Notes under the pieces: generated by a model
Told to the model about the DNA's origin: nothing
The model's input: the letters and a program-made list of their open reading frames with translations, nothing else
Database searches by the model: none
Translations under genes and position numbers: made by a program
In this document: positions 1 through 64,000 of the stretch, piece after piece
How the letters are laid out: each line of letters opens with the position of its first letter
How positions within the stretch are numbered: position 1 is the first letter of the stretch
Origin: Protoeuglena noctilucae
Taxonomy: Eukaryota
Direction: 5' to 3'
Assembly: GCA_958009085.1 (NCBI GenBank)
Contig: OY253670.1
Coordinates: 1,054,001 to 1,118,000, forward strand
Length of the DNA: 64,000 nucleotides

Positions 1-3000
1 CCCGCTCACCCGTGTCCCGGAAACGCTGGCCCCTCTCGACGATGGCGGGCTCGTTGTCGAGGCCGACGTCCTCGAACGCGCTGAAGGCGTCCGCGCTCAG
101 CACCTCGGCCCACTTGTAGCTGAAGTACCCCGCCGCGTAGCCGCCGGCGAAGATGTGGCTGAAGGAGCATAGGAAGCGGTCGTCCGGGTGCGGCTGCATG
201 ACCGTGGTGCGCTGGGCCACCTTGCGCTCCCGGTCAAACACCGACTCCTCCCCGCCGGGCACAAACGTCGAGTGCAGGTCCAGGTCGATGCTCGCGAAGT
301 GCAGCTGCCGGAGCGACATGGACCCCGCGCGGAAGTTCTTCGCCGCGACGAGTTTCTGGTACATTTCCTCCGGGAGCGGCTCCCCCGTCTCGTAGTGGCA
401 GGCAAAGCTGAAGAGCGTGCGGCGCTCGTAGGCCCAGTTCTCCATGAACTGGCTCGGGAGCTCCACGGCGTCCTGCGGGCGTCGAAGGACAGTCGCGGTG
501 ATACAGGGAGCGCGCTAGGGCCCCGTATTCGCCCCCAACGTTTTGTTGGGGGCGGGTAAGGGTAGGGTAGGGTAGGTCAAACCGGGCCTCACCCACTCGA
601 CGCCCCGGATGCCCGCCACCAGGCCCTCCGTCTGGTTGGTGAGCATGTGCTGCAGCGCGTGGCCGAACTCGTGGAAGAGTGTCTCCACTTCACGCCACGT
701 CATGAGCGACGGCTTGTCGCCGATGGGCGGCGTCTGGTTGCAGACCATGTGCGCCACGGGGAGCCGCACGGACTCGCCATCCCGCGCAAACAGCCGGCTC
801 TGGCCGCACACCTCGTCCATCCAAGCACCGCCGCGCTTCTCCGCAGGCCGCGAGTAGGGGTCCAGGTAAAAGTAGGCCTTTGGCCGACCGTTCTGCATCG
901 CACGACTCGACGACCTCCTCTCAAAGCCTGCCAGCTTCGGGCCACTTGTCGTTGGTCACCCACCGACGCAAGTCATCGCGACCTGGCGCATCGACACGCC
1001 CTTGCCCTGCTGACTGACCTGCATCACCCGGAAGAAACGGACGTCCTGGTGCCACACGGGCACCTCCCCATCCGCCGCCTCCACCTCGATCCCGAACAGG
1101 CGCCCCGCCAAAGCAAACAGGCCCTCCAACACGGCGGGGAGGGCAAAGTACGGCCGGAGCTCCTCGTCGGTGATGGCGTACCTGCGTGGATTGCAGACTT
1201 ACTGCGGCGTTCGCGCAACCCCATACATCAGTGGGACGGGGGGTGCGCCACCGCCCTGCCGTGCTCTCGCTCACTTTTTCTCCCTCAGGCGCTCGGCCCA
1301 GTAACCCGTGTCCCAGTGCATGAGCTCGTAGTCCGCGCCGTTCTCCTTGGCGAAGGCCCGGACCTCCTCCAGGTCCCTCGCAGCCGCGTCATACGACGCC
1401 ACGCGGAGCTCCTCGATCAGCTCGAGCGCCCGGGGAAGCGTGGCCATCTTGGAGGCGCAGGAAACCTCGGCGAAGTTGGCATACCCGATGAGCTTGGCCT
1501 TCTCCGCCCGGAGGATGAGGATCTGCGCAGACGTACCAGGACATCCCGTGCTATCAACACTCGTCCTTTCACCACGACCACAGCTGCTGGACTGGCTCAC
1601 GGGTCGCTGCTGGGACTGCAACGTCGCCGTCGTGTCACTCGCCCGCACCGCACCTTGTTGATGATGGGCGTGTTGTCCACGTCGCCGGACGACGCCCGCT
1701 TGATGTTCGCGAGGTACAGCTCCTCGCGCAGGGCGCGGCTCTTGGCGTGCTGAAGCACGGGCATCAGCGAGGGGATGTCCAGCGTGAACATCCACGGGCC
1801 GGCCTCCGGGGTCGAGTCGGGGTGGCCTTCCCTCTTGGCTGTCTGCGAGCGCCTGGGCCAGGGCCGGCTCAGCACCGCGCCAGGCCTGCAACACGCACCG
1901 CAGCGTCCGCTTGGATGCAGCACCCGCTGCGACCCCCGCCATGCGCAGGAGTCCTCGCCTGCGACGCCAGCGACAGGGCCGATGCAGGGAGGCCCTCGAC
2001 GTCGGCCTTGTCCGTGACGAGCTTCTTGAAAGCCTTGGTGGCATCCAGGACGTTGTTGCTGAACTTGGTGGACAGCTGGCTGAGCTCCTTCTGGATCTCG
2101 TTGAAGCGCTCCTTCTCCTCGCCCTCGAGTGCCACACCGCCGAGCTTGAAGTCGCGGATCTCGCCCTCCACGATCCGCCGCTGCGCCTCGCTCAGCGACG
2201 CCCACTGCGGGCCCTCGCGGAGGCCCCGGAAGGCCTCGTAGAGCAGCTTGGACTGCGACAGGCGCAGGGACAGCTCGACGCGCTCGGGCTGCACCTCCTC
2301 CACCGCCTCACGGAACTCCTTGGTGTCCTTGACCGCCTTGAGGTGAGACACGGTGCCCCACGCTCGCGAGATGCGGTCCACCACGCGCTCCAGGGGCACC
2401 GCCAGCGACTCCCACGTCGCGTCCTTGCCGCCTGCAGACGCGGGAGAGGGCTAGGTGCATGGGGAGAGACGGAAAGACGTGCATACCCGCAATGGCTCAC
2501 ACCCCCATGCACCGCAGCAGTGGGGCCGCGAGCGAGCCCGAGCAGGCAGCAATCACAGCAGTTCCCCCAGTCCCCACGGACCTGCATTCTTCTCAATCTC
2601 ATCGATCTCGGCGAGAAGCTCCTTCAGCAGCGCGCGGATCCCCGGGACCACGTGTTTCGCCTCCACGGACGAGAAGGCGGGGAAAGGGCCGTCCGTGAGC
2701 AATGGATTGAATGCCACGTTGGCCTCCACAACCCCGGACGCGGCCATCGCGGCGACGCAGCGCCTCCCTGTACGCTCTGCAAAAACCGCACCAATATCCC
2801 GTCGGAGACGAGCGCTGTGCGCGGACGAGCCACGCGACAGATTCTCAAGGTCATGTCAGCCGCATCGAGGAGCCCGGATAGCGCTTGCGAGGCGGGCGCG
2901 GCGCCAGGGCCGCCCGCGACACGTGAACCACAAGCCCTATCGCCCCCACCGTCACCCGCAACCGCCGGGCACTGGAGCCTGGCGGACAGAACCGCACGGG

Positions 3001-3124
3001 TGGCAGCTGAGGTGGTCGCAGGCCTCGGTCGGCAGCGGCCCAGGGCCGGGCAAAGCCTGGAGGGCAGAGCCGCGCTCAGCACGTGCATACTCTGCAATCG
3101 AAGGCGTGACACTTGTCGAAGCAT
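1..3124 (-). CDS. Oligopeptidase A (peptidase M3A), organellar, multi-exon; 3' end runs off the window
   Basis: Spliced exons give NPLL...[37 protein letters not shown], the zinc motif [25 protein letters not shown] and [20 protein letters not shown]. The Ser/Arg/Ala-rich N-terminus from 3124 looks like a transit peptide; the start and first donor are uncertain. Confidence 0.93.
554..576 (+). repeat. Short GGGTA tandem repeat in an oligopeptidase A intron
   Basis: gggtaagggtagggtagggtagg read directly. Confidence 0.8.
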
Positions 3125-3320
3125 GATCGCAGTCTCCGCGACGACCGGGCTGGCCGCGAGCCGATGTAACCAGGACGCGCAGGACTGGCGGGGGCCCTGC
3201 CAGGCTCAAGGGACCCTGCTCAGCTCGCCGGAACCGCTCCCCTGCTCAAACGTGACGTGCAGGATCTGGATATTTTCAGATCGGCCTCGCTGTGCTGGGC
3301 ATTCCCACCCAGGGCCCATC

Positions 3321-5930
3321 ATGGTCGGGGAGGGGGGACAGCACGAGGAGAAGAGCCGCAAGTGGGTCTTGTTGGATTCCGAATGAATCTTGCATGACCA
3401 TGGTGGAGCACGTACAGTTGGGGAGCCCAGTTGTGGCTCAATTAGCCGTCGCGGGCATGAGCGCACCCCCCCTCGCCTCGGGGCCTCGCCACGCCACTAC
3501 GCCGCAGACCGCGCCTGTGCGCCTATCTTGACTCGCAGGTACGATCGGCAGATACGCATCTGGGGTCAGCACGGTCAAAATCTCTTGGAGGCCGCGAAGG
3601 TCTGCCTGCTCAATGCGTCGGCAACGGGGGCAGGTGCGCAGCCGCGCGCGCATCGGCGCCACCGCCAGCGCCCGGTCGACCGCACAGTGCTGTTCTTTCC
3701 ATCGCATCTCAGATTCCCCGCGTTCCTCTGCCCTCCTCCCCAGAGGCCCTGAAGAACCTGGTCCTGGCGGGCATTTCCGGCTTCACCATCGTGGACAATG
3801 CCCGAGTTTGCGAGCGGGACCTGGGCAACAACTTTTTGCTGCAGGTGCGCAGCGCACGCAGGATCGCCCGCGCCTCGCGGGGCAGGCCGCGCGGTGCACG
3901 AGCTCGTGTGTCGCACCCGCCCCCTCTGCAGGCATCCCAGCTCGGCCAGCCCCGGTGCAGCGCCGTGGCGGAGTGTCTGCACGAGCTGAACGACGCCGTG
4001 CGGGGCTCGTCTGTCGAGGAGGACCCCGTGGCGATCATATCCGACAAGAAGTGCGATTTCTTCCGCCACTTCACGCTGGTCATCGCCACGCAGCTGCCCG
4101 AGAGCACGCAGGTGGAGCTCGACGGCATGTGCAGGGAGCTCGGCGTGACGGTGGTGTTCGCCCGGACGTACGGTCTGCTGGGCTCCGTGCGGGTGTCGCT
4201 GCCGGAGGCCGTGGCGCTCGAGACCCACCCTGACTCGACCGTGCCCGACATCCGCGTGCACGACCCGTGGCCCGAGCTCCTGCGGCTGGCGTCCGAGGTG
4301 GACTTGGAGGCACTCGACGACATGCACCACGCGCACGTCCCATGGGCGCTCCTGCTCGTGCAGTGCGGTGCGTCTGCCATCAGCTCTCCGCCTCAGTCGC
4401 GCTGCCCCTCGCCCTCATCGCGGGCGCCATGTCGCCCGCGCTGTCACCACCATGAGCACCTTGCTTTCAACATGCAGTCGCGCGATGGAAGGGCGAGCAC
4501 GGCGGCGGACTGCCTTCAACCAGGAAAGAGCAGGAGGACTTCCGGGCGATGGTCAAGGCCTTGGAACGGCGCGATGAAGTGAGTTGCAAAGAATGCAGCT
4601 ATGCCGGGGAGGCCCTTGGGGGCACCCGCATCTGGGCTAGGGTGCGACGGACGCAAGCACAGTGCGGCACGACCTGGGCATCACACCCCTGGCTGGCGTT
4701 CCCGAGGGACCAGGTCTCAGCGGCGTGCCTGCAGGCGGGCCCCCTGAACGAAGTGAACGTCAAGGAGGCGGCGACACACGCGAAGCTCGTCTGGGCACCC
4801 CCGAGGGTCCGGGCCGAGGTCATTGACATTTTGAACGACCGCAAGGCGCAGCAGCTGGACGCCTCGACGCCCGACTTTTGGATCCTCGTGGCCGCCCTGC
4901 GCCGCTTCGTGTCTCGGGGGCGGGAGGCGCCCTCCGGGGTCATCAGCGCGGACTCTGCCGGTGACGCGCGGCCTGCTCAGCTGCCCACTTCGCCGGTCTC
5001 ATGTCGTAGGTATCTCTGTGATCGCTCACGCGGTCCCCACGCAGAGCTCTAGTTGCCCTGAGGCGCACGGGTGAAACGGCGCCCGTCCCTTCTTGATCCC
5101 ATCGCAGAGTTCCTGCCGCTCGATGGCGCCATTCCGGACATGACCTCGACCACGACGTCGTACTTGGCCCTGCAACAGTGTTACCGGCAGAAGGCGGACG
5201 AGGACGCCCGGGAGATGGTCCGGCTGACGGGTGAGGCGCTCGGTGACTCCGTCTCACGGGACGGTGCGCTGTGGGGATGCTGCGCGTCGCGATCGCTCCG
5301 TCCGCTCCCCTTGCAGACGAGGTCCGTCAGGAGGTGGGCCGGGATGCGGGGTCCATCCCAGCTGCGGACGTGCGCCACTTCTGCAAGCACTGCCGCGACA
5401 TGCGCGTCGTGAGGCTGCTGCCGCTCAGCCAGGAGTACTCGCGCAAGGGCCTCGCTTCGCTGAAGCAGCTGCTCATGGCAGAGGTGATGCTGCGGCGGCG
5501 TGCCGGCGATGGGAGGGGCCGCATTATCGCCGCCGGTCGCGACGCTCACCGTCGTGACCTGCAGGGGGCCTCTGCGGACGCCTGCGCGTACCTGGCCTTG
5601 CGCGCGTGCGACGCGGTGCTGGCCAGCACGGGGCGCTACCCCGGGACGGGCCCAGACCCCGACATGGAGCTCGACAAGGCCACGTGCGTGGGCAAGTTCA
5701 ACGCCATGGCCGCGGAGATCGGGGTCGGCTCGCCTCCCTCGGCGGAGGACATCGTGGGGGAGGTCGTGCGTTTTGGTGCGTCTGAGCCGCACCCGATGGC
5801 GGCCATCATCGGCGGCATCGCGGCGCAGGAGGTGCTTAAGGTCACGACGCAGCAGTTCGTCGTCGCGGGCGGGACCCTGCTCTACAACGGCATAATGTGC
5901 ACCACGACAGTCTTAACGGCTGGACACTAG
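3321..5930 (+). CDS. NAE1: NEDD8-activating enzyme E1 regulatory subunit (APPBP1/AXR1), multi-exon
   Basis: ATG 3321 [14 protein letters not shown] joins [13 protein letters not shown]; also [52 protein letters not shown] and [26 protein letters not shown]; stop at 5930. Introns traced are GT-AG. Confidence 0.93.
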
Positions 5931-6283
5931 CGCGACGTTTTGGCGTTGCGAAGATCGGTCTGGCAGTGCAATGTCAGGCCATTGGCGCAGCTCTCGGACA
6001 CATGAACGGCAGTTTTTTCGCTCCCGCGTCATGACCCACTAGCGGCGCGTCGTTCTCGGCGAACGGGCACACCTGTCCTTGAAGCCCAGCCCAGCCGTGG
6101 TGGCCTCGCATAGCGTTGAGGCATTAGGAGCCGGCAATCCCGTCAGTTGACTCACTAGCGTCGTCGCCTTGCGACTCTGCGGATCTGCGCCCGACAGGGC
6201 TGGCGTGAGGACTCCGCTGCTGCAGCAAGGCGCAAGGGCAGCCAGGGAGCGGGTGGAGCCCGTACTGCGTTGGCGGAACGGAG

Positions 6284-8870
6284 ATGTGGGGCAAATGGAC
6301 CTGGTGGTTGGCTCTGTTGGGGACGTTGGGGCTCGCGTCGCTCGGGAGCGCCTACGAGACGTACGAACCGGGCGAACTGGTCCCCGTGTACGCGAACAAG
6401 GTGATGAGCGATGCAACAGCCGTGCTCGTGGCAGCGCTTGCAACGTGACATGCTCGGCGATGCGCCCCGGTGATTGACGCGCGGTCTTGGTCGTCGCGCG
6501 CAGGTCGGCCCATTTCACAACCCGAGCGAGGCGTACAGCTACTACACTCTGCCGTTCTGTAAAGGACACGATGTGCAGGATGAGGTGCTGAACGAGCACA
6601 AGAAGAGCACGACCCTCGGGATCGGTGAGGCCGCGTGGGGTGTGCACGAGCCAGCCCGTGTGTGAGGCCCCGCGCGCCATTCACGCCATCATGACTTCGC
6701 TGCGTCGTTTCCTATCATTTCTGTGCACTCGGCGCGCAGCCTTCGACGGCGGGCGGCGGGAGCTGACGGGGTTTCGCATCCCGTTCAAGAACGACGTGGG
6801 TGCGAGGGACCTCTGCACGGTCAAGCCGACCGAGGAGGACGTCCGGCGGTTGAGGGACGCGGTGCTGAACGACTGGTACTTCAAGCTGGAGGTGGACGGC
6901 CTCCCCGTGATCGGCAACGTCGGGAAGGTCACGGGGGACGACGAGGACGTTGGCATGCTCCCAGCCCTGTCAGCCACGCGACCCCCGACGGATCTCCTCC
7001 TGTACACGCACCTGCACTTCGAGATGTACTACAACGGCAGCCACGTGGTCGAGGTCGAGGTCACCTCTGACCCGGACCTCGCCGTCAAGATCCCGCCGGC
7101 CGGGGTCGACAACATGGCCCCCATCACCTTCATGTGAGTGGCTCGGGCGCCTGCGCAACGAGCACGCATCCGCGCTACCTCAGAGGTGCCGAGCAATGCA
7201 GTTGCTATCATGTTGGGCGAACCACCCATGTTACCCATCACTCACATAAAGGTCATGCAGGTACTCTGTGACGTGGTACGAGTCGGAGGTTGACGTGGCG
7301 GACCGTCTGACCAAGTACTCGATCCACTCGCACGCCCAGCATCACCTGGAGATCCACTGGTTCAGCATCATCAACAGCTGCATGATCGTGCTCCTCCTCA
7401 CGGCCTTCCTCGCCACCCTCCTCCTCCACATCCTGAGGTGCCCTGCCGGCCGCGTCACAGGGGTCTGCCTGCGCAACGAGCACGCACCCAGGAGTGCTGC
7501 TCCTTGATAACGAGATGCTCTGGCGACTCCACGTGAGATGCGCTGTGTGGCTTCCATGCAGGCGAGACCTGACTCGGTTCCAGGCGGATGTGATGGAGCA
7601 CGGGGCGGTGGATGAGGGCGACGGCGGATGGAAGCACATAGCCGGGGACGTGTTCAGGCGAGGGCGAGCGCGGCGCGGTGCATTCCGATCCCGATCGGGG
7701 TCCCTCCAGCGGCGCCGAGGCAGCAAAGTCAGCTCCACTTGCAGGTTCCCTGAGCACCGCACGCTCTTCACGTCCTTCATCGGCACGGGCTACCAGCTCC
7801 TGACCCTCTGCTTCTGCTCCATCTGCCTCGGGGCCTTTGGCAGCATCCACCCCACCAACCGCAGCGCCATGATGTCCGCCGTGGTCCTCCTGGTGAGTTC
7901 ACTGCAATGGGTGGCCCCGTCGTAGGTGACTGCATGGCTGTTGGTCAAGTGTTCTCATCTGTGTCCTTTGCCGCCCCACCGCAGTACGCCCTCACGGCCG
8001 GCATCGCGGCGTACCAGAGTTCGGCGTACTACCGCCAGCTCGAGGGCGAGAAGTGGGCGCGGAGCATCCTGTGCACGTGCGTCGTGTTCTTCGGCCCCGT
8101 GTTCATCGTCTTCGCCGTCAACAACACCATCTGCCTGGCGTACGGCTCCATCGCCGCCCTGCCCGCCTGGGCCATCGCCGTGCTGGTCGTGCTGTGGGCG
8201 CTCGTCACGCTGCCGCTCCAGCTCATCGGCGGGTTCGCGGGGAAGAACAACCACTCCGAGTTCTACGCGCCCGTGCGGACCAACAAGTACAGGAGGGACA
8301 TCCCCGCCCTGCAGCCGTGGCACCGGCGGGCAGGTGCGGGCACGCGCAGCGCACAGCGCGCGCTGCGGTCGCTGGGTTTCCGCTTGAGGTTGCCGCCGCG
8401 CTCGCAACCCGCAGCGTCCCGCGCTCTCCTGCGCCGCAGTGCCCCAGATACTCATGGGCGGCTTCCTGCCTTTCGCGAGCATCTACATCGAGCTGCACTA
8501 CATTTTCGCTTCGATCTGGACCCACAAGGTCTACACCATCTACTCCATCCTCCTCGTCGTCTTCCTCATCCTCCTCGTCGTCACGGCGTTCGTCACCGTG
8601 TCCATGACCTACTTCCAGCTGAACGGGGAGGACTACCGGTGGTGGTGGAGGAGCTTCTTCGTCGGCGGATCCCTGGGGTTCTACTTGTTCGGGTACTCGG
8701 TCGTTTGGTTCCTCCAGCGCGGACACATGTCAGGGCTGCTGCAGACATCGGTCTACTTCGGGTACAACGCGCTGGCCAGCTACGCCTGCTTCCTTGCGAT
8801 GGGGACGGTGGGCTTCCGCGCATCTCTGACGTTCGTCCGTGCCATCTACCGCGCCATCAAGCTAGATTAG
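6284..8870 (+). CDS. Transmembrane 9 superfamily protein (nonaspanin/EMP70)
   Basis: Signal peptide MWGKWTWWLALLGTLGLASLGSA, then VYANK|VGPFHNPSEAYSYYTLPFC, LEIHWFSIINS, GWKHIAGDVFRFP, GGFLPFASIYIELHYIF, EDYRWWWRSF and C-terminal IYRAIKLD (KxD/E motif). Confidence 0.95.
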
Positions 8871-9227
8871 ATCTCCTGATGAAACTTTTCTTGGCACGAC
8901 GACGACACCACTGGCACACCTATCCCATCAATGCTCGCGCCGCGCGAGTAAGACCTCGGTCATCTTTTGCCACTGAGAGCGTGAAGTAGCGCCTGGACGC
9001 GTGACGTGCGCGAAGGTTGATGCGTGTCCCCGGCAAGGCTGCGAAGTGACTTGTCATCGTTCGTCGGAAGTCCTCGCGCCGCTCTCGCCGTTTTCGCCGC
9101 TCCCCGTTGTTTCTGTTGTAGAAAATAGGACGTTTGCTGGGAGGGGAGCCTCACCCGGGCATGCAGCGCCCCGGCGCGGGCAGGGGGGGAAGCCGGGAAG
9201 GCACGAGAGCTGCTATAGCGTGTGACG

Positions 9228-11414
9228 ATGGTGAGTTTTTTATACAAAATAATGTCGACGGACCACGGGAGGCTGCACCGGGGCCGTGATACAGCTGTAG
9301 ACGCCAGCATATGTTCGTTGCACCTCGCCTCGGCGGACGGCCTTATAACAATGTCGTTCGAGCGGAGCTTTCGACTGCAATTCCAATGGCGCTGCCTCGC
9401 ATCGCTCGCAGGCTCTCCCCTCGCCTGCATGTGCCGAGGGCGAGCGCGTGTGATGTCCTCGCATGAAAGCGTCGGCGAGGCGCCTTGCACATCATCCGAT
9501 GGTGTCGGCACCTTCTGTTCCCTTTGCGGGGGTGAGCGACGGCGGAAACCGCGGAGCCGGCGCGCCGGCGGCGGCCTGCAGACACCCCTCAGGTCCGCTC
9601 TCCTTGCGCCCTTTATCGCAGGAGCACGCACCTTGTCTGCGTGCGGAGACAGCGGCAATGATATCATGACGGCGCTCATCGACGCCAAGATGGCGAGCGC
9701 ACCGAGCCACCGCTACACGGCGCCCGCCGAGGCCTCGAGCATCAGCTCCAGCGCCCGCACGCTCTTCCTCAGCTCCCACGCGACATCTGGGCTCCCCGTG
9801 TCTGTGTCGGACCGGAGCTCGAGTCCGTGGGGTCCGGAAGGCGTCCCGTCTCCAGCAGGCAAGCGATTGACACCCCTCTCGCAGTCGCAGAGTCCCTGAG
9901 AGCCCCTGAGCAACGGTCACCACAGCCCCCTCTGTGTGTCACCCCCGCAGAGCGGAGCATGCAGACGAGCACGCAGCGGACCGACACCTCGGCGGAGGAT
10001 GCGAGTCGCCACAGTGCCATCCGCACTGCGTCGGGGCGCTTCCCCGCGTCCCTCCACCCGGCGTCTCTTCGGTGACCTTGCGCAGCGGCAGGGGGGGGCA
10101 GGGAGCGACGCGCCGCGCACCGCCGCCATCCAAACTCCCTCGATCAGCGACACTGACCGCGCACGCCTCCACCACCCTTTGCAGGAGCCTTGCGCGCACC
10201 TCAGCCCCCGCGTCGTCGCGCCTGTCCGGCCACAAATCGGCCGACGTCTGGAGCCCCTCCAGCCCTCCGCCGCTCAAGCCCCACAGCGACATGCGTGTGT
10301 CCGCGCCCGCCTCGGGCGACACCCACCCACCCCTGTCATCGAAGCACGTCGCCTGCTCCCCGCCCGAGCCCCTCCCAATCTCGGACGACCGGCTCCCGAC
10401 CCTCTCCTACTCGCACCCAAACTCCCAGCCCCAGGGCTCGTCCCCGCCACTCCCCCAGGCCGGGTCTGTCCGGCACTGGGAGGTGGCCTTGTCAAAGAGC
10501 GCGTCCCTCGACAGCGACGACGACCATGGCATCCTCCCTGGCTCCCCGAGGAGGATCCACGTCTCGGCATCGCCGGGCCCGACACCCAGGGCAACGCCCC
10601 ACCACCTCCCGTGGCCGGGAGCCTCCCCCCGGGTTGCGCCGGCGCCGATGCCGGCATCCACACACGCGCCGGCCCCCGCGGTCAGGGAGCTGTTCGTCAG
10701 CCCGGGGCGCAGCAACGTGTCGAGGCCGCAGTCTCCGCCGCGGGTGCTCCCTTCGCTGTTTTCCAAGCCGCCCCACACCCACGCGCACAGCTGGGGTGCA
10801 ACGACCCACTCAGGCGATGGGGCGCGCAGCACCTCCCCGGCGCATTCGCGGGACTCCGAGGCTCGAGGGTCGCCCCACGTCGGACACGCGGGCCTCGGGA
10901 GCAGCCCTTTCCCACTCTTACCGGGTGCGAGCGTGACGAGCGTCCCCATCCGCATGGGCCCACCAACCACGGCCGTCTCTCCCGCCGTCTCGCCCGCGAC
11001 CTCTCCCCCGACGCTGCGCTCCCCGCGCGTCGCTGCCCCACCCGCCCCCGCCTCCTCCCCGAGCCCCGTTTCTGGCAAAACTCTGGCACAGGCCCCTCTC
11101 AGCCCCATCAAGATCAGCCGGGTAGCCTCCATGCCCCGAATCCCGGAGGACACGGAGCTTCGCGAGGGTGGCCTCCACCCGGTGAGCAGCGCACGCTGGG
11201 CTGTGCTTGGGCAGCCGTGAGAGGCATGCGTGCAGACCACGACTGCGGTCACCCCTTGGTGGGCCTGGGGCTGACGCGGGCCTCCTCGTCGCCCCCGCAG
11301 CTGCCGTTGCGCAGGTGCGGGAGCTCTCGGGTCTCCGACTGTGGCTCACAGTCCTTTCCCTTCTGGGGGGCCGACAGCGATGACGATGATGGGCTATTCG
11401 AGACTGGCCGATGA
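9228..11414 (+). CDS. Uncharacterised Ser/Pro-rich, probably disordered protein (multi-exon; 5' end uncertain)
   Basis: ORF segments 9222-9899, 9827-10075 and 9934-11220 and a last exon ending FWGADSDDDDGLFETGR* can be joined in frame through plausible donors and acceptors (e.g. 9859-9950). No recognisable domain. Confidence 0.5.
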
Positions 11415-11860
11415 CGCGCGTCTGGCCCTGGCCACTTGCAGTGGGCTTTTTGGTTTGGTTGGAACGTCCCTTCTTACTGAGACTATCGCAATATCACGGG
11501 TAGCGCTCTTGTAGCACCTCATTTCCCCCGGGCCGACCGTGCCTCCCGGTGCAACAGAGGCACGTCTCCTTTTCCCTTGCTCCACGACACGACGACTCGT
11601 CACTTGCGCGTTTTTGGTCGTGGAATCGTAGTTCGGACCCGCAGTTCCTGTTCCCGCGTCGCACCGAAGGACCACAATACCAGGCTCGCTCGTTGGCAGG
11701 CGCGCGCGCGACGAGGGGCACCATACCCTCTAGCACTCGCACTCCATCCGCCCGCAACCACTTTTCTGTTACTACCTAGCTGATATCTGTTGAAGTCGCT
11801 TCTGTTCACTGCACCCACCCCATGAGACATAAGAGAGTGGTTTGGCAGCGATCTCTCCGG

Positions 11861-14800
11861 TCATGCGCTGGGCACACGAACTAGGAACACCCGCACCCCG
11901 TGGTCGGCGCCACATGAAGCCAGAAGGTACGCAGAAGCGTGCTCGGGATCCCGTGTCCAAGCCAGGCGCTTGACAGGCCCCGCATGCCTGGCGAACCCCT
12001 GCACAGACCAAAGACGAGTTGTTGAGCTCGGCTCATGACACCGACGGCCCCGCACGCATGAAGTGCCAGCAGAGCATCGCCGGGCGACCCCGCCGCCGCA
12101 TAGATGCGCACGTTGCATGCATACGCATGCCCGGGCCCTCACCTCCGCCTGCCAGAGCATGGCTGTTTGAGGACCTTGCGATGACATTGGCACCGACCAC
12201 ACCTCCACCGCCCCCGCCTCCGTCGCCACCCCCAGGATGTACGCTTCCGCCCCCGCCGTCCCCGGCGCCCACGCGACGGCCGTGACGCTGGCATCCCTCT
12301 GGGGCAGGCTGCAGACCTCACGCAAGGCGCCTGGCCCCGTCTCGCCATCCCACGCCTCGCTGCCGGCCGCCCAGACCTTGACGGTCCCGTCGCGCGCCGC
12401 GCTGGCCACGAGCGCGTCGTCGTGAGACACGTCCGCGCTCCACACCACGCGCAAGTGGGCCTTGCTGGCCGCCGCCACGTGACGCCAGGGACAGCCACTG
12501 GCGGTTTCACTGCCAGCGGCCCTCCTGGCGTACAGGTGGACGCTCCGGTCTCGCCCCGCCGCGACCAGCAGCCGGCCTGACCGCGAGAACCGCAGCTGCG
12601 TCACCGTCAGCGATGGCCCTTCCAGCTGCCCCACCGGGTGCCACGTTCGTGCGTCCCACATCCACACCGCCGCTGCTGGGGCAGTCCGGGCCACACATGC
12701 GCTCGCCACGAAGCGCCCCGTCGGATCGGCCGCCATCGCGTACAAGTCGTCCCCATGCCCGTACAGCTTCTGCGCATAGAGAGCGCCGCATGACTTGACA
12801 CGAGACCAACAGAGACCCTCGCTTGGCTGCATCACAAGCGCAAACCACGTTTGAACCAGACGCCCTCTTTCCTGCTGCACCTCTGGCCGCAGCGGGTTAT
12901 GCTACACACGCCATCCTCCTCACCTGCACCTCTGGCCACAGCGTGTTTTGCGACAGGTGCTCCTCCAGAGGCGCAGTCGTCACCACGCCCGGCCGCGACT
13001 CCCCCACCAAATCCATGTGGAAGCCCCCGTCGTCACCGCCACCGTCCGCACCCCCGTCGTTTCCCATCGGACCTGCTGTGCCAGAGCCATGAGGCCCACC
13101 GGCTGTCCCTGCCGCTCCCGGCACCCCCGTCCCCGTGGCTTGCCTGAAGAGCGCTTGGTTGGAGAGACCCAGAGCCGGCACAGACCCACCCATAGGCACC
13201 ATTTCAGTGGAAGAGACGAGCGCCTGCATCCCCGGAGGCAAAGGTGCGCCCTGCGAGGGTGGATGGGGGGACCGTCATCCAGTCGGATACCTGCCTCTTT
13301 GTTTGGGGCGGCGTGCGACATCCTCACCCCATCTCGTCAGTGCTCCCACCCAATTCAGGCATCACCTGGATCGCAGCGATCGACTCGATCACTGTCGTGG
13401 GCGCTTCAAACACCCGAATGACCTTCTCCTCCGACCCCGACGCGTAGCAGTAGGGCCGCCCGTCCTCAGCTGGCAAAGAGGCCAGGCAACTGAAGTCGTG
13501 ACCATGCACCTGGGATCACAGCACCAAAGGCACATATCAAGTGCAAACACGAATCTCCCGCAAGCTCTCAATCCATCTCGGCACACCATGAGCAACTGCC
13601 GGTGCCAGAGCAGCCACGCTTGCACTGCCACCCTCGCGCACCTGTGGCCGCGCCATCTCGCACCACCGCCCGAGGGCGTTCCTGCCCAGCAGCCGCACCG
13701 TCTGGTCCACCGATGCCGACAGCAGGAAGGGCGCGGAGGGCAGCCCACCCCACGCCACGTCCACCACCGCCCCCGTGTGACCCGTCGCGCACGCCATCGG
13801 GCGCCAACCCAGCCCAGAGCCCCCTGCGCCGTCGAACTCCCCGGCAAGCCTCCCCGCCGGCCCCACCTCCCCCTTGCACCACAGGTGTAGGGACCCTGTG
13901 TAACCATTGGCCACCACCTTGTTGCCAGACGGCGTAAATCGCCCACAGAAGTACCCCAGGCTCGACGGCCCTGCGTCCCCCAGCGTCTCACAAGCCATCC
14001 ATACCCCCGACCCCGCGTCCCGTCGCCACACGACCATCGTTCTGTCCATGGACGCCGTCAGCAGTGAAGGGGTGTCAGTCAACGCACAGGGCAACCAGGC
14101 CACTGAGTGGACCCAGTCCTCGTGACCCAGGAGCTGCGAAAGAGAGTCTGGGGATGGTGAGCCGGCAACAAACAAGAGCGATGTGATGGGACCGCCCCTG
14201 TGGTCCGATGATGGGTGAAGCAGAGGATGAGGCCGAATGGACAGGGGTGCGGGGGCAAGTCAATGATGCATAGATGGTGCACGATTTAGGTTACGAAAAC
14301 GGCACCTTGATTGGAGTGTGGCTCTGAGTCGCACTCACCAGAGAGTCCAGTCGGACGGCGGCAGTGCGTCCAGCGATCTGCACGACGGAGCGAGGGGCGA
14401 GGGCGTCGACGCCGTCGCTCTTCGTCGTGGAGGGTCCGGGGGCCTCGATGGTCCAAATGCGGGTTGAGCGGTCCTGGCTACTGGCTGCCAGCAGGAGGCG
14501 GGCAGCATTCGAGTCCCCACTCGCAGGCGACGGGGAGTCCTGCGGGCCGTCGCTGCGCCCTTCGCTCGCGTCCGGTGCGAGAGCCACGCCCGTGACCCAG
14601 TTGTCCCCCGCAGGCAGGGTGGTGAGGTGAGAGAGGGACCCACCCAGCTGCCCGCCCCAGAGGTGGACACTGCCATCCACCGCGCCCAGGGCCACCAGGC
14701 ACTCGTCCGACGCGTCGGACGTTCCCGGGATCGCCAGCCACGCGCTGCAGAGCGCCTGGCGCTCCGAGGGGCCCCGGGAGAGGCGCGTCAAGGCAGCCAC

Positions 14801-15536
14801 CTCCACCTCGCATGTGTCGGCCGCAGCCTCGCCCCCGGGCCAGCGGCAGCGGCAGGTGTGCAGGGTCGCGCCGGGACCTCCCGCGGTGGCGATGAGGAGG
14901 AAAAAGTCCTCTGGCGCCCACTTTGCTGCTTGCAGCGACGTCAACGGCCCGTCCTCGGCCCTGCAGGAGGGGTGCGTCCAGGAGTGCATGATGCGGCTGC
15001 CCATATCGACCCGACTAGTCGTGAAATGTGCAGACTGTCGAGCTATTCAGGTAGCAGACATCGCCTCAAGGAACGACCCGCCGGGTGCTGCATGCTTGCC
15101 TGATGGTTGCCAATCGCTTCGAGTCCTTCACGCTCCCGAAATCCACCAGCCATATGCATATGGTGCCGTCTGTGGCGCCGGTACACAGCAAGCCGAGCCC
15201 CTGTGCGCTGGCGATGCGCGGCGGGCATGCACGGCTCGGCACCCAGCACACGCTGGTCACGTCGCCGGTGTGGCCCTGAAGCGCCCACAGGGCGCAGTTC
15301 CTGTCCACATCGTAAATGATACAGTTGCTGCAAGCAGAAATGGACGCTTGTTTTCATGGAAGACGCCGATTTCAGCGACGGCAACGCGTCGGCTCCGCTG
15401 GCGTGATGTCCGCGGCACGCAGGGGTCACCTGGAGGACCCATATGCCACGATGCTATCGGAGCCCCACGCGACGCAGTGGGCCGTGCGATTGCAGCCCCC
15501 GCCAATGTGTGAGAGCTCCACCGCCAAGCCGGCCAT
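11861..15536 (-). CDS. ELP2: Elongator complex protein 2 (WD40 repeat)
   Basis: ATG 15536 [111 protein letters not shown] and LASCGADHGVRVF. Confidence 0.93.
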
Positions 15537-15772
15537 TGCTGGGACCACCACTAACCGAACACCATCAGCTGACCGATCCTCACAACTTCGGAGGACGCGG
15601 GACTGATGGTGCGGCCGCGCATCCCTCGCGATGTGTCAGCACTGGCGCCTGATGCGGGGCAGCAAGCGCCCGCCTGCTCCAAGTAGAGCAGGCACCTCGG
15701 GGCCTGTGTGCTGTCACGTGTAGCTGTACCTGATACCTCCATAAAACCATGTCCTAACGCGGCCTGCCCGCG

Positions 15773-18700
15773 ATGGCTGTGCTCCGGGCCCTCGCCTTGG
15801 TAGCCCTCGCGCTCACTGCGGCGCGGGGCTCGGGTCTGGGGCTCGCGGCATCGCCTGGACATGCGGGCCGGCTATCGGAGTATGGGGCCGATGCCATGGG
15901 GGCGAGGCCGGGGGATGTGGCGGGCGCTTGGCCGACCATGACGCCGGGGCCCACTGCGTCCCCCGAGCCCTCGCCTCCGTCGCCATTTCCTCCCTATCCA
16001 CCCCCGCCTCCTCCATCACCACCACCTCCACCTCCTCCGTCACCTCCGCCGCCCTCTCCGCCACCCCCGCCGCCGAGGTGGGGCATTGCAGAGCGCACAT
16101 ACGCATCCAGGTCCTGCCGCGCGTTCGCAGGGAAACCGCGGATGTTGGATGCGTCAGTAGATGCTCCAATTGTCATACATCACGTGTCTTCGCGCGTCAG
16201 CGTCCGATTCTCGCAGCTTGAGGAGCGGGGCGGGGACGTTTGCGTGATACTGTTAGCCCTCTTAAGTTCCGTTCTGGTTGGCCGAACGCCGCTCTCTTAC
16301 ACGCACACGCTTGAGATATCTCGTGTCTTGTCGGTGGCCCTCCTTCTATGCCGCTGTAAGTGGGAAACGCCCGCCTTTCCATTCACGCAGCCCTCCTCCG
16401 CCCCCCGCCGGGCCCGGCCGCTGCTCGATGTACGGGACGTGCGCCTACAGGTGACGAAGTTGTGTTTGTGCGCGCTTTCGTGCAGGACCCGGCGCCCGCA
16501 CGCATCGTAACCGCGTGCCTGGGCCCGACTTTGCAACGCGCAACTCGTCGCCCCTCCACCCGAGTGCGCAGGAAGGACGGGGACCCGCTCCCTTGCTCCG
16601 AAGTGACGTACGCCCATGTTCTTGAGGACGAGGAAGCGCTTTCCACGCTCAGCGTGCTTTGTCCGGACGTCTACGCAGCGGGCGTCGCCGTGGGTGGTGC
16701 CTTCTGGTCCGTGCCCCCGCAGCATGCGCCTGCGCCACCCGCTGCCACTCCGCAGCGCTTGTGTTTTGATGTTTTGCCACTCTTGCCCGCAGCTGCACCG
16801 CGGACCAGGTTGCTACCCTTCAGGCCAACCTGCAGACGCCTGCGGCTCTCACCCAAGGCTGCCCGGCGTGCCTTCGCAACATCCAGCACTTCTTCTGCTC
16901 CCTGACGTGCTCACCGGACCAGGGGCACTTCACCGCCGTCACGGACACCCAGGTTGGGCCCGCTTGCCACCGCGTATGTGGCGCATGGCATGCGACGATG
17001 TTGGGGTCGACACCCACACTCTAACCTTCTGTCGCCACCCCAGGTCTTGCCGAAGTCCTCCGGGCCGGCCGTCAAGGAGCTTGCCTTCGCCGTCGATCAG
17101 GTGAGCTCCCCTGCCACCCCATCTCTTCAGACGCACTGAGCGAGCGCGCATAGGTCACGTCACGGCTGACCTCGCCGCGTTGCATTGCAGGCCTTCGGTG
17201 AGGCGATGTACGTGTCCTGCAAGGACGTCACCTTCTCTGCGGCCAACATCCCGGCCATGAGCTTCCTTGGGGGCGGTGCGAAGAATTACAAGGAATGGTT
17301 TGACTTCATGGGTCTCGTCAAGGACAAACGGGACCCACCGGCGGGGTCGCCTTTCCAAATCGACTTCCCGGACTGCCCAGCCCCAGGGGGAACGCTGGGG
17401 GCCCTCTCGCTATTGCCGAGCGATGGGGTTGGCGGGGGGCGAGGGACGAGCCTCTCCAGCCACCCCCATCTGAGGGGCGCGGGGGCGGGCGTGGGTTCGG
17501 ATGTCCCGGATGCGTGCCAGGGCCTGGTGCCGCTGTCGGGGACCCCGGCGTCGTGCAAGGAGGGGCGATTCCGGTGCTCTTGCGGGGATTGCCCGGACGC
17601 GGACACATGCGCGGTGCCCCCGGCTCCCGGAGGGACGTCCCACTGCTGTCGCATTGCTGGGGCGCCGTGCACCGTCGCGGCCGCCGCCGCCACCTGGCTG
17701 GGCGTGTGCGCCGTGGTGACGTGGCTCGCCGTCGGCGGCAGCGTGGGGGGCGTTCTGAAGGCAGCCGTGCCGTGGCGCAGGCAGGTGGACGTGCACGCCG
17801 ACCTGACGCAGTCGCTTCTGGCGTCCGGCCTGGGTCAGGGCGGGGAGGCGGCGGGTGCCGGTCTGCTCCCGCCGCGCGCGGGCGGCGATATCGCGGGAGC
17901 TCCCGCTGGCTCACGGGCGCAGGACTTTTTGGCGGACAGCAGCGACAACAGCGAAGGCGACTATGCGGGGGGCGACCGAGAGCGCGCCCAGAAGGGTCCG
18001 TGGCCGGAGCGACGCATCCGTGACTGCATGGCATGGCTCGGCCACGCCTGCTCGGGCCGGCGGTGGTGGGTGCTGGGGCTGGCGGTGGTGGCGGTGCTGG
18101 TGGCTTCGACGGGGATGGGGCGACTGGTGGTGGAGACGGAGCCTCAGCGCTTGTGGGTCGGGCCGGACTCGCGAGCCGCGCAGTTCAAGGTGCTTGGCCG
18201 CGGCATAAGCGTGGAGGGCACCTGCACATGGCGGCCAATGCACGCGGCAGCGTTGCGATGGGCGCCTGTGGTCAGCCAAGTGGCAGCAAGGGTCATGGTT
18301 ACACCCCTGATCTTCAACATCTCTACATTATGCAGGCGCGATACGAGGCCTCTTTTGGGAAATTCTTCCGAGTGGAGCAGCTCATCCTGTCGACAACGCC
18401 GGCGTTTGGCGCAAGCGACGCACGGGGTGAGGACGGCGGAGGGAGCGGGAGCGAGAGCGGGAGCGGAGACGAGAGCGGCACCCAGTCAGCGCGGCGTGCG
18501 CCTTCCATCGTTGCCGACGAGGCTATCAAGGCGAGGCGCAGTGCACGGAGACGCGGATGAGCACAGGTGGAATGGGTGGGGTGCTATTAGTCTCTAAGCC
18601 GACCTTGATGCAAGACCTGTCACTCCCGCAGCTTCTCTTCGACATGCAAGACCTGGTGGACGCCATCGCCATCGAGCCACGCGACGTCAGCGGGGGCACT

Positions 18701-21700
18701 CCCAGCAAAGCCAGGGCCCCTGCGTCCCCGAGGGTGGGCAAGACAAGACTTAAGGACCTCTGCTATAAGCCGATGGGTGACGTCTGTGCCACCGAGAGCT
18801 TCCTGCAGTACTGGCAGATGAGCCGCAAGGCTTACCGGTCGGGAACCAACCCGCCCTCGCTCTGCCTCGACAAGTGGACCTCGCAGTGCCTCTCCGCTTA
18901 CGGCGCGCCCGTGGACCCCAGAATTGGTGAGTTAACGAAGTGGAATGGCACAGGCAACGCCTGTGCCTGTGTGCTCCTGTCACACCGCAGTTGCTTGTCC
19001 CCTGTGCGCTCTTGCCGTCTGCACGTCCGTCAACCCTACTTGGGTCTACTTGCAATTGGTTGTCACAGTGCATGCCATGCACTGTATATTCATTGCTTGA
19101 CTCCTTTCGTGCTCTGCAGTCCTGGGCGGGTTCCCCACGGACCCTTCGCAGTTCACGTCCTATGCCGACGACGCGACTTCCTTCGTGGTGACCTATCTGC
19201 TGCTGAACACCGAGGATCTCCAGGCGGACGCGGAGGCGTGGGAGGCGGCGTTCTTGGCACTCGCCCGGGACAAGCTGGGGCCCATGGCACAGGCACACGG
19301 CATGACGCTGGCGAGTCGGGGTTGGGGCGGGATAGACATGCATGTACTAATGGGAGGATGGAGTCGGGCGGAAGGACGTCACCACACTTTTGCCTGCACG
19401 GCAGTGGTCATTCTGTGTTCAGACAGGAGACTAGACACATAGATGTGGTGAAGGTGTTGATCCCTGTACCGCATCATACGTCACGGCATTGGAGCTCTCA
19501 CCTCACCTGGCTGCCGTCATCTCGCGCAGGCCTACTCCACGGAGCGATCGTTGGCGGATGAGCTGGCGAGCGAGAGCACGGCGGACGTGCCCACAGTGGT
19601 GCTTTCGTACCTGGCAATGCTGGCATACATCTCCGTCGCCTTGCCCTCCCCGCACGTCAGCCCCCCGGACGGCGCACCGCCGCGGGCCGGGAGGGGCGTG
19701 GGGGCCGCGTGGAGGCGCCTTTGCCGCCGGCGGACGGGCGGGCGGCGCTCGGGTACGGCGGCAAGCGGTGCTCCGGTGGGCGACAGCCCGAGGGCCATCG
19801 CAGGCGACGCTGAGGGGCCCGGTGCGCCCCCCATTGTGGAGGCGCGCGAGAGCAGCCGCGGCAGGGTCGACCCAGATGACAGCGGATGGTGGGCGTCCGC
19901 CATGCGCCTGGCATTGGGCGTGTACCGGCTGGGGTTGGCGGCTCTGGTCGAGGCCGGTGCATGGCTCACCGGTCGTCTCCGGCTCCTCCCCGGCATCGGC
20001 GGCGTGCTGGTGGTGGCGGCGTCCGTGTCCTCCGCCCTGGGACTGTGCGGGTGGCTGGGGGTCCCTGTGTCGCTCATCGCCCTGGAGGTCACGCCCTTCC
20101 TGGCACTCGCCATCGGCGTCGACAACATGTTCATCATATCCGAGGAGTTCGCCCGCCAGGACCCCCTCCTGCCCCCGGCCCAGCGCTGCTCCCTCGCCCT
20201 GGAGCTCGCGGGCCCTTCCATCACGCAAGCAGCGCTGGCGGAGACCCTGGCCTTCCTGGCAGGCGCACTCTCGCCCATGCCCGCCGTCCGCACCTTCGCC
20301 ATCATCTCCGCCGTCACCATCGCCGTCAACTTCGCCCTGCAGGTCAGCTCACGCACCTCGCAAAGCCCAGCGCACAGCGCCCATCGCTCCAGCCAGCTGG
20401 CCCTTTCCATCGACCCTCACCCCGCGATACACTCGCAGATCACGGCGTTTGTGTCGCTTTTGGTCCTGGACGTCGCCATCCGCGAGAACCCCGGCGCCTG
20501 CTGGCCGTTCCCGGGCGGCCCAACCGGGAGCCTCACCTTGGCAGCCCAGATCTCCACGCCCGTCACCCCGGGTACCCCCGGCACGCCGGGCAGCGGGCCT
20601 CGCGCGCGGGCGTCGACGGACACCCCAGCTGACCGGCAGGCGCCCTTTGGATCGATCGCGTCTGCAGAGGGGCGGCTGTCCCGCGCCGACCGAGCGGCCC
20701 ACCAGGCCCGCCTGGAGGTGGTGTTAGGTGACATCACGGGATCTCGCAAGGGCACTGTGTGGCTCTTCATGACCAAGGTCTTGGCTCCTGCGCTCGCGCA
20801 ACCCCGCACGCTGGCGGTTGTGGGGTGCGCCTTTTTGGGAGCGACCCTGCTCTCCCTCTCGGCCCTCCCGGAGATCAGCATCGGACTCGATCAGAGCATT
20901 GCGCTGGTGAGAAGCCTCCTGAACAAGGCATAGGAGACGAACCCCTGTAATGGGCATCGTGCGTGTGCGTGACCGCACCCCTCGGACGCCGCATGGCTGG
21001 CTGGGTCGTCGTCCCTTGTGCTGACCACTGATCATAAACCTCTCCGCTTCTCTGCGCCCTCAGCCCCGGGACTCGTACCTCCAAGGGTACTTCGCCAACG
21101 TGACATCCTACCTCCGCGTCGGCCCGCCCCTCTTCTTCGTCGTTGACAAGCTCAACGTCACACGCGCATCCTCGGACATATGGCGCGTCTGCGGGGGCTC
21201 CCCCGGCTGCGAGCCGCGCTCCATGCTCTCCCGGATCTCTGTCGAGGCCCGGCGGCCCTCGGTGTCGTTCATTGCAGCCCCGGCCGCGTCGTGGGTTGAT
21301 GACTACCTCGCCTGGGTCTCTCCCGATCTGCCCTACTGCTGCCGGAGGGACATCACAGACGACTACTGCCCGCCGCCCGACCAGTGCGGCGCCGAGCCTG
21401 GCCTGCGGTCGGCCCTGCCGCCCACCATCCCACAACCGGGCCAATTGCCGGCTGTGGCGGGGCACGAGGGGTCGTGCTTCGATTGCGGCCCGTGTTTCCA
21501 CCCGGGAAAGGCTGCGCAGGACGACGCGTGGGAGATGCCGCCGGACGGGCGCCCGGACGTGGCCCAAGTGCAGGCGACACTGCCCTGGTTTCTCACCGCA
21601 CGGCCGTCCCAGGCATGCGCCAAGGGCGGCGCGGGGGTGTACTCGGGCGCCCTCGCTCTCGAGGGGCGGGACGGCGGGGACGGCGGTGAGAAGGGCAAGG

Positions 21701-22829
21701 AGGGCGGAGTGTCGTCTGGGGTGGTGCCAGGGGTGGCGTCTCAGGTGTCGACAACAATGCAGCTGGCCGGGCAGTTGGCTGGGGGCAGCGATGGCGACGG
21801 CTACCCCCGGGTGAAGGGCCTGGAGCAGGGCGTCGTCTCGGCGTCCAGTTTCCGCACCTTCCACACACCCTTGGCCAGCCAGTCCGACTTCACGGGTGCG
21901 GTGCGGTCTGCGTTGCGTCTTTCAGAGTCCATGTCTCGCGACCTGGGCCTGGACATCTATCCCTACTCCGGTGAGCTACTTAGTGGGATGTAACATGGCC
22001 CATTCGCATGCAAGAGGACATCCCAGCCGCTTCTGTCCATTCTCATCTCACAGTCAGGCAGTGTTGGTCCTGGACGGGAGCTGACGCGTGATGACATCTG
22101 CCACCCGCTCATCTCTCTCTCCACCCTCTCTCCACAGTGTTCCACGTCTTCTTTGAGCAGTACCTGACCCTGCGGGGTGACTGCGTGCGTGTCCTGGGCA
22201 CAGCGATCCTTCTGGTGGCCGCGGTGGCGGTCTCCACTCTCGGCTCCCTCTGGGCCGCGTCTCTCCTCATGCTTACCCTCGTGCTCACCGTCGTCGACAT
22301 TTTCGGCGCCATGTGGCTCCTGGGGATCGAACTGAACGCGGTGTCGCTCGTCAACCTTGCCGCCAGCCTCGGCATTTCGGTCGAGTTTGCCGCCCACATC
22401 CTCCACGCCTTCATGGCTGCCGAGGGCACCCGCCGGCAGCGCATGCAGGCGGCCATGGGGTGAGAGACCACCTCATAGACCATCGCCACGCATGCACGCA
22501 TCCCCATACACTCTGGCGTCTCATTGCATCTCAGTGGACCGGGTCGCACGCTTCCTGTGCCGCACCATGCAACCCCCCGCTTCAACCGCCCCTGCAGGGA
22601 GATGGGATCGTCCGTTTTCAAGGGCATCACGCTCACCAAGCTCATCGGGGTGTCCGTCCTGGCCACGGCTCACACACGCATCTTTGAGGTCTTCTACTTC
22701 CGCATGTACCTCTCGTTGGTCCTCGTGGGGGCATCCCACGGCCTCCTCCTCCTCCCATCCCTCCTCGCCTTCATTGGGCCGCCGTCCTTTGCCGCGCAGG
22801 CGAGCGCTGCAGGCAGTGCTGAGACCTGA
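15773..22829 (+). CDS. NPC1: Niemann-Pick C1-like sterol transporter (NTD, MLD, sterol-sensing domain, patched-family TMs)
   Basis: Signal peptide, then [130 protein letters not shown] and [10 protein letters not shown]. The C-terminus may extend past 22829. Confidence 0.93.
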
Positions 22830-23431
22830 CGGAGACCTGACTGCAGGCGGCATCGCTCAGTAAATGGGATGCAAAGACGGAGGGGCGCTCAGCGACCCAT
22901 GGTCTCTGCGTCTCCCCCGCAGAGGGCCCGGAGGTGCGACGGCCGGACATCCCCCGATGCACTGGACGCCTCCTCGTCCCGCCTGGGCCCCGTGGGTCTC
23001 TGGCAGCGCGTGCGCCAGTGGTGGGCCCCGCGCCACCACCGCCGTCGCTTCAGCAGTGCATCCCCCCACCACCAGACCCCCTCGCCGTCGTGACGGGCGC
23101 GCGGGGTGCTGCACTGCGCTCCTCTCGCCAAGCGTCCGTTCCTAGCTGGCGCATGATGAGCTGCGCGGGCATTGGTTGCATGCTAGACCGTGTCATGACC
23201 ATGTCTTACCATCAGCACTCTTTGATAACAGTCATGTGGCACCGAGTTGGGAGTTCAATGGCAGCCGTGAGGGCATATGCTGGCCAGGACGGCCCGCGAG
23301 AGAACGTGCCACGAGCACTGACGCTAACAACCGGACGCAGACACGGTGACGAGGGTCTTGGGGATGGGGGTGACCATCGCAAACAGGGCAATAGTGGAGA
23401 TGGCAAACGAGGTCGGTGGGGTATTTCGCGT

Positions 23432-26400
23432 CTAGTCCGCTTGCATCGTGATCAGGAAGCCTCCCGCGTCGCCCGGGCACCCGAGCGCCAACTCGAGCTC
23501 CAGAGGGTTGAACTCCAGCAGACCCCGCGACAGCGCCCGCGCCCTGGCCTTGCCCTGCGATTGGCGACAGCGGCCATCCATCACGCTCGCCAGCCCTGGC
23601 CATGAGATCCGGCCAGACGCGGTGCAGTGGCAGCGCGGTTCGAGGCTGATTGACATCGCTGGCGATGGTCACCTGGCCTCCTAGCGCGCCCAGCAGCGTG
23701 CCCATGCCACGCGAACGCCCGGGTCCCTGCAGGGCCCCGATCTGCTGTCCCTCCAAGTCAAACATCTTCACCACGCGTCCCGACGACGCCGTGGCGACGA
23801 GGGGCGCGTTCGGGTGCGCTGCCATGGCCACCATCGGGTGGCGCGAGTGGGCAGCCACCTCGCACACCATGGCATGCGAGGGACCCGCTGGGGCCTCCTC
23901 GCCCTGTGTTGCCACGCGCAGGTCGAAGATGCGGAGGTCCGCGGACCCGCTCGCGGCGATGAGGCGGCCGGTGAAGGAGGCGGGCTCGAGGGCGACGGAC
24001 ACCACGGGGGCGCGTGCCGGGTCGATTTGGACGGAGATGGCCGGGACGAGGCTGGGCGCGCGGATGTCGTACAGGGAGACGCAGCCGTCCGACGTGCCGC
24101 AGGCGAGCAGGGCTTCGGTGGAGGAACTGGGGGTGGGAGAGGTGCGGTGGCAGGTGAGAGTGATGTGGGGTGGGGTGCAAGGGTGAGGGGGGAACCAGGT
24201 GCGTCGAGAGGTGGAGAGACTAAGAGTGAAACGACATGTGCGTCGGGATGAGGAGCAAGTGGGGGAGCACGAGCAAAGTCGCACCTGACACCCATAGACG
24301 TCACGGCACCATCCGCGGACCCAGCCGCCGCCGCATCCTGCCTCTGCACCCATATCTGCGCGGAGCACATTTCCGACGTGACGTCCCAGCAGTACACAAC
24401 GCCTGGGACGTGGCCGCCCGCAGAGAAGACGGAGCCCAGGGCCGGGGACCAGGCGTGGCACACGGGAGCCTCCGGGCGCGTGCCGGGGGGCTGCGGGAGC
24501 GCGGCGAGGGGTGGTGAATCGCGATGTGGCTTGTAGATGCGGCGCTGTGCATGCTTCATAGGGGAACCAGGGGCGGGTGACGGTGCGTCAGCCATGAGTC
24601 AGGGCGCGACTGGCATTGTGCTGTGCCACATGCTTGGCTCGACACGCTTGGCTTCGCACAGACCAAAGCCGGCATGAGTCGCCGCACTTACCAGCATGAC
24701 GGACTTCCATGCGGCGGCCAGCTGCTGCTTCCCGGGCTCCGACACGTGGCGCCACACCCGCACAGCTCCGTCCGCCCCACCAGCCAAGACCAGGGCATCC
24801 TCAAACTGATTGACCACGAAGAGGTCGCTGATGCCGAGCGGGCCCTGGCCGGCGGGTGCGGCGGGGGACCCTCGGGAGCCCAGGCCAAAGTCGGACAGGC
24901 CGTGCGTCAGGCCCGGGAGGTGGGCGTGGGAGTGGGGCGAGTGGGAGTGGGCCGTGGCGTGGGCGGAGAGCGAGACGGGGAGGCCTGTGAAAATGTCAAA
25001 AGCATTCAGCAGGGGACCCCGGCCCCGGCCCGACAGCGCCGCCAGCGTGCCCCAGGCGCCCGCCAGAACGAGCGTGTCAGAGAAGGGCAGGAAGGCCGCG
25101 CCCACGCACGTCTCCGCGGCCATGTCGAGGAAAGCCACCTGGGGACTGCGAAGCACGAAAGCGGCGAGACGGTGAGGGTGGCTGAGGGTGAGGTGCAGGG
25201 TGCAAAGGTGCCACGATGCGCTCTGCATTGGTACTAGGCAACCCCATGTGCCAACCGTCCGGCGCCGCGCACCTGAGTTTCGAGAACGCCGCCCTGCTGC
25301 GGCACTGGTCGGCCCTGTCCCTCCAGGCCCCCTGCCTCGAGTGCTGCCGGACCGGGTCTGGCACCTTGCACCACCGCTCGTCGTGGCACACCACTCCCTC
25401 GGGACCCAGGAAGAAGACGTCCGCCGTCACTTGCGGGTGCAGGAGGGGACGCCTGCGGCCGAGACGCAGGCGCCCGGTGGGAGGCTGGTACAGGTAGGGC
25501 CGCGCGGGTGCCCACATCACACCGAGGGCACGCTGCCTGGGCTGAGGGTCGTCACAGGCACTTGCACAGGCCTCGCGGCTACTCGCCTGAAGTGGTCGCT
25601 TTCTAAAGAGTACACGGCGCTCGGGGGCAACTTGACGCGGCCGGACAGACCGCCCCACCCCGCGATGCCTGCGAGCATGGGTGCCACATCGAAGGTAGCA
25701 GATCGCTCAACATGCCGGATCCCGTCACGCTCGCGAGACCTGGGCCTCGGCCCTTGACTCACCGCTGGCGACCACCCGCGTGGTCCCGGGCATGCCGGGC
25801 GTGCTGGACCTGCTGCCGGGGCTCTGCCCCCCGAAGCGCATCCCCGGCGTCGGCGACGAGGGGCTCTCGACGGAAGATCCGAAGAGGCGCCAGGACCGGG
25901 TGGCCTGCACCCCCGCGCTCGACACGGGGATCCCTGCGCCAGAAACGCCGGCGCCCGGGGAGACCCCGACGGCCCAGGCGGGGCTGGCGGAGGAGCCGCC
26001 GTAGACGGCGGTGGAGGCGGCGGAGCGGTCGCGCCCCGGTAAGGCCCCGGGGTGGGCCTGCCGGGGCGTTGGCCCAGATGTGGTCGTGGATAGGTCCGAC
26101 GCGGACGGGGCTCGGCCCATGGGCTGCTCGATGCACAGGCCCAGCGACGAGAGGGCCAGAAGCGCAGAGTCCGATACCCTGCGTGGAGGCGCGAGGAGGG
26201 TCTGATATCGCACCCCATGTCTACCGCACCCACCCAACTGGGTGGGTCAACCCCACCAACCCACCCAACCCCACGCAGCACCCCGCACGCACCGGCTCGC
26301 GGGATCCGTGGCCAGGAGAACGACGGCGTCCAGGAGGCGCACATAGAAGGCCTCGAGAGCGTCCCTGCCCGGGACATCGACGCTGGCCTCATCCCCTGCC

Positions 26401-29400
26401 CCCGTCACGCCCATGAGCTGTGAGGGGCGCCTGCGCAGCCACGGCTCCCGGCTCGTCTCCGTCTGCGAAGCCAGGCCGGCCGACTGGCGGTGGTGGGAGC
26501 CCCCTGCTTCGTGGGCGGTCGTGGCCGACTGGGTCTGGCGGTGGTGGGAGCCGCCCTCCACTGACAACGCGTTGGGGCTCTGGGGGTGCGGGGAGAGAGA
26601 GTGGTGGGGCGGTGACGGTGCAGGTGGGTGCAACATGGTGCGCAAACAGGGTGGGCCTTTGTTGAGCATGTTGGCGTTGGTGGGTGTCATCCACAAGGGT
26701 TGGCTTTGAAAGGGCGTGTACAGACTGGGTCAAGTGACAACCTGCAACTGGGTGCAATGGGAGATGCGCCCTCCAGGGCTCACAGGGGACGGCGACCTCC
26801 TCCGCTGAATGGCGGCGGCGTGGCTCTGCAGGAACGCGTCCCGTGCGGCGAGGCAGAGGTCGTGGTGGCCGTGGCAGATGCGCACGAGGGCGTCCGACAC
26901 CTCCGACCGGACCAGGGCGCTGGCGTCGTGGAGGCAGCCGTGGGAGAGAATCTCGGAAATGATCTGGAAAGCAACGAAGAGGAGACACGTCACGTGTTGC
27001 ATGTCGGTTTACTGGTTGCATGGGTGTACACGGGCGCTATTCACGGTGCCTCATCGCATGGGTGCTGCTCAGCCCAGGCTATAGCAACTGCCGTCGTTCC
27101 AAAGCGCCACTCCTCGCCTGTCGCTCGTGTTCCATCCGCTCCGCCTCCGTCATCCCCGTCGTGCTGCAGGAAACGCGAGAAGCATGCTGTGCTGACATGC
27201 GCCCACACGCGATGACACGGTCGACCCAGAGAGGCACAGCCCCCCCTTGCATGCCTGCCAGGTCACTGAAACACATCTGCCCCGCCACGCCACCCTGCGC
27301 CTGTCAGGGCTGGCACAGACCCCAACAGCCCCAGCCCTGACCCAGCCTCACCTGGACGGTGCGGCAGGCCCTGCCCCGCCGTGCCCGGACCCCTCCTGGT
27401 GCCCCGTCCGGATGAGCGTGCCCAGCGCGAACACAGCGCACGCCCGCACTTCGGGCGCGGATGCCTGCAGCATCCCCAGCAGCATCCCGACCGCTCCCTG
27501 GGTGATGGCGATGGCCGACAGCTCCCGCATGCCGTCCCACAGCGTACCCATGCACAGGCAGATCCACTTGAGCAGAAGCGGAGACCCCAGCGCCGCCGCC
27601 TGCGGGGAAGGGAGTCGACACGTGGGCGTGATGACCTCGGACCTGAGTGCCTGGTACAACGGCGTCATGACACCATGACAAGCAGCTCTCCCGCTCCCCT
27701 CTGACCCCCCACGCCCACCTGCCACCCCTCCCCGAACCGCGAGATGCACACTTGCAGCAGGTTGGACCCCGCCGCGAGCGCCTGGCCCTTGGGGTGGTTC
27801 TCGCAGATGACCGCCAGGGCAAACGCAGCCATGGCACGGGCATCGGCGTTGGTGCCTGGCTCGGGGGAGTCCAGATACCGGATGAAGTACAGGTGCCCGT
27901 TGTCCTGCGAGCATGGGGCTCAGCGGGTCGCACAGAGACGCAGCAGGCGATAAAGCTGCAACCCCTTCGCATGCCCGCTCGTTTAGTCCAGCTAGCGTGC
28001 GCGGTGACAGCAACGGCGTCGCGGCGATGCACAGGTTGCCGCGCTCGCATGCGAGGCACCTAAGAAAGCGACCCCTGTGCATGTGGCCACACCCGGTGCC
28101 GCGCCTCACCTTGACCAGGTCTGCCTGGCACCCCGTGTCGAGGGCGAGGATCTTGGCCCATATGAAGACGAGGATCTCGTGGAGGTCGACCGAGTCGGTC
28201 TGCAGCAGCTTCAGGACGTAGGGGAAGATGCCGACCGACAGCGCCAGCTCCACTGCCCAGGGACCCTTGTCGATAAACCGGCCCAGGAGCACCAGGGCCT
28301 TCAGGCGGTGCTGCTGGCTGAGCAGGACCTGCGGGGGGTCGGAAGAAAGGTCGGGCATGCATGGACGGGGTGTGGGCATTGACAGCGCTGCCACTGTGGC
28401 GATGCAGCCACCGCGGCCCCGGTTGTCGGGGGCTGCGGCAGGGGTGCTGAGCTGTCGGGTTTGCTACGCAAGCGCGGCGCGTGTCCTCGCCTGCAGCACG
28501 ACCGGCAGCTGTTCGGGCGGGTGGTTCTCCTGCCCCCCGCGGCTGAGCCAGATCTCAAAGGCGGTCAGCTGATCCGTGAAGAAGGTCGACTGCTGGAAGG
28601 CCTTAGAGGGATCAGCGAGGAGGGCGGGGACCTGAGACAGGCACGACTCGGCTGGGGGAAGGGCGGGGGGTCGGCGTTGAGGATGGTAACAGTCGGGCAG
28701 AAGGAGGTGGCGGGGCGGGCGAAGCGTGCGCCGATGTCACAACGCCCCGACAGCAGCAGCGGTGTCTGGGCATTCCACCAGTGTCTGGACTCACCGGCGA
28801 GGTCCCATGCGTCCCACATGTGGTGGTGGTGCGTGGGTGGGAGGGCGGGGTACGAGATGGGCTTGCAGCCGTGGGCACGGAGGACTCGTTCTGCCAGGAG
28901 GAAGTTGCGGAAAAGCGACGCAACCAGGAGATCTTGGCGGAACAGCTTCTGCGGAATTGTGAGAGTGGCATTGGTCAGGTCGAAGCCTACCAGCTGCCCC
29001 GTGCGCGGTGATGGGAGGTGGCACGGGGTGGTGTCACGACGACGGTTGGCGTCACACGGACCACAGGAAGCAACACAACACCCATTTCATAAACCAACGG
29101 CAGAGCGCGGCTCGCCTGGAAGAGGGGCCGCGGGAGCACGTTCCATGCGATGGTGTCGGTGATGGCGGTGAAGACCCAGTTGAGCTCGCCGAGGGGCGTC
29201 TTGCGGTCCGTCTGGGTGCCCGGGATCTGGTCGACGATCTCCGGCGTCAAGTTGGGGTCGTCTGCGGGAATGCCACGCATAGCTCGCGCTCTGTAAGTCG
29301 TACCAGGGCCGCGCGTGGGGTGGGCAAAGCACGACACGCACCCACAAGCAAACATGTGCTGTCTAAGCGACGCGCGCCTCGCCTTTGAGCAGGCCCCGGG

Positions 29401-31123
29401 TGAGGAGCCACTGCAGCGCGACCTTGATGGGGACCGTGAGGCAGGAGGTGAAGAGGTCGGCGGGGAGAGTGGGCGCCTGGGGCAGCGTCTCGTCCGCCTG
29501 GCACGCGGCGAGCAGGATCGAGTCGCGCATGGACATGGACATGGTCGCCGCGTCCCCCGGGGGCGCGATGCCCTGCGTCTCCAGGTATCGCTGGTGTGCG
29601 AAGGCCTGGTAAGCCTGGACAATCTGCCCGGCGGCCGAGCAGTCGAGGACGTAGATCGCCGGGACCTGCACCCACATCTGCAAGTCGTACACTGCGGGGG
29701 CGGGCGGCAGGGACGGGGTGGGCGACGCGGGGCGAATCGTGTGGAGTTAAACCAGCCCAAGCCGCCGTCGCCTCGCCTGAGAGTGGGATGTACTGTGTGA
29801 AGGACTTGTTGAACACCCATATCTCGCCGTTCGCGGTGGGCTTCGGCACGCCGTGGCCCGTGTAGTGGAAGAGCACCCGCTCGTTGCGTGCGTTGCGGCG
29901 GCACGAGACACAGAGCCGCTTGACGTCGTCGACGGTGGGGTCCAGGGCTATCTTGTACTTGGCTTTGGGCTGCCACCGCTCGTACTGCTGCTGGAGGGCC
30001 TTGCCGATGGCGTCCAGGGCCTTTTGGGGCGGCATTGAGAGCGGGTCGATGCCACACTGCGGGTGGGGCAAGATGGGGGGCGGTGCGGTGACGACGGGTG
30101 GGGCGGGAGGGAGGTGGAGGCAGGCGGATGCGATGCTTGGGAAGCTGGCTCGGGGGTGGCTCAGGCAGAGCAGGGAGGGGCCTGGCCAAGCGAGGCACGC
30201 ACCTCAATGTGGGCGCACGGCGATACTTTGATGACGTCCGGCGGGTCGACGCCGATGTTGAGGCAGAGGACCATGGCCACGGCGGTAGTCTTCAAACGCT
30301 CTTTCTGCCGCCACTGCAAGCCGGGAAGGGGGTGATGCAGAGGGTGGGCCACGACGCAGGGACATCATGCGAGCGACAAGGCGCGTGGCCGAGATGCGGT
30401 GTGGCTGAAGGCGGTGGGAAGACTCGCCTTGGAAACGATGCCGAGCTGCCGATTGCCCGCCGCGGCCTTGTCCGTGACGGTGCCTCCCAAAGCATGGCGG
30501 TCATCGCAGAAAAACAAGGGCTGCACGTACCCGATGACTTCGCTGGCTGCCAGACGCCCGGAGGACGAGGCCTGCGGAGGTGGACTCGGGAGGGGTAGTC
30601 GGGCGGCGCAGGGGGCGCGGCCGGGGCTCGTAACCGAAGGAGCAGCGCAGCGCCGAGGGCCCCAGGCGCCGGCCGCGCGCCCGACGCGGCGCACGGAAGC
30701 GCGGGCGCTGAATTCGGGGATGACATGCACATCGGTGGAGTTTCATCGCGCCGACAGCACCGCATGCCGCCGCAACAGCACGAGATGGCAGGGGGCGCGA
30801 GCACACTCGGACCCCAGCAGCCGCGCCGTTTGCGGCTTGCGACCGGGAGCTGCGCGACGGCATGGCGCCGACCCTGAGCTGCTAGCGAGGACGAGATCGC
30901 CAACGCCTAGCGCAAGCTTAGGCACCACGACTCGCTCGAGTGCCTCTTCACAAGCCCGCCAGCGACAGGCCGATTCGCGCGCCCAAGAGTTCAGCACTCT
31001 CACCGCCTCTTCCAGGGTCAGTTTCTTCTGCAGCTCGGAAGCCACGGTCGTCGGCGAGAACAGCGCGCTCCCGCGACGACTCCTGGGCGGGACCAGCAGG
31101 GCCCCGGGGTCCTCGCTCCCCAT
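23432..31123 (-). CDS. RAPTOR: Regulatory-associated protein of TOR (RNC domain, HEAT repeats, WD40)
   Basis: [138 protein letters not shown] and a WD40 C-terminus; about 20 exons. Start at 31123 is inferred. Confidence 0.95.
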
Positions 31124-31511
31124 TCCCGCTGCGCCGTGCTACCTCGGCGCCATGCGAACGCGCACCAGGAAACCGGGAAGGGAACGCGCGCAACGCAACG
31201 GGTGGAATGGAGCGCTGCCTGAGCCAGACCGAGCGATGGCACCGTGCCCCTCAAAGCTCCGCCGCTATTTTTCACAGCTGAGTGGCACAGGCAGCTCTCG
31301 CAGGTGGTTGGGGGCTCGGGCCCCCCCGCCCGACGGGCCAGTGCCCTCCCCAGTTTCGGGACCGCCCGGCCGGCCCTCAAATAGCTCGGCGGTCGCTCCA
31401 CCGCCGGCATTCAAGCAGACACGGACAGTCCCGACCCGGTCGGCGCTCTCTGTGTGCTTAGAGCCTCCAACCCGCCTTCCGCGCACCGCGCAACAACCAC
31501 ACCCCGCCACC

Positions 31512-33590
<2,079 letters not shown>

Positions 33591-33723
33591 GCTCCCCTTC
33601 GGTCTAGGTCTGAAGGCCGCTAGGATAGGCGCCGCGTGGAGTGCGGGTTGACGCCCCTAACGCGCGGATGCCGGCGACTGGAAGGCCCGCCTGTGCTTGA
33701 AAGATGACGCAACACGCAAAGTC

Positions 33724-35426
33724 CTAGCTCGTGGCTGGCCGGCTGCCGGTGCCCAAGTCTAGCTGCAGCGTCATGGTGCTCGCTGCCCACGTCCCGTCGG
33801 CCTGCCGCGACCGCTCCGTCACCGTGGCCAGGCCGCTGAGGGAAGAGACTTGTGCAAGGCGTGGGTTGGGTGGCAGCCCGGTGGAGGTGCCAGTGGACAC
33901 CCATGCGACCAACCCACCTGGTCGTGACAGTGACGATGGTCTGGGACCGCGTCCCGTACGTCGACGCGTCCTTGGCCGCCTCCTCGCGCTCCCTCTCGTG
34001 CAGAAACTCCGCCAAGCGATCCCCAGGCACGTCCCCTGCAGCGCGGGTGCCATGGCGCGTCGCACCACGCTGCCAGCGCAGCCACTGCGCACCTGACCCT
34101 GCCAGCATCATCTCCCACCTTTGGGCTCCAGGAACCGCAGCTCAGGGATGAAGATGCGGTCCAGCATCGCCTCCATGCGAACGTTGCCCTCGAACTCGGC
34201 GGCCGTGGGCAGCTCGCTGTCGTCCCGCGCGCACCGCTCCGAGTCATTCAGCACACCCAGTGCGTCCTGCGGGTAACGTCAGTATCGCCAGGCTTCACCA
34301 CTCTTTGCCAAGCTCTGTCGCCTCCCCCGACGCCAGTTACACACGACACCAACACCACGCGGGCTGGCTAGGAGCCCCAGGTCTGGTGCAGAGCCCCTCG
34401 CCAAGTCCCCTGAGGTCACTTGGAGCGCACCTGGTGCAGCCCCTCGACCCACCCGTCCCCCAGCCCCCCTCGCTCCGCCTCCTGTCGGTACCGATCCACA
34501 AGCGCAGTCATCTCGCGCCGCAGTCGCTTCGTCTTCGGCCAGTCCTCTCCCATCACGTCGTTGCTGACGACGTGGATGCCCTTACCCAGCTCAGCTACCC
34601 TGGGATGCGGAAGGCCAGGCTGTCTTAGCGGAGCACAGGTAGCATGGCATGATGGAATGATGCAGACGCAGCGACTGTGAGACGCGCAGTGCGTACCTCG
34701 ACTTGCCAAAGACCCCGTCCCGATTCGTGAAGTATGCCAGCTCGTCCCTCCGCAGGTCCCCGACGAACAGGTTGAGCGAGTTGTACGCTGCGAGCACAAG
34801 CGCAGAGCGACAGGTGGGGCCAGGTGTGACGTGGTAAATCGATCCACACAGATACTCGTCGCTCGGGACCGTTGATGTCAAGACCCACCTGACCCGTCAA
34901 GCCCTCGCAGATATTCCAGGGGGCTCGGGCCCTGCCCGCCCGAAGGCTCCAGGAATTTGACCGTAATGTCCCCGCGGCTCAGCGTCCCCGTCCTCTCCTC
35001 CACGCTTGGGACGGAGACATTCGTAAGGAAAGCGAATCGCCCCTGGAGAAGGCGGCGCAACGGGGGATGGCGTGAGCACAGGGACCAGCTCGACATGGGC
35101 GTACGTGGCGCCAGCTCGCCGCGCGCCCGCACCTCGGTCGTGATTGCCAGCCATGTCCCGCCCCTCTCGAGGTCTCGTCCTCCCACAATATGCGGGTGCT
35201 CGTTCCAGATATGCAGCGGCGCGGTCGGCCTGCAGCTCGGACCATGGGTGATCATTGCTTCGCGGGGAGGGTATTTCTCAGCCGAGGAAAGACCGCAAAA
35301 GGTGTATCATGGTAACAAGTAATCGCGGGGGCGAAAAACGGACCTTGCGAGGGCCTCGTCGCGGTTGAAGGCCAGGAAGAGCAGCAGGCCAGGGACCGCG
35401 TCCCAGACCAAGCTCACGATGCACAT
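33724..35426 (-). CDS. TANGO2: TANGO2 / NRDE-family protein
   Basis: MCIVSLVW...LAFNRDEALARPTAP, GGRDLERGGTWLAI, GRFAFLTNV, SRGDITVKFL, YNSLNLFVGD, HVVSND...WPK and YGTRSQTIVTV. Confidence 0.92.
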
Positions 35427-35651
35427 CAGGCGCGGCCAGAGCGCTTAACGTCAACCGTGACAGGCGTGTGACTCCCTGAATCCGTCCCCTGAGCTAGTCA
35501 TTGACATGGGCAGCTCTTGCTGCAAAGTCTCGCGCCCCACGAGTCACAACGACACATCCTTGTCGACTTTTACCCTGTAACCTGGTACTCTCAACGCCAC
35601 GATGCCCTTTCAAAGGCTGGAGAACTCCATCGCTGTCCTGTGCAGCACAAT

Positions 35652-38600
35652 TCATGTCATGCCAGACCCCGCAACGGATCCCCCGCTGTGCCGCAGGAGC
35701 CGCGACAGGGGCATCCCCGCCCACAGCTCGGGCGCGTAGTCCGGGCCGCATATGTCAATCGTCAGCTGCCCGCCCCTGGCGCATCGTGCCAAATGCCTCG
35801 CCATCTCCACTGCGGCAGCACGCAGGGAAGGCTCTTCACGTTTCCATCCGTGCCTGGCCAGCTCGACACGCTGCGGATGGCCACTGTGACGGCCACTCAC
35901 CCGAGTGTTGCTGCAGAGGTGGCCCCGGGCGCACCAGCACCTGCCGCAGCCCCTCGTGTTGGCACAGCGCCACGAGCGTCGCCTCGGTAGCCAAGGTGTC
36001 CAGCAGCTCCAGGCGCCGGAGACTCGGCATGCGGGACACGCACTGGGCGATGTCGTTGTCCGCCACGCCCGGGCCTCCCACAGACAGCCGCCGGAGGTTG
36101 GTGAGGGCGGTCAGGCGCAGCACTGCGGGTGAGGCGGTGGGTGCGATCTGCCCAGACGCCGCTGCCACCCCGCGGCTCCTCGACAGGTGCTGCGCTCCCG
36201 GCACACTCACGGTGGCCCGGCGGTGCCGTGGCGGTGCCCTGAGGCACGCAGGTGAAGTCGAGCGCCACCCTGCGGAGCTGAGTCAGTGACCCGAGGCTGT
36301 CCCAGTCCTCAGCAGCCTTCATCCCGGCCGTCTCTGCGGGCAGCGTCGCACTGTGTCACGTTCCCCGTCACAATCTCTTGCCAGTGCCAGGTTTCGCTGC
36401 TTGCTAACACAGCTGCACCCTTGCACGTGATGCCAGCTCACTCACCAAGGTGCAGGGTCCTCAGGGCCGGCATGTCCCGCAGACGCCACAGCGACCCGCG
36501 GGACATGGTGACGGGCACCATCCGGAGACTGCAGAGCTGCGTCAGGCGCGCGACGGCCGTCAGAGCCTCGTCGTACACTTGGATGGGCGCGTGCGGCGAC
36601 TGCCCGCTGATGCTCAAGCAACGGAGGTCGGGGCACCGGGAGGGAAGGAGGGACTCTGCGGGTGGAAAGACCGCATGCACCAGTCTGGCAGACTCCAGCG
36701 GGGAGCTGGGGTTGCACGAGGTGTGCCATTCGCCACCTCTCAGAGTGGTGGCGGCCAGCATAGGAGACGACAAGCGTGCTGCGTGAGTCACCGAGGAGCG
36801 CGGGGCTGAGGCTGCGGGATCCCGGGTGCAGCTGCAGGTGGACGATGCGCAGGCGAGGGAGCAGGGGCAGGGACACCCCGGGGGCAAGGTCGGCGGGGAG
36901 CGGAGACAGGAAGAGCGCCGTGAGCTGCGGGAGGGGCGGGGACGCGCGATGGATCAACGGAGGGACGCGTGGGGAAGGGGCATGCGGGTGCTGGAACACA
37001 TGGAGCTGATGAGGCATGCGGCATTGACGAGGCATGTGGGACTAAGTTGGGCAAGTGATATCATGTGGTCTCTCGCCTGCGTCAGGCGCTCCAACTGGCG
37101 CAGGAGGTCCTTCCCCAGGTCCCCCGAGTCAGGCACGGGTCCGACCTGCCTTGGGCCCGACAGGAGCAGGGAGAGGGATTGCAGGGACTCCAGCTGAGAG
37201 ACGTCCAGGTCCCTCGCTGCGGGGTGATGAAGACGCATAATGCAAGGGATGAGGTGAGGCTAACAGAGCTGAGGATGACGTGAGAGGAGCAGGCAGTGGC
37301 TGCGGAAGGAGTGCCATCGCTGGCGCTCACCTGGCCCTGCCTCGGCCCCGTCTGCTTCGACTGGTGCTGGGGAAGCGTGACTGGGGCCCGCGCCCTGGGA
37401 TCGGTAGAGCCCTTGCGACTCCACCCTAAGCCGGGTCAGGTGCCGCAGCTCCCTGCGTGCGCTGAGCGCGCAGTGCCTGAGACCCAACAGCCAGCAGCGG
37501 ATGCAAGAGACCGCGTTTGCACATGCCTGCCGCATGACTGACTTCAGGGTCACTTGCGGGCACTGCAGATACCATTGTATACTACAGCTGATGTCCGCAC
37601 AGGTGTCACTGTCATCGATGTCTATGTGTTAGTCACCTGATGGGGCCGAGCGTCTCACGGCCAATGGCAAAGTCAGTCTCCAGGTTGAGGTCCGTGAGGG
37701 TCGAGGCGCGGGACAGGACGCTGACGAGCACGGCGAAGCTGGGCTGGAACTCCTCGGCGAGGCGCAGGTGCAGGGAGCGGAGAGACCTGCGATGGGCCAC
37801 ATGCAATCTGTCAGAGATCACACAGGAGCGCATACAGCGCCGGAGAAGGCACGTGGAGAGGGCCACATAGCTGTGCATGGAGCGCGTCGATCGTGACATT
37901 TGTTCGGACTGATATCGGCGGCCCACGCAGCAGCTCGCCTCATGAACGGCACAAACATCAGCGCCGAGCGTGCCAGGGCCGCCCCCGAGACGTACAGGCG
38001 CAGGGACTCCAGGCAGGGCAGCATCCGCGGGAAATCGGAGAAGGCCGCCGCGACCTGCTTCGTGACCTGCGGGGGAGGAAGCAAGACACATCATCAGCAT
38101 CAGCATCAGCATCAAAGCTGTCCGAGACGCGCAATGTCATCAATGGCGAGGGGAGGGTGGACCCCGTGGCAAGAACAGCGCACGCACCTCCAGCGGATCC
38201 CAGAACTCAAGGGCCTCCGACATGCCGATGGTGAGCTCGCGCAGGTGGGGCAGGGCTGCGAGGCACGACAGCTCGGGGGGCCGCACAATCCGGCCCACGG
38301 AGAGGCGACGCAGATGCGGGAAGAGCCGCGCGAGCCGGGGCCCGGAGTCGAGAAACAGGAGATGCGCGGATGTGACGAGCCGGAGGAGCCCGTTGTCGGC
38401 CGGCGGAGGCGCAGCAACGATCCCGGTCATGTCGGACACGCATATGCACGCGTTGGGCCCGTGGCCCGACGAACGGCCTGACCACGCGAGGCTGCTTTTG
38501 AGGTCTCTTGTCAGCTCTCCCGCATGAGGCCGCTGCGGTGTCGCGAGGGGCGAGGTCCCGTCGTCGAGGTCGACATTCACGTGCAGCAGCGCGGAGAGCA

Positions 38601-38882
38601 GCTCCGGGAGCAGTTCCAGCGGACGCTGTTGACCTGTGAAGGATGGACAGCAGCGGATTGTCGCTTTCGCGAGCGTGGATGAAGCCCAGCGGGAGAAACT
38701 GTCACACTGCAGGTGGCGCTCCCCACGGCCTGCGACGGGCCTGCCGTCTCACCGCTGCTCGCGATGGCCCGCGCCAGGAAAGTACGGGAGACGACAAGCA
38801 GCCTCGCGACATCGTTGGGGTCATCTAGGTGGGCCAGGATGCGATCGATAAGCTCCAAAGGCAAGTCCTCCAGCGCGCTCAT
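35652..38882 (-). CDS. F-box / leucine-rich repeat protein
   Basis: N-terminal F-box LEDLPLELIDRILAHLDDPNDVARLLVVSR followed by LxxLxL repeats (FPHLRRLSV, LPHLRELTI, LPCLESLRL, CPDLRCLSI, MPALRTLHL, LTNLRRLSV, MPSLRRLEL). Confidence 0.78.
38092..38114. repeat. (CATCAG)~4 microsatellite, intronic
   Basis: catcagcatcagcatcagcatca read directly. Confidence 0.85.
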
Positions 38883-39096
38883 CTCTCATCCGGTGTCGCG
38901 AGCGACGGCCCTGGCCGCGTGCGGAACACAAGATCCAGCGAATGCCGAATGTCGTGGACCCATGCGTCGCCAGCACTCGAAAATCTTCCTGCGTTTGCCA
39001 GTCACGCCAGGAAACGACGGGGAGGGTGCAATTTCAGCCCCTGCCACTCCCCTCCAACCATCACCGCCCCCCGCCGACGTTGACTAGCCCGCCGTC

Positions 39097-40896
39097 ATGA
39101 TGGCCGGAATGGCGAGCGTGGGGAAGCCCACGCTGGGCCTGAACCAGGTATGGACGACCCTTGAACGATCGCTGGCCGCAGAATGGGCTCGATATCGTCG
39201 CCGCACCGCATCCATCCGCCCATTCGCAGTTGTACTCGTTCATCTTTGGGAGCGAGAGCGGCACCAAGGGTCTGGATGACCGCGGCAAGCTGGTGATGCT
39301 CGTCTTTTTCACCGTCTTCACCGTTCTCGGAGGCATTGTCTGGGCGCGGCTGATCCGGGGCGCCATCTTCGCTTTCTTCAACGCCTTCGTCCGCCCCGCC
39401 ATTCCGCCCCGGGCGAGTCTAGCCCCACCGTCGCGCCATCCCTCCACCGGCCCGGCCCTCTCGCTCTCTCATCAACTACCCCGTCACCGGTTGCAGTTCT
39501 TCGGGACCTGGGCAGTCGTCACCGGCTGCACGGACGGCATCGGCCTGGCCTTCGCGGAGCAGCTGGCATCCGAAGGCATCAACCTGGTCCTGGTCTCACG
39601 CACCCAGTCCAAGCTCGATGAGCTGGCGACCCGGTTGACCGAGAAGCACGGAATCAGGCACGCCCGCCGCTTCCTGCTTCGTCGCATGCATGCCACCACG
39701 ACGCCCTCTCCTCTGCAGCCCTGGGTGCATGACACGCGCATCCCTGTCGCACGTGCTTCCACTCGCAGGACCAAGGCGGTGGCAGTGGACCTGGCGGACA
39801 TGTCCCCGGCCCGGCAGAAGGGCCTCGAGGCGGTGGCACGGGCGGTGGGCGAGTGCCAAAGGGACCTGGGGCTTTTGATCAACAACGCGGGCATGTCGTA
39901 CCCGCACGCGCAGTACATGCACGAGGTCACTGACGACCTCGTGCAGCAGCTGATCCAGGTGAGTAGACTGTTAGGAGGGTGTGGGCATGGCAAGAACTGT
40001 CAACTGTCGGTGCAGGTCTCTCATCCCTGGCTGTGATATCTGGCAGCGCATCGTCCCTCATGTCTGTCTGAGTGACATTGCACCACATGGTCCCTCATAG
40101 ATAGGATACCTGTGATCCATGACTCTGCAGATCAACGTGGTGTCTATGACGGACATGATCCGGATGGTCCTCCCAGCCATGCTCGCTCGTAAGCGCGGGT
40201 GCATCGTCAACGTGGGGTCGGGCGCTGGGACCGTGCTGCCCTCCGACCCTCTCTACTCCGTCTATGCCGGGACCAAGGCCTACGCGGACGCACTCACGCG
40301 GGCGAGTACCCTACCTCGCTCGCTATCAGTTCTTTCCCACGCATCAAGCCTGACTTACTCCAAATGCTCTGCCATATGCCACGCTGTGCCCCCCGCCCCC
40401 GCTCTGCCCGACACGTGCACAACCGGTTCCCATCACCCCTCTTCCAACCATCCCCACCGCCCCTCACCCTGCCTCTCCACCACCCCTCTTCCTGCCAATC
40501 CCACCACCCCTCACCCCGCATCCCCCACCACCCCCACACCTCGCCTCCCCACAGAGCCTGGCGGTGGAGTATGCCGAGAAGGGAGTCCGCGTGCAGCTCG
40601 TGGCGCCCCTGTACGTCTCCACCAAGATGTCCAAGATCCGCCGGCAGTCCCTGTTCACTCCCTCGCCCGCCACGTACGTCCGCCACTGCATGCAGCGCCT
40701 GGGGAGGGACACGGTCACGACCGCCTACCCCATGCACGGCCTCATGGCGTGGGGCATCCAGTTCCTGCCCACGTGGGTGATGGACATGGTCCGACTCAAC
40801 ATGCGCAAGGACCTGCGAGCACGGGCGCTGGCCAAGAGGGCGGGGGCGTCTGGTGCAGCGGCGGGGGGCAGTGCGGGGGGCAAGAAGGACGAGTGA
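39097..40896 (+). CDS. KCR: Very-long-chain 3-oxoacyl-CoA reductase (KCR/HSD17B12-like SDR)
   Basis: N-terminal TM helix, [53 protein letters not shown] (YxxxK), [14 protein letters not shown] and C-terminal KKDE. Confidence 0.92.
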
Positions 40897-41220
40897 GGGG
40901 ATGCCGGGGATGGTAGGTTAGGTTTATCGGTGTAAGTGCCAGTTTGCATTCAAATGTGATTAAGTCGTGGAGTCTGACGAAGCGAGTCTGGCCTAGGTGC
41001 CATGGCGGGGCCGCAGAGACGAGCGAAGGGCATGCACCGTCGCGCGCTATGCCACCAGCGCAGCAGCCTGGATTAAGTAGCGGCCTAGCCGGCACCGAGC
41101 ACCGCACATGTTGCCGCCAGACGTAGAGAGGCATGCTACACTCGTGAAAAAGATGAGCACCCAAAAGTGAGCCTAGGTGGCCACTGTGTGCGTCCCTCAC
41201 AATGCCACCCTCCGCAGCAC

Positions 41221-48616
<7,396 letters not shown>

Positions 48617-48958
48617 CTTCGACGCCCTGCTGTCAGCGGTTGAAAAATGTCGGTATATTCCAGGTCTAGGACGCGCCGATGGCACACGGTGCTCCTTTCC
48701 CCTTGCAAACTGCCGCTGCCGCTGCGGGCCCGACTGCTGCAGGCCGAGGGAGTCACGGGAGGACGCCTCTCGCCGAGCAGGGAGATGTATGTCTGCAAGC
48801 GCGATGCCCCTGCCTCTCGTTGCTCACAATCTGCGATGTGTCAAGCGCTCGTCCGACGTGTTCCTTACGCTGGAAAAAATGGCATAACACTGTTTAAAGA
48901 GAGCAAGTTTTCCGACCATTTGGCCATCCGAGGACGCAAGGAATCATATATCACGCAA

Positions 48959-50325
48959 ATGGGGTCAGCGTGGACCATCACGGACGGCCATGGATGCACG
49001 GCGACGGTCGTCGAACACGGCGCCTCGCTCGCGCGGCTCTGCGTGCCGGATAGGCATGGCGCTGTGGACGACATCGTATTGGGGCTAGACGATGACGATG
49101 GCTACCGGGCCAACCCCCACTACCTCGGCTCGGTCGTGGGCCGGTGCGCAAACCGCATTGGCGGTGCCCGGTACACGCACGCGGGAAAGGAGCACGTGCT
49201 GGACGCCAACGATGGCGAGAACGCCTTGCATGGGAGCCACAAGGACGGCTCGGCGTGGTCTCACTGCCGGTGGACGCTCGACAGCCACGACGAAGCCTCC
49301 GGTACGGGGTCTGAGTGTGTTTGTTAGGCTCTAAACCCCATGCGCAACCAGGTGCGCTCATGTCCATCCCCGCTGCATCGTTGCGCCTCGCAGTGGCAAT
49401 GTCGTACGTCTCGGCCGATGGGCAGGGCGGCTACCCTGGGGAGGCTCGTGCTAGGGTGGAGTATCGGTTCGTCGGCCCCTCGCGCCTGCGCGTGCGCATG
49501 ACATGCGAGACTACGGCCCCGTGCCCCGTCAACATGGTTCAGCACGCTTTCTACAACCTGGCTGGGCACGCGTCGGCAAAGGTGTGCTGGTGCAGCCGCC
49601 CCCGGTGCCACAGCTGCCGTGACTGCTGTCGGACCTTAGCCTGACTCTAACCTGCCCACCGCAGTTGTCATGGAACCACCACCTGGCCGCGAACGCCACG
49701 CACTACACGCCGGTCGGGCCGAGCCGTGTGCCGACAGGAGAGATTCACGAAGTCAAGGGAACGCACCTGGACTTCACGCGGCCCACGCTCCTCGCGGACC
49801 GCCAGGCGCAGGCGGAGCCCGCAGGCGGCTACGACCACAACTTCGTGATTCGCACTCGAGAGGACGTGGAGCGTGATCCGGATGCTCTGGTGTTGGCGGC
49901 AGAGGTGCGCTGTCTGTGCAGACACTCGTCCTTTTCCTTTCCATGTATGCAGCGTCTGCGGATGAACTAGCCACCACAATACGCGCCTCGATGTGCAATC
50001 CATCGCTGCACGCGCCCTTCTGCCCCGCTCGCAGCTGTGGGAGGCATCCACGGGGCGCGCCTTGGCCGTCTACTCCAACCAGCCGGGCATGCAGCTCTAC
50101 ACGTCCGGCTTCCTCAGCGGGGATGCCGGCAAAGATGGGGCGACGTACGCTCGCTTCGCGGGGGTGTGCTTGGAGACGCAGGCGTGGCCGGATGCGGTGC
50201 ACCACGCCCACTTCCCGAGCATAATCCTCGAGCCGGGCCAGCGGTACGTGCACGAGATGGAGCTGCGATTCTCAACCTTCACGGGCCCGGTAGACCAAGT
50301 GGCCAGGGCACCCAAGACCCTCTAG
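48959..50325 (+). CDS. GALM: Aldose 1-epimerase (galactose mutarotase)
   Basis: DDIVLG, YLGSVVGRCANRI, NDGENALHG, GGYPG, VNMVQHAFYNLAG, PTGEI, GGYDHNF, QPGMQLYTSG and CLETQ; 4 exons. Confidence 0.93.
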
Positions 50326-50632
50326 CTACGCAGTTCTGGCCTACTGGCGCCAGACATTTGTTGGTCACATTTTCTCGTAGCTTTTCGGGTTTAAGACTTG
50401 GAACCCCACCAGAAGGAACAGAAATCACCGCACGCCCGCTCTAGCCCAGACGAGGCAGGCGGGCCCAAAGGCCGCCGCTAGCGCGCGCTACAACTGCGCC
50501 ATACGCAGCCACACGCAGCTGCCCGTGCCGCAGCGCAGCCTACCCTGCCCTGCTTGCGAGGGTGCCACCCAAACCTCCTCTTTAACTCAGCTCGCTTGCT
50601 CCTCACATCAACTGCCGGCCACCGCTTGGCGT

Positions 50633-53600
50633 TCACCAGAACCCGCCCCCGTTCGGCCGCTGCTGGGGCTGCTGCGGGGGGTAGCCCTGCCCGTAAGCCC
50701 CAGGGGCCTGCATCGCGCCCTGCATACCGTAGTTCCCAGGCATCCCCGGAGCCGCGCCCATCCCCATGGGGGGCTGCTGGTACCCGCCACCGTACATGCC
50801 CGCCCCCATCGGCTGCCCCGGCATGCCCATCCCCATGTTCATCCCGCCCGACTGGCCCGGCGGGAAGTAGCCCCCCTGCGCCCCAGGCGCGGGCCCGTAG
50901 CCCATGCCCATCCCAGCGTTATGACCCCCGCCCTGCATCGGCTGGGCTCCCGAGCTCCCGCCAGTCGGACCCCCCGTCGCAAGCCCCGGCGAGCCATGTC
51001 CCGGCTTCAGGGACTTGAGCGCCATGGAGCCGGTGCGCCTCTGCTCCTCCGCACGCTTCTGGGCCTCCTGCGGGCGTCAAGGCGGCGCACATAGGCGGTC
51101 AGCAACCACAGAGGGAGCGCGTCACACTTCAACTATGAGGTGCGAATAGCGAACAGGACCCATGGACAGGGATGCATGGACTGAGCGCAAAGAGTATCCA
51201 ACACCCCCAGCGCCGCTGCAGTGGCTCGCCTTGGAGTTGGGCAGGCCAAAGTCGAACGGGTCGACGATGCCCGCCTGCTTGCTCTTGGCCAGCTTGGACT
51301 CGGGGGATTGGAACGGGTTGTTGGTGGGCTGCGAGGACGAGACAGATATCGATGCATGTGATCCCAGTCAATCTGAGCAGCGCACAGGGTACATAGCAGT
51401 GCCCCGAAAGGCACGCGGACTTGGCAACGACAAGCACCATCTGCAACCCGTTCCCCACGATACGATACGGCTGTTTCGATAATATCTGCGCACGCCAATC
51501 ACCTTGGCCGGGGTCTCGGATAATGGCGTGGCCTCCACGACGGGCTTGGCCTCAGCCGCGTACCCAGAGGCAGACGCGGGCGCCATGGGAGCGAACAGGT
51601 CCGGCCCAGAGTGGAGGGCTGACATGGGGTCGACGGGGCGGGGTGCCCCCGAGACCTGCAAGCGTGGGCGCGGGGTGGGCGGTGGGTGGCCAAGCCATAT
51701 GACCGATGCTGCGAGGGCTGGGAGGTGGGGACGAGTGCGCGGCTGGCTTTGGCTGCTTCGAAGTGGCGAGGAGGTGAGAGCGAGAGGACGCGGGGGATGT
51801 GAGGGCGCACAAGGCATAGCTGGGGCGGCAAAGCAGCTGGGTTCGTAGGTGCACATGACACAGCCCGCACCATCGCGTCCTCACCTGGGGCATGGGCATG
51901 GCGAAGGGGTCGTCGTGGTGCGGCGCGGCAGACACGGGGTTGACGCCGCTGCCGCCGTACAGCAGCTCGTTGACTTTCTGAGACCCGCCCGCCTGCGAGC
52001 ACCATCGACTTTCCTGGTAAGCATGGCGGTGGGCCCTGCCACGGCGTGCCATGGTGGCGAGCATAGCAATGATCAGACCGACACCGAGCAGCATGCGTGG
52101 GTGCCCGCTGCAGGTGGCACATAAGAGGAGCAGCGCAGTCACCGGGGCAGCCGAGACGGCGGGGTAGGCCGGCGGGGCCTGGTATGCGGGGGCAGGGGGC
52201 GGCTGGCTGACGGCAGGGACGGTCGCGAAGGACGCAAAGGCGTCGTCCTCGAACCCGAAGCCCTGCGAGGCGTGCGCCGCGGGCGGCGGGGCGGAGGCAG
52301 CCGGCGGCTGGGACCAGGGCGCCGAGTGCTGGGCCGGGGGCGTGGTGCTGTACCCCTGGGGCCCGGCGAAGGGGTCGGGCCGAGCGGGGGCACGGTCCTT
52401 CAGGGACAGACCCCCCAGCTCCCCCATAAGCATGTCCGCGTTGTTGCCGTACTTGCTCTGCGGGGAGGGCACCGGGGCGGGGCAAGTCATTGACCTTCGA
52501 GCGCCAACGTCACCCTTATCTGTCCTACAGAAAAGATGCTTGAAATGAACGGAGCGCGATTGGGGAGTGTCGGAGCAACGCCGGCCGTGGTTTGACTCAC
52601 CGGGTCGTGCACGGGGGACTCTTGCGCGTCGGCGTTGCCAGAGAGGAAGTCGCCGGACGGCGGGACCTCCGAGCCAGAGTAGAGGGCCGGGCCCGAGGAG
52701 GACAGCTGGCCGTTCACCATGGCGGTGCGGACGGTGCCCCAACCGGACGTGAGCTTGCCCATGAGAGCGTTGTTGTTCGCGATTGGCTGCGGCCAGGGCG
52801 GCAGAGGGGTGCCGGTCCGGCAAGGAAGCAACCAGGCTGAGCGACAGCTGCACTGCTTGCACGTGTGGAGCTTGCTAACTCCAGCGCAGCGCAGGGCAGT
52901 GCACGTGTCCCCGACTGTGCCGCATCTGTCGCGCACCTGTGCGGGGCGCTTGCTGGGGTCTGCCGACGACTGCCCCTTGATGTACAGCTCCATGTCCTTG
53001 ACAAAGTCCACGGGCAGGGGCTCCAGGGGCGGGAAGTGGAGGTGGCCCAGCGGGCCCCCGATCTCCTTGCACTTCTCCCTGCAAAGGCGCCAAGGCATCA
53101 CCACGCTCGCTCTTCTGACCGAGTCGTTGGTGACGGAGGCCCGGTGACCTGAGGATTCTGACTTTGCGATAAAGACATGTCGGCGTCTCACCAGAAGTCG
53201 CTGAGGGACTGGTGCATGGTCATGGCGCTCTGGTACAGCTGCAGCGCCGTCTTGGCGTCCTCCACGTTCATCTCAAAGAACTTGTCACTGCGGGAAGGAG
53301 ACGGGGGTTGTTTAAATGTAGATGTAATGGACTGGCATGGGCCGCAGGTGAGACAGCCTGGCATGCAACTCGCCAGATGTTCACAATGCCCTCCCCGATG
53401 GCCCGGAAGAGGATGAAGGACTCCTGGGCGCAGAACTCCATACAACGCATGGTGACCTCGCTGCGCGGACAAGAAGGAAGAGAGGGTCATGCCTTGCCTT
53501 GTACAAGCACGCGGACTTGCGCCACGCCTTGCCGGGCCCGGCCTGCGCGTCACCTGCTCCGGGCCTGCGCCTCCGGGACGCACGCGACGAGCTTGTTGAG

Positions 53601-55133
53601 CGCCGTCTGCGCCTGAGGCAGCTTGGCCAGCACCTCGTTCACCGGCATCTCCTTGAAGACCGTCGTGTTGCGCTGGGCCGTGTCGATAAACAGGTCCAGC
53701 TCCAGCGCCCTGAAGACAAGGAGAGGACGACAGTAGATCAACCCGCGCCTGGTCCCGCTCCGCTCCCGGCCAGCGGCACATCGCAGTGGTGACACAGTGC
53801 CTCGTGGCGCGAGGCGTTTTGTGTCCATCTTGGAGACACACCTGAAGAGGAAGAGCCGCTCCGAGAGGTACTCGGAATAGACGCGGATGAAGGAGCTCTG
53901 GACTTGGGACTCGGGGGTGCTGGCGTCACGGAAGGTGTGCTTGTCCAGGATGGAGTGCGCGCCCATGCGGGTCATGTACTCGACCAGGGCCCGCTGGAAG
54001 TTCGGGTTCGTCTCACGGAACAGGCGGTGGAAGACTGCGCGCGGGGGTGCGGGGAGCGTCGGCGTCAGGGCTTCAGGCAGGTGACGACGCGACCAATGCT
54101 AGCGCTGGCAGGCGCTGTGCGAGTCGCACCGGTGAGGAGCTTGAGGACGACGAGCCAGTCGAGGCCCACGCGCTCCATCCGCTTACACAGCTGCCTGCGC
54201 GTGCCAAGGAGAGCACCCGGTTTGGCAAGCCGCGCAAGGGTCGATCATGCGACCCTCTCCCGACCGGCGAGGGGCCCACCTGAGCGTGTACTCGAGCACG
54301 TTGCCCTGACGATGGATCCCGAACTCGACGGCCTGCTTCAGGGTCGTCACGTGCTTCTCCTTGGGCGTCACCCGGTCGTGGTTCGTGGCCTGCGTGCGCG
54401 GGGCCGCGGGGATGTATCCTGGCGTCCCGGGTGGAGCGTGCGATAGATAGGGTGGTACTGATGGAAAAGCGTGCCCGTCGCGGTCCGGCCTCGCCTTGGT
54501 CAGCGCCACGTCGATCTCCGGGAAGTCTTTGGACGACGCGCCGATCTTCATCAGCCGCGCCTTGTCCTTCAGCGCGCCTATGAAGGCGCTGACCTGCAGT
54601 GGAAGCGCAGGAGCGCAGCGCGTGCGGCGTGGGCGCGGCGGGCGGGCGCTAGGGCTGGCCCGCGCCCTCCATCTTCGCCGAGGGTCACTGTCGAAACGTG
54701 CGGCGCGACCGGACGGACAACTGGCTCCCGGGAAATCAAGACGTATAAAAGAGCGCATCGCGGGCAAAGACGGCCCGGGAGGCGGCCCCAGGGGGGCGGG
54801 CACACGCGCTTGCCCTTTGGACCCGTTGAAAAGCGCATTAGCGCCCGAAGCGGGGCGCCAGCGGGATCTCCCGGGTACCCGCAAACGAGAGGGACGAAGA
54901 TCAATCGCGCACGTGGTCCGAGACCGCGGATGACGTCTCCGGAGCACGGTCTGTTGCAAGGCGCAAGCGTGGAGTGCCCCAGGAGGGCTGACGGTTGTGG
55001 ACACGCGGACGAGCGCTCGTGGGAGCTGTCCGATTGTCGTGAGCTACATGCCGGCCCCGAACGCCGGCGAAATCGCGTCCAGGGCCGGTCCTGGCTCGGC
55101 AACGGTGCCGGAGGTCACCTTCTCGTTTTCCAT
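50633..55133 (-). CDS. ANTH-domain clathrin assembly protein (AP180/PICALM-like)
   Basis: IGALKDK, DVALTKATNHD..PKEKHV, WLVVLKLLTVFHRLFRE, SSFIRVYSEYLSERL, ESFILFRAIGEGIVNICDKFFEM; disordered tail with DPF/NPF motifs and a Gly/Met/Pro/Gln-rich end. Confidence 0.9.
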
Positions 55134-55497
55134 GGTCGGCGCTCCTCCTCGTATCCGGCCGAGAATCAAACGTGACGGCGCTAGGCAGGTCCGCCTGGGG
55201 CGCTGCCGGGCGAGCCAGCGAGCTGCGCTGGGCTTTCTGCTCGACGAGTATTTCGCCGGGGCTCGTGCTAACCGCAGCGCCGGAGACCCCGATGAACAGC
55301 GATGAGCCGCCGCAACCGCACGGGTGGGGTCGCTGGGCCCCGAAACGAGGTCTGACTGGCGCCAGTACGAGTGTTGACCACGAACCTCGGCCCGGAATCG
55401 CGGAAATCGCGCGTCGGCATCCCCATCGGAAGCGCGGTGCTGGCCGCGGCGCGCCCTCCGGGGCGAGGCAGCAGGCTGTCCGACGCAACACGTCTCG

Positions 55498-58400
55498 ATG
55501 GGGTGCGCCCCGAGTGCTCACGCGGCAGAGGCTGTCGAGCCGCACGACCGGGCTGTGATTGAGACACAACTTCCTCAGAAGACGGGGAGCGTCAAGGGCG
55601 CTGGAACCGGGGGTCTTGGGGGCCAGAAGGACGACGACATGGGCCAGCGGCGAAAGCAGGCACAGGCGAGAGGGAGTTTCCGCACGAGGGACCTGGCGTT
55701 GGAAAGTCTTGGGCCACAGGTATCGTTTTGGAAGCGCTTCTGGCGTGCAGGGTTACGGGGACGTCATTTCCTCCCCCACGTTCACGACGGGCAGAGGGCA
55801 GAGCCATGTGTCCTGGCCACCTCCTCCCAAGCCAAAGCTCCCTGCAGCCCGAGCGCAACCTAACCCAGTACCGGTGAAAGACCCGGTCGTGCCTCCCCCC
55901 GAAACTCCCTTACCCTCTCGTCAGAGCCGCGAGGCGCCCCTTGCCAAGGTGGGCGCTCACCTCATTGGTGCCCTGCCCCTCCAGAAGAGCGCCAGTCACG
56001 TGCCGAGTCCGAATCTTGCACCGTCATTGCAGAGGCGGGCGTCCTTCAAGGATGTCCGTTCCGATGCCAACGACCTCAGCCGTCCGCAAGGGGTGCTGAC
56101 GCACGAGGCCATGCTGCTCACCATGCCCTTCCAGCTCCAAGTCGCCGCTACGGAGTCCCGCAAAGCAGAGATCGTCTCCATCGTAGATGCCGTCATGGCC
56201 CTCGTGGACAGGGTGAGCCGATGACACGCGACGTCAGGAGCCCCCGCCAAGGCCCTTCGTAGTCGCTAGCCAAGCACCGCAACCGTTGCCCGCTTGCCCC
56301 CCTTCTCGCAGCACTTCAACAATTGGAACCCCGACAGCGAGATCTCCGCCATCAACTCCCCGCTTCGGCAGACCCCCGCCAGAGTGTCCCCTGAGCTGGG
56401 GGCGCTCCTGGACCTGGCAGAGTCGGCTGTTCGCCTCACGTCGGGTCGCTTCGACCCCACCGTGCTGCCCCTGCTCGAGGTGTGGCGGGAGTCGCTGCTC
56501 AAGGACGGCCGCGAGCCCCACCGGAGCGAGCTGCAGCGGCTGTCCCCCGCGGTGGGATGGACGCGGAACGTGCAGCTCGTGCGGGACCGGGGGCGCGTGG
56601 AGGCCGTCGAGCTCGAGTGCGAGGAGTGCCGGATAGACCTGGGTGGCGTCGCCAAGGGCCACGCGCTGGACCTGCTGGGGGAGGCCCTGGTCGCGAAGGG
56701 CTTCGTGAACTGGGTGATAGAGTGGGGCGGGGACGTGCTGGCGCGCGGAGTGCATCCGCAGGGCCGCCCCTGGCGCACGTGCCTGGCGCGGCCGCCGCCC
56801 ACCGAGAGTCTCTTCACGTTGTGGACGAAAGACTTGGTGGAAGACTGCCTCAAGAGCCAGGGCGTCTTAGCTGGCGTGGACTTGCACGAATGCGCGGCCG
56901 CCACCTCCGGGGACTTCTTCCAGGTGTACAAGTTCGGATACCACCACATCGTGGACGGGGAGAGCCTCTCGCTGATGCGGGCGGGGCAGGAGGGGGTGGC
57001 GTGCGTCACGGTGGTGGCGGCGAGCGCGGCGCGGGCGGACGCGTTCGCCACGGCGGCGATGGCCTGTGCGTCGGTGGAGGCGGCGGCCGGCATGCTCGAC
57101 AGGCTCGTGGCCGAGGGGCACGTGGGGGGTTTCTGCCTTCTGTCCCGCGCCAGGGCTCCCGTGATGCGTGGCGGCATGTTCCATGCGGCTGCCTCTGCGG
57201 CCGACCCCGGCCCCAGCAGCGGGGTCTTTGCGTCACTGCCCGCCACTGGACCTCCGGATGAGGCGCAGGCGTGGCTGCAGCTGGAACAGGCCTCGAGCCG
57301 CCTCCTGCCGCCCCGATCCGTGCTGGTGGAGACGGAAGGGACAGCAGTGGAGGTGCGGCGGCGGTGGGGAGTGTTCATGTGCCCATGTTCCGTCGTAGCT
57401 ACATGTTGTCATGAGGGCCGAGCGTGGCATGGCCAATCTGAGTCAGTGTGGCTGCCCACGCAGGTTCCGACCCTCGCAACGGTGTCTCTCCGCCCGCTGA
57501 TGGTGTCTTTCGTGGCCCCGCACACCCTGCCATTGCGACAAGGGTCCAAGGCGCGGGTGACGATCTCCGACGGCCGGGGCCAAGGCAGGGTTGCAACGGT
57601 CAGGGTCGTCGACACGGTGTGTGTGTGTGTGTGTGTGTGTGACCATCGTATCAATTGCCAAGAGTCGCTGGTCTCTGCATTTATCACCTTGTCTCGACCG
57701 TCGCCGTGTCTGCAGCTCGAGGCACCCGGGCGGTGCGTGGTGGCCCTGTGCGGGGTGGACGACGTGGAGGGCGCCGGCTTAGAGACCGACAGCCTGCCCG
57801 ACAGGCTCAAGGCAGCGCTGCGTGATGCCCCCGCGCAAATATGGTGAGCCGGTTGTTGCCGGGTGAAGCTTCCATGGGGTCTGCGCCCCTGGGTCACCCC
57901 ACCCTGCCGCTCTCTCGCACCCTGCAGCATCGTGACCTTCACTGGAGCGGACAGCACGCCGTACGCAGTCACGGCCTCGTCCGTCCGAATGCACACGGGG
58001 TCGTGCTTCGTTTTCAACTTGCAGCTCAACTCTCGGGCCGGCATGGCGGCAGAAGAGTTGCAAGGGCGGCAGTTCCGCTTGCATTACCTCAGCGGGGCGC
58101 ACGCGGAGCTCGCCAAACACCATTCGGTGGACCCAGTGGTGGGCAGCTGTGGCACGCTGGCCTCACATCGTGCACATATAGTGGAGGCTGTGGTGGCATA
58201 CCCTCTGTGTCTGACACAGCCCACCACAACCGTGCTCGCAGTTCGACGAGGGAGTATATCGTGATTTGATGGGCCGTGAGCCACCTAGCCAGGGCTCAGA
58301 CGGCGCCCCCTGCATCGACGCAGGTGTGTGCGCGGATGGGCGCCAAGGCACCGCTTGCCCTGATCTGGATACACGGCATGGCCACTCGCCTCTTCTGCTT

Positions 58401-58557
58401 CGCAGGCGTTACATGCGTGGTGCGGCTGCTGGGCAGCGGCACGGCTGGGGATCACTTGGTGCTTGTCTGCGGCCTTGACCTCGTTGCGATACTCGATGGC
58501 GACTTCCTGGACGATCGCCCGCTCATCTACCGCGACCGGGAGTTTGCCGTCGCATGA
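55498..58557 (+). CDS. ApbE (FAD:protein FMN transferase) fused to flavin-reductase-like domain(s), with N-terminal MGCxxS motif
   Basis: Exon 1 55498-55665 (MGCAPS...) joins 55751 in frame through a GC-AG intron. ApbE motifs: HFNNWNPDSEISAIN, GRFDPTVLPL, IDLGGVAKGHALD, EWGGD, ATSGDF, HHIVD, ADAFATA. C-terminal Flavin_Reduct-like motifs: TVSLRPLMVSF, LKAALR..ICIVT..PYAVTASSV, GDHLVLV, PLIYRDREF. Confidence 0.85.
57617..57640 (+). repeat. (GT)12 microsatellite starting at an intron donor
   Basis: gacacg|gtgtgtgtgtgtgtgtgtgtgtgt read directly. Confidence 0.92.
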
Positions 58558-58896
58558 CATGCCACGTACCACGGACCACGTTTAGATGTCTTCAACGTTG
58601 TCAGAACCACGCTGCCCTGCTCTCGGCTGTGGCCCGGGACATGCAAAAGAGACGCGACGGGGGCTGCCGGGCAAGGCTAGGATCGTCCAGGCCAGAGATG
58701 GGACAAAAAGCAGAGCGCCCCCGCGCCGCGCGTGCCGTGCGGTGGCTGCGGGGGGCGCCCAAAGACAGGGTGCCGTAGGGGACCAAGGGACCAAGGGGGC
58801 ATGAGGCCGTCGCGCGGCGTGTGCGTGCCAAGCCCTGCCATGGGGCTGAGCGGATGGCCTCGCCGTGCCCCCGAGGTCGGCGCTCGGCCGTGCTCC

Positions 58897-61577
58897 TTAG
58901 CACTTGAACTCGAGCTGCATGTTGTTTTCGGGCGGGAGGCCCACGCACGCGCGGAGGGTGTTCTCGAGCATGGCGCGCTGCTTGGCCAGGGCGTTCACGA
59001 CGGGCTTGCCCTGGGGCACCAGGGGCGCCTTGGTCAGGTACGACAGGAGGACGGCGATGGGGTGGAAGTGGTGGAAGGCAGAGTCGCTGTCCTGCTTGAT
59101 CTGCAGAAACGGCCATGTGAAGGAAGGGTCGGGGACAAGGATAGGCTAGATAGAGTAGGCGGGGCATCGCTTTCCACTAAGCGTTGCTTGTTGCGGCACC
59201 AGCGGGCGCCTTCGGACAGACGGTGCGGTCCCGGCATGCGCGCAAGCCTGGCGCCCCACCTGGATGCGGGTGATGAGCTCGGCGAGGATGACGAGGTCGA
59301 GGATGATGGGCGCGGCAAGGAGCGAGTCCTCGCACGTGTTGTGGATGGCGAGCGTGTTGCGGCCGCCCATGAAGATCTCCGACGTGTACTCGTCCATCGC
59401 ACGCTTCGAGTCGCCCACGTACGGCACGTACTTGATCACCACCAGGTGGTCGGGGTGCTCGCCGGCCTTGTACAGGATCTGCGAGACGCAAGGTGGGCGG
59501 GCGCCAGGTGATGGGCGGGAGCGAGGCGGGCGGGAGCGACGTGGCAGGCCAGGTTGGTAGTAGCGTAGCGAGTATCACCTGGTTGCTCTGCACCATGTCG
59601 TCGACGACGTTCGACTTGGAGATCTCCTTCGAGCGGAAGGTCTGGGGGGCCGAGAGGTTGAGGCCGTCGTTGTTGCCGAGGTGGTTGTACGAGACGATCG
59701 ACACGGGCTTGATGCCGGCGCCGACCAGGAAGTCCACGAGCACCGACTTGAGCTGCGGGAGGGGCCGGGAGAGCCTCGCGTTGTCGTTGCGCACAGGCGG
59801 GCGAGGGCCGTGGGATGCGGTACGGGGTGGGCCGGCCCTACGGTATGGTGGCACGCGCCCGGCGCACGCCTGCTCGCCTTGGTCTGGCCCGACTTGAAGT
59901 CATCGCCGCCGATGAGGACGTTCTTGCGCTCGGCGAGTTCGATGAGCCCGGGGACGAAGGTGTTCTGGGGCGCGCCGTTGATGAAGGGGCAGCCCTCGTT
60001 GATGGCCGCGACCGCGTAGAGCGTGGAGGGCGCCACCTCGCTCTCGCCCCGCTCGATCGCCGCAAGGAGGTTATCTGCCGTGTCGTTCAGGCCGTCCAGG
60101 ACGTCCGCGTACCGCTCCGTGTTGGCGGTCCACAGCACGATGACCTTGTCGAGCGCGTTGGCCTCCTTGAAGGCGCGGATGTGCTCCTGCACCTGCGCCA
60201 CCTGCTCCACCTTGGTGCCCCGCAGCACGTTGTCGGCGCGGGGGCCCTGGTTGGCCGCGACGAAGTTCTGGTCGAAGATGGCGGGCAGCGGCACCATGTC
60301 GCGCATGTGCGGCACCAGCTGCTTCTGCAGTTCCCAGTCCAGCACCAGCGCCCGCTCCATCGCCTCCGCCAGGTTGGCCTTCGAGATGTCCCAGCCGCCC
60401 ACCACCAGGTCGTTCGGGCTCACCATCGGCAGGAGCGCCTGCGGGCGACCGACGTCGCACGCGATGATCGGAGGGCCGCCGCGGGCCCTCGAGGCGCGCG
60501 GACGCGCACGCGACGGCCAACAAACCCTTCCGCACCTTGAGCGGCGCCCACGCCTCCTCCCCGTTGAAGTTGCCCAGGCGGACCGTCGACGCCTGCGTGA
60601 TGGATCCCCAGTAGTTGGGCTTCCGCAGGCCGTCCTTGGTCATCCACGTGATCCCCTCCCGATTGGCGATGATGCCGCCCGTGATCGTGCTGCCGTTGTT
60701 CCCGCCCCAGCCCACCAGCATCACCCTGCGGGGGCAGCGTGGGAGGCGATCCATCGTCGCGGAGGGAGCCGGCGCAATTGAAAGGCCGGAAAGCTGATCG
60801 ACAGAGGCGCCCGAAACGCCCGCCCGGGCTCGCGCTTGGGGCCCAGTCGGCCGGCGAGGGCCCATGTGGGAGTCCGAGGGGGGCAGGCCGGGCCAGGGCA
60901 GCGAGAGGATCCCCGAGCCCCGTCGCCACAAATCCAGGGCGGCTCGCCCCACCCGAACGCATCCCGCGAACCCCGGGCCGTGCCCCGCGCGCGGCGGTGC
61001 CCGCTGGTTGTGGACAAGCCTGGACCCCACGGCGCTCGGCCGAACGGCGGGTCCGCGACGGGGCCGCGGTGGGCCAAACGCGCACAGGATACCAAAATGC
61101 GCACCCGCGACACCCCGCGCGCCCGCCCAGCCCGGCCCCGGCGCTGGGAGGGGCTCGGGCCCCGCGCCCGCGGCTCCGGCGGGCGCCGCGGGGGTCGCGG
61201 GGTGTCGCGAATGGTCTACCCGAGGCTACGGAGGAAAGGCACGCGGCGGGGCGCGCCCCTCCGCCGGCGGGGGCGCAGCCCCCGGTCGAGAGTCGGGCGC
61301 GGGGCCCCCCGGCCGGTCGAAATCGGCGCGGGATGAACTAGGGATGGGCCGCGGCCACCGCCGTCGGGAGGTTCGCGGAGGCGGGGACGGGCGCTTACCC
61401 GAGCTTGGGGAGCGCAGTCCCCGTCCGGAACTGGAAGGTCTGCTGGACCGGCTTGACGATAATGCCACCATCGGCCGCCTGCTCGATCCGCGTCGTGTCG
61501 TACTTGAACGTAGACTCGATGAATTCTCCCCCGTACACCACATTGGGGCTCTCGACGCGGAACCGGTCGACGTGCAT
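58897..61577 (-). CDS. INO1: Myo-inositol-1-phosphate synthase
   Basis: [86 protein letters not shown] and MQLEFKC*. ATG 61577 follows an acceptor-like CAG, so a 5' UTR intron is possible. Confidence 0.97.
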
Positions 61578-62041
61578 CTGCCTGCGGCACGGACGGAGGC
61601 ACGGGGAGTCGGTGTCGCAGCGACGGGCCCGGGGCCCGCCGGATTCCGCGCGCCCGCGCCCCAACAGGCGACAGCATGCGACGCGCTGGGCAGCCTCACG
61701 TTGGCTCCTGTCCTGCTGCCCCTGGGAGGGTGGTGTATGGGGGAGCGCGGATATGGTCGCCAAGTCGCGCCCGGGGCCCTCCTGGCGCAGTCCGGCGGCC
61801 CGAGAACATCCCACTGACACCACGCGTCTGGCAGCGGTCAGGCTTCACCACGAACGCTGCTGAGGGGCGCGGGGCTCGCCAACTTGCACCTAAATGAGGA
61901 TCCGGTGCTCTCCTGCGACCCTGTCTCTTGTTTGGTTCGGGAATCCCATTGCGTGCCTCCCTGGGCTCGCAATCGCCGGCGCGGGACCGTGACCGAGACG
62001 AAGGAAGCCGTTCTTCAGGCGCCGGCCTCGCGGGGGAGCTC

Positions 62042-64000
62042 ATGAAAGCGCTAATCGTGGGGGCTGGCCCTGCGGGCCTTTTGGTCGCGCTGCAGCTGGC
62101 TGACGCTGGGTGGAACGTGGAGGTGGGAGCTCAGATGCAGCAGCTTTGTTGCTGTAGATTGCATGTTGGATGCGACGCGGCGTTGGTGCGTGGCACAGGG
62201 ACGCATGGGACGCGCTGCAAAACACAGCCCAGCATGAGCATGCGGCCCGCCTGAACTTGTGCGCAGATGGTGGAGGTACTAGATGATCCTCGATGGGGCC
62301 CGCGGGAGGATGACAGGACGTACGAGATCGTTCTGGTGAGGGTGGCAAGGCGGGGCCCTTGCCAAGGGATGCTGCTGGCCGATGCGGGGGACGCCGGCTG
62401 CGCTCTTTGCTCAGCCATGTCGATTGCATAATGTGCTTGCTGCCGATGCATCGTCGCTGTGTGCGAGCGCCCGCGGGCCTCGAAACGGCACAAACTACAC
62501 ACGGTGCTGTTGACCGGTCCCGTCTTCGCCTGCGGACAGCGGGGACATCGATGCCTCCGTCGGCTGCAGATGGAGAGAGGCATGAGTGCGCTGAAGATGG
62601 CGGGAATAGACGACCCCGACGACGACATGGCGACGTTCGTCGGCAGCGTCAACCACAACACCCGCGCGGGCGTCCGCTGGGGCCCGGGCGTCCTCCAGAT
62701 GCTGTCCAAGAAGCAGCGGACGATCTACGGGGTTCGACAGGAAATCGACTCCATGATCCTGAACCGCATCGAGGCCAAGGCGAGTTCAGGCACCCGTGGC
62801 CCTCGTGAGTGCCCCTCGCGCTCTCTTAGGGAGCGGTCTGACTCGCGTCCGCTCTCCTCGCGCGCAGGGCCACCTGCAGTCTTCTGTGCGGATTCACTGG
62901 GGCTACCGCGCCAAGCACATCGACCTCGCGGCCAGGCGGGTCGTCGCGGAGCGGGTCGCCCCTGACCCTGCGCCTCCCGCAGACGCATCTCATGCGGGCC
63001 CCAGCAACGCCCGGTCCGCCGCGGCATCCGAGGCGGGGCCCTTGGGGTCCTCTCCGCGCCATCCCTCGCGCCGGCACTCCCTGGCCGGCTCGCTGGCGTC
63101 GGCCGTGTCGGACAACGACGACGAGGAGCTGGGCGAGGCCTCGCGGGCCACCGAGCGCACGGAGTTCGTCGCAGCTGCCGCCACGCCGCCCAAGCTGCCG
63201 CCCAAGGAGGTCACCTTGGAGTACGAAGTCCTCATCGGGGCAGACGGCGTGCACAGGTGAGATAACGAGAGACGATCAATGCCTGGCTTGGCCTCATGAC
63301 ATGGCCCACCTGGCATGGCCTCGTGGCTCGCAGTGCGGTTCGGGAATCCATGGCGAGCGTCCCCGACGGCATCACGGCGTCCGTCGTCCCGGGCAACCTC
63401 GGTTACTTCACCGCCCGGTGCCAGGAACCGAGGGACGTGATGATTTACGAGGAGGTGGCTCGGAAGGGGCTGTCCGGGTACGATCTTGACACCGCCAAGG
63501 GTTGGATTCACGTCATACCGGGGGCCAAGCCCGTCCACTGCGACCAGCTGGGATACGCAGACGTGAGCCTTGCGATGGGTTGGGGCCGTGCCCGAGGCTC
63601 GGCATGCAGATGCGACGGCCAAGATCGGCAAATGCTTTGCATCCCCGCCGCCCTCGCAGCACCCGTCGATGATGCTGCTGTCGAGCCTGAGGGGCGTGCC
63701 CTTGGAGCGTGCGCGGGAGGCGGCGCGCGAGTGCCGGGTGGTTTTCCTGGGACCCTTCACGTGGCTGCAGACGCTGAACAACCAGGCCGCGGCGTTCGAG
63801 GCGCTGCAGGAGCAGTTCGGGGGTCGTATCCGCAAGAGCGTCCTGGCGTCCATTGCAGGCGAGCCACGCGGCGATGCCGGAGACGGGTGGGTGGGAGGGT
63901 GGCAGGGACGCACGACGTGGTAGTAACAGACGCGGCCGCGGTCTTGACGTCTGCTGCAGAGCAGATCGCCACGGAGGGCGGGCCGTTTGGTGGTGGCTAC
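62042..64000 (+). CDS. FAD-dependent monooxygenase (kynurenine 3-monooxygenase-like); 3' end runs off the window
   Basis: MKALIVGAGPAGLLVALQLA (GxGxxG), RTYEIVL|MERGMSAL and YEVLIGADGVHSAVR (DG motif). Confidence 0.8.

What the first reader, a model, noticed from the sequence alone, without database searches (positions are those of the whole stretch)
1843..63959. Exceptionally frequent GC-AG introns (at least 27, about one in five)
Seen: frames and conserved motifs join best when GC donors are used at 1958(-), 7658, 15099(-), 18531, 19311, 25586(-), 27117(-), 28490(-), 29115(-), 29382(-), 29776(-), 30427(-), 37076(-), 39413, 39658, 40302, 42552(-), 44885(-), 45287(-), 46624(-), 51229(-), 53373(-), 54494(-), 55666, 59877(-), 62780 and 63859. 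Examples are VSK|WRQK, VVLQ|VLLS, FGLE|GAET, GQTK|LKS and ALTK|ATNH. My hand count of all introns is roughly 140. Established: GC-AG is about 1% of introns in most eukaryotes, though elevated in a few algal lineages. Inference: relaxed or re-tuned 5' splice-site recognition; GT-only gene finders will mis-annotate this genome.
Basis: partly seen in the sequence, partly recalled or inferred. Interest (0 to 1): 0.82.

Follow-up and report, generated by a model that had tools for sequence, protein, structure and literature searches.

The report
Many real GC-AG introns, green alga
About one intron in five in this GC-rich green-algal DNA starts with GC instead of the usual GT, a habit already reported in a few other GC-rich algae, and it matters because gene finders that accept only GT get these genes wrong.

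Summary
All 27 coordinates are GC on the stated strand, and 25 read GCGAG.

- **Homology support:** cross-species protein evidence places the exon junction at the listed GC for 20 of 27 sites, 18 firmly and 2 weakly. The evidence is spliced alignment to homologues, Pfam profile continuity and PDB chain continuity.
- **Ab initio only:** six more sites rest only on my own gene finder. Site 63859 cannot be tested.
- **Frequency:** a decoy-corrected count gives 23-27 GC-AG and about 95 GT-AG introns, roughly 20%.
- **Mechanism:** these are ordinary major-spliceosome introns. GC donors nearly always carry the full AG|GCGAG context (16 of 20, against 7 of 40 GT donors, p = 8e-6). This is the classic compensation for a lost U1 pair and argues against re-tuned recognition.
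- **Precedent:** enrichment of GC-AG in GC-rich algae is in print for Emiliania huxleyi (about 56-60%) and for pelagophytes (14-17%). I found no report for green algae.

Verdict: a new member of a known kind, of moderate interest.

The parts
1843..1958 (-). GC-AG intron (cag|GCGAG) in the M3 oligopeptidase gene
   Evidence: The two flanking exons align to PDB 4ka8_A residues 63-216 and 221-279. Extrapolated to the exon ends this is 217|218 with no gap. Predicted ab initio.
7658..7744 (+). GC-AG intron (cag|GCGAG) in the EMP70/TM9SF gene
   Evidence: Pfam EMP70 profile 224-253 on one exon, a split codon, then 255-303 on the next. A second GCGAG lies 6 nt downstream and costs 6.4 bits more.
14961..15099 (-). 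Candidate GC-AG intron (cag|GCAAG) in a WD40 gene
   Evidence: Ab initio only; banning it costs 3.3 bits. PDB and Pfam hits are repeat matches and say nothing about the junction.
18531..18631 (+). GC-AG intron (aag|GCGAG) in the NPC1-like gene
   Evidence: Chosen in 3 of 3 spliced alignments, P0241, P0242 and P0243.
19311..19529 (+). GC-AG intron (ctg|GCGAG) in the NPC1-like gene
   Evidence: Chosen in 3 of 3 spliced alignments.
25453..25586 (-). GC-AG intron (cag|GCGAG) in the Raptor gene
   Evidence: Chosen in 3 of 3 spliced alignments, P0122, P0123 and P0126.
26964..27117 (-). GC-AG intron (cag|GCGAG) in the Raptor gene, weaker support
   Evidence: Chosen only with the closest homologue P0122 (1 of 3). 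The donor is also used ab initio, but with another acceptor at 26580.
28329..28490 (-). GC-AG intron (cag|GCGAG) in the Raptor gene
   Evidence: 3 of 3 spliced alignments.
28949..29115 (-). GC-AG intron (cag|GCGAG) in the Raptor gene
   Evidence: 3 of 3 spliced alignments.
29262..29382 (-). GC-AG intron (aag|GCGAG) in the Raptor gene
   Evidence: 2 of 3 spliced alignments; P0123 picks a non-consensus GC 12 nt upstream.
29692..29776 (-). GC-AG intron (cag|GCGAG) in the Raptor gene
   Evidence: 3 of 3 spliced alignments.
30314..30427 (-). GC-AG intron (aag|GCGAG) in the Raptor gene
   Evidence: 2 of 3 spliced alignments. The junction peptide IVSK|WRQK is confirmed.
36925..37076 (-). Candidate GC-AG intron (cag|GCGAG) in an F-box gene
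   Evidence: Ab initio only; banning it costs 18.4 bits. No family hit on the flanking exons.
39413..39496 (+). Candidate GC-AG intron (cgg|GCGAG) in a short-chain dehydrogenase gene
   Evidence: Ab initio; banning it costs 16.9 bits. The downstream exon starts at adh_short profile position 2, but the upstream exon has no family hit.
39658..39768 (+). GC-AG intron with a non-consensus donor (cag|GCACG) in the dehydrogenase gene, weaker support
   Evidence: PDB 4egf_A: exon residues 3-52 match chain 20-69 and the next exon's 4-46 match 75-112. This gives 70 | split codon 71 | 72, but the second alignment has E 0.47. Pfam coordinates are off by about 3.
40302..40554 (+). GC-AG intron (cgg|GCGAG) in the dehydrogenase gene; it holds a C-rich tandem repeat
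   Evidence: adh_short profile 107-161 | 162-191 across the junction. Tandem repeat at 40429-40552.
42292..42552 (-). GC-AG intron (cag|GCGAG) in the 2-oxoglutarate dehydrogenase E1 gene
   Evidence: 4 of 4 spliced alignments. Kept when all 16 donor dinucleotides are allowed.
44691..44885 (-). GC-AG intron (cag|GCGAG) in the OGDH gene
   Evidence: 4 of 4 spliced alignments.
45117..45287 (-). GC-AG intron (cag|GCGAG) in the OGDH gene
   Evidence: 4 of 4 spliced alignments.
46337..46624 (-). GC-AG intron (gag|GCGAG) in the OGDH gene
   Evidence: 4 of 4 spliced alignments. Junction peptide FGLE|GAET.
51068..51229 (-). Candidate GC-AG intron (aag|GCGAG) in the unconserved tail of the ANTH-domain gene
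   Evidence: Ab initio only; banning it costs 14.4 bits. The homologues do not align consistently here.
53288..53373 (-). GC-AG intron (ctg|GCGAG) in the ANTH-domain gene
   Evidence: 5 of 5 spliced alignments, P0247, P0248, P0249, P0251 and P0252.
54390..54494 (-). GC-AG intron (aag|GCGAG) in the ANTH-domain gene
   Evidence: 4 of the 4 alignments that reach it; P0247 starts downstream.
55666..56032 (+). Candidate GC-AG intron (cag|GCGAG) before the ApbE domain
   Evidence: Ab initio only; banning it costs 21.5 bits. No family hit on the flanking exons.
59753..59877 (-). GC-AG intron (aag|GCGAG) in the myo-inositol-1-phosphate synthase gene
   Evidence: The upstream exon ends 4 residues after NAD_binding_5 position 250, and the next exon starts at Inos-1-P_synth position 5. 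Banning it costs 46.8 bits.
62780..62867 (+). Candidate GC-AG intron (aag|GCGAG) in a gene of no known family
   Evidence: Ab initio only. If banned, a GTGAG donor 25 nt downstream (62805) is used at a cost of 20.3 bits. This is the one listed site with a consensus GT rival nearby.
63859..63959 (+).
   Evidence: The motif is present. My gene finder does not use it and ends the gene at the stop at 63921-63923. It lies too near the window end to test.
22800..22922 (+).
   Evidence: Ab initio only. The homologue alignments disagree with each other here.
37787..37938 (-).
   Evidence: Ab initio only.

Best explanation
The window is nuclear DNA of an intron-rich, GC-rich (64-69%) green alga. By one gene, its closest named relative is a pedinophyte.

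About 20% of its spliceosomal introns are genuine U2-type GC-AG introns.

**How it most likely works (inferred).**
- A standard U1/U6-based 5' splice-site recognition is in place.
- GC-biased substitution pressure turns the +2 T of donors into C.
- The change survives only where every other donor position (AG before the junction, G at +1, GAG at +3 to +5) keeps full complementarity.
- At such strong donors, C or T at +2 is close to neutral. At weaker donors T is required.

The GC donors are therefore a by-product of base composition acting within the tolerance of an ordinary spliceosome, not a sign of a changed one.

**Shown:** the junction positions (from protein conservation), the frequency in this window, and the compensation pattern.

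**Inferred:** the mutational cause, the normal U1, and that the rate holds genome-wide.
For: **Junctions.** 20 of 27 listed GC donors are placed by cross-species protein evidence. The homologues include transcriptome-derived proteins (MMETSP P0008 and P0011).

The OGDH model built with four GC donors gives a 1034-residue protein with no stop. It is 68% identical end to end to Pedinophyceae sp. YPF-701. Forbidding GC costs 96 score units, two extra introns and two extra insertions.

**Frequency.** With donors GT, GC, GG and GA all allowed, my gene finder picks 107 GT, 50 GC, 28 GG and 9 GA.

| Donor class | GC | GT | GG | GA |
|---|---|---|---|---|
| GAG at +3..+5 | 31 | 41 | 6 | 3 |
| also AG before the junction | 22 | 11 | 1 | 0 |

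Decoy correction gives 23-27 GC whatever the score threshold, and about 95 GT.

**Compensation.** Among 60 homology-verified introns, the full context occurs in 16 of 20 GC donors against 7 of 40 GT donors (p = 7.8e-6). Strong-context donors split GC 16: GT 7; the rest split GC 4: GT 33.

**Near-neutral +2.** Intron interiors are C 0.34 and T 0.20, a ratio of 1.7 to 1. That is close to the 2.3 to 1 (verified) and 2 to 1 (predicted) seen at +2 of strong donors.

**Ordinary introns.** Acceptors and C-rich tracts look alike in both classes. 0 of 60 donors are U12-like. There are no repeated intron families.

**Precedent.** GC-rich algae with many GC donors are described, and the authors give the same GC-content explanation (passages read).
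Against:
- Only one 64-kb window could be examined, because no genome is held.
The 20% figure rests on my own, imperfect gene finder, which also picked 28 GG and 9 GA decoys.
- Seven listed sites lack homology support. One of them (62780) has a consensus GT donor 25 nt away.
- Base composition alone cannot be the whole story. The pelagophyte preprint reports 0.32% GC-AG in a lower-GC relative, which fits, but I did not establish rates in other GC-rich green algae.
- U1 snRNA was not seen.
- A clear branch-site motif was not found in either class.
Confidence: 0.72

Rival explanations
1. The splicing machinery itself is re-tuned, through a variant U1 snRNA 5' end or changes in U1C, Prp8, Luc7 or U6. 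Under this reading C at +2 is recognised as well as or better than T.
For: The GC share of about 20% is far above the roughly 1% that the literature passages give for most eukaryotes. At strong-context donors GC outnumbers GT, 16 to 7 verified and 22 to 11 predicted.
Against: GC donors need the full flanking consensus far more often than GT donors do: 16 of 20 against 7 of 40. That is the signature of a mismatch being compensated. In weak contexts GC is nearly absent, 4 against 33. The excess of C over T at strong donors is about what intron base composition predicts. No snRNA or splicing-factor gene lies in the window to examine.
Confidence: 0.12
2. Many of the GC donors are artefacts of fitting gene models to sequence, and the cell actually uses nearby GT donors or retains these stretches.
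For: There is no RNA evidence. GC is twice as common as GT in this DNA, 14918 against 6982, so chance GC 'donors' arise easily. My aligner and gene finder both produced non-consensus GC 'introns' in poorly conserved regions. Decoy GG donors were picked 28 times. A GT rival exists near 62780.
Against: 18 junctions are fixed to the residue by conserved proteins from distant species, with gapless continuity. The four OGDH sites survive when all 16 dinucleotides compete. Consensus-type GC donors exceed the decoys 31 to 6 and 22 to 1. The GT-only alternatives need extra introns and indels inside conserved domains.
Confidence: 0.04
3. The GC donors are kept by selection as deliberately weak sites for regulated splicing or intron retention in particular genes. 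Raptor, for example, has 7 GC among 14 verified introns. On this reading the enrichment is local to some genes rather than a genome-wide drift.
For: The distribution is uneven. Raptor has 7 GC and 7 GT, OGDH 4 and 16, NPC1 2 and 10. Five modelled genes have no GC donor at all: 3321-5930, 31512-33590, 48959-50325, 35426-33724 and 898-97, counting consensus GC only. The E. huxleyi paper links GC donors with frequent intron retention (passage).
Against: GC donors occur in at least 12 modelled genes of unrelated function. They sit in the strongest contexts, which does not suggest weak, regulatable sites. With so few introns per gene the unevenness was not tested statistically.
Confidence: 0.1

Closest known systems
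GC-AG-rich splicing of the haptophyte Emiliania huxleyi (BMC Genomics 2014, PMC4028052; PhycoCosm paper PMC7779022; passages read)
   Same: GC-rich genome (65%). GC donors with a canonical AG acceptor. The authors attribute the effect to genome GC content. GT-biased gene predictors mis-annotate.
   Different: There GC donors are the majority (56% of 241 curated junctions, about 60/40 overall) and some were confirmed by RT-PCR. Here the share is about 20%, there is no RNA confirmation, and the organism is a green alga from another eukaryotic supergroup.
Pelagophytes Aureococcus anophagefferens and Pelagomonas calceolata (bioRxiv 10.1101/2024.10.30.620910 and 10.1101/2021.10.25.465678; passages read)
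   Same: A similar share (about 14-17% predicted GC-AG), high GC content, marine picoalgae, and the same proposed cause.
   Different: Those genomes are intron-poor (0.2-1.5 introns per gene), and part of their introns are introner elements with GT or GC ends. Here genes carry 10-23 introns and no intron families were found.
Ordinary U2-type GC-AG introns of animals and plants, about 1% of introns, with compensatory consensus (NAR 2011 PMC3167603, abstract in the listing; Thanaraj and Clark 2001, seen only as a reference; the compensation rule itself is recalled knowledge)
   Same: A GC donor and AG acceptor, with a stronger match to the donor consensus at the other positions than in GT donors.
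   Different: The frequency is about twenty times higher here.
Dinoflagellate donors that use GC and GA as well as GT (titles only, in the listings; the detail is recalled)
   Same: Frequent non-GT donors in a marine alga.
   Different: GA donors here do not exceed the decoy level: 9 picked, none with the full context.

Membership tests
U2-type (major spliceosome) GC-AG introns | GC at intron positions +1/+2 and AG at the 3' end, at the true exon junctions | tested here: met
   20 junctions are placed by protein homology.
U2-type (major spliceosome) GC-AG introns | The rest of the donor matches the major-type consensus more strongly than in GT donors | tested here: met
   AG before the junction plus GAG at +3..+5 in 16 of 20 GC against 7 of 40 GT donors, p = 7.8e-6.
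U2-type (major spliceosome) GC-AG introns | No U12-type donor motif (RTATCC) | tested here: met
   0 of 60 verified introns.
U2-type (major spliceosome) GC-AG introns | Pyrimidine tract and acceptor like those of GT introns; recognisable branch site | tested here: inconclusive
   The acceptor and C-rich tract tables are alike in both classes. A CYRAY motif lies in the last 50 nt in only 4 of 20 GC and 11 of 40 GT introns.
U2-type (major spliceosome) GC-AG introns | Removal from mRNA exactly at these sites | not testable with these tools
The one metagenome scan gave an unrelated contig.
GC-rich algal genomes with enriched GC-AG introns (E. huxleyi, pelagophytes) | High genomic GC content | tested here: met
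   64-69% GC along the window. Introns 65.8%, CDS 67.0%.
GC-rich algal genomes with enriched GC-AG introns (E. huxleyi, pelagophytes) | GC-AG share of 10% or more of introns | tested here: met
   About 20% in this window after decoy correction. Genome-wide not testable because no genome is held.
GC-rich algal genomes with enriched GC-AG introns (E. huxleyi, pelagophytes) | GC donors in the majority, as in E. huxleyi | tested here: not met
   GT remains about 80%.
Introner elements (repeated, transposon-derived introns) | Introns share sequence with each other | tested here: not met
   All-against-all blastn of 159 predicted introns gave only overlaps of models on opposite strands, plus one 35-nt match.
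Dinoflagellate-type relaxed donors | GA (and other) donors used well above chance | tested here: not met
   GA 9 and GG 28 picks in the decoy run, with almost none in consensus context.

The most novel reading that the evidence does not exclude
This would be the first chlorophyte lineage (near the pedinophytes) in which a fifth of introns are GC-AG. In it, the +2 pyrimidine of fully complementary donors is effectively unread. Its C:T ratio (about 2:1) matches neutral intron composition, while T stays obligatory at weaker donors. That would make the genome a natural titration of how much U1/U6 pairing a spliceosome needs. It leaves open a lineage-specific change in U1 or its proteins that widens the tolerance.
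Probability: 0.3. Interest if true: 0.6.

Novelty: new member of a known kind. Interest (0 to 1): 0.42.

Why it matters
**Annotation.** Any pipeline that allows only GT donors, or penalises GC, will break many multi-intron genes of this alga. In my test the GT-only model lost 15 further verified introns, including GT ones thrown out of frame. A public protein library already holds an uninterrupted read-through ORF from this very DNA as a 'protein' (P0245).

**Biology.** The finding adds an independent green-algal case to the haptophyte and pelagophyte examples. That strengthens the idea that base-composition pressure reshapes splice signals repeatedly. The finding also supplies a clean compensation pattern that can be tested quantitatively.

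Tried and rejected
**RNA junctions.**
- The look-up of sequencing runs listed four marine metatranscriptome runs holding 0.33-0.43 of the sampled words of 37000-46900. My models put 0.47 of that stretch in CDS.
- The word shares alone say nothing about junctions.

**Transcript contigs.** One exact 30-nt exon pattern in metagenome contigs found a single contig, L001. It matches only 73 nt at 90% identity, so it is another organism.

**Whole genome and snRNAs.** No genome is held. The Rfam scan of the window gave 0 hits. U1 and U6 could therefore not be inspected.

**Earlier findings.** Two look-ups returned nothing.

**Site 15099.** The WD40 repeats match PDB chains and Pfam models in many registers, so they gave no junction information.

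**Pfam continuity.** It was uninformative for 1958 (a linker between two domains), 39413, 51229, 53373, 54494, 55666, 62780 and 37076.

**Introner hypothesis.** Rejected.

**Branch-site motif.** No clear signal.

**Non-consensus GC 'introns'.** Both my aligner and my gene finder propose these in unconserved regions, 16. I treat them as noise, because GG decoys of the same kind are as frequent.

**The NPC1 search.** I ran it with too strict an E-value, so it returned only 4 homologues.

**Literature.** Searches for GC-AG or 'GC donor' together with green-algal terms and for pedinophyte genomes found no report of high GC-AG in Chlorophyta. The library lacks most subscription journals, and I opened no supplements.

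Full report
**What the window is.** It is 64 kb of 64-69% GC DNA. No whole genome is held for it. Pfam hits on stop-to-stop frames show a dense run of nuclear eukaryotic genes on both strands:
- M3 oligopeptidase
- a ThiF-like protein
- EMP70/TM9SF
- a WD40 protein
- NPC1-like
- Raptor
- tubulin
- TANGO2
- an F-box protein
- a short-chain dehydrogenase
- 2-oxoglutarate dehydrogenase E1 (OGDH)
- aldose epimerase
- an ANTH-domain protein
- ApbE
- myo-inositol-1-phosphate synthase

The best-matching named proteins are from green algae and plants. The spliced OGDH model is 68% identical over its whole length to Pedinophyceae sp. YPF-701, and 82% identical to an unnamed environmental protein. Other chlorophytes lie at 60-64%. 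I read the organism as a green alga near the pedinophytes, on the evidence of that one gene.

**The sequence claim.** All 27 coordinates are GC on the stated strand. 25 read GCGAG, one GCAAG and one GCACG, and 23 follow AG. The motif alone proves little, since GCGAG occurs 344 times and AGGCGAG 37 times in the window. I therefore tested the junctions themselves.

**Homology tests.** I wrote a protein-to-genome spliced aligner in which GT and GC donors carry the same penalty and no other splice-site information is used.

*OGDH.* Four homologues out of the 120 returned were used, two of them transcriptome-derived. All gave the same introns from 47273 to 42135, and three of them two more. Donors at 46624, 45287, 44885 and 42552 are GC, and the other 13 are GT. 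Three further checks:
- With all 16 dinucleotides allowed as donors, the four GCGAG sites are still chosen.
- With GT only, the score drops by 96 and extra introns and insertions appear inside conserved segments.
- The full model has 23 introns and translates to 1034 residues without a stop.

*Raptor.* Three of 120 homologues were used.
- 29776, 29115, 28490 and 25586 were chosen in 3 of 3.
- 30427 and 29382 were chosen in 2 of 3.
- 27117 was chosen only with the closest homologue.

*NPC1.* Three of 4 homologues were used. 18531 and 19311 were chosen in 3 of 3.

*ANTH gene.* Five of 50 representatives were used. 53373 was chosen in 5 of 5, and 54494 in the 4 alignments that reach it. 51229 lies in an unconserved tail and could not be judged.

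*Exon-by-exon Pfam scans* show unbroken profile coordinates across three junctions:
- 7658: EMP70 253 | split codon | 255
- 40302: adh_short 161 | 162
- 59877: NAD_binding_5 ends at 250, four residues follow, and the next exon starts at Inos-1-P_synth position 5

*PDB chains.*
- For 1958, the two exons align to Arabidopsis oligopeptidase chain 4ka8_A, and the junction falls at 217|218 without a gap.
- For the one non-consensus donor, 39658 (GCACG), chain 4egf_A gives a consistent register. The second alignment is weak, with E 0.47.

In poorly conserved loops the aligner also produced 'introns' at non-consensus GC or GT sites that differ between homologues. I did not count these.

**Result of the homology tests.**

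| Status | Sites |
|---|---|
| Firm (18) | 1958, 7658, 18531, 19311, 25586, 28490, 29115, 29382, 29776, 30427, 40302, 42552, 44885, 45287, 46624, 53373, 54494, 59877 |
| Weak (2) | 27117, 39658 |
| No homology information (7) | 15099, 37076, 39413, 51229, 55666, 62780, 63859 |

**Window-wide count.** I built a small gene finder from codon log-odds, donor and acceptor weight matrices and an unscored +2 position. It was trained on the OGDH model and 46 verified introns, then self-trained.

|---|---|---|---|---|
| T or C allowed at +2 | 159 (115 GT, 44 GC) | 41 of 46 | 26 of 27 | 5111 |
| GT only | 124 | 26 of 46 | 0 | 4304 |

The finder is imperfect. It splits OGDH in two, and it proposes 16 non-consensus GC donors.

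To measure false positives I let GG and GA compete as decoy donors. The picks were GT 107, GC 50, GG 28 and GA 9.
- Among donors with GAG at +3..+5: GC 31, GT 41, GG 6, GA 3.
- With AG before the junction as well: GC 22, GT 11, GG 1, GA 0.

Scaling the decoy rate by dinucleotide abundance leaves 23-27 real GC donors at every score threshold, and about 95 GT donors at the loosest. That is roughly 20%.

Banning each listed donor in turn costs 3.3 to 46.8 bits. Only 62780 has a consensus GT donor close by, at 62805, and that alternative is 20.3 bits worse.

**What kind of introns these are.** Among 60 homology-verified introns (20 GC, 40 GT), one search gives the following.

| Feature | GC donors | GT donors | Fisher p |
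|---|---|---|---|
| AG at -2/-1 | 17 of 20 | 22 of 40 | 0.025 |
| GAG at +3..+5 | 19 of 20 | 22 of 40 | 0.0013 |
| Both | 16 of 20 | 7 of 40 | 7.8e-6 |

Seen the other way, donors with the full context split GC 16 to GT 7. All other donors split GC 4 to GT 33.

- Acceptor and C-rich tract profiles are the same in the two classes.
- No donor is U12-like.
- Intron lengths overlap: 85-288 nt for GC and 86-414 nt for GT.
- A branch-site motif was not clear in either class.
- Introns share no sequence families, so introner elements are not involved.

**Mechanism.** From established knowledge of 5' splice-site recognition (recalled, not tested here), the donor pairs with the U1 snRNA 5' end. A C at +2 loses one pair, and in animals GC donors compensate with a better match elsewhere. 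The same asymmetry here says that C at +2 is still a defect, which points to a standard U1. If U1 had been re-tuned to pair with C, GC donors would not need the extra consensus.

The C:T ratio at +2 of full-context donors is 16:7 verified and 22:11 predicted. This is close to the 1.7:1 ratio of C to T inside introns. The simplest reading is that, where the rest of the donor is perfect, +2 drifts with base composition.

I did not show the following:
- the direction of change
- the U1 sequence
- splicing efficiency
- the genome-wide rate

**Literature.** I read passages only, not whole papers or supplements.
- E. huxleyi has 56% GC-AG among 241 curated junctions, and about 60/40 GC/GT overall. 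Nine GC junctions were confirmed by RT-PCR. The authors blame the 65% GC genome and note that GT-biased predictors fail (PMC4028052; PMC7779022).
- Surveys give roughly 1-2% non-GT-AG in animals, fungi and plants, and a positive correlation between genome GC and splice-site GC (PMC7072748).
- The pedinophyte YPF-701 genome preprint reports 70% GC and says nothing on splice sites.
- Searches pairing GC-AG or 'GC donor' with green-algal terms found no report for Chlorophyta. The library omits most subscription journals.

**Verdict.** The phenomenon, its likely cause and its consequence for annotation are already described in two other algal lineages. This is a new member of a known kind, possibly the first green-algal one. 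The 're-tuned recognition' idea is not supported by the donor statistics. RNA evidence and the U1 sequence are the missing pieces.

Noticed in passing
window 53553-54098 (-): The representative protein library holds a 138-residue 'protein' (P0245) that is 100% identical to an uninterrupted frame of this DNA. The frame reads straight through an intron of the ANTH gene. So a prokaryote-style gene call on this eukaryotic DNA is in public collections.
   Followed up: partly
window 40429-40552: A C-rich tandem repeat (periods 24 and 47, CCCACCACCCC-like) lies inside the GC-AG intron 40302-40554 of the dehydrogenase gene.
   Followed up: no
Neither could be checked by homology.
   Followed up: partly
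window 31512-33590 (+): A tubulin gene is modelled with three GT introns and no GC donor. The read laying filter tripped inside its last exon at 33000-33036.
   Followed up: no
L001:2501-2573: A 6.7-kb metagenome contig shares an exact 30-mer with an OGDH exon, but matches only 73 nt at 90% identity. It comes from another organism's OGDH gene and has no bearing on splicing here.
   Followed up: yes
window 23400-31200 (-): Raptor has an unusually high share of GC donors (7 of 14 verified introns), while five modelled genes have none. The unevenness was not tested statistically.
   Followed up: no
whole window: The genome is compact but intron-rich. About 52% of the window is modelled CDS, the median predicted intron is 132 nt, and single genes carry up to 23 introns.
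   Followed up: partly

Follow-up and report, generated by a model that had tools for sequence, protein, structure and literature searches.

Covalent attachment of FMN to proteins by ApbE has, in the literature searched, an experimental record in eukaryotes only for the kinetoplastid NADH-dependent fumarate reductase (FRD), and the ApbE domains of eukaryotes are called rare there. The bacterial ApbE/Ftp enzymes are described in a review (PMC12052999) as free-standing lipoproteins, as a rule periplasmic and about 300-350 aa long, that act in trans on such targets as NqrB/C and RnfG; the published acceptor motif is D-x-x-[S/T]-G-A-[S/T], an Ala-to-Val exchange in it lowers flavinylation, and Ser241, His257 and Asp285 are named as the catalytic residues of V. 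cholerae ApbE. For the engineered "flavin-tag" and "flavin-fixing" (Tong et al. 2021, via PMC12052999), it is enough that a flexible segment at the end of the chain carries a short ApbE motif, and the FMN attachment of the flavin-tag is best at a terminus. In the kinetoplastid enzymes (T. brucei FRDg, L. pyrrhocoris FRD), as far as the published descriptions at hand go, an ApbE domain on the cytosol side follows a motif of the type Dxx(s/t)(s/g)A(S/T) on the same chain, DGRSSAS in T. brucei, where the exchange D316A in the sequence ADALATA gives a catalytically dead protein. As to the flavin reductases of the HpaC/ThdF type, the accessible accounts describe small homodimers (ThdF) that release or exchange free flavin, with the His of the conserved GDH motif touching the nicotinamide of NADH in ThdF.

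The gene considered here lies in a window, i.e., the whole stretch of 64,000 nucleotides analysed, which was taken from the alga Protoeuglena noctilucae (assembly GCA_958009085.1, contig OY253670.1, positions 1,054,001 to 1,118,000); all positions below are those of the window. It belongs to a second eukaryotic ApbE fusion family, with a redox module different from that of the kinetoplastids, and carries upstream of its ApbE domain a conserved motif of the acceptor type.

Gene structure and expression

The protein of 770 aa is encoded by one nine-exon gene on the plus strand at 55498-58557 (Table 1). The exons were set by RNA contigs that match the window at 100% identity and show the splicing; they come from four metatranscriptome runs, the whole RNA basis being assembled contigs from one study. 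The exon borders are not those that a naive reading of the letters would give. Seven of the eight introns are of the GT..AG type and the first one is GC..AG. A contig of 3946 nt covers exon 2 through beyond the stop codon, so the ApbE and the reductase exons stand on one assembled RNA. Spliced in this way, the reading frame closes after 770 aa; from residue 57 onward the protein agrees exactly with the database model P0002, whose N-terminus differs. The ATG at 55498 is the first in-frame one after an upstream stop: none lies in 55427-55497, and the upstream part of the open frame contains no Met. The joint of intron 1 is present in the contigs of two runs, X2 (side 26) and X4 (side 66), i.e., in one good contig and one short-sided contig, and the junction 55666-55750 is shared by P0002.

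An earlier note, made from the letters of this DNA, had claimed a single spliced, intron-containing gene that starts with MGCAPS and continues into a Pro-rich linker, and had proposed that the model be spliced. Splicing with the RNA joints agreed with this reading: all the motifs named there fall in frame in the 770 aa, MGCAPS is opened by the ATG at 55498, the frame runs unbroken over the eight introns, and 22 Pro are found among the first 170 residues. An alternative first intron (GT donor 55720, acceptor 55801), which would keep the frame and skip residues of the motif described below, was rejected, since both the RNA contigs and P0002 splice at 55666-55750 and the residues lost would be those of the conserved motif. 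One contig of the run X3 with a joint from 56509 to 57754 (CG..GG, side 21, loose ends) was treated as chimeric or foreign.

Table 1. Features of the ApbE/flavin-reductase fusion gene, in window positions
Feature	Position	Strand	Remarks
Exon 1	55498..55665	+	56 aa; opens MGCAPS; RNA contig over 55427-55666
Intron 1	55666..55750	+	85 nt, GC..AG; links MGC exon and motif exon in frame
Exon 2	55751..55948	+	DVISSPT motif and Pro-rich disordered linker; RNA contigs, spliced model
DVISSPT, candidate FMN acceptor motif	55760..55780	+	Residues 60-66; Thr66 is the putative acceptor
Exon 3	56033..56212	+	End of linker and start of ApbE fold; RNA contigs, spliced model, structure match
ApbE (FAD:protein FMN transferase) domain	56078..57205	+	Residues 138-480; split by intron 3
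Intron 3	56213..56311	+	Splits the ApbE domain
Exon 4	56312..57352	+	347 aa: most of ApbE, inter-domain linker, start of middle barrel
Catalytic residues	56906..57040	+	Ser381 56906-56908, His394 56945-56947, Asp425 57038-57040
Middle domain, degenerate flavin-reductase split barrel	57260..57757	+	Residues about 499-594, exons 4-6; GDH lost
Exon 5	57464..57616	+	RNA contigs, spliced model
Intron 5	57617..57715	+	(GT)n microsatellite at its start; border inferred from contig pieces cut at the repeat
Exon 6	57716..57843	+	RNA contigs, spliced model
C-terminal flavin-reductase split barrel, HpaC/ThdF-type	57758..58554	+	Residues 595-770, exons 6-9
Exon 7	57928..58138	+	RNA contigs, spliced model
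Exon 8	58242..58323	+	RNA contigs, spliced model
Exon 9	58406..58557	+	Stop codon 58555-58557; RNA contigs, spliced model
GDH motif of the live barrel	58447..58455	+	Residues 735-737

ApbE domain

The full ApbE domain that had been read from the letters is borne out by profile, fold and motifs. The database model P0002 scores 166 bits against the Pfam profile PF02424, well above its curated cut-off of 25.6, and the large exon alone matches the same profile with E 1.1e-46. A phmmer search of the PDB gave 8.1e-15 to V. cholerae ApbE (6nxi), all 13 of the 13 PDB sequence matches being ApbE/Ftp chains. In the fold comparison (VIA), Ftp of T. pallidum (4xdt) was matched with Z 35.5 and rmsd 2.5 over 314 of 330 residues, and V. 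cholerae ApbE with Z 33.8. All five motifs named in the earlier note were found in the spliced protein, starting at residues 291 (DLGGVAKG), 319 (EWGGD), 379 (ATSGD), 393 (HHIVD) and 424 (ADAFATA). Ser381, His394 and Asp425 align with Ser241, His257 and Asp285 of the V. cholerae enzyme, as counted by hand on the alignment with a constant offset of 16; Asp425 lies within ADAFATA, the equivalent of the T. brucei ADALATA, and the Ser, His and Asp are either invariant or kept at 90% or more in both family alignments. The domain is predicted to be catalytically intact.

Flavin-reductase barrels

Reductases of the HpaC/ThdF/SgcE6/FerA type serve two-component monooxygenases and ferric reductases as their reductase components. 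The flavin-reductase-like C-terminal part proposed for the protein in the earlier note stands in its motifs, GDH at residue 735 and PLIY at 759, and in its split-barrel fold, whereas the Pfam score of P0002 for Flavin_Reduct (PF01613) falls below the cut-off (18.2 bits, E 0.0029, cut-off 27), with profile positions 3-150 of 153 covered. The cut-off is reached by 16 of the 21 relatives. Fold matches (VIA, model residues 548-723) were obtained to solved flavin reductases with Z 17.4 (4l82), 17.4 (2qck), 17.0 (ThdF, 9fd5), 16.9 (FerA, 4xj2) and 15.8 (HpaC, 2d37), over 149-157 aligned residues. The C-terminal domain is secured as one of the flavin-reductase type by the relatives that reach the Pfam cut-off and by the fold matches with Z 15-17.4. 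Asp and His of its GDH motif (D689 and H690 in P0002) are kept at 90% or more in the family alignment. When the N-terminal and the C-terminal exons were scanned singly against Pfam, nothing was obtained at E up to 1, because the pieces are too short.

A degenerate barrel, absent from the earlier note, was observed between ApbE and the C-terminal domain. Its region has confident beta structure in the AlphaFold model and, when compared with the C-terminal domain by hhalign (53 sequences), gives a probability of 99.2% and E 9.8e-20; the comparison repeated with the 38 sequences without a Pfam-visible first barrel gives 94.6% and E 7e-8, as against 0.2% for the ApbE control. In some family members both barrels are visible to Pfam, with two stretches in P0020, P0048 and P0054. 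Because the barrel is duplicated, the two tandem copies probably pack as an intramolecular pseudo-dimer. At E up to 0.1, only ApbE and Flavin_Reduct were found in P0002 by Pfam, with neither a FAD_binding_2 fumarate-reductase domain nor a cytochrome-b5-reductase domain, in accordance with what had been said of the missing modules from the letters.

Distribution of the fusion family

Far from being a singularity of this alga, the window gene belongs to a family that counts some 30 clusters or more at the 50% identity level; among the 150 best representative clusters, 30 are matched from end to end. The same layout of ApbE and reductase is present in 19 of the 21 relatives (precomputed Pfam) and in 35 of the 47 further proteins scanned, including transcriptome-derived proteins of several named species. 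The ApbE domains of 54 fusion proteins and two others fall on a single branch (local support 99%), with the window protein inside it; the fusion family was found in all three primary-plastid lineages and a euglenid, and the RNA of the window gene in marine samples. A word-based search with the ApbE region returned seven proteins, with no kinetoplastid or other ApbE fusions among them, and the ESM Atlas search gave no usable match.

The architecture had been taken in the earlier note for one not recognised as characterised, with a search across eukaryotes suggested; the fusion proved to be that of a family, and no paper describing a fusion of ApbE and flavin reductase was found within the limited literature searched, some members being already auto-annotated as "ApbE/flavin reductase". 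The algal family is widespread and, in the literature searched, unstudied.

Acylation signal and candidate FMN acceptor motif

The consensus for N-myristoylation with S-palmitoylation calls for Met-Gly at the start, followed by Cys in position 3, and for a small residue in position 6. The start MGCAPS agrees with it and is predicted to be a signal of the type of Gly2 myristoylation and Cys3 palmitoylation; MGC or MGNC opens 31 of the 53 family members. Dual acylation and a membrane location of the 770-aa protein are predicted from this signal. The Pro-rich linker of exon 2 is disordered, with pLDDT below 50 across residues 22-86 of the AlphaFold model of P0002.

In the N-terminal tail, upstream of ApbE, the sequence DVISSPT was observed, which is absent from the earlier note. 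It aligns with a family-wide motif [DE]-x-x-[ST]-x-A-[ST], which is kept in position and sequence across the green, red and glaucophyte members. Among the 48 members with an intact N-terminal region, the relaxed form [DE]xx[STA]x[AP][ST] is found in 37, at a shuffle expectation of 0.146 per sequence, and the strict form D..[ST][GSA]A[ST] in 13; the 11 of 48 unmatched by the relaxed pattern include several that still align as E-T-x-L-x-A-S-L. D60, S63 and T66 occupy positions 1, 4 and 7 of the acceptor motif (Asp, Ser/Thr and the Ser/Thr acceptor). Position 5 is Ser instead of the usual Gly, as also in the kinetoplastid (s/g) form, and position 6 is Pro in the window protein and its three nearest relatives (P0003, P0005, P0007), with Ala in most of the family. 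In the AlphaFold model of P0002 the motif is a strand (14-16) with a block pLDDT of 63 against 31-38 in the flanks, and in that of P0045 a strand (57-59) with a block pLDDT of 83. Thus modelled in two family members, the motif would form a short docked strand with a local peak of confidence inside a disordered region. The idea of a self-contained covalent-flavin system, put forward from the letters, gains evidence from the conserved acceptor-type motif upstream of ApbE and from the docked strand predicted in both models.

Proposed mechanism and alternative explanations

The preferred reading, to which we give a probability of about one half, is that a dually acylated protein attaches FMN to its own tail and uses NAD(P)H to reduce this tethered flavin. 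The chain would be ordered as the MGC..S signal, about 55 disordered residues, DVISSPT, a Pro-rich linker of about 70 residues, the intact ApbE FMN-transferase domain, the degenerate barrel and the live GDH barrel. The ApbE domain would place FMN, derived from FAD with Mg2+, on Thr66 of its own tail by a phosphoester bond, i.e., in cis, like the kinetoplastid fumarate reductase. The two barrels would pack as an intramolecular copy of the homodimer of the free flavin reductases, and the live barrel would oxidise NAD(P)H and reduce the tethered FMN, which, held on a long flexible arm beside the lipid anchor, may pass electrons on to an acceptor on the cytosolic side of a membrane. Against this reading stand the Pro at position 6 in the window protein and its three nearest relatives, given that Ala-to-Val lowers flavinylation, the missing Gly, the 11 of 48 members outside the relaxed pattern and the Pfam score of the C-terminal domain below the cut-off. 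A bolder version, which we hold only tentatively and consider doubtful as a whole, would put the phosphoester-tethered FMN on a disordered N-terminal swinging arm, where it carries electrons from the barrel pseudo-dimer to the membrane acceptor, as a eukaryotic cytosol-side counterpart of the bacterial flavinylated electron conduits, with Pro for Ala as a co-evolved change in ApbE specificity.

It seems unlikely that the ApbE domain acts in trans on another algal protein, with DVISSPT as a docking or regulatory element and the reductases serving that system or supplying reduced flavin. Such an action would fit the Pro that stands for the consensus Ala in the clade of the window protein, the lack of the relaxed motif in 11 of the 48 members and the ability of the T. 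brucei ApbE to act also in trans, as its published description has it, and further ApbE targets in the organism are possible; against it, the motif is conserved in position and sequence over the green, red and glaucophyte members, and its place upstream of ApbE mirrors the proven cis case of kinetoplastid FRD. The classical targets, i.e., NqrB/C, RnfG and NosR, are, moreover, bacterial membrane complexes according to the review (PMC12052999).

Nor do we expect, at rather low odds, that the tethered FMN folds back into the live barrel as a fixed prosthetic group, a natural "flavin-fixing" that would make the protein a true flavoprotein reducing a soluble or membrane substrate directly. The engineered covalent anchoring of FMN into FMN proteins by ApbE (PMC12052999) offers a precedent, and the linkers on both sides of the motif are long and disordered, therefore the flavin could reach any domain; no specific evidence speaks against this account, and it differs from the preferred self-flavinylation only in the position of the flavin during turnover.

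It is quite improbable that the ApbE domain works chiefly in flavin trafficking or as a metal-dependent FAD pyrophosphatase, like Ftp of T. pallidum, providing FMN for the adjoining reductase with no covalent link: the best structural matches are indeed T. pallidum Ftp entries titled "bifunctional FMN transferase/FAD pyrophosphatase", but the conserved acceptor-type motif would be left unexplained and the residues of the transferase, the general-base His among them, are kept. That the fusion is an artefact of annotation or assembly, i.e., two adjoining genes or a non-functional relic, is hardly credible. In its favour, the N-terminus of P0002 differs from the spliced model and contigs are no strict proof of a single transcript; against it, one RNA contig spans exons 2-9 with the frame unbroken and the layout recurs in the relatives and the further proteins, transcriptome-derived ones included.

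If the protein flavinylates itself, as in the preferred reading, the gene would combine anchor, acceptor tag, transferase and reductase in one compact polypeptide. Flavin-tag engineering in the cytosol of eukaryotes would gain a natural template, algal redox physiology would gain a new NAD(P)H oxidoreductase associated with a membrane, and Pro for Ala would offer a natural test of the limits of ApbE motif drift.

Comparison with known systems

With the bacterial ApbE/Ftp enzymes (6nxi, 4xdt and Listeria FmnB, 7esa), the window protein has in common the fold (Z 33-35.5, rmsd 2.3-2.6 over about 300 residues), the sequence family and the catalytic Ser, His and Asp, at 19-22% identity to Ftp, V. 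cholerae ApbE and FmnB in the structural alignments. Unlike these, its ApbE domain sits inside a eukaryotic protein of 770 aa that has no signal peptide and whose gene contains introns. The NAD(P)H:flavin oxidoreductases of the HpaC/ThdF/SgcE6/FerA type (PF01613) share with it the split barrel and the GDH motif, whereas the window protein, unlike the small homodimers, holds two barrels in one chain, one of them degenerate, fused to a transferase and a candidate covalent flavin site.

The likeness to kinetoplastid FRD, which is one of motif and architecture and is drawn from published descriptions, extends to a eukaryotic, cytosol-side ApbE with the acceptor-type motif upstream on the same chain (DVISSPT as against DGRSSAS in T. 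brucei FRDg) and to the common Asp of AD(A/L)(F/L)ATA. The fusion of ApbE to an NAD(P)H-linked redox module, as in kinetoplastid FRD, suggests by analogy that flavinylation may proceed in cis. In contrast to the kinetoplastid enzyme, the redox module of the window protein consists of tandem Flavin_Reduct barrels, and its motif is internal (residue 60), standing behind an MGC signal and having Pro for Ala. The flavin-tag constructs, finally, are artificial, with ApbE acting in trans, whereas the window gene is a natural one that carries the transferase in cis.

Gene structure and transcript

In the window (66.6% GC, zero N), the ATG at 55498 on the + strand opens the MGCAPS N-terminus, as the earlier note had read it, and the single spliced gene proposed there is borne out by eight introns defined by window-identical RNA contigs (100% identity; four marine metatranscriptome runs, X1-X4, of a single study). 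The nine joined exons give 770 codons in an unbroken frame ending at 58557, and a single 3946-nt contig covers exon 2 to past 58800, so that the ApbE and reductase exons lie on one assembled RNA. The border of intron 5 is not read directly, because the alignment of the RNA skips the repeat.

Introns and neighbouring features of the fusion gene (window positions)
Feature	Position	Strand	Boundary and evidence
Intron 1	55666-55750	+	GC..AG; X2 contig (shorter side 26 letters), X4 contig (66)
Intron 2	55949-56032	+	GT..AG; RNA contigs
Intron 3	56213-56311	+	GT..AG; RNA contigs
Intron 4	57353-57463	+	GT..AG; RNA contigs
Intron 5	57617-57715	+	GT..AG; (GT)n at opening; border inferred from contig pieces
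Intron 6	57844-57927	+	GT..AG; RNA contigs
Intron 7	58139-58241	+	GT..AG; RNA contigs
Intron 8	58324-58405	+	GT..AG; RNA contigs
(GT)n dinucleotide microsatellite	57617-57642		right at the intron 5 splice donor
myo-Inositol-1-phosphate synthase gene	58897-60639	-	spliced; convergent

From residue 57 onward the spliced protein agrees letter for letter with P0002 (723 aa), the database model of the same gene, which begins further in, at the Met that is residue 48 of the 770-aa model. MGCAPS is favoured over this Met as the true start, since an RNA contig extends 5' as far as 55427, no ATG was found in 55427-55497 and no Met in the upstream open frame, and MGC or MGNC opens 31 of 53 family members. 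The public model thus omits the presumed MGC acylation signal, which most relatives have.

A contig of run X3 joins 56509 to 57754, skipping 1244 letters with CG..GG borders, 21 letters on its short side and loose ends unlike the window, and is probably a chimera or derived from a related organism. The 517-aa "protein" P0046 (window 56270-57847), whose ApbE part is 98% identical and whose listed source is the window itself, stems from a prokaryotic-type ORF prediction on the large exon that continues into intron 4, and exemplifies intron read-through by automatic gene calling. Downstream, the synthase gene (NAD_binding_5, E 4.9e-82; Inos-1-P_synth, E 2.7e-18) faces the fusion gene, and the 3946-nt contig, from X1, goes on 1555 nt past 58800, so that the 3' ends of the two genes may abut or overlap in assembled RNA.

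ApbE domain and candidate acceptor motif

The claim of a full ApbE domain holds: it matches the Pfam profile with 166 bits, all 13 PDB sequence matches at E <=0.01 are ApbE/Ftp chains, and the AlphaFold model (mean pLDDT 84.5, pTM 0.67) superposes with Z 35.5 on T. pallidum Ftp, a bifunctional FMN transferase/FAD pyrophosphatase, and with Z 33.8 on V. cholerae ApbE. Ser381, His394 and Asp425 (Ser334, His347 and Asp378 of P0002) are conserved in at least 90% of the family, or invariant, and align, by manual count with a numbering offset of 16 for all three, with V. cholerae Ser241, His257 and Asp285. The ApbE review (PMC12052999) describes this trio as catalytic and assigns the role of general base to His257. 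The ADAFATA stretch around Asp425 corresponds to ADALATA of T. brucei, in which D316A abolishes activity according to the T. brucei preprint. In sequence, fold and catalytic residues alike, the domain belongs to the ApbE family.

Upstream of ApbE, in disordered and otherwise unconserved sequence, a short family-wide motif was found that the earlier note had overlooked, with such variants as DTPSTASY, DSMSMASF, DGVSAASF, ETQTSASL and DSTSSASY, and with DVISSPTF, DVATSPTF and DVASMPTW in the window's four-member clade, throughout which Pro replaces the motif Ala. Of the 48 family proteins in which 40 or more residues precede ApbE, 37 have the pattern [DE]xx[STA]x[AP][ST] in this stretch (shuffle expectation 0.146 per sequence) and 13 the strict D..[ST][GSA]A[ST]. 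Both of two independent AlphaFold models show the motif as a short strand of three residues at which confidence peaks locally within the disordered tail: strand 14-16 in P0002 (block pLDDT 63, flanks 31-38) and 57-59 in P0045 of Gloeochaete (block pLDDT 83). By sequence it is of the type of the published acceptor motif D-x-x-[S/T]-G-A-[S/T], whose last residue carries FMN (PMC12052999), and a candidate FMN site. It occupies the same position upstream of ApbE as DGRSSAS in FRDg, the T. brucei NADH-dependent fumarate reductase, where, according to the T. brucei preprint, flavinylation requires Ser9 and proceeds in cis with an efficiency at least five times that in trans. Further strict motifs, DAVTGAT at residue 108 of the relative P0013, before ApbE, and DTLTSAT within the middle barrel region of P0016 (residue 635) and P0017 (residue 599), are possible second flavinylation sites.

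Reductase barrels

The C-terminal part, which had been claimed as flavin-reductase-like, covers positions 3-150 of 153 of the Flavin_Reduct profile but scores 18.2 bits, below the cut-off of 27 that 16 of 21 relatives reach; the claim stands for the fold, model residues 548-723 superposing on the solved NADH:flavin reductases 4l82, 2qck, ThdF, FerA, SgcE6 and HpaC with Z 15-17.4. The domain is thus in the flavin-reductase fold class though under the Pfam threshold, and it retains the GDH motif, whose His in ThdF contacts the nicotinamide of NADH. A beta-rich domain of ~100 residues, with PGR at the GDH position, separates it from ApbE. Profile-profile comparison of the two barrels (full set of 53 sequences, probability 99.2%, E 9.8e-20; set minus the 15 with a Pfam-visible first barrel, 94.6%, E 7e-8; ApbE-barrel control, 0.2%) shows the middle domain to be a degenerate copy of the C-terminal one. 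The solved relatives are intertwined homodimers, and we infer that the tandem barrels may form such a unit inside one chain. The Pfam scan of P0002 found neither a fumarate-reductase nor a cytochrome-b5-reductase (b5R) module, as previously noted.

Family and distribution

The word-based search gave 21 long relatives, 19 with both Pfam domains by precomputed annotation; the profile search, run against 1.84 billion representatives, yielded 39,555 matches at E <=0.001, mostly single-domain ApbE, with an end-to-end match in one stretch for 30 of the best 150. Both domains were found at E <=0.001 in 35 of 47 further proteins scanned. The fusion, for which a search across eukaryotes had been proposed, has named members in green (Pedinophyceae sp. 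YPF-701, Cymbomonas tetramitiformis), red (Pyropia yezoensis, Porphyridium aerugineum, Timspurckia oligopyrenoides) and glaucophyte algae (Gloeochaete wittrockiana) and in the euglenid Eutreptiella gymnastica, under such names as "hypothetical protein", "FAD:protein FMN transferase" or "ApbE/flavin reductase (DIM6/NTAB)". There are two layouts: Type A, that of the window (MGC, motif, ApbE, degenerate barrel, live barrel), and a second one lacking the MGC start (P0051-P0054, P0061, P0062; named members C. tetramitiformis and E. gymnastica). A FastTree of 170 ApbE domains, with long branches and compositional warnings and read no finer than this, places the window's protein in a 56-row branch, with fusions in 54 rows and 99% local support.

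Proposed mechanism

We take the MGC start, by general acylation rules, to be a signal for Gly2 myristate and Cys3 palmitate. In the preferred reading, to which a probability of about 0.5 is given, these lipids would anchor the protein to the cytosolic membrane face, the ApbE domain would attach FMN to Thr66 in its own tail, the live barrel would oxidise NAD(P)H and reduce the tethered flavin, and the latter would hand the electrons to an acceptor. It is rather unlikely that ApbE modifies another protein in trans while the motif serves as something other than an FMN acceptor; the Pro variant in the window leaves room for this, to be weighed with the recurrence of the motif across the family. 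Equally doubtful is that the FMN, tethered in the same way, would simply be a fixed prosthetic group of the barrel. A pyrophosphatase role of the Ftp-like ApbE domain, supplying FMN, is quite improbable, and an artefactual fusion, set beside the single RNA contig, is hardly credible.

Comparison with known systems

The architecture had not been recognised as a characterised one, and no paper on an ApbE and flavin-reductase fusion was found in the literature searched (main texts, few subscription journals); PF01613 is not mentioned in the accessible part of a bacterial survey. The eukaryotic ApbE fusions cited in the available parts of the ApbE review (PMC12052999) and the T. brucei preprint are of the FRD type only, in kinetoplastids and, by prediction, in Symbiodinium and Nannochloropsis. 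With the kinetoplastid FRD the window's protein shares a motif and ApbE domain in cis, but it lacks both the FRD and the b5R domain and is, therefore, not of that enzyme type.

Follow-up and report, generated by a model that had tools for sequence, protein, structure and literature searches.

We report that Protoeuglena noctilucae encodes a fusion protein in which an ApbE flavin-transferase domain is preceded by a conserved flavinylation-type motif, DVISSPT, and followed by two flavin-reductase-like repeats. The sequence evidence makes it likely that FMN is put on Thr66 of this motif in cis, by the protein's own ApbE domain. For the protein as a whole we lean slightly towards a reading in which the tethered FMN serves a single composite NAD(P)H site split between the two repeats. 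The gene lies in a stretch of 64,000 nt (OY253670.1, GCA_958009085.1; hereafter the window), which is eukaryotic and GC-rich. Its structure is as follows.

55498..58557, + strand: nine-exon gene for the 770-aa ApbE and tandem flavin-reductase-like fusion (RNA joints and reading frame)
55498-55665, 55751-55948, 56033-56212, 56312-57352 and 57464-57616, + strand: exons 1-5
57716-57843, 57928-58138, 58242-58323 and 58406-58557, + strand: exons 6-9
55666-55750, + strand: intron 1, GC-AG, 85 nt, phase 0 (RNA joint in runs X2 and X4)
55498..55515, + strand: MGCAPS N-terminus, predicted myristoylation/palmitoylation signal (sequence)

The RNA evidence consists of contigs from four metatranscriptome runs, all of one study, covering positions 54600-59000. 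Seven of the eight introns are seen as RNA joints; the eighth (57617-57715), which falls on a GT repeat, was placed from contig pieces and frame. A joint from 55662 to 55748, free to slide by 4 letters, is present in two of the four runs and resolves to the GC-AG intron at 55666-55750. The statement of the original prediction on how exon 2 opens is thereby borne out, as these joints make the exon begin with GYGD from 55751. A 31-nt GT-AG intron at 55720-55750, also in frame and with a stronger-looking GT at 55720, was considered and set aside, since its use is not seen and the RNA joints take the GC donor at 55666. The database protein P0002 (723 aa) has the same junctions as the 770-aa model and is read from Met48. 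Between the upstream stop and 55498 there is no in-frame ATG. An MGC start is shared by 31 of the 60 other family rows, and an MG start by 35. By the consensus for such signals, MGCAPS is a predicted myristoylation/palmitoylation signal.

The motif and the region that follows it are located at:

55760..55783, + strand: predicted flavinylation target DVISSPT(F), Asp60-Thr66 (translation and family alignment)
55784..56086, + strand: Pro-rich, poorly conserved arm, aa 68-140, spanning intron 2 (alignment)

Translation agrees with the original prediction in reading 55760-55789 as DVISSPTFTT and in placing the predicted FMN acceptor, Thr66, at the ACG codon 55778-55780. Compared with the kinetoplastid-type motif Dxx(s/t)(s/g)A[ST], positions 1, 4, 5 and 7 fit (D60, S63, S64 and T66) and position 6 fails, so that Pro65 in place of Ala is the sole mismatch, as had been claimed. 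Compared with the strict bacterial motif D-x-x-[ST]-G-A-[ST], there are two mismatches, at positions 5 (Ser) and 6 (Pro). DVISSPT is N-terminal to ApbE on the same chain, 74 residues ahead of the start of the ApbE profile, and it is the only D..[ST][GS].[ST] match in the 770-aa model. Thr66 is followed by Phe at +1 and Thr at +2, and Leu, Tyr or Phe occupies +1 in 40 of the 60 aligned rows; for the kinetoplastid-type motif, the literature describes a hydrophobic residue after the acceptor and proposes Val at +2. An F/Y-x-G-L-L-like element downstream of the motif is missing in this protein. It is kept in at least 34 of 58 members, by a pattern that misses some, and in the three closest motif-bearing relatives of this protein.

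A single match of this kind could be a chance product of low-complexity sequence. The pattern D..[ST][GS].[ST] arises in 438 of 20000 shuffles of aa 2-140 (2.2%), which alone makes the match modest, and D..[ST][GS][AP][ST] arises in 121 of 20000. What lifts DVISSPT far above chance is its conservation in orthologues. The family was gathered by three homologue searches and one profile search, and consists of proteins in which a flavin-reductase-like region comes after ApbE. Its named members are Cyanidioschyzon merolae, Pedinophyceae sp. YPF-701, Cymbomonas, Gloeochaete, Eutreptiella, Ploeotia, Diplonema, Lacrimia, Papus, Diphylleia and Cochliopodium; from the style of their labels we further take P0007 to be from Cyanophora, P0040 from a heterolobosean and P0233 from Hemistasia. 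The motif is common to relatives in red algae, green algae, glaucophytes, euglenozoans and one amoeba. In the IQ-TREE phylogeny the query groups with the Pedinophyceae protein (support 100/94), which makes a green-algal host probable.

For motif counts, 93 proteins were dereplicated at 70% identity to 61, from which the query and 7 proteins lacking an N-terminal extension of at least 25 aa were removed, leaving 53. The published kinetoplastid pattern, D..[ST][SG]A[ST], occurs in 10 of the 53 N-terminal arms; shuffles give 0.38 on average, and none of 2000 reaches 10. Among the 36 members outside the seed alignment it occurs in 7, where 0.21 are expected. The enrichment is found only upstream of ApbE, the pattern being present in just 1/53 ApbE domains and 1/53 post-ApbE linkers. 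Two looser patterns, written after the sequences had been seen, are found in 31 of 53 arms ([DE]..[ST].[AP][ST]; 4.4 expected) and in 49 of 53 ([DE]....[AP][ST]; 18.1 expected). The strict bacterial motif is not enriched, with 1/53 arms at chance level.

An unguided alignment of 69 proteins comprises, besides the query, 60 rows and 8 fragments without a residue at the acceptor column, with P0005 and P0145 forming one cluster. In 56 of the 60 other rows, [DE]xxxx[AP][ST] stands in one alignment block. Among the four exceptions, P0006 begins inside the motif, P0195 has a motif elsewhere (aa 174), and P0004 and P0209 are without it, possibly because their starts are truncated. Nine of the 60 rows carry the exact kinetoplastid motif. 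Positions 4 and 5 of the block vary widely (S/A/T/L and S/A/T/M), and the distance from acceptor to ApbE ranges from 20 to 103 aa across the family. In the arm between motif and ApbE, almost nothing is aligned at P0002 positions 28-38 and 46-66. The original prediction had called for comparing conservation of the motif in orthologues with that of the divergent flanking linker, and this comparison came out in its favour, with a conserved motif and an unalignable linker. Since the block is kept over very distant lineages amid unalignable flanks, the alignment implies selection on it; the shuffle statistics, for their part, ignore kinship. A chance match in low-complexity sequence is ruled out by the family enrichment, its restriction to the N-terminal arm and the one-block alignment, and we give it practically no credence.

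The main weakness of the flavinylation reading is Pro65. In the parts of the ApbE-target literature covered, no Pro-containing flavinylated site is described, and the word 'proline' occurs 0 times in PMC12052999 and PMC10722498. An Ala-to-Val change in a bacterial target is cited, second-hand, as halving flavinylation. Across 80 prokaryotic apbE loci, position 6 of D..[ST]G.[ST] is Ala 16 times and Pro once. The Pro variant of this green-algal lineage might be poorly modified or not modified at all, or act as a pseudo-substrate in the ApbE site, within a family whose motif is otherwise a flavinylation site; the loss of the F/Y-x-G-L-L-like element in this protein would fit as well. Against this stands the distribution of Pro in the family. 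At position 6, the 60 aligned rows (58 tree tips) have Ala 46 times and Pro 12 times. On the 58 tips, parsimony requires five changes from Ala to Pro, starting from an Ala root, and every Pro group is sister to a group with Ala, under IQ-TREE as well. The Asp and the acceptor are always kept, and the acceptor that goes with Pro is Thr 11 times out of 12. One would expect decay in a dead site, but D/-V[AI]xxPT[FYW] is retained by four members of the green clade. Because of the five independent changes and the Ala-bearing sister of each Pro group, the tree argues that Pro for Ala is a recurrent family variant, arisen about five times, rather than decay. We regard an unmodified or poorly modified Pro variant as unlikely and retain Thr66 as the predicted acceptor.

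The domain that would carry out the modification is intact in its expected catalytic residues.

56087..57151, + strand: ApbE flavin-transferase domain, ~aa 141-462 (PF02424, 166 bits against a cut-off of 25.6)
56654, 56906, 56945 and 57038, + strand: ApbE residues Lys297, Ser381, His394 and Asp425, respectively (alignment)

The domain aligns to the solved ApbE structure 6NXI, in which Ser381, His394 and Asp425 (the Mg-binding Asp of ADxxATA) are matched. Across the family, Lys is conserved in 64 of 64 rows, Ser in 68/68, His in 63/68 and Asp in 68/68. The catalytic triad given in section 7 of PMC12052999 agrees with the Ser, His and Asp found here, and Asp425 corresponds to the Asp of Trypanosoma brucei ADALATA, mutation of which kills ApbE (bioRxiv 10.1101/2020.12.30.424822). 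The domain is thus predicted to be an FAD:protein FMN transferase with its catalytic residues kept. The general-base His is absent at the aligned column in five of the 68 proteins (P0208, P0209, P0233, P0301 and P0069), four of which keep the target motif. Single exons outside ApbE give no Pfam match above cut-off.

The conserved block might instead serve as a docking strand or phosphorylation site, with ApbE modifying another protein in trans. The wide variation at positions 4 and 5 would suit such a role. The conserved positions 1, 6 and 7 are, by contrast, those of the ApbE motif, the 9 exact rows carry the proven kinetoplastid motif, and only the minority of members with Pro would have a Ser/Thr-Pro kinase site. 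The genome, which has one ApbE match, is also without a detected FMN_bind or RnfD/NqrB match, the usual trans targets, in searches that ignore introns and do not prove absence. Its two full-length FAD_binding_2 genes resemble SdhA and a soluble fumarate-reductase-like gene, neither of them fused to ApbE, and either may be a trans target of ApbE. The soluble fumarate-reductase-like gene (G000:C3:1583971-1585585, L003) has no ApbE match on the same contig. A role of the block other than flavinylation appears very unlikely to us. The original prediction of Thr66 as a cis target is supported at the level of sequence by the conserved motif, the alternation of Pro and Ala, the intact catalytic ApbE residues and the failure to find another usual target in the genome.

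Downstream of ApbE, the protein continues with two repeats:

57296..57772, + strand: flavin-reductase-like repeat 1, ~aa 511-599, degenerate, with SxxP (Ser537-Pro540) kept and GDH absent
57800..58548, + strand: flavin-reductase-like repeat 2, aa 609-768, with Lys612, TASS (638-641) and GDH (735-737)

The two repeats are homologous to each other (HHalign probability 96.8, E 2.5e-10; control segment 0.1). In this protein PF01613 remains below cut-off (18.2 against 27 bits, E 0.0029); with E<=0.01 as the limit it matches 20 of the 21 aligned members, the best value being 4e-28, and the reductase region gives profile matches to HpaC/PheA2 structures at E 1e-7 to 1e-18. PF03358 matches none of the 21 members, and the ESM Atlas gave no usable match for P0002 or P0128. 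The protein resembles HpaC, PheA2, ThdF and BorF (PF01613) in its split-barrel signature and in the (S/T/C)xxPP and GDH motifs by which the HpaC-like family is defined (PMC11795597). It differs from an HpaC-type homodimer in that one chain holds two unequal repeats, each bearing part of the motifs, in its fusion to ApbE and in a flavin that is predicted to be covalent. GDH is G735-D736-H737 of repeat 2, which has no (S/T/C)xxPP; SLRPL is found in repeat 1 instead. The same division is seen in the 45 rows with the same repeat order. There, repeat 1 has Ser in 42 and Pro in 40, and at its GDH position His does not rank among the five commonest residues, whereas repeat 2 has Lys or Arg in 41, Asp in 45 and His in 44, and Ser in only 17. 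Several euglenozoan members have the repeats in reversed order.

In ThdF, NADH is contacted by Arg16 and His136 from one chain and by Ser48 from the partner chain (PMC11795597); from its spacing relative to HpaC, we infer that Ser48 is the SxxPP serine. The division of motifs between the two repeats fits one composite site in a pseudo-dimer, the pseudo-dimer being suggested by the repeat homology. The low PF01613 score of this protein speaks against such a site, as do the three single-repeat members without GDH that are described below. We propose that the ApbE domain would attach FMN to Thr66 of the same chain, mainly in cis; in T. brucei, cis flavinylation is reported to be at least 5 times more efficient (bioRxiv 10.1101/2020.12.30.424822). 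The two repeats would form a pseudo-dimer whose single composite site takes GDH and Lys from one repeat and the SxxP serine from the other. The tethered FMN would dock in this site and be reduced there by NAD(P)H. A precedent is provided by bacterial FMN_red proteins, which bear the motif on an unstructured tail and are modelled to hold the tethered flavin in the reductase site (bioRxiv 10.1101/2024.03.13.584918). More speculatively, an MGC lipid anchor could place the enzyme at the cytosolic face of a membrane, where the reduced flavin might hand its electrons to an acceptor, be it as the swinging shuttle of the original prediction or as a fixed cofactor that stays in the site.

The family also contains proteins that depart from this arrangement. 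The single-repeat members P0050, P0127 and P0204 have TATS and SxxPP together and no GDH, which is replaced by GSS in P0050 and P0127. In P0257 the reductase domain is absent altogether. P0050, P0127 and P0257 keep the motif. Because GDH is lacking in the first three and the whole reductase domain in the fourth, the motif is not strictly dependent on an NADH site in cis. These members speak for a different use of the same modification, in which Thr66 is flavinylated in cis, the FMN serves a partner protein, and the repeats handle free flavin, for example by supplying or recycling FAD/FMN for ApbE. The presence of the same cassette on fumarate reductase (FRD) in P0311 and P0312, where the arm links separate domains, points in the same direction. 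Such a division of labour has to contend with the preservation of the fusion over very distant lineages and with a composite site that is complete whichever way the repeats are ordered, and no partner was identified in the genome by searches that ignore introns. We consider service to a partner protein rather improbable, and continue to favour delivery of the tethered FMN to the composite site.

The closest proven system is the kinetoplastid FRDg of Trypanosoma brucei and Leptomonas pyrrhocoris, in which the motif is likewise N-terminal to ApbE on the same chain (bioRxiv 10.1101/2020.12.30.424822). Both systems share this arrangement, Ser at position 5 rather than the bacterial Gly, and the Asp of ADxxATA. 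They differ in what lies downstream, a PF01613-like pair of repeats in the alga against flavocytochrome c and cytochrome b5 reductase in FRDg, and in the motif, which in the alga has Pro at position 6 and a Thr acceptor and is found at residues 60-66 behind an MGC start, against residues 3-9. Only ApbE and a weak PF01613 match were found in our protein, with neither flavocytochrome c (PF00890), which P0311 shows as a positive control, nor cytochrome b5 reductase after ApbE. The algal fusion would work like the kinetoplastid FRD cassette, outside that enzyme family. In the tree, which does not include T. brucei, the FRD-fused ApbEs P0311 and P0312 nest among the euglenozoan family members (support 92/87), and for this reason the proven kinetoplastid cassette is probably homologous to that of the family. 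Diplonema papillatum has both an ApbE-fumarate reductase (P0312, DIPPA_23738) and an ApbE-flavin-reductase fusion (P0301, KAJ9470076.1); the 2020 T. brucei preprint gives the D. papillatum genome as having no ApbE (bioRxiv 10.1101/2020.12.30.424822).

The ApbE-associated FMN_red (PF03358) and Flavodoxin_4 proteins of Firmicutes are similar in that the motif is borne on an unstructured extension by a reductase that otherwise binds its flavin non-covalently, and section 6 of the same preprint that describes them models the tethered FMN at the existing site (bioRxiv 10.1101/2024.03.13.584918). They are distinguished by belonging to another reductase family, by a separate apbE gene, by a C-terminal position of the extension and by their bacterial origin. 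The nearest prokaryotic ApbE domains are those of Chlamydiota ApbE lipoproteins, which are stand-alone or fused to FolD (P0033, P0062, P0064 and P0065). An IQ-TREE analysis under a mixture model was run on 57 rows chosen from 151, comprising 31 eukaryotic, 14 Chlamydiae-type and 12 other bacterial ApbE domains. The eukaryotic ApbEs lie on one side of a branch (91/96), and the Chlamydiae-type domains join them at 100/100. FastTree had placed Chlamydiae inside the eukaryotic clade, a topology that was dropped as the mixture model makes the Chlamydiae-type domains the sister group. Of the 14 Chlamydiae-type domains, P0066 is the only one named as Chlamydia, and most of the best-matching named genome loci are Chlamydiota (L010-L033, L081 and L089). 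No reductase-like ORF was found in the 80 prokaryotic apbE loci with flanks of up to 3 kb. Taken at its widest, the material would describe an ancient, eukaryote-wide group of self-flavinylating, lipid-anchored NADH oxidoreductases, with a swinging-arm FMN charged in a pseudo-dimeric site and electrons delivered at the membrane, an ApbE domain sister to that of Chlamydiae, and a motif-ApbE cassette from which kinetoplastid FRD took its own. We put this forward tentatively, as a scenario that is possible and in its entirety doubtful.

In the parts of the literature covered, fumarate reductase, mainly that of kinetoplastids, is the only eukaryotic protein for which flavinylation by ApbE is described, and eukaryotic ApbE is called rare. 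A eukaryotic fusion of ApbE with a flavin reductase is not described in the literature searched (mostly open-access main texts). The present locus contributes the Pro variant, a view of how broad the family is, the division of the reductase site and the connection with the FRD cassette. Together they point to covalent FMN proteins of a second and more widespread kind in eukaryotes, for which an acceptor residue can be named and which are also present in the tractable red alga Cyanidioschyzon merolae, and suggest a source of the kinetoplastid cassette. The ApbE recognition rule would be widened to allow Glu at position 1 and Pro at position 6 and to leave positions 4-5 free, which matters to target prediction and to the engineering of flavin tags.

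The neighbours of the fusion gene in the window were assigned by eye. The gene on the - strand at ~50500-55150, divergent from it, is presumably an ANTH/AP180-like clathrin adaptor gene; that at 58900-61580 (- strand), converging on it, we take to be a myo-inositol-1-phosphate synthase gene, and that at 62044-64000 (+ strand) is presumably an FAD-dependent monooxygenase-like gene.
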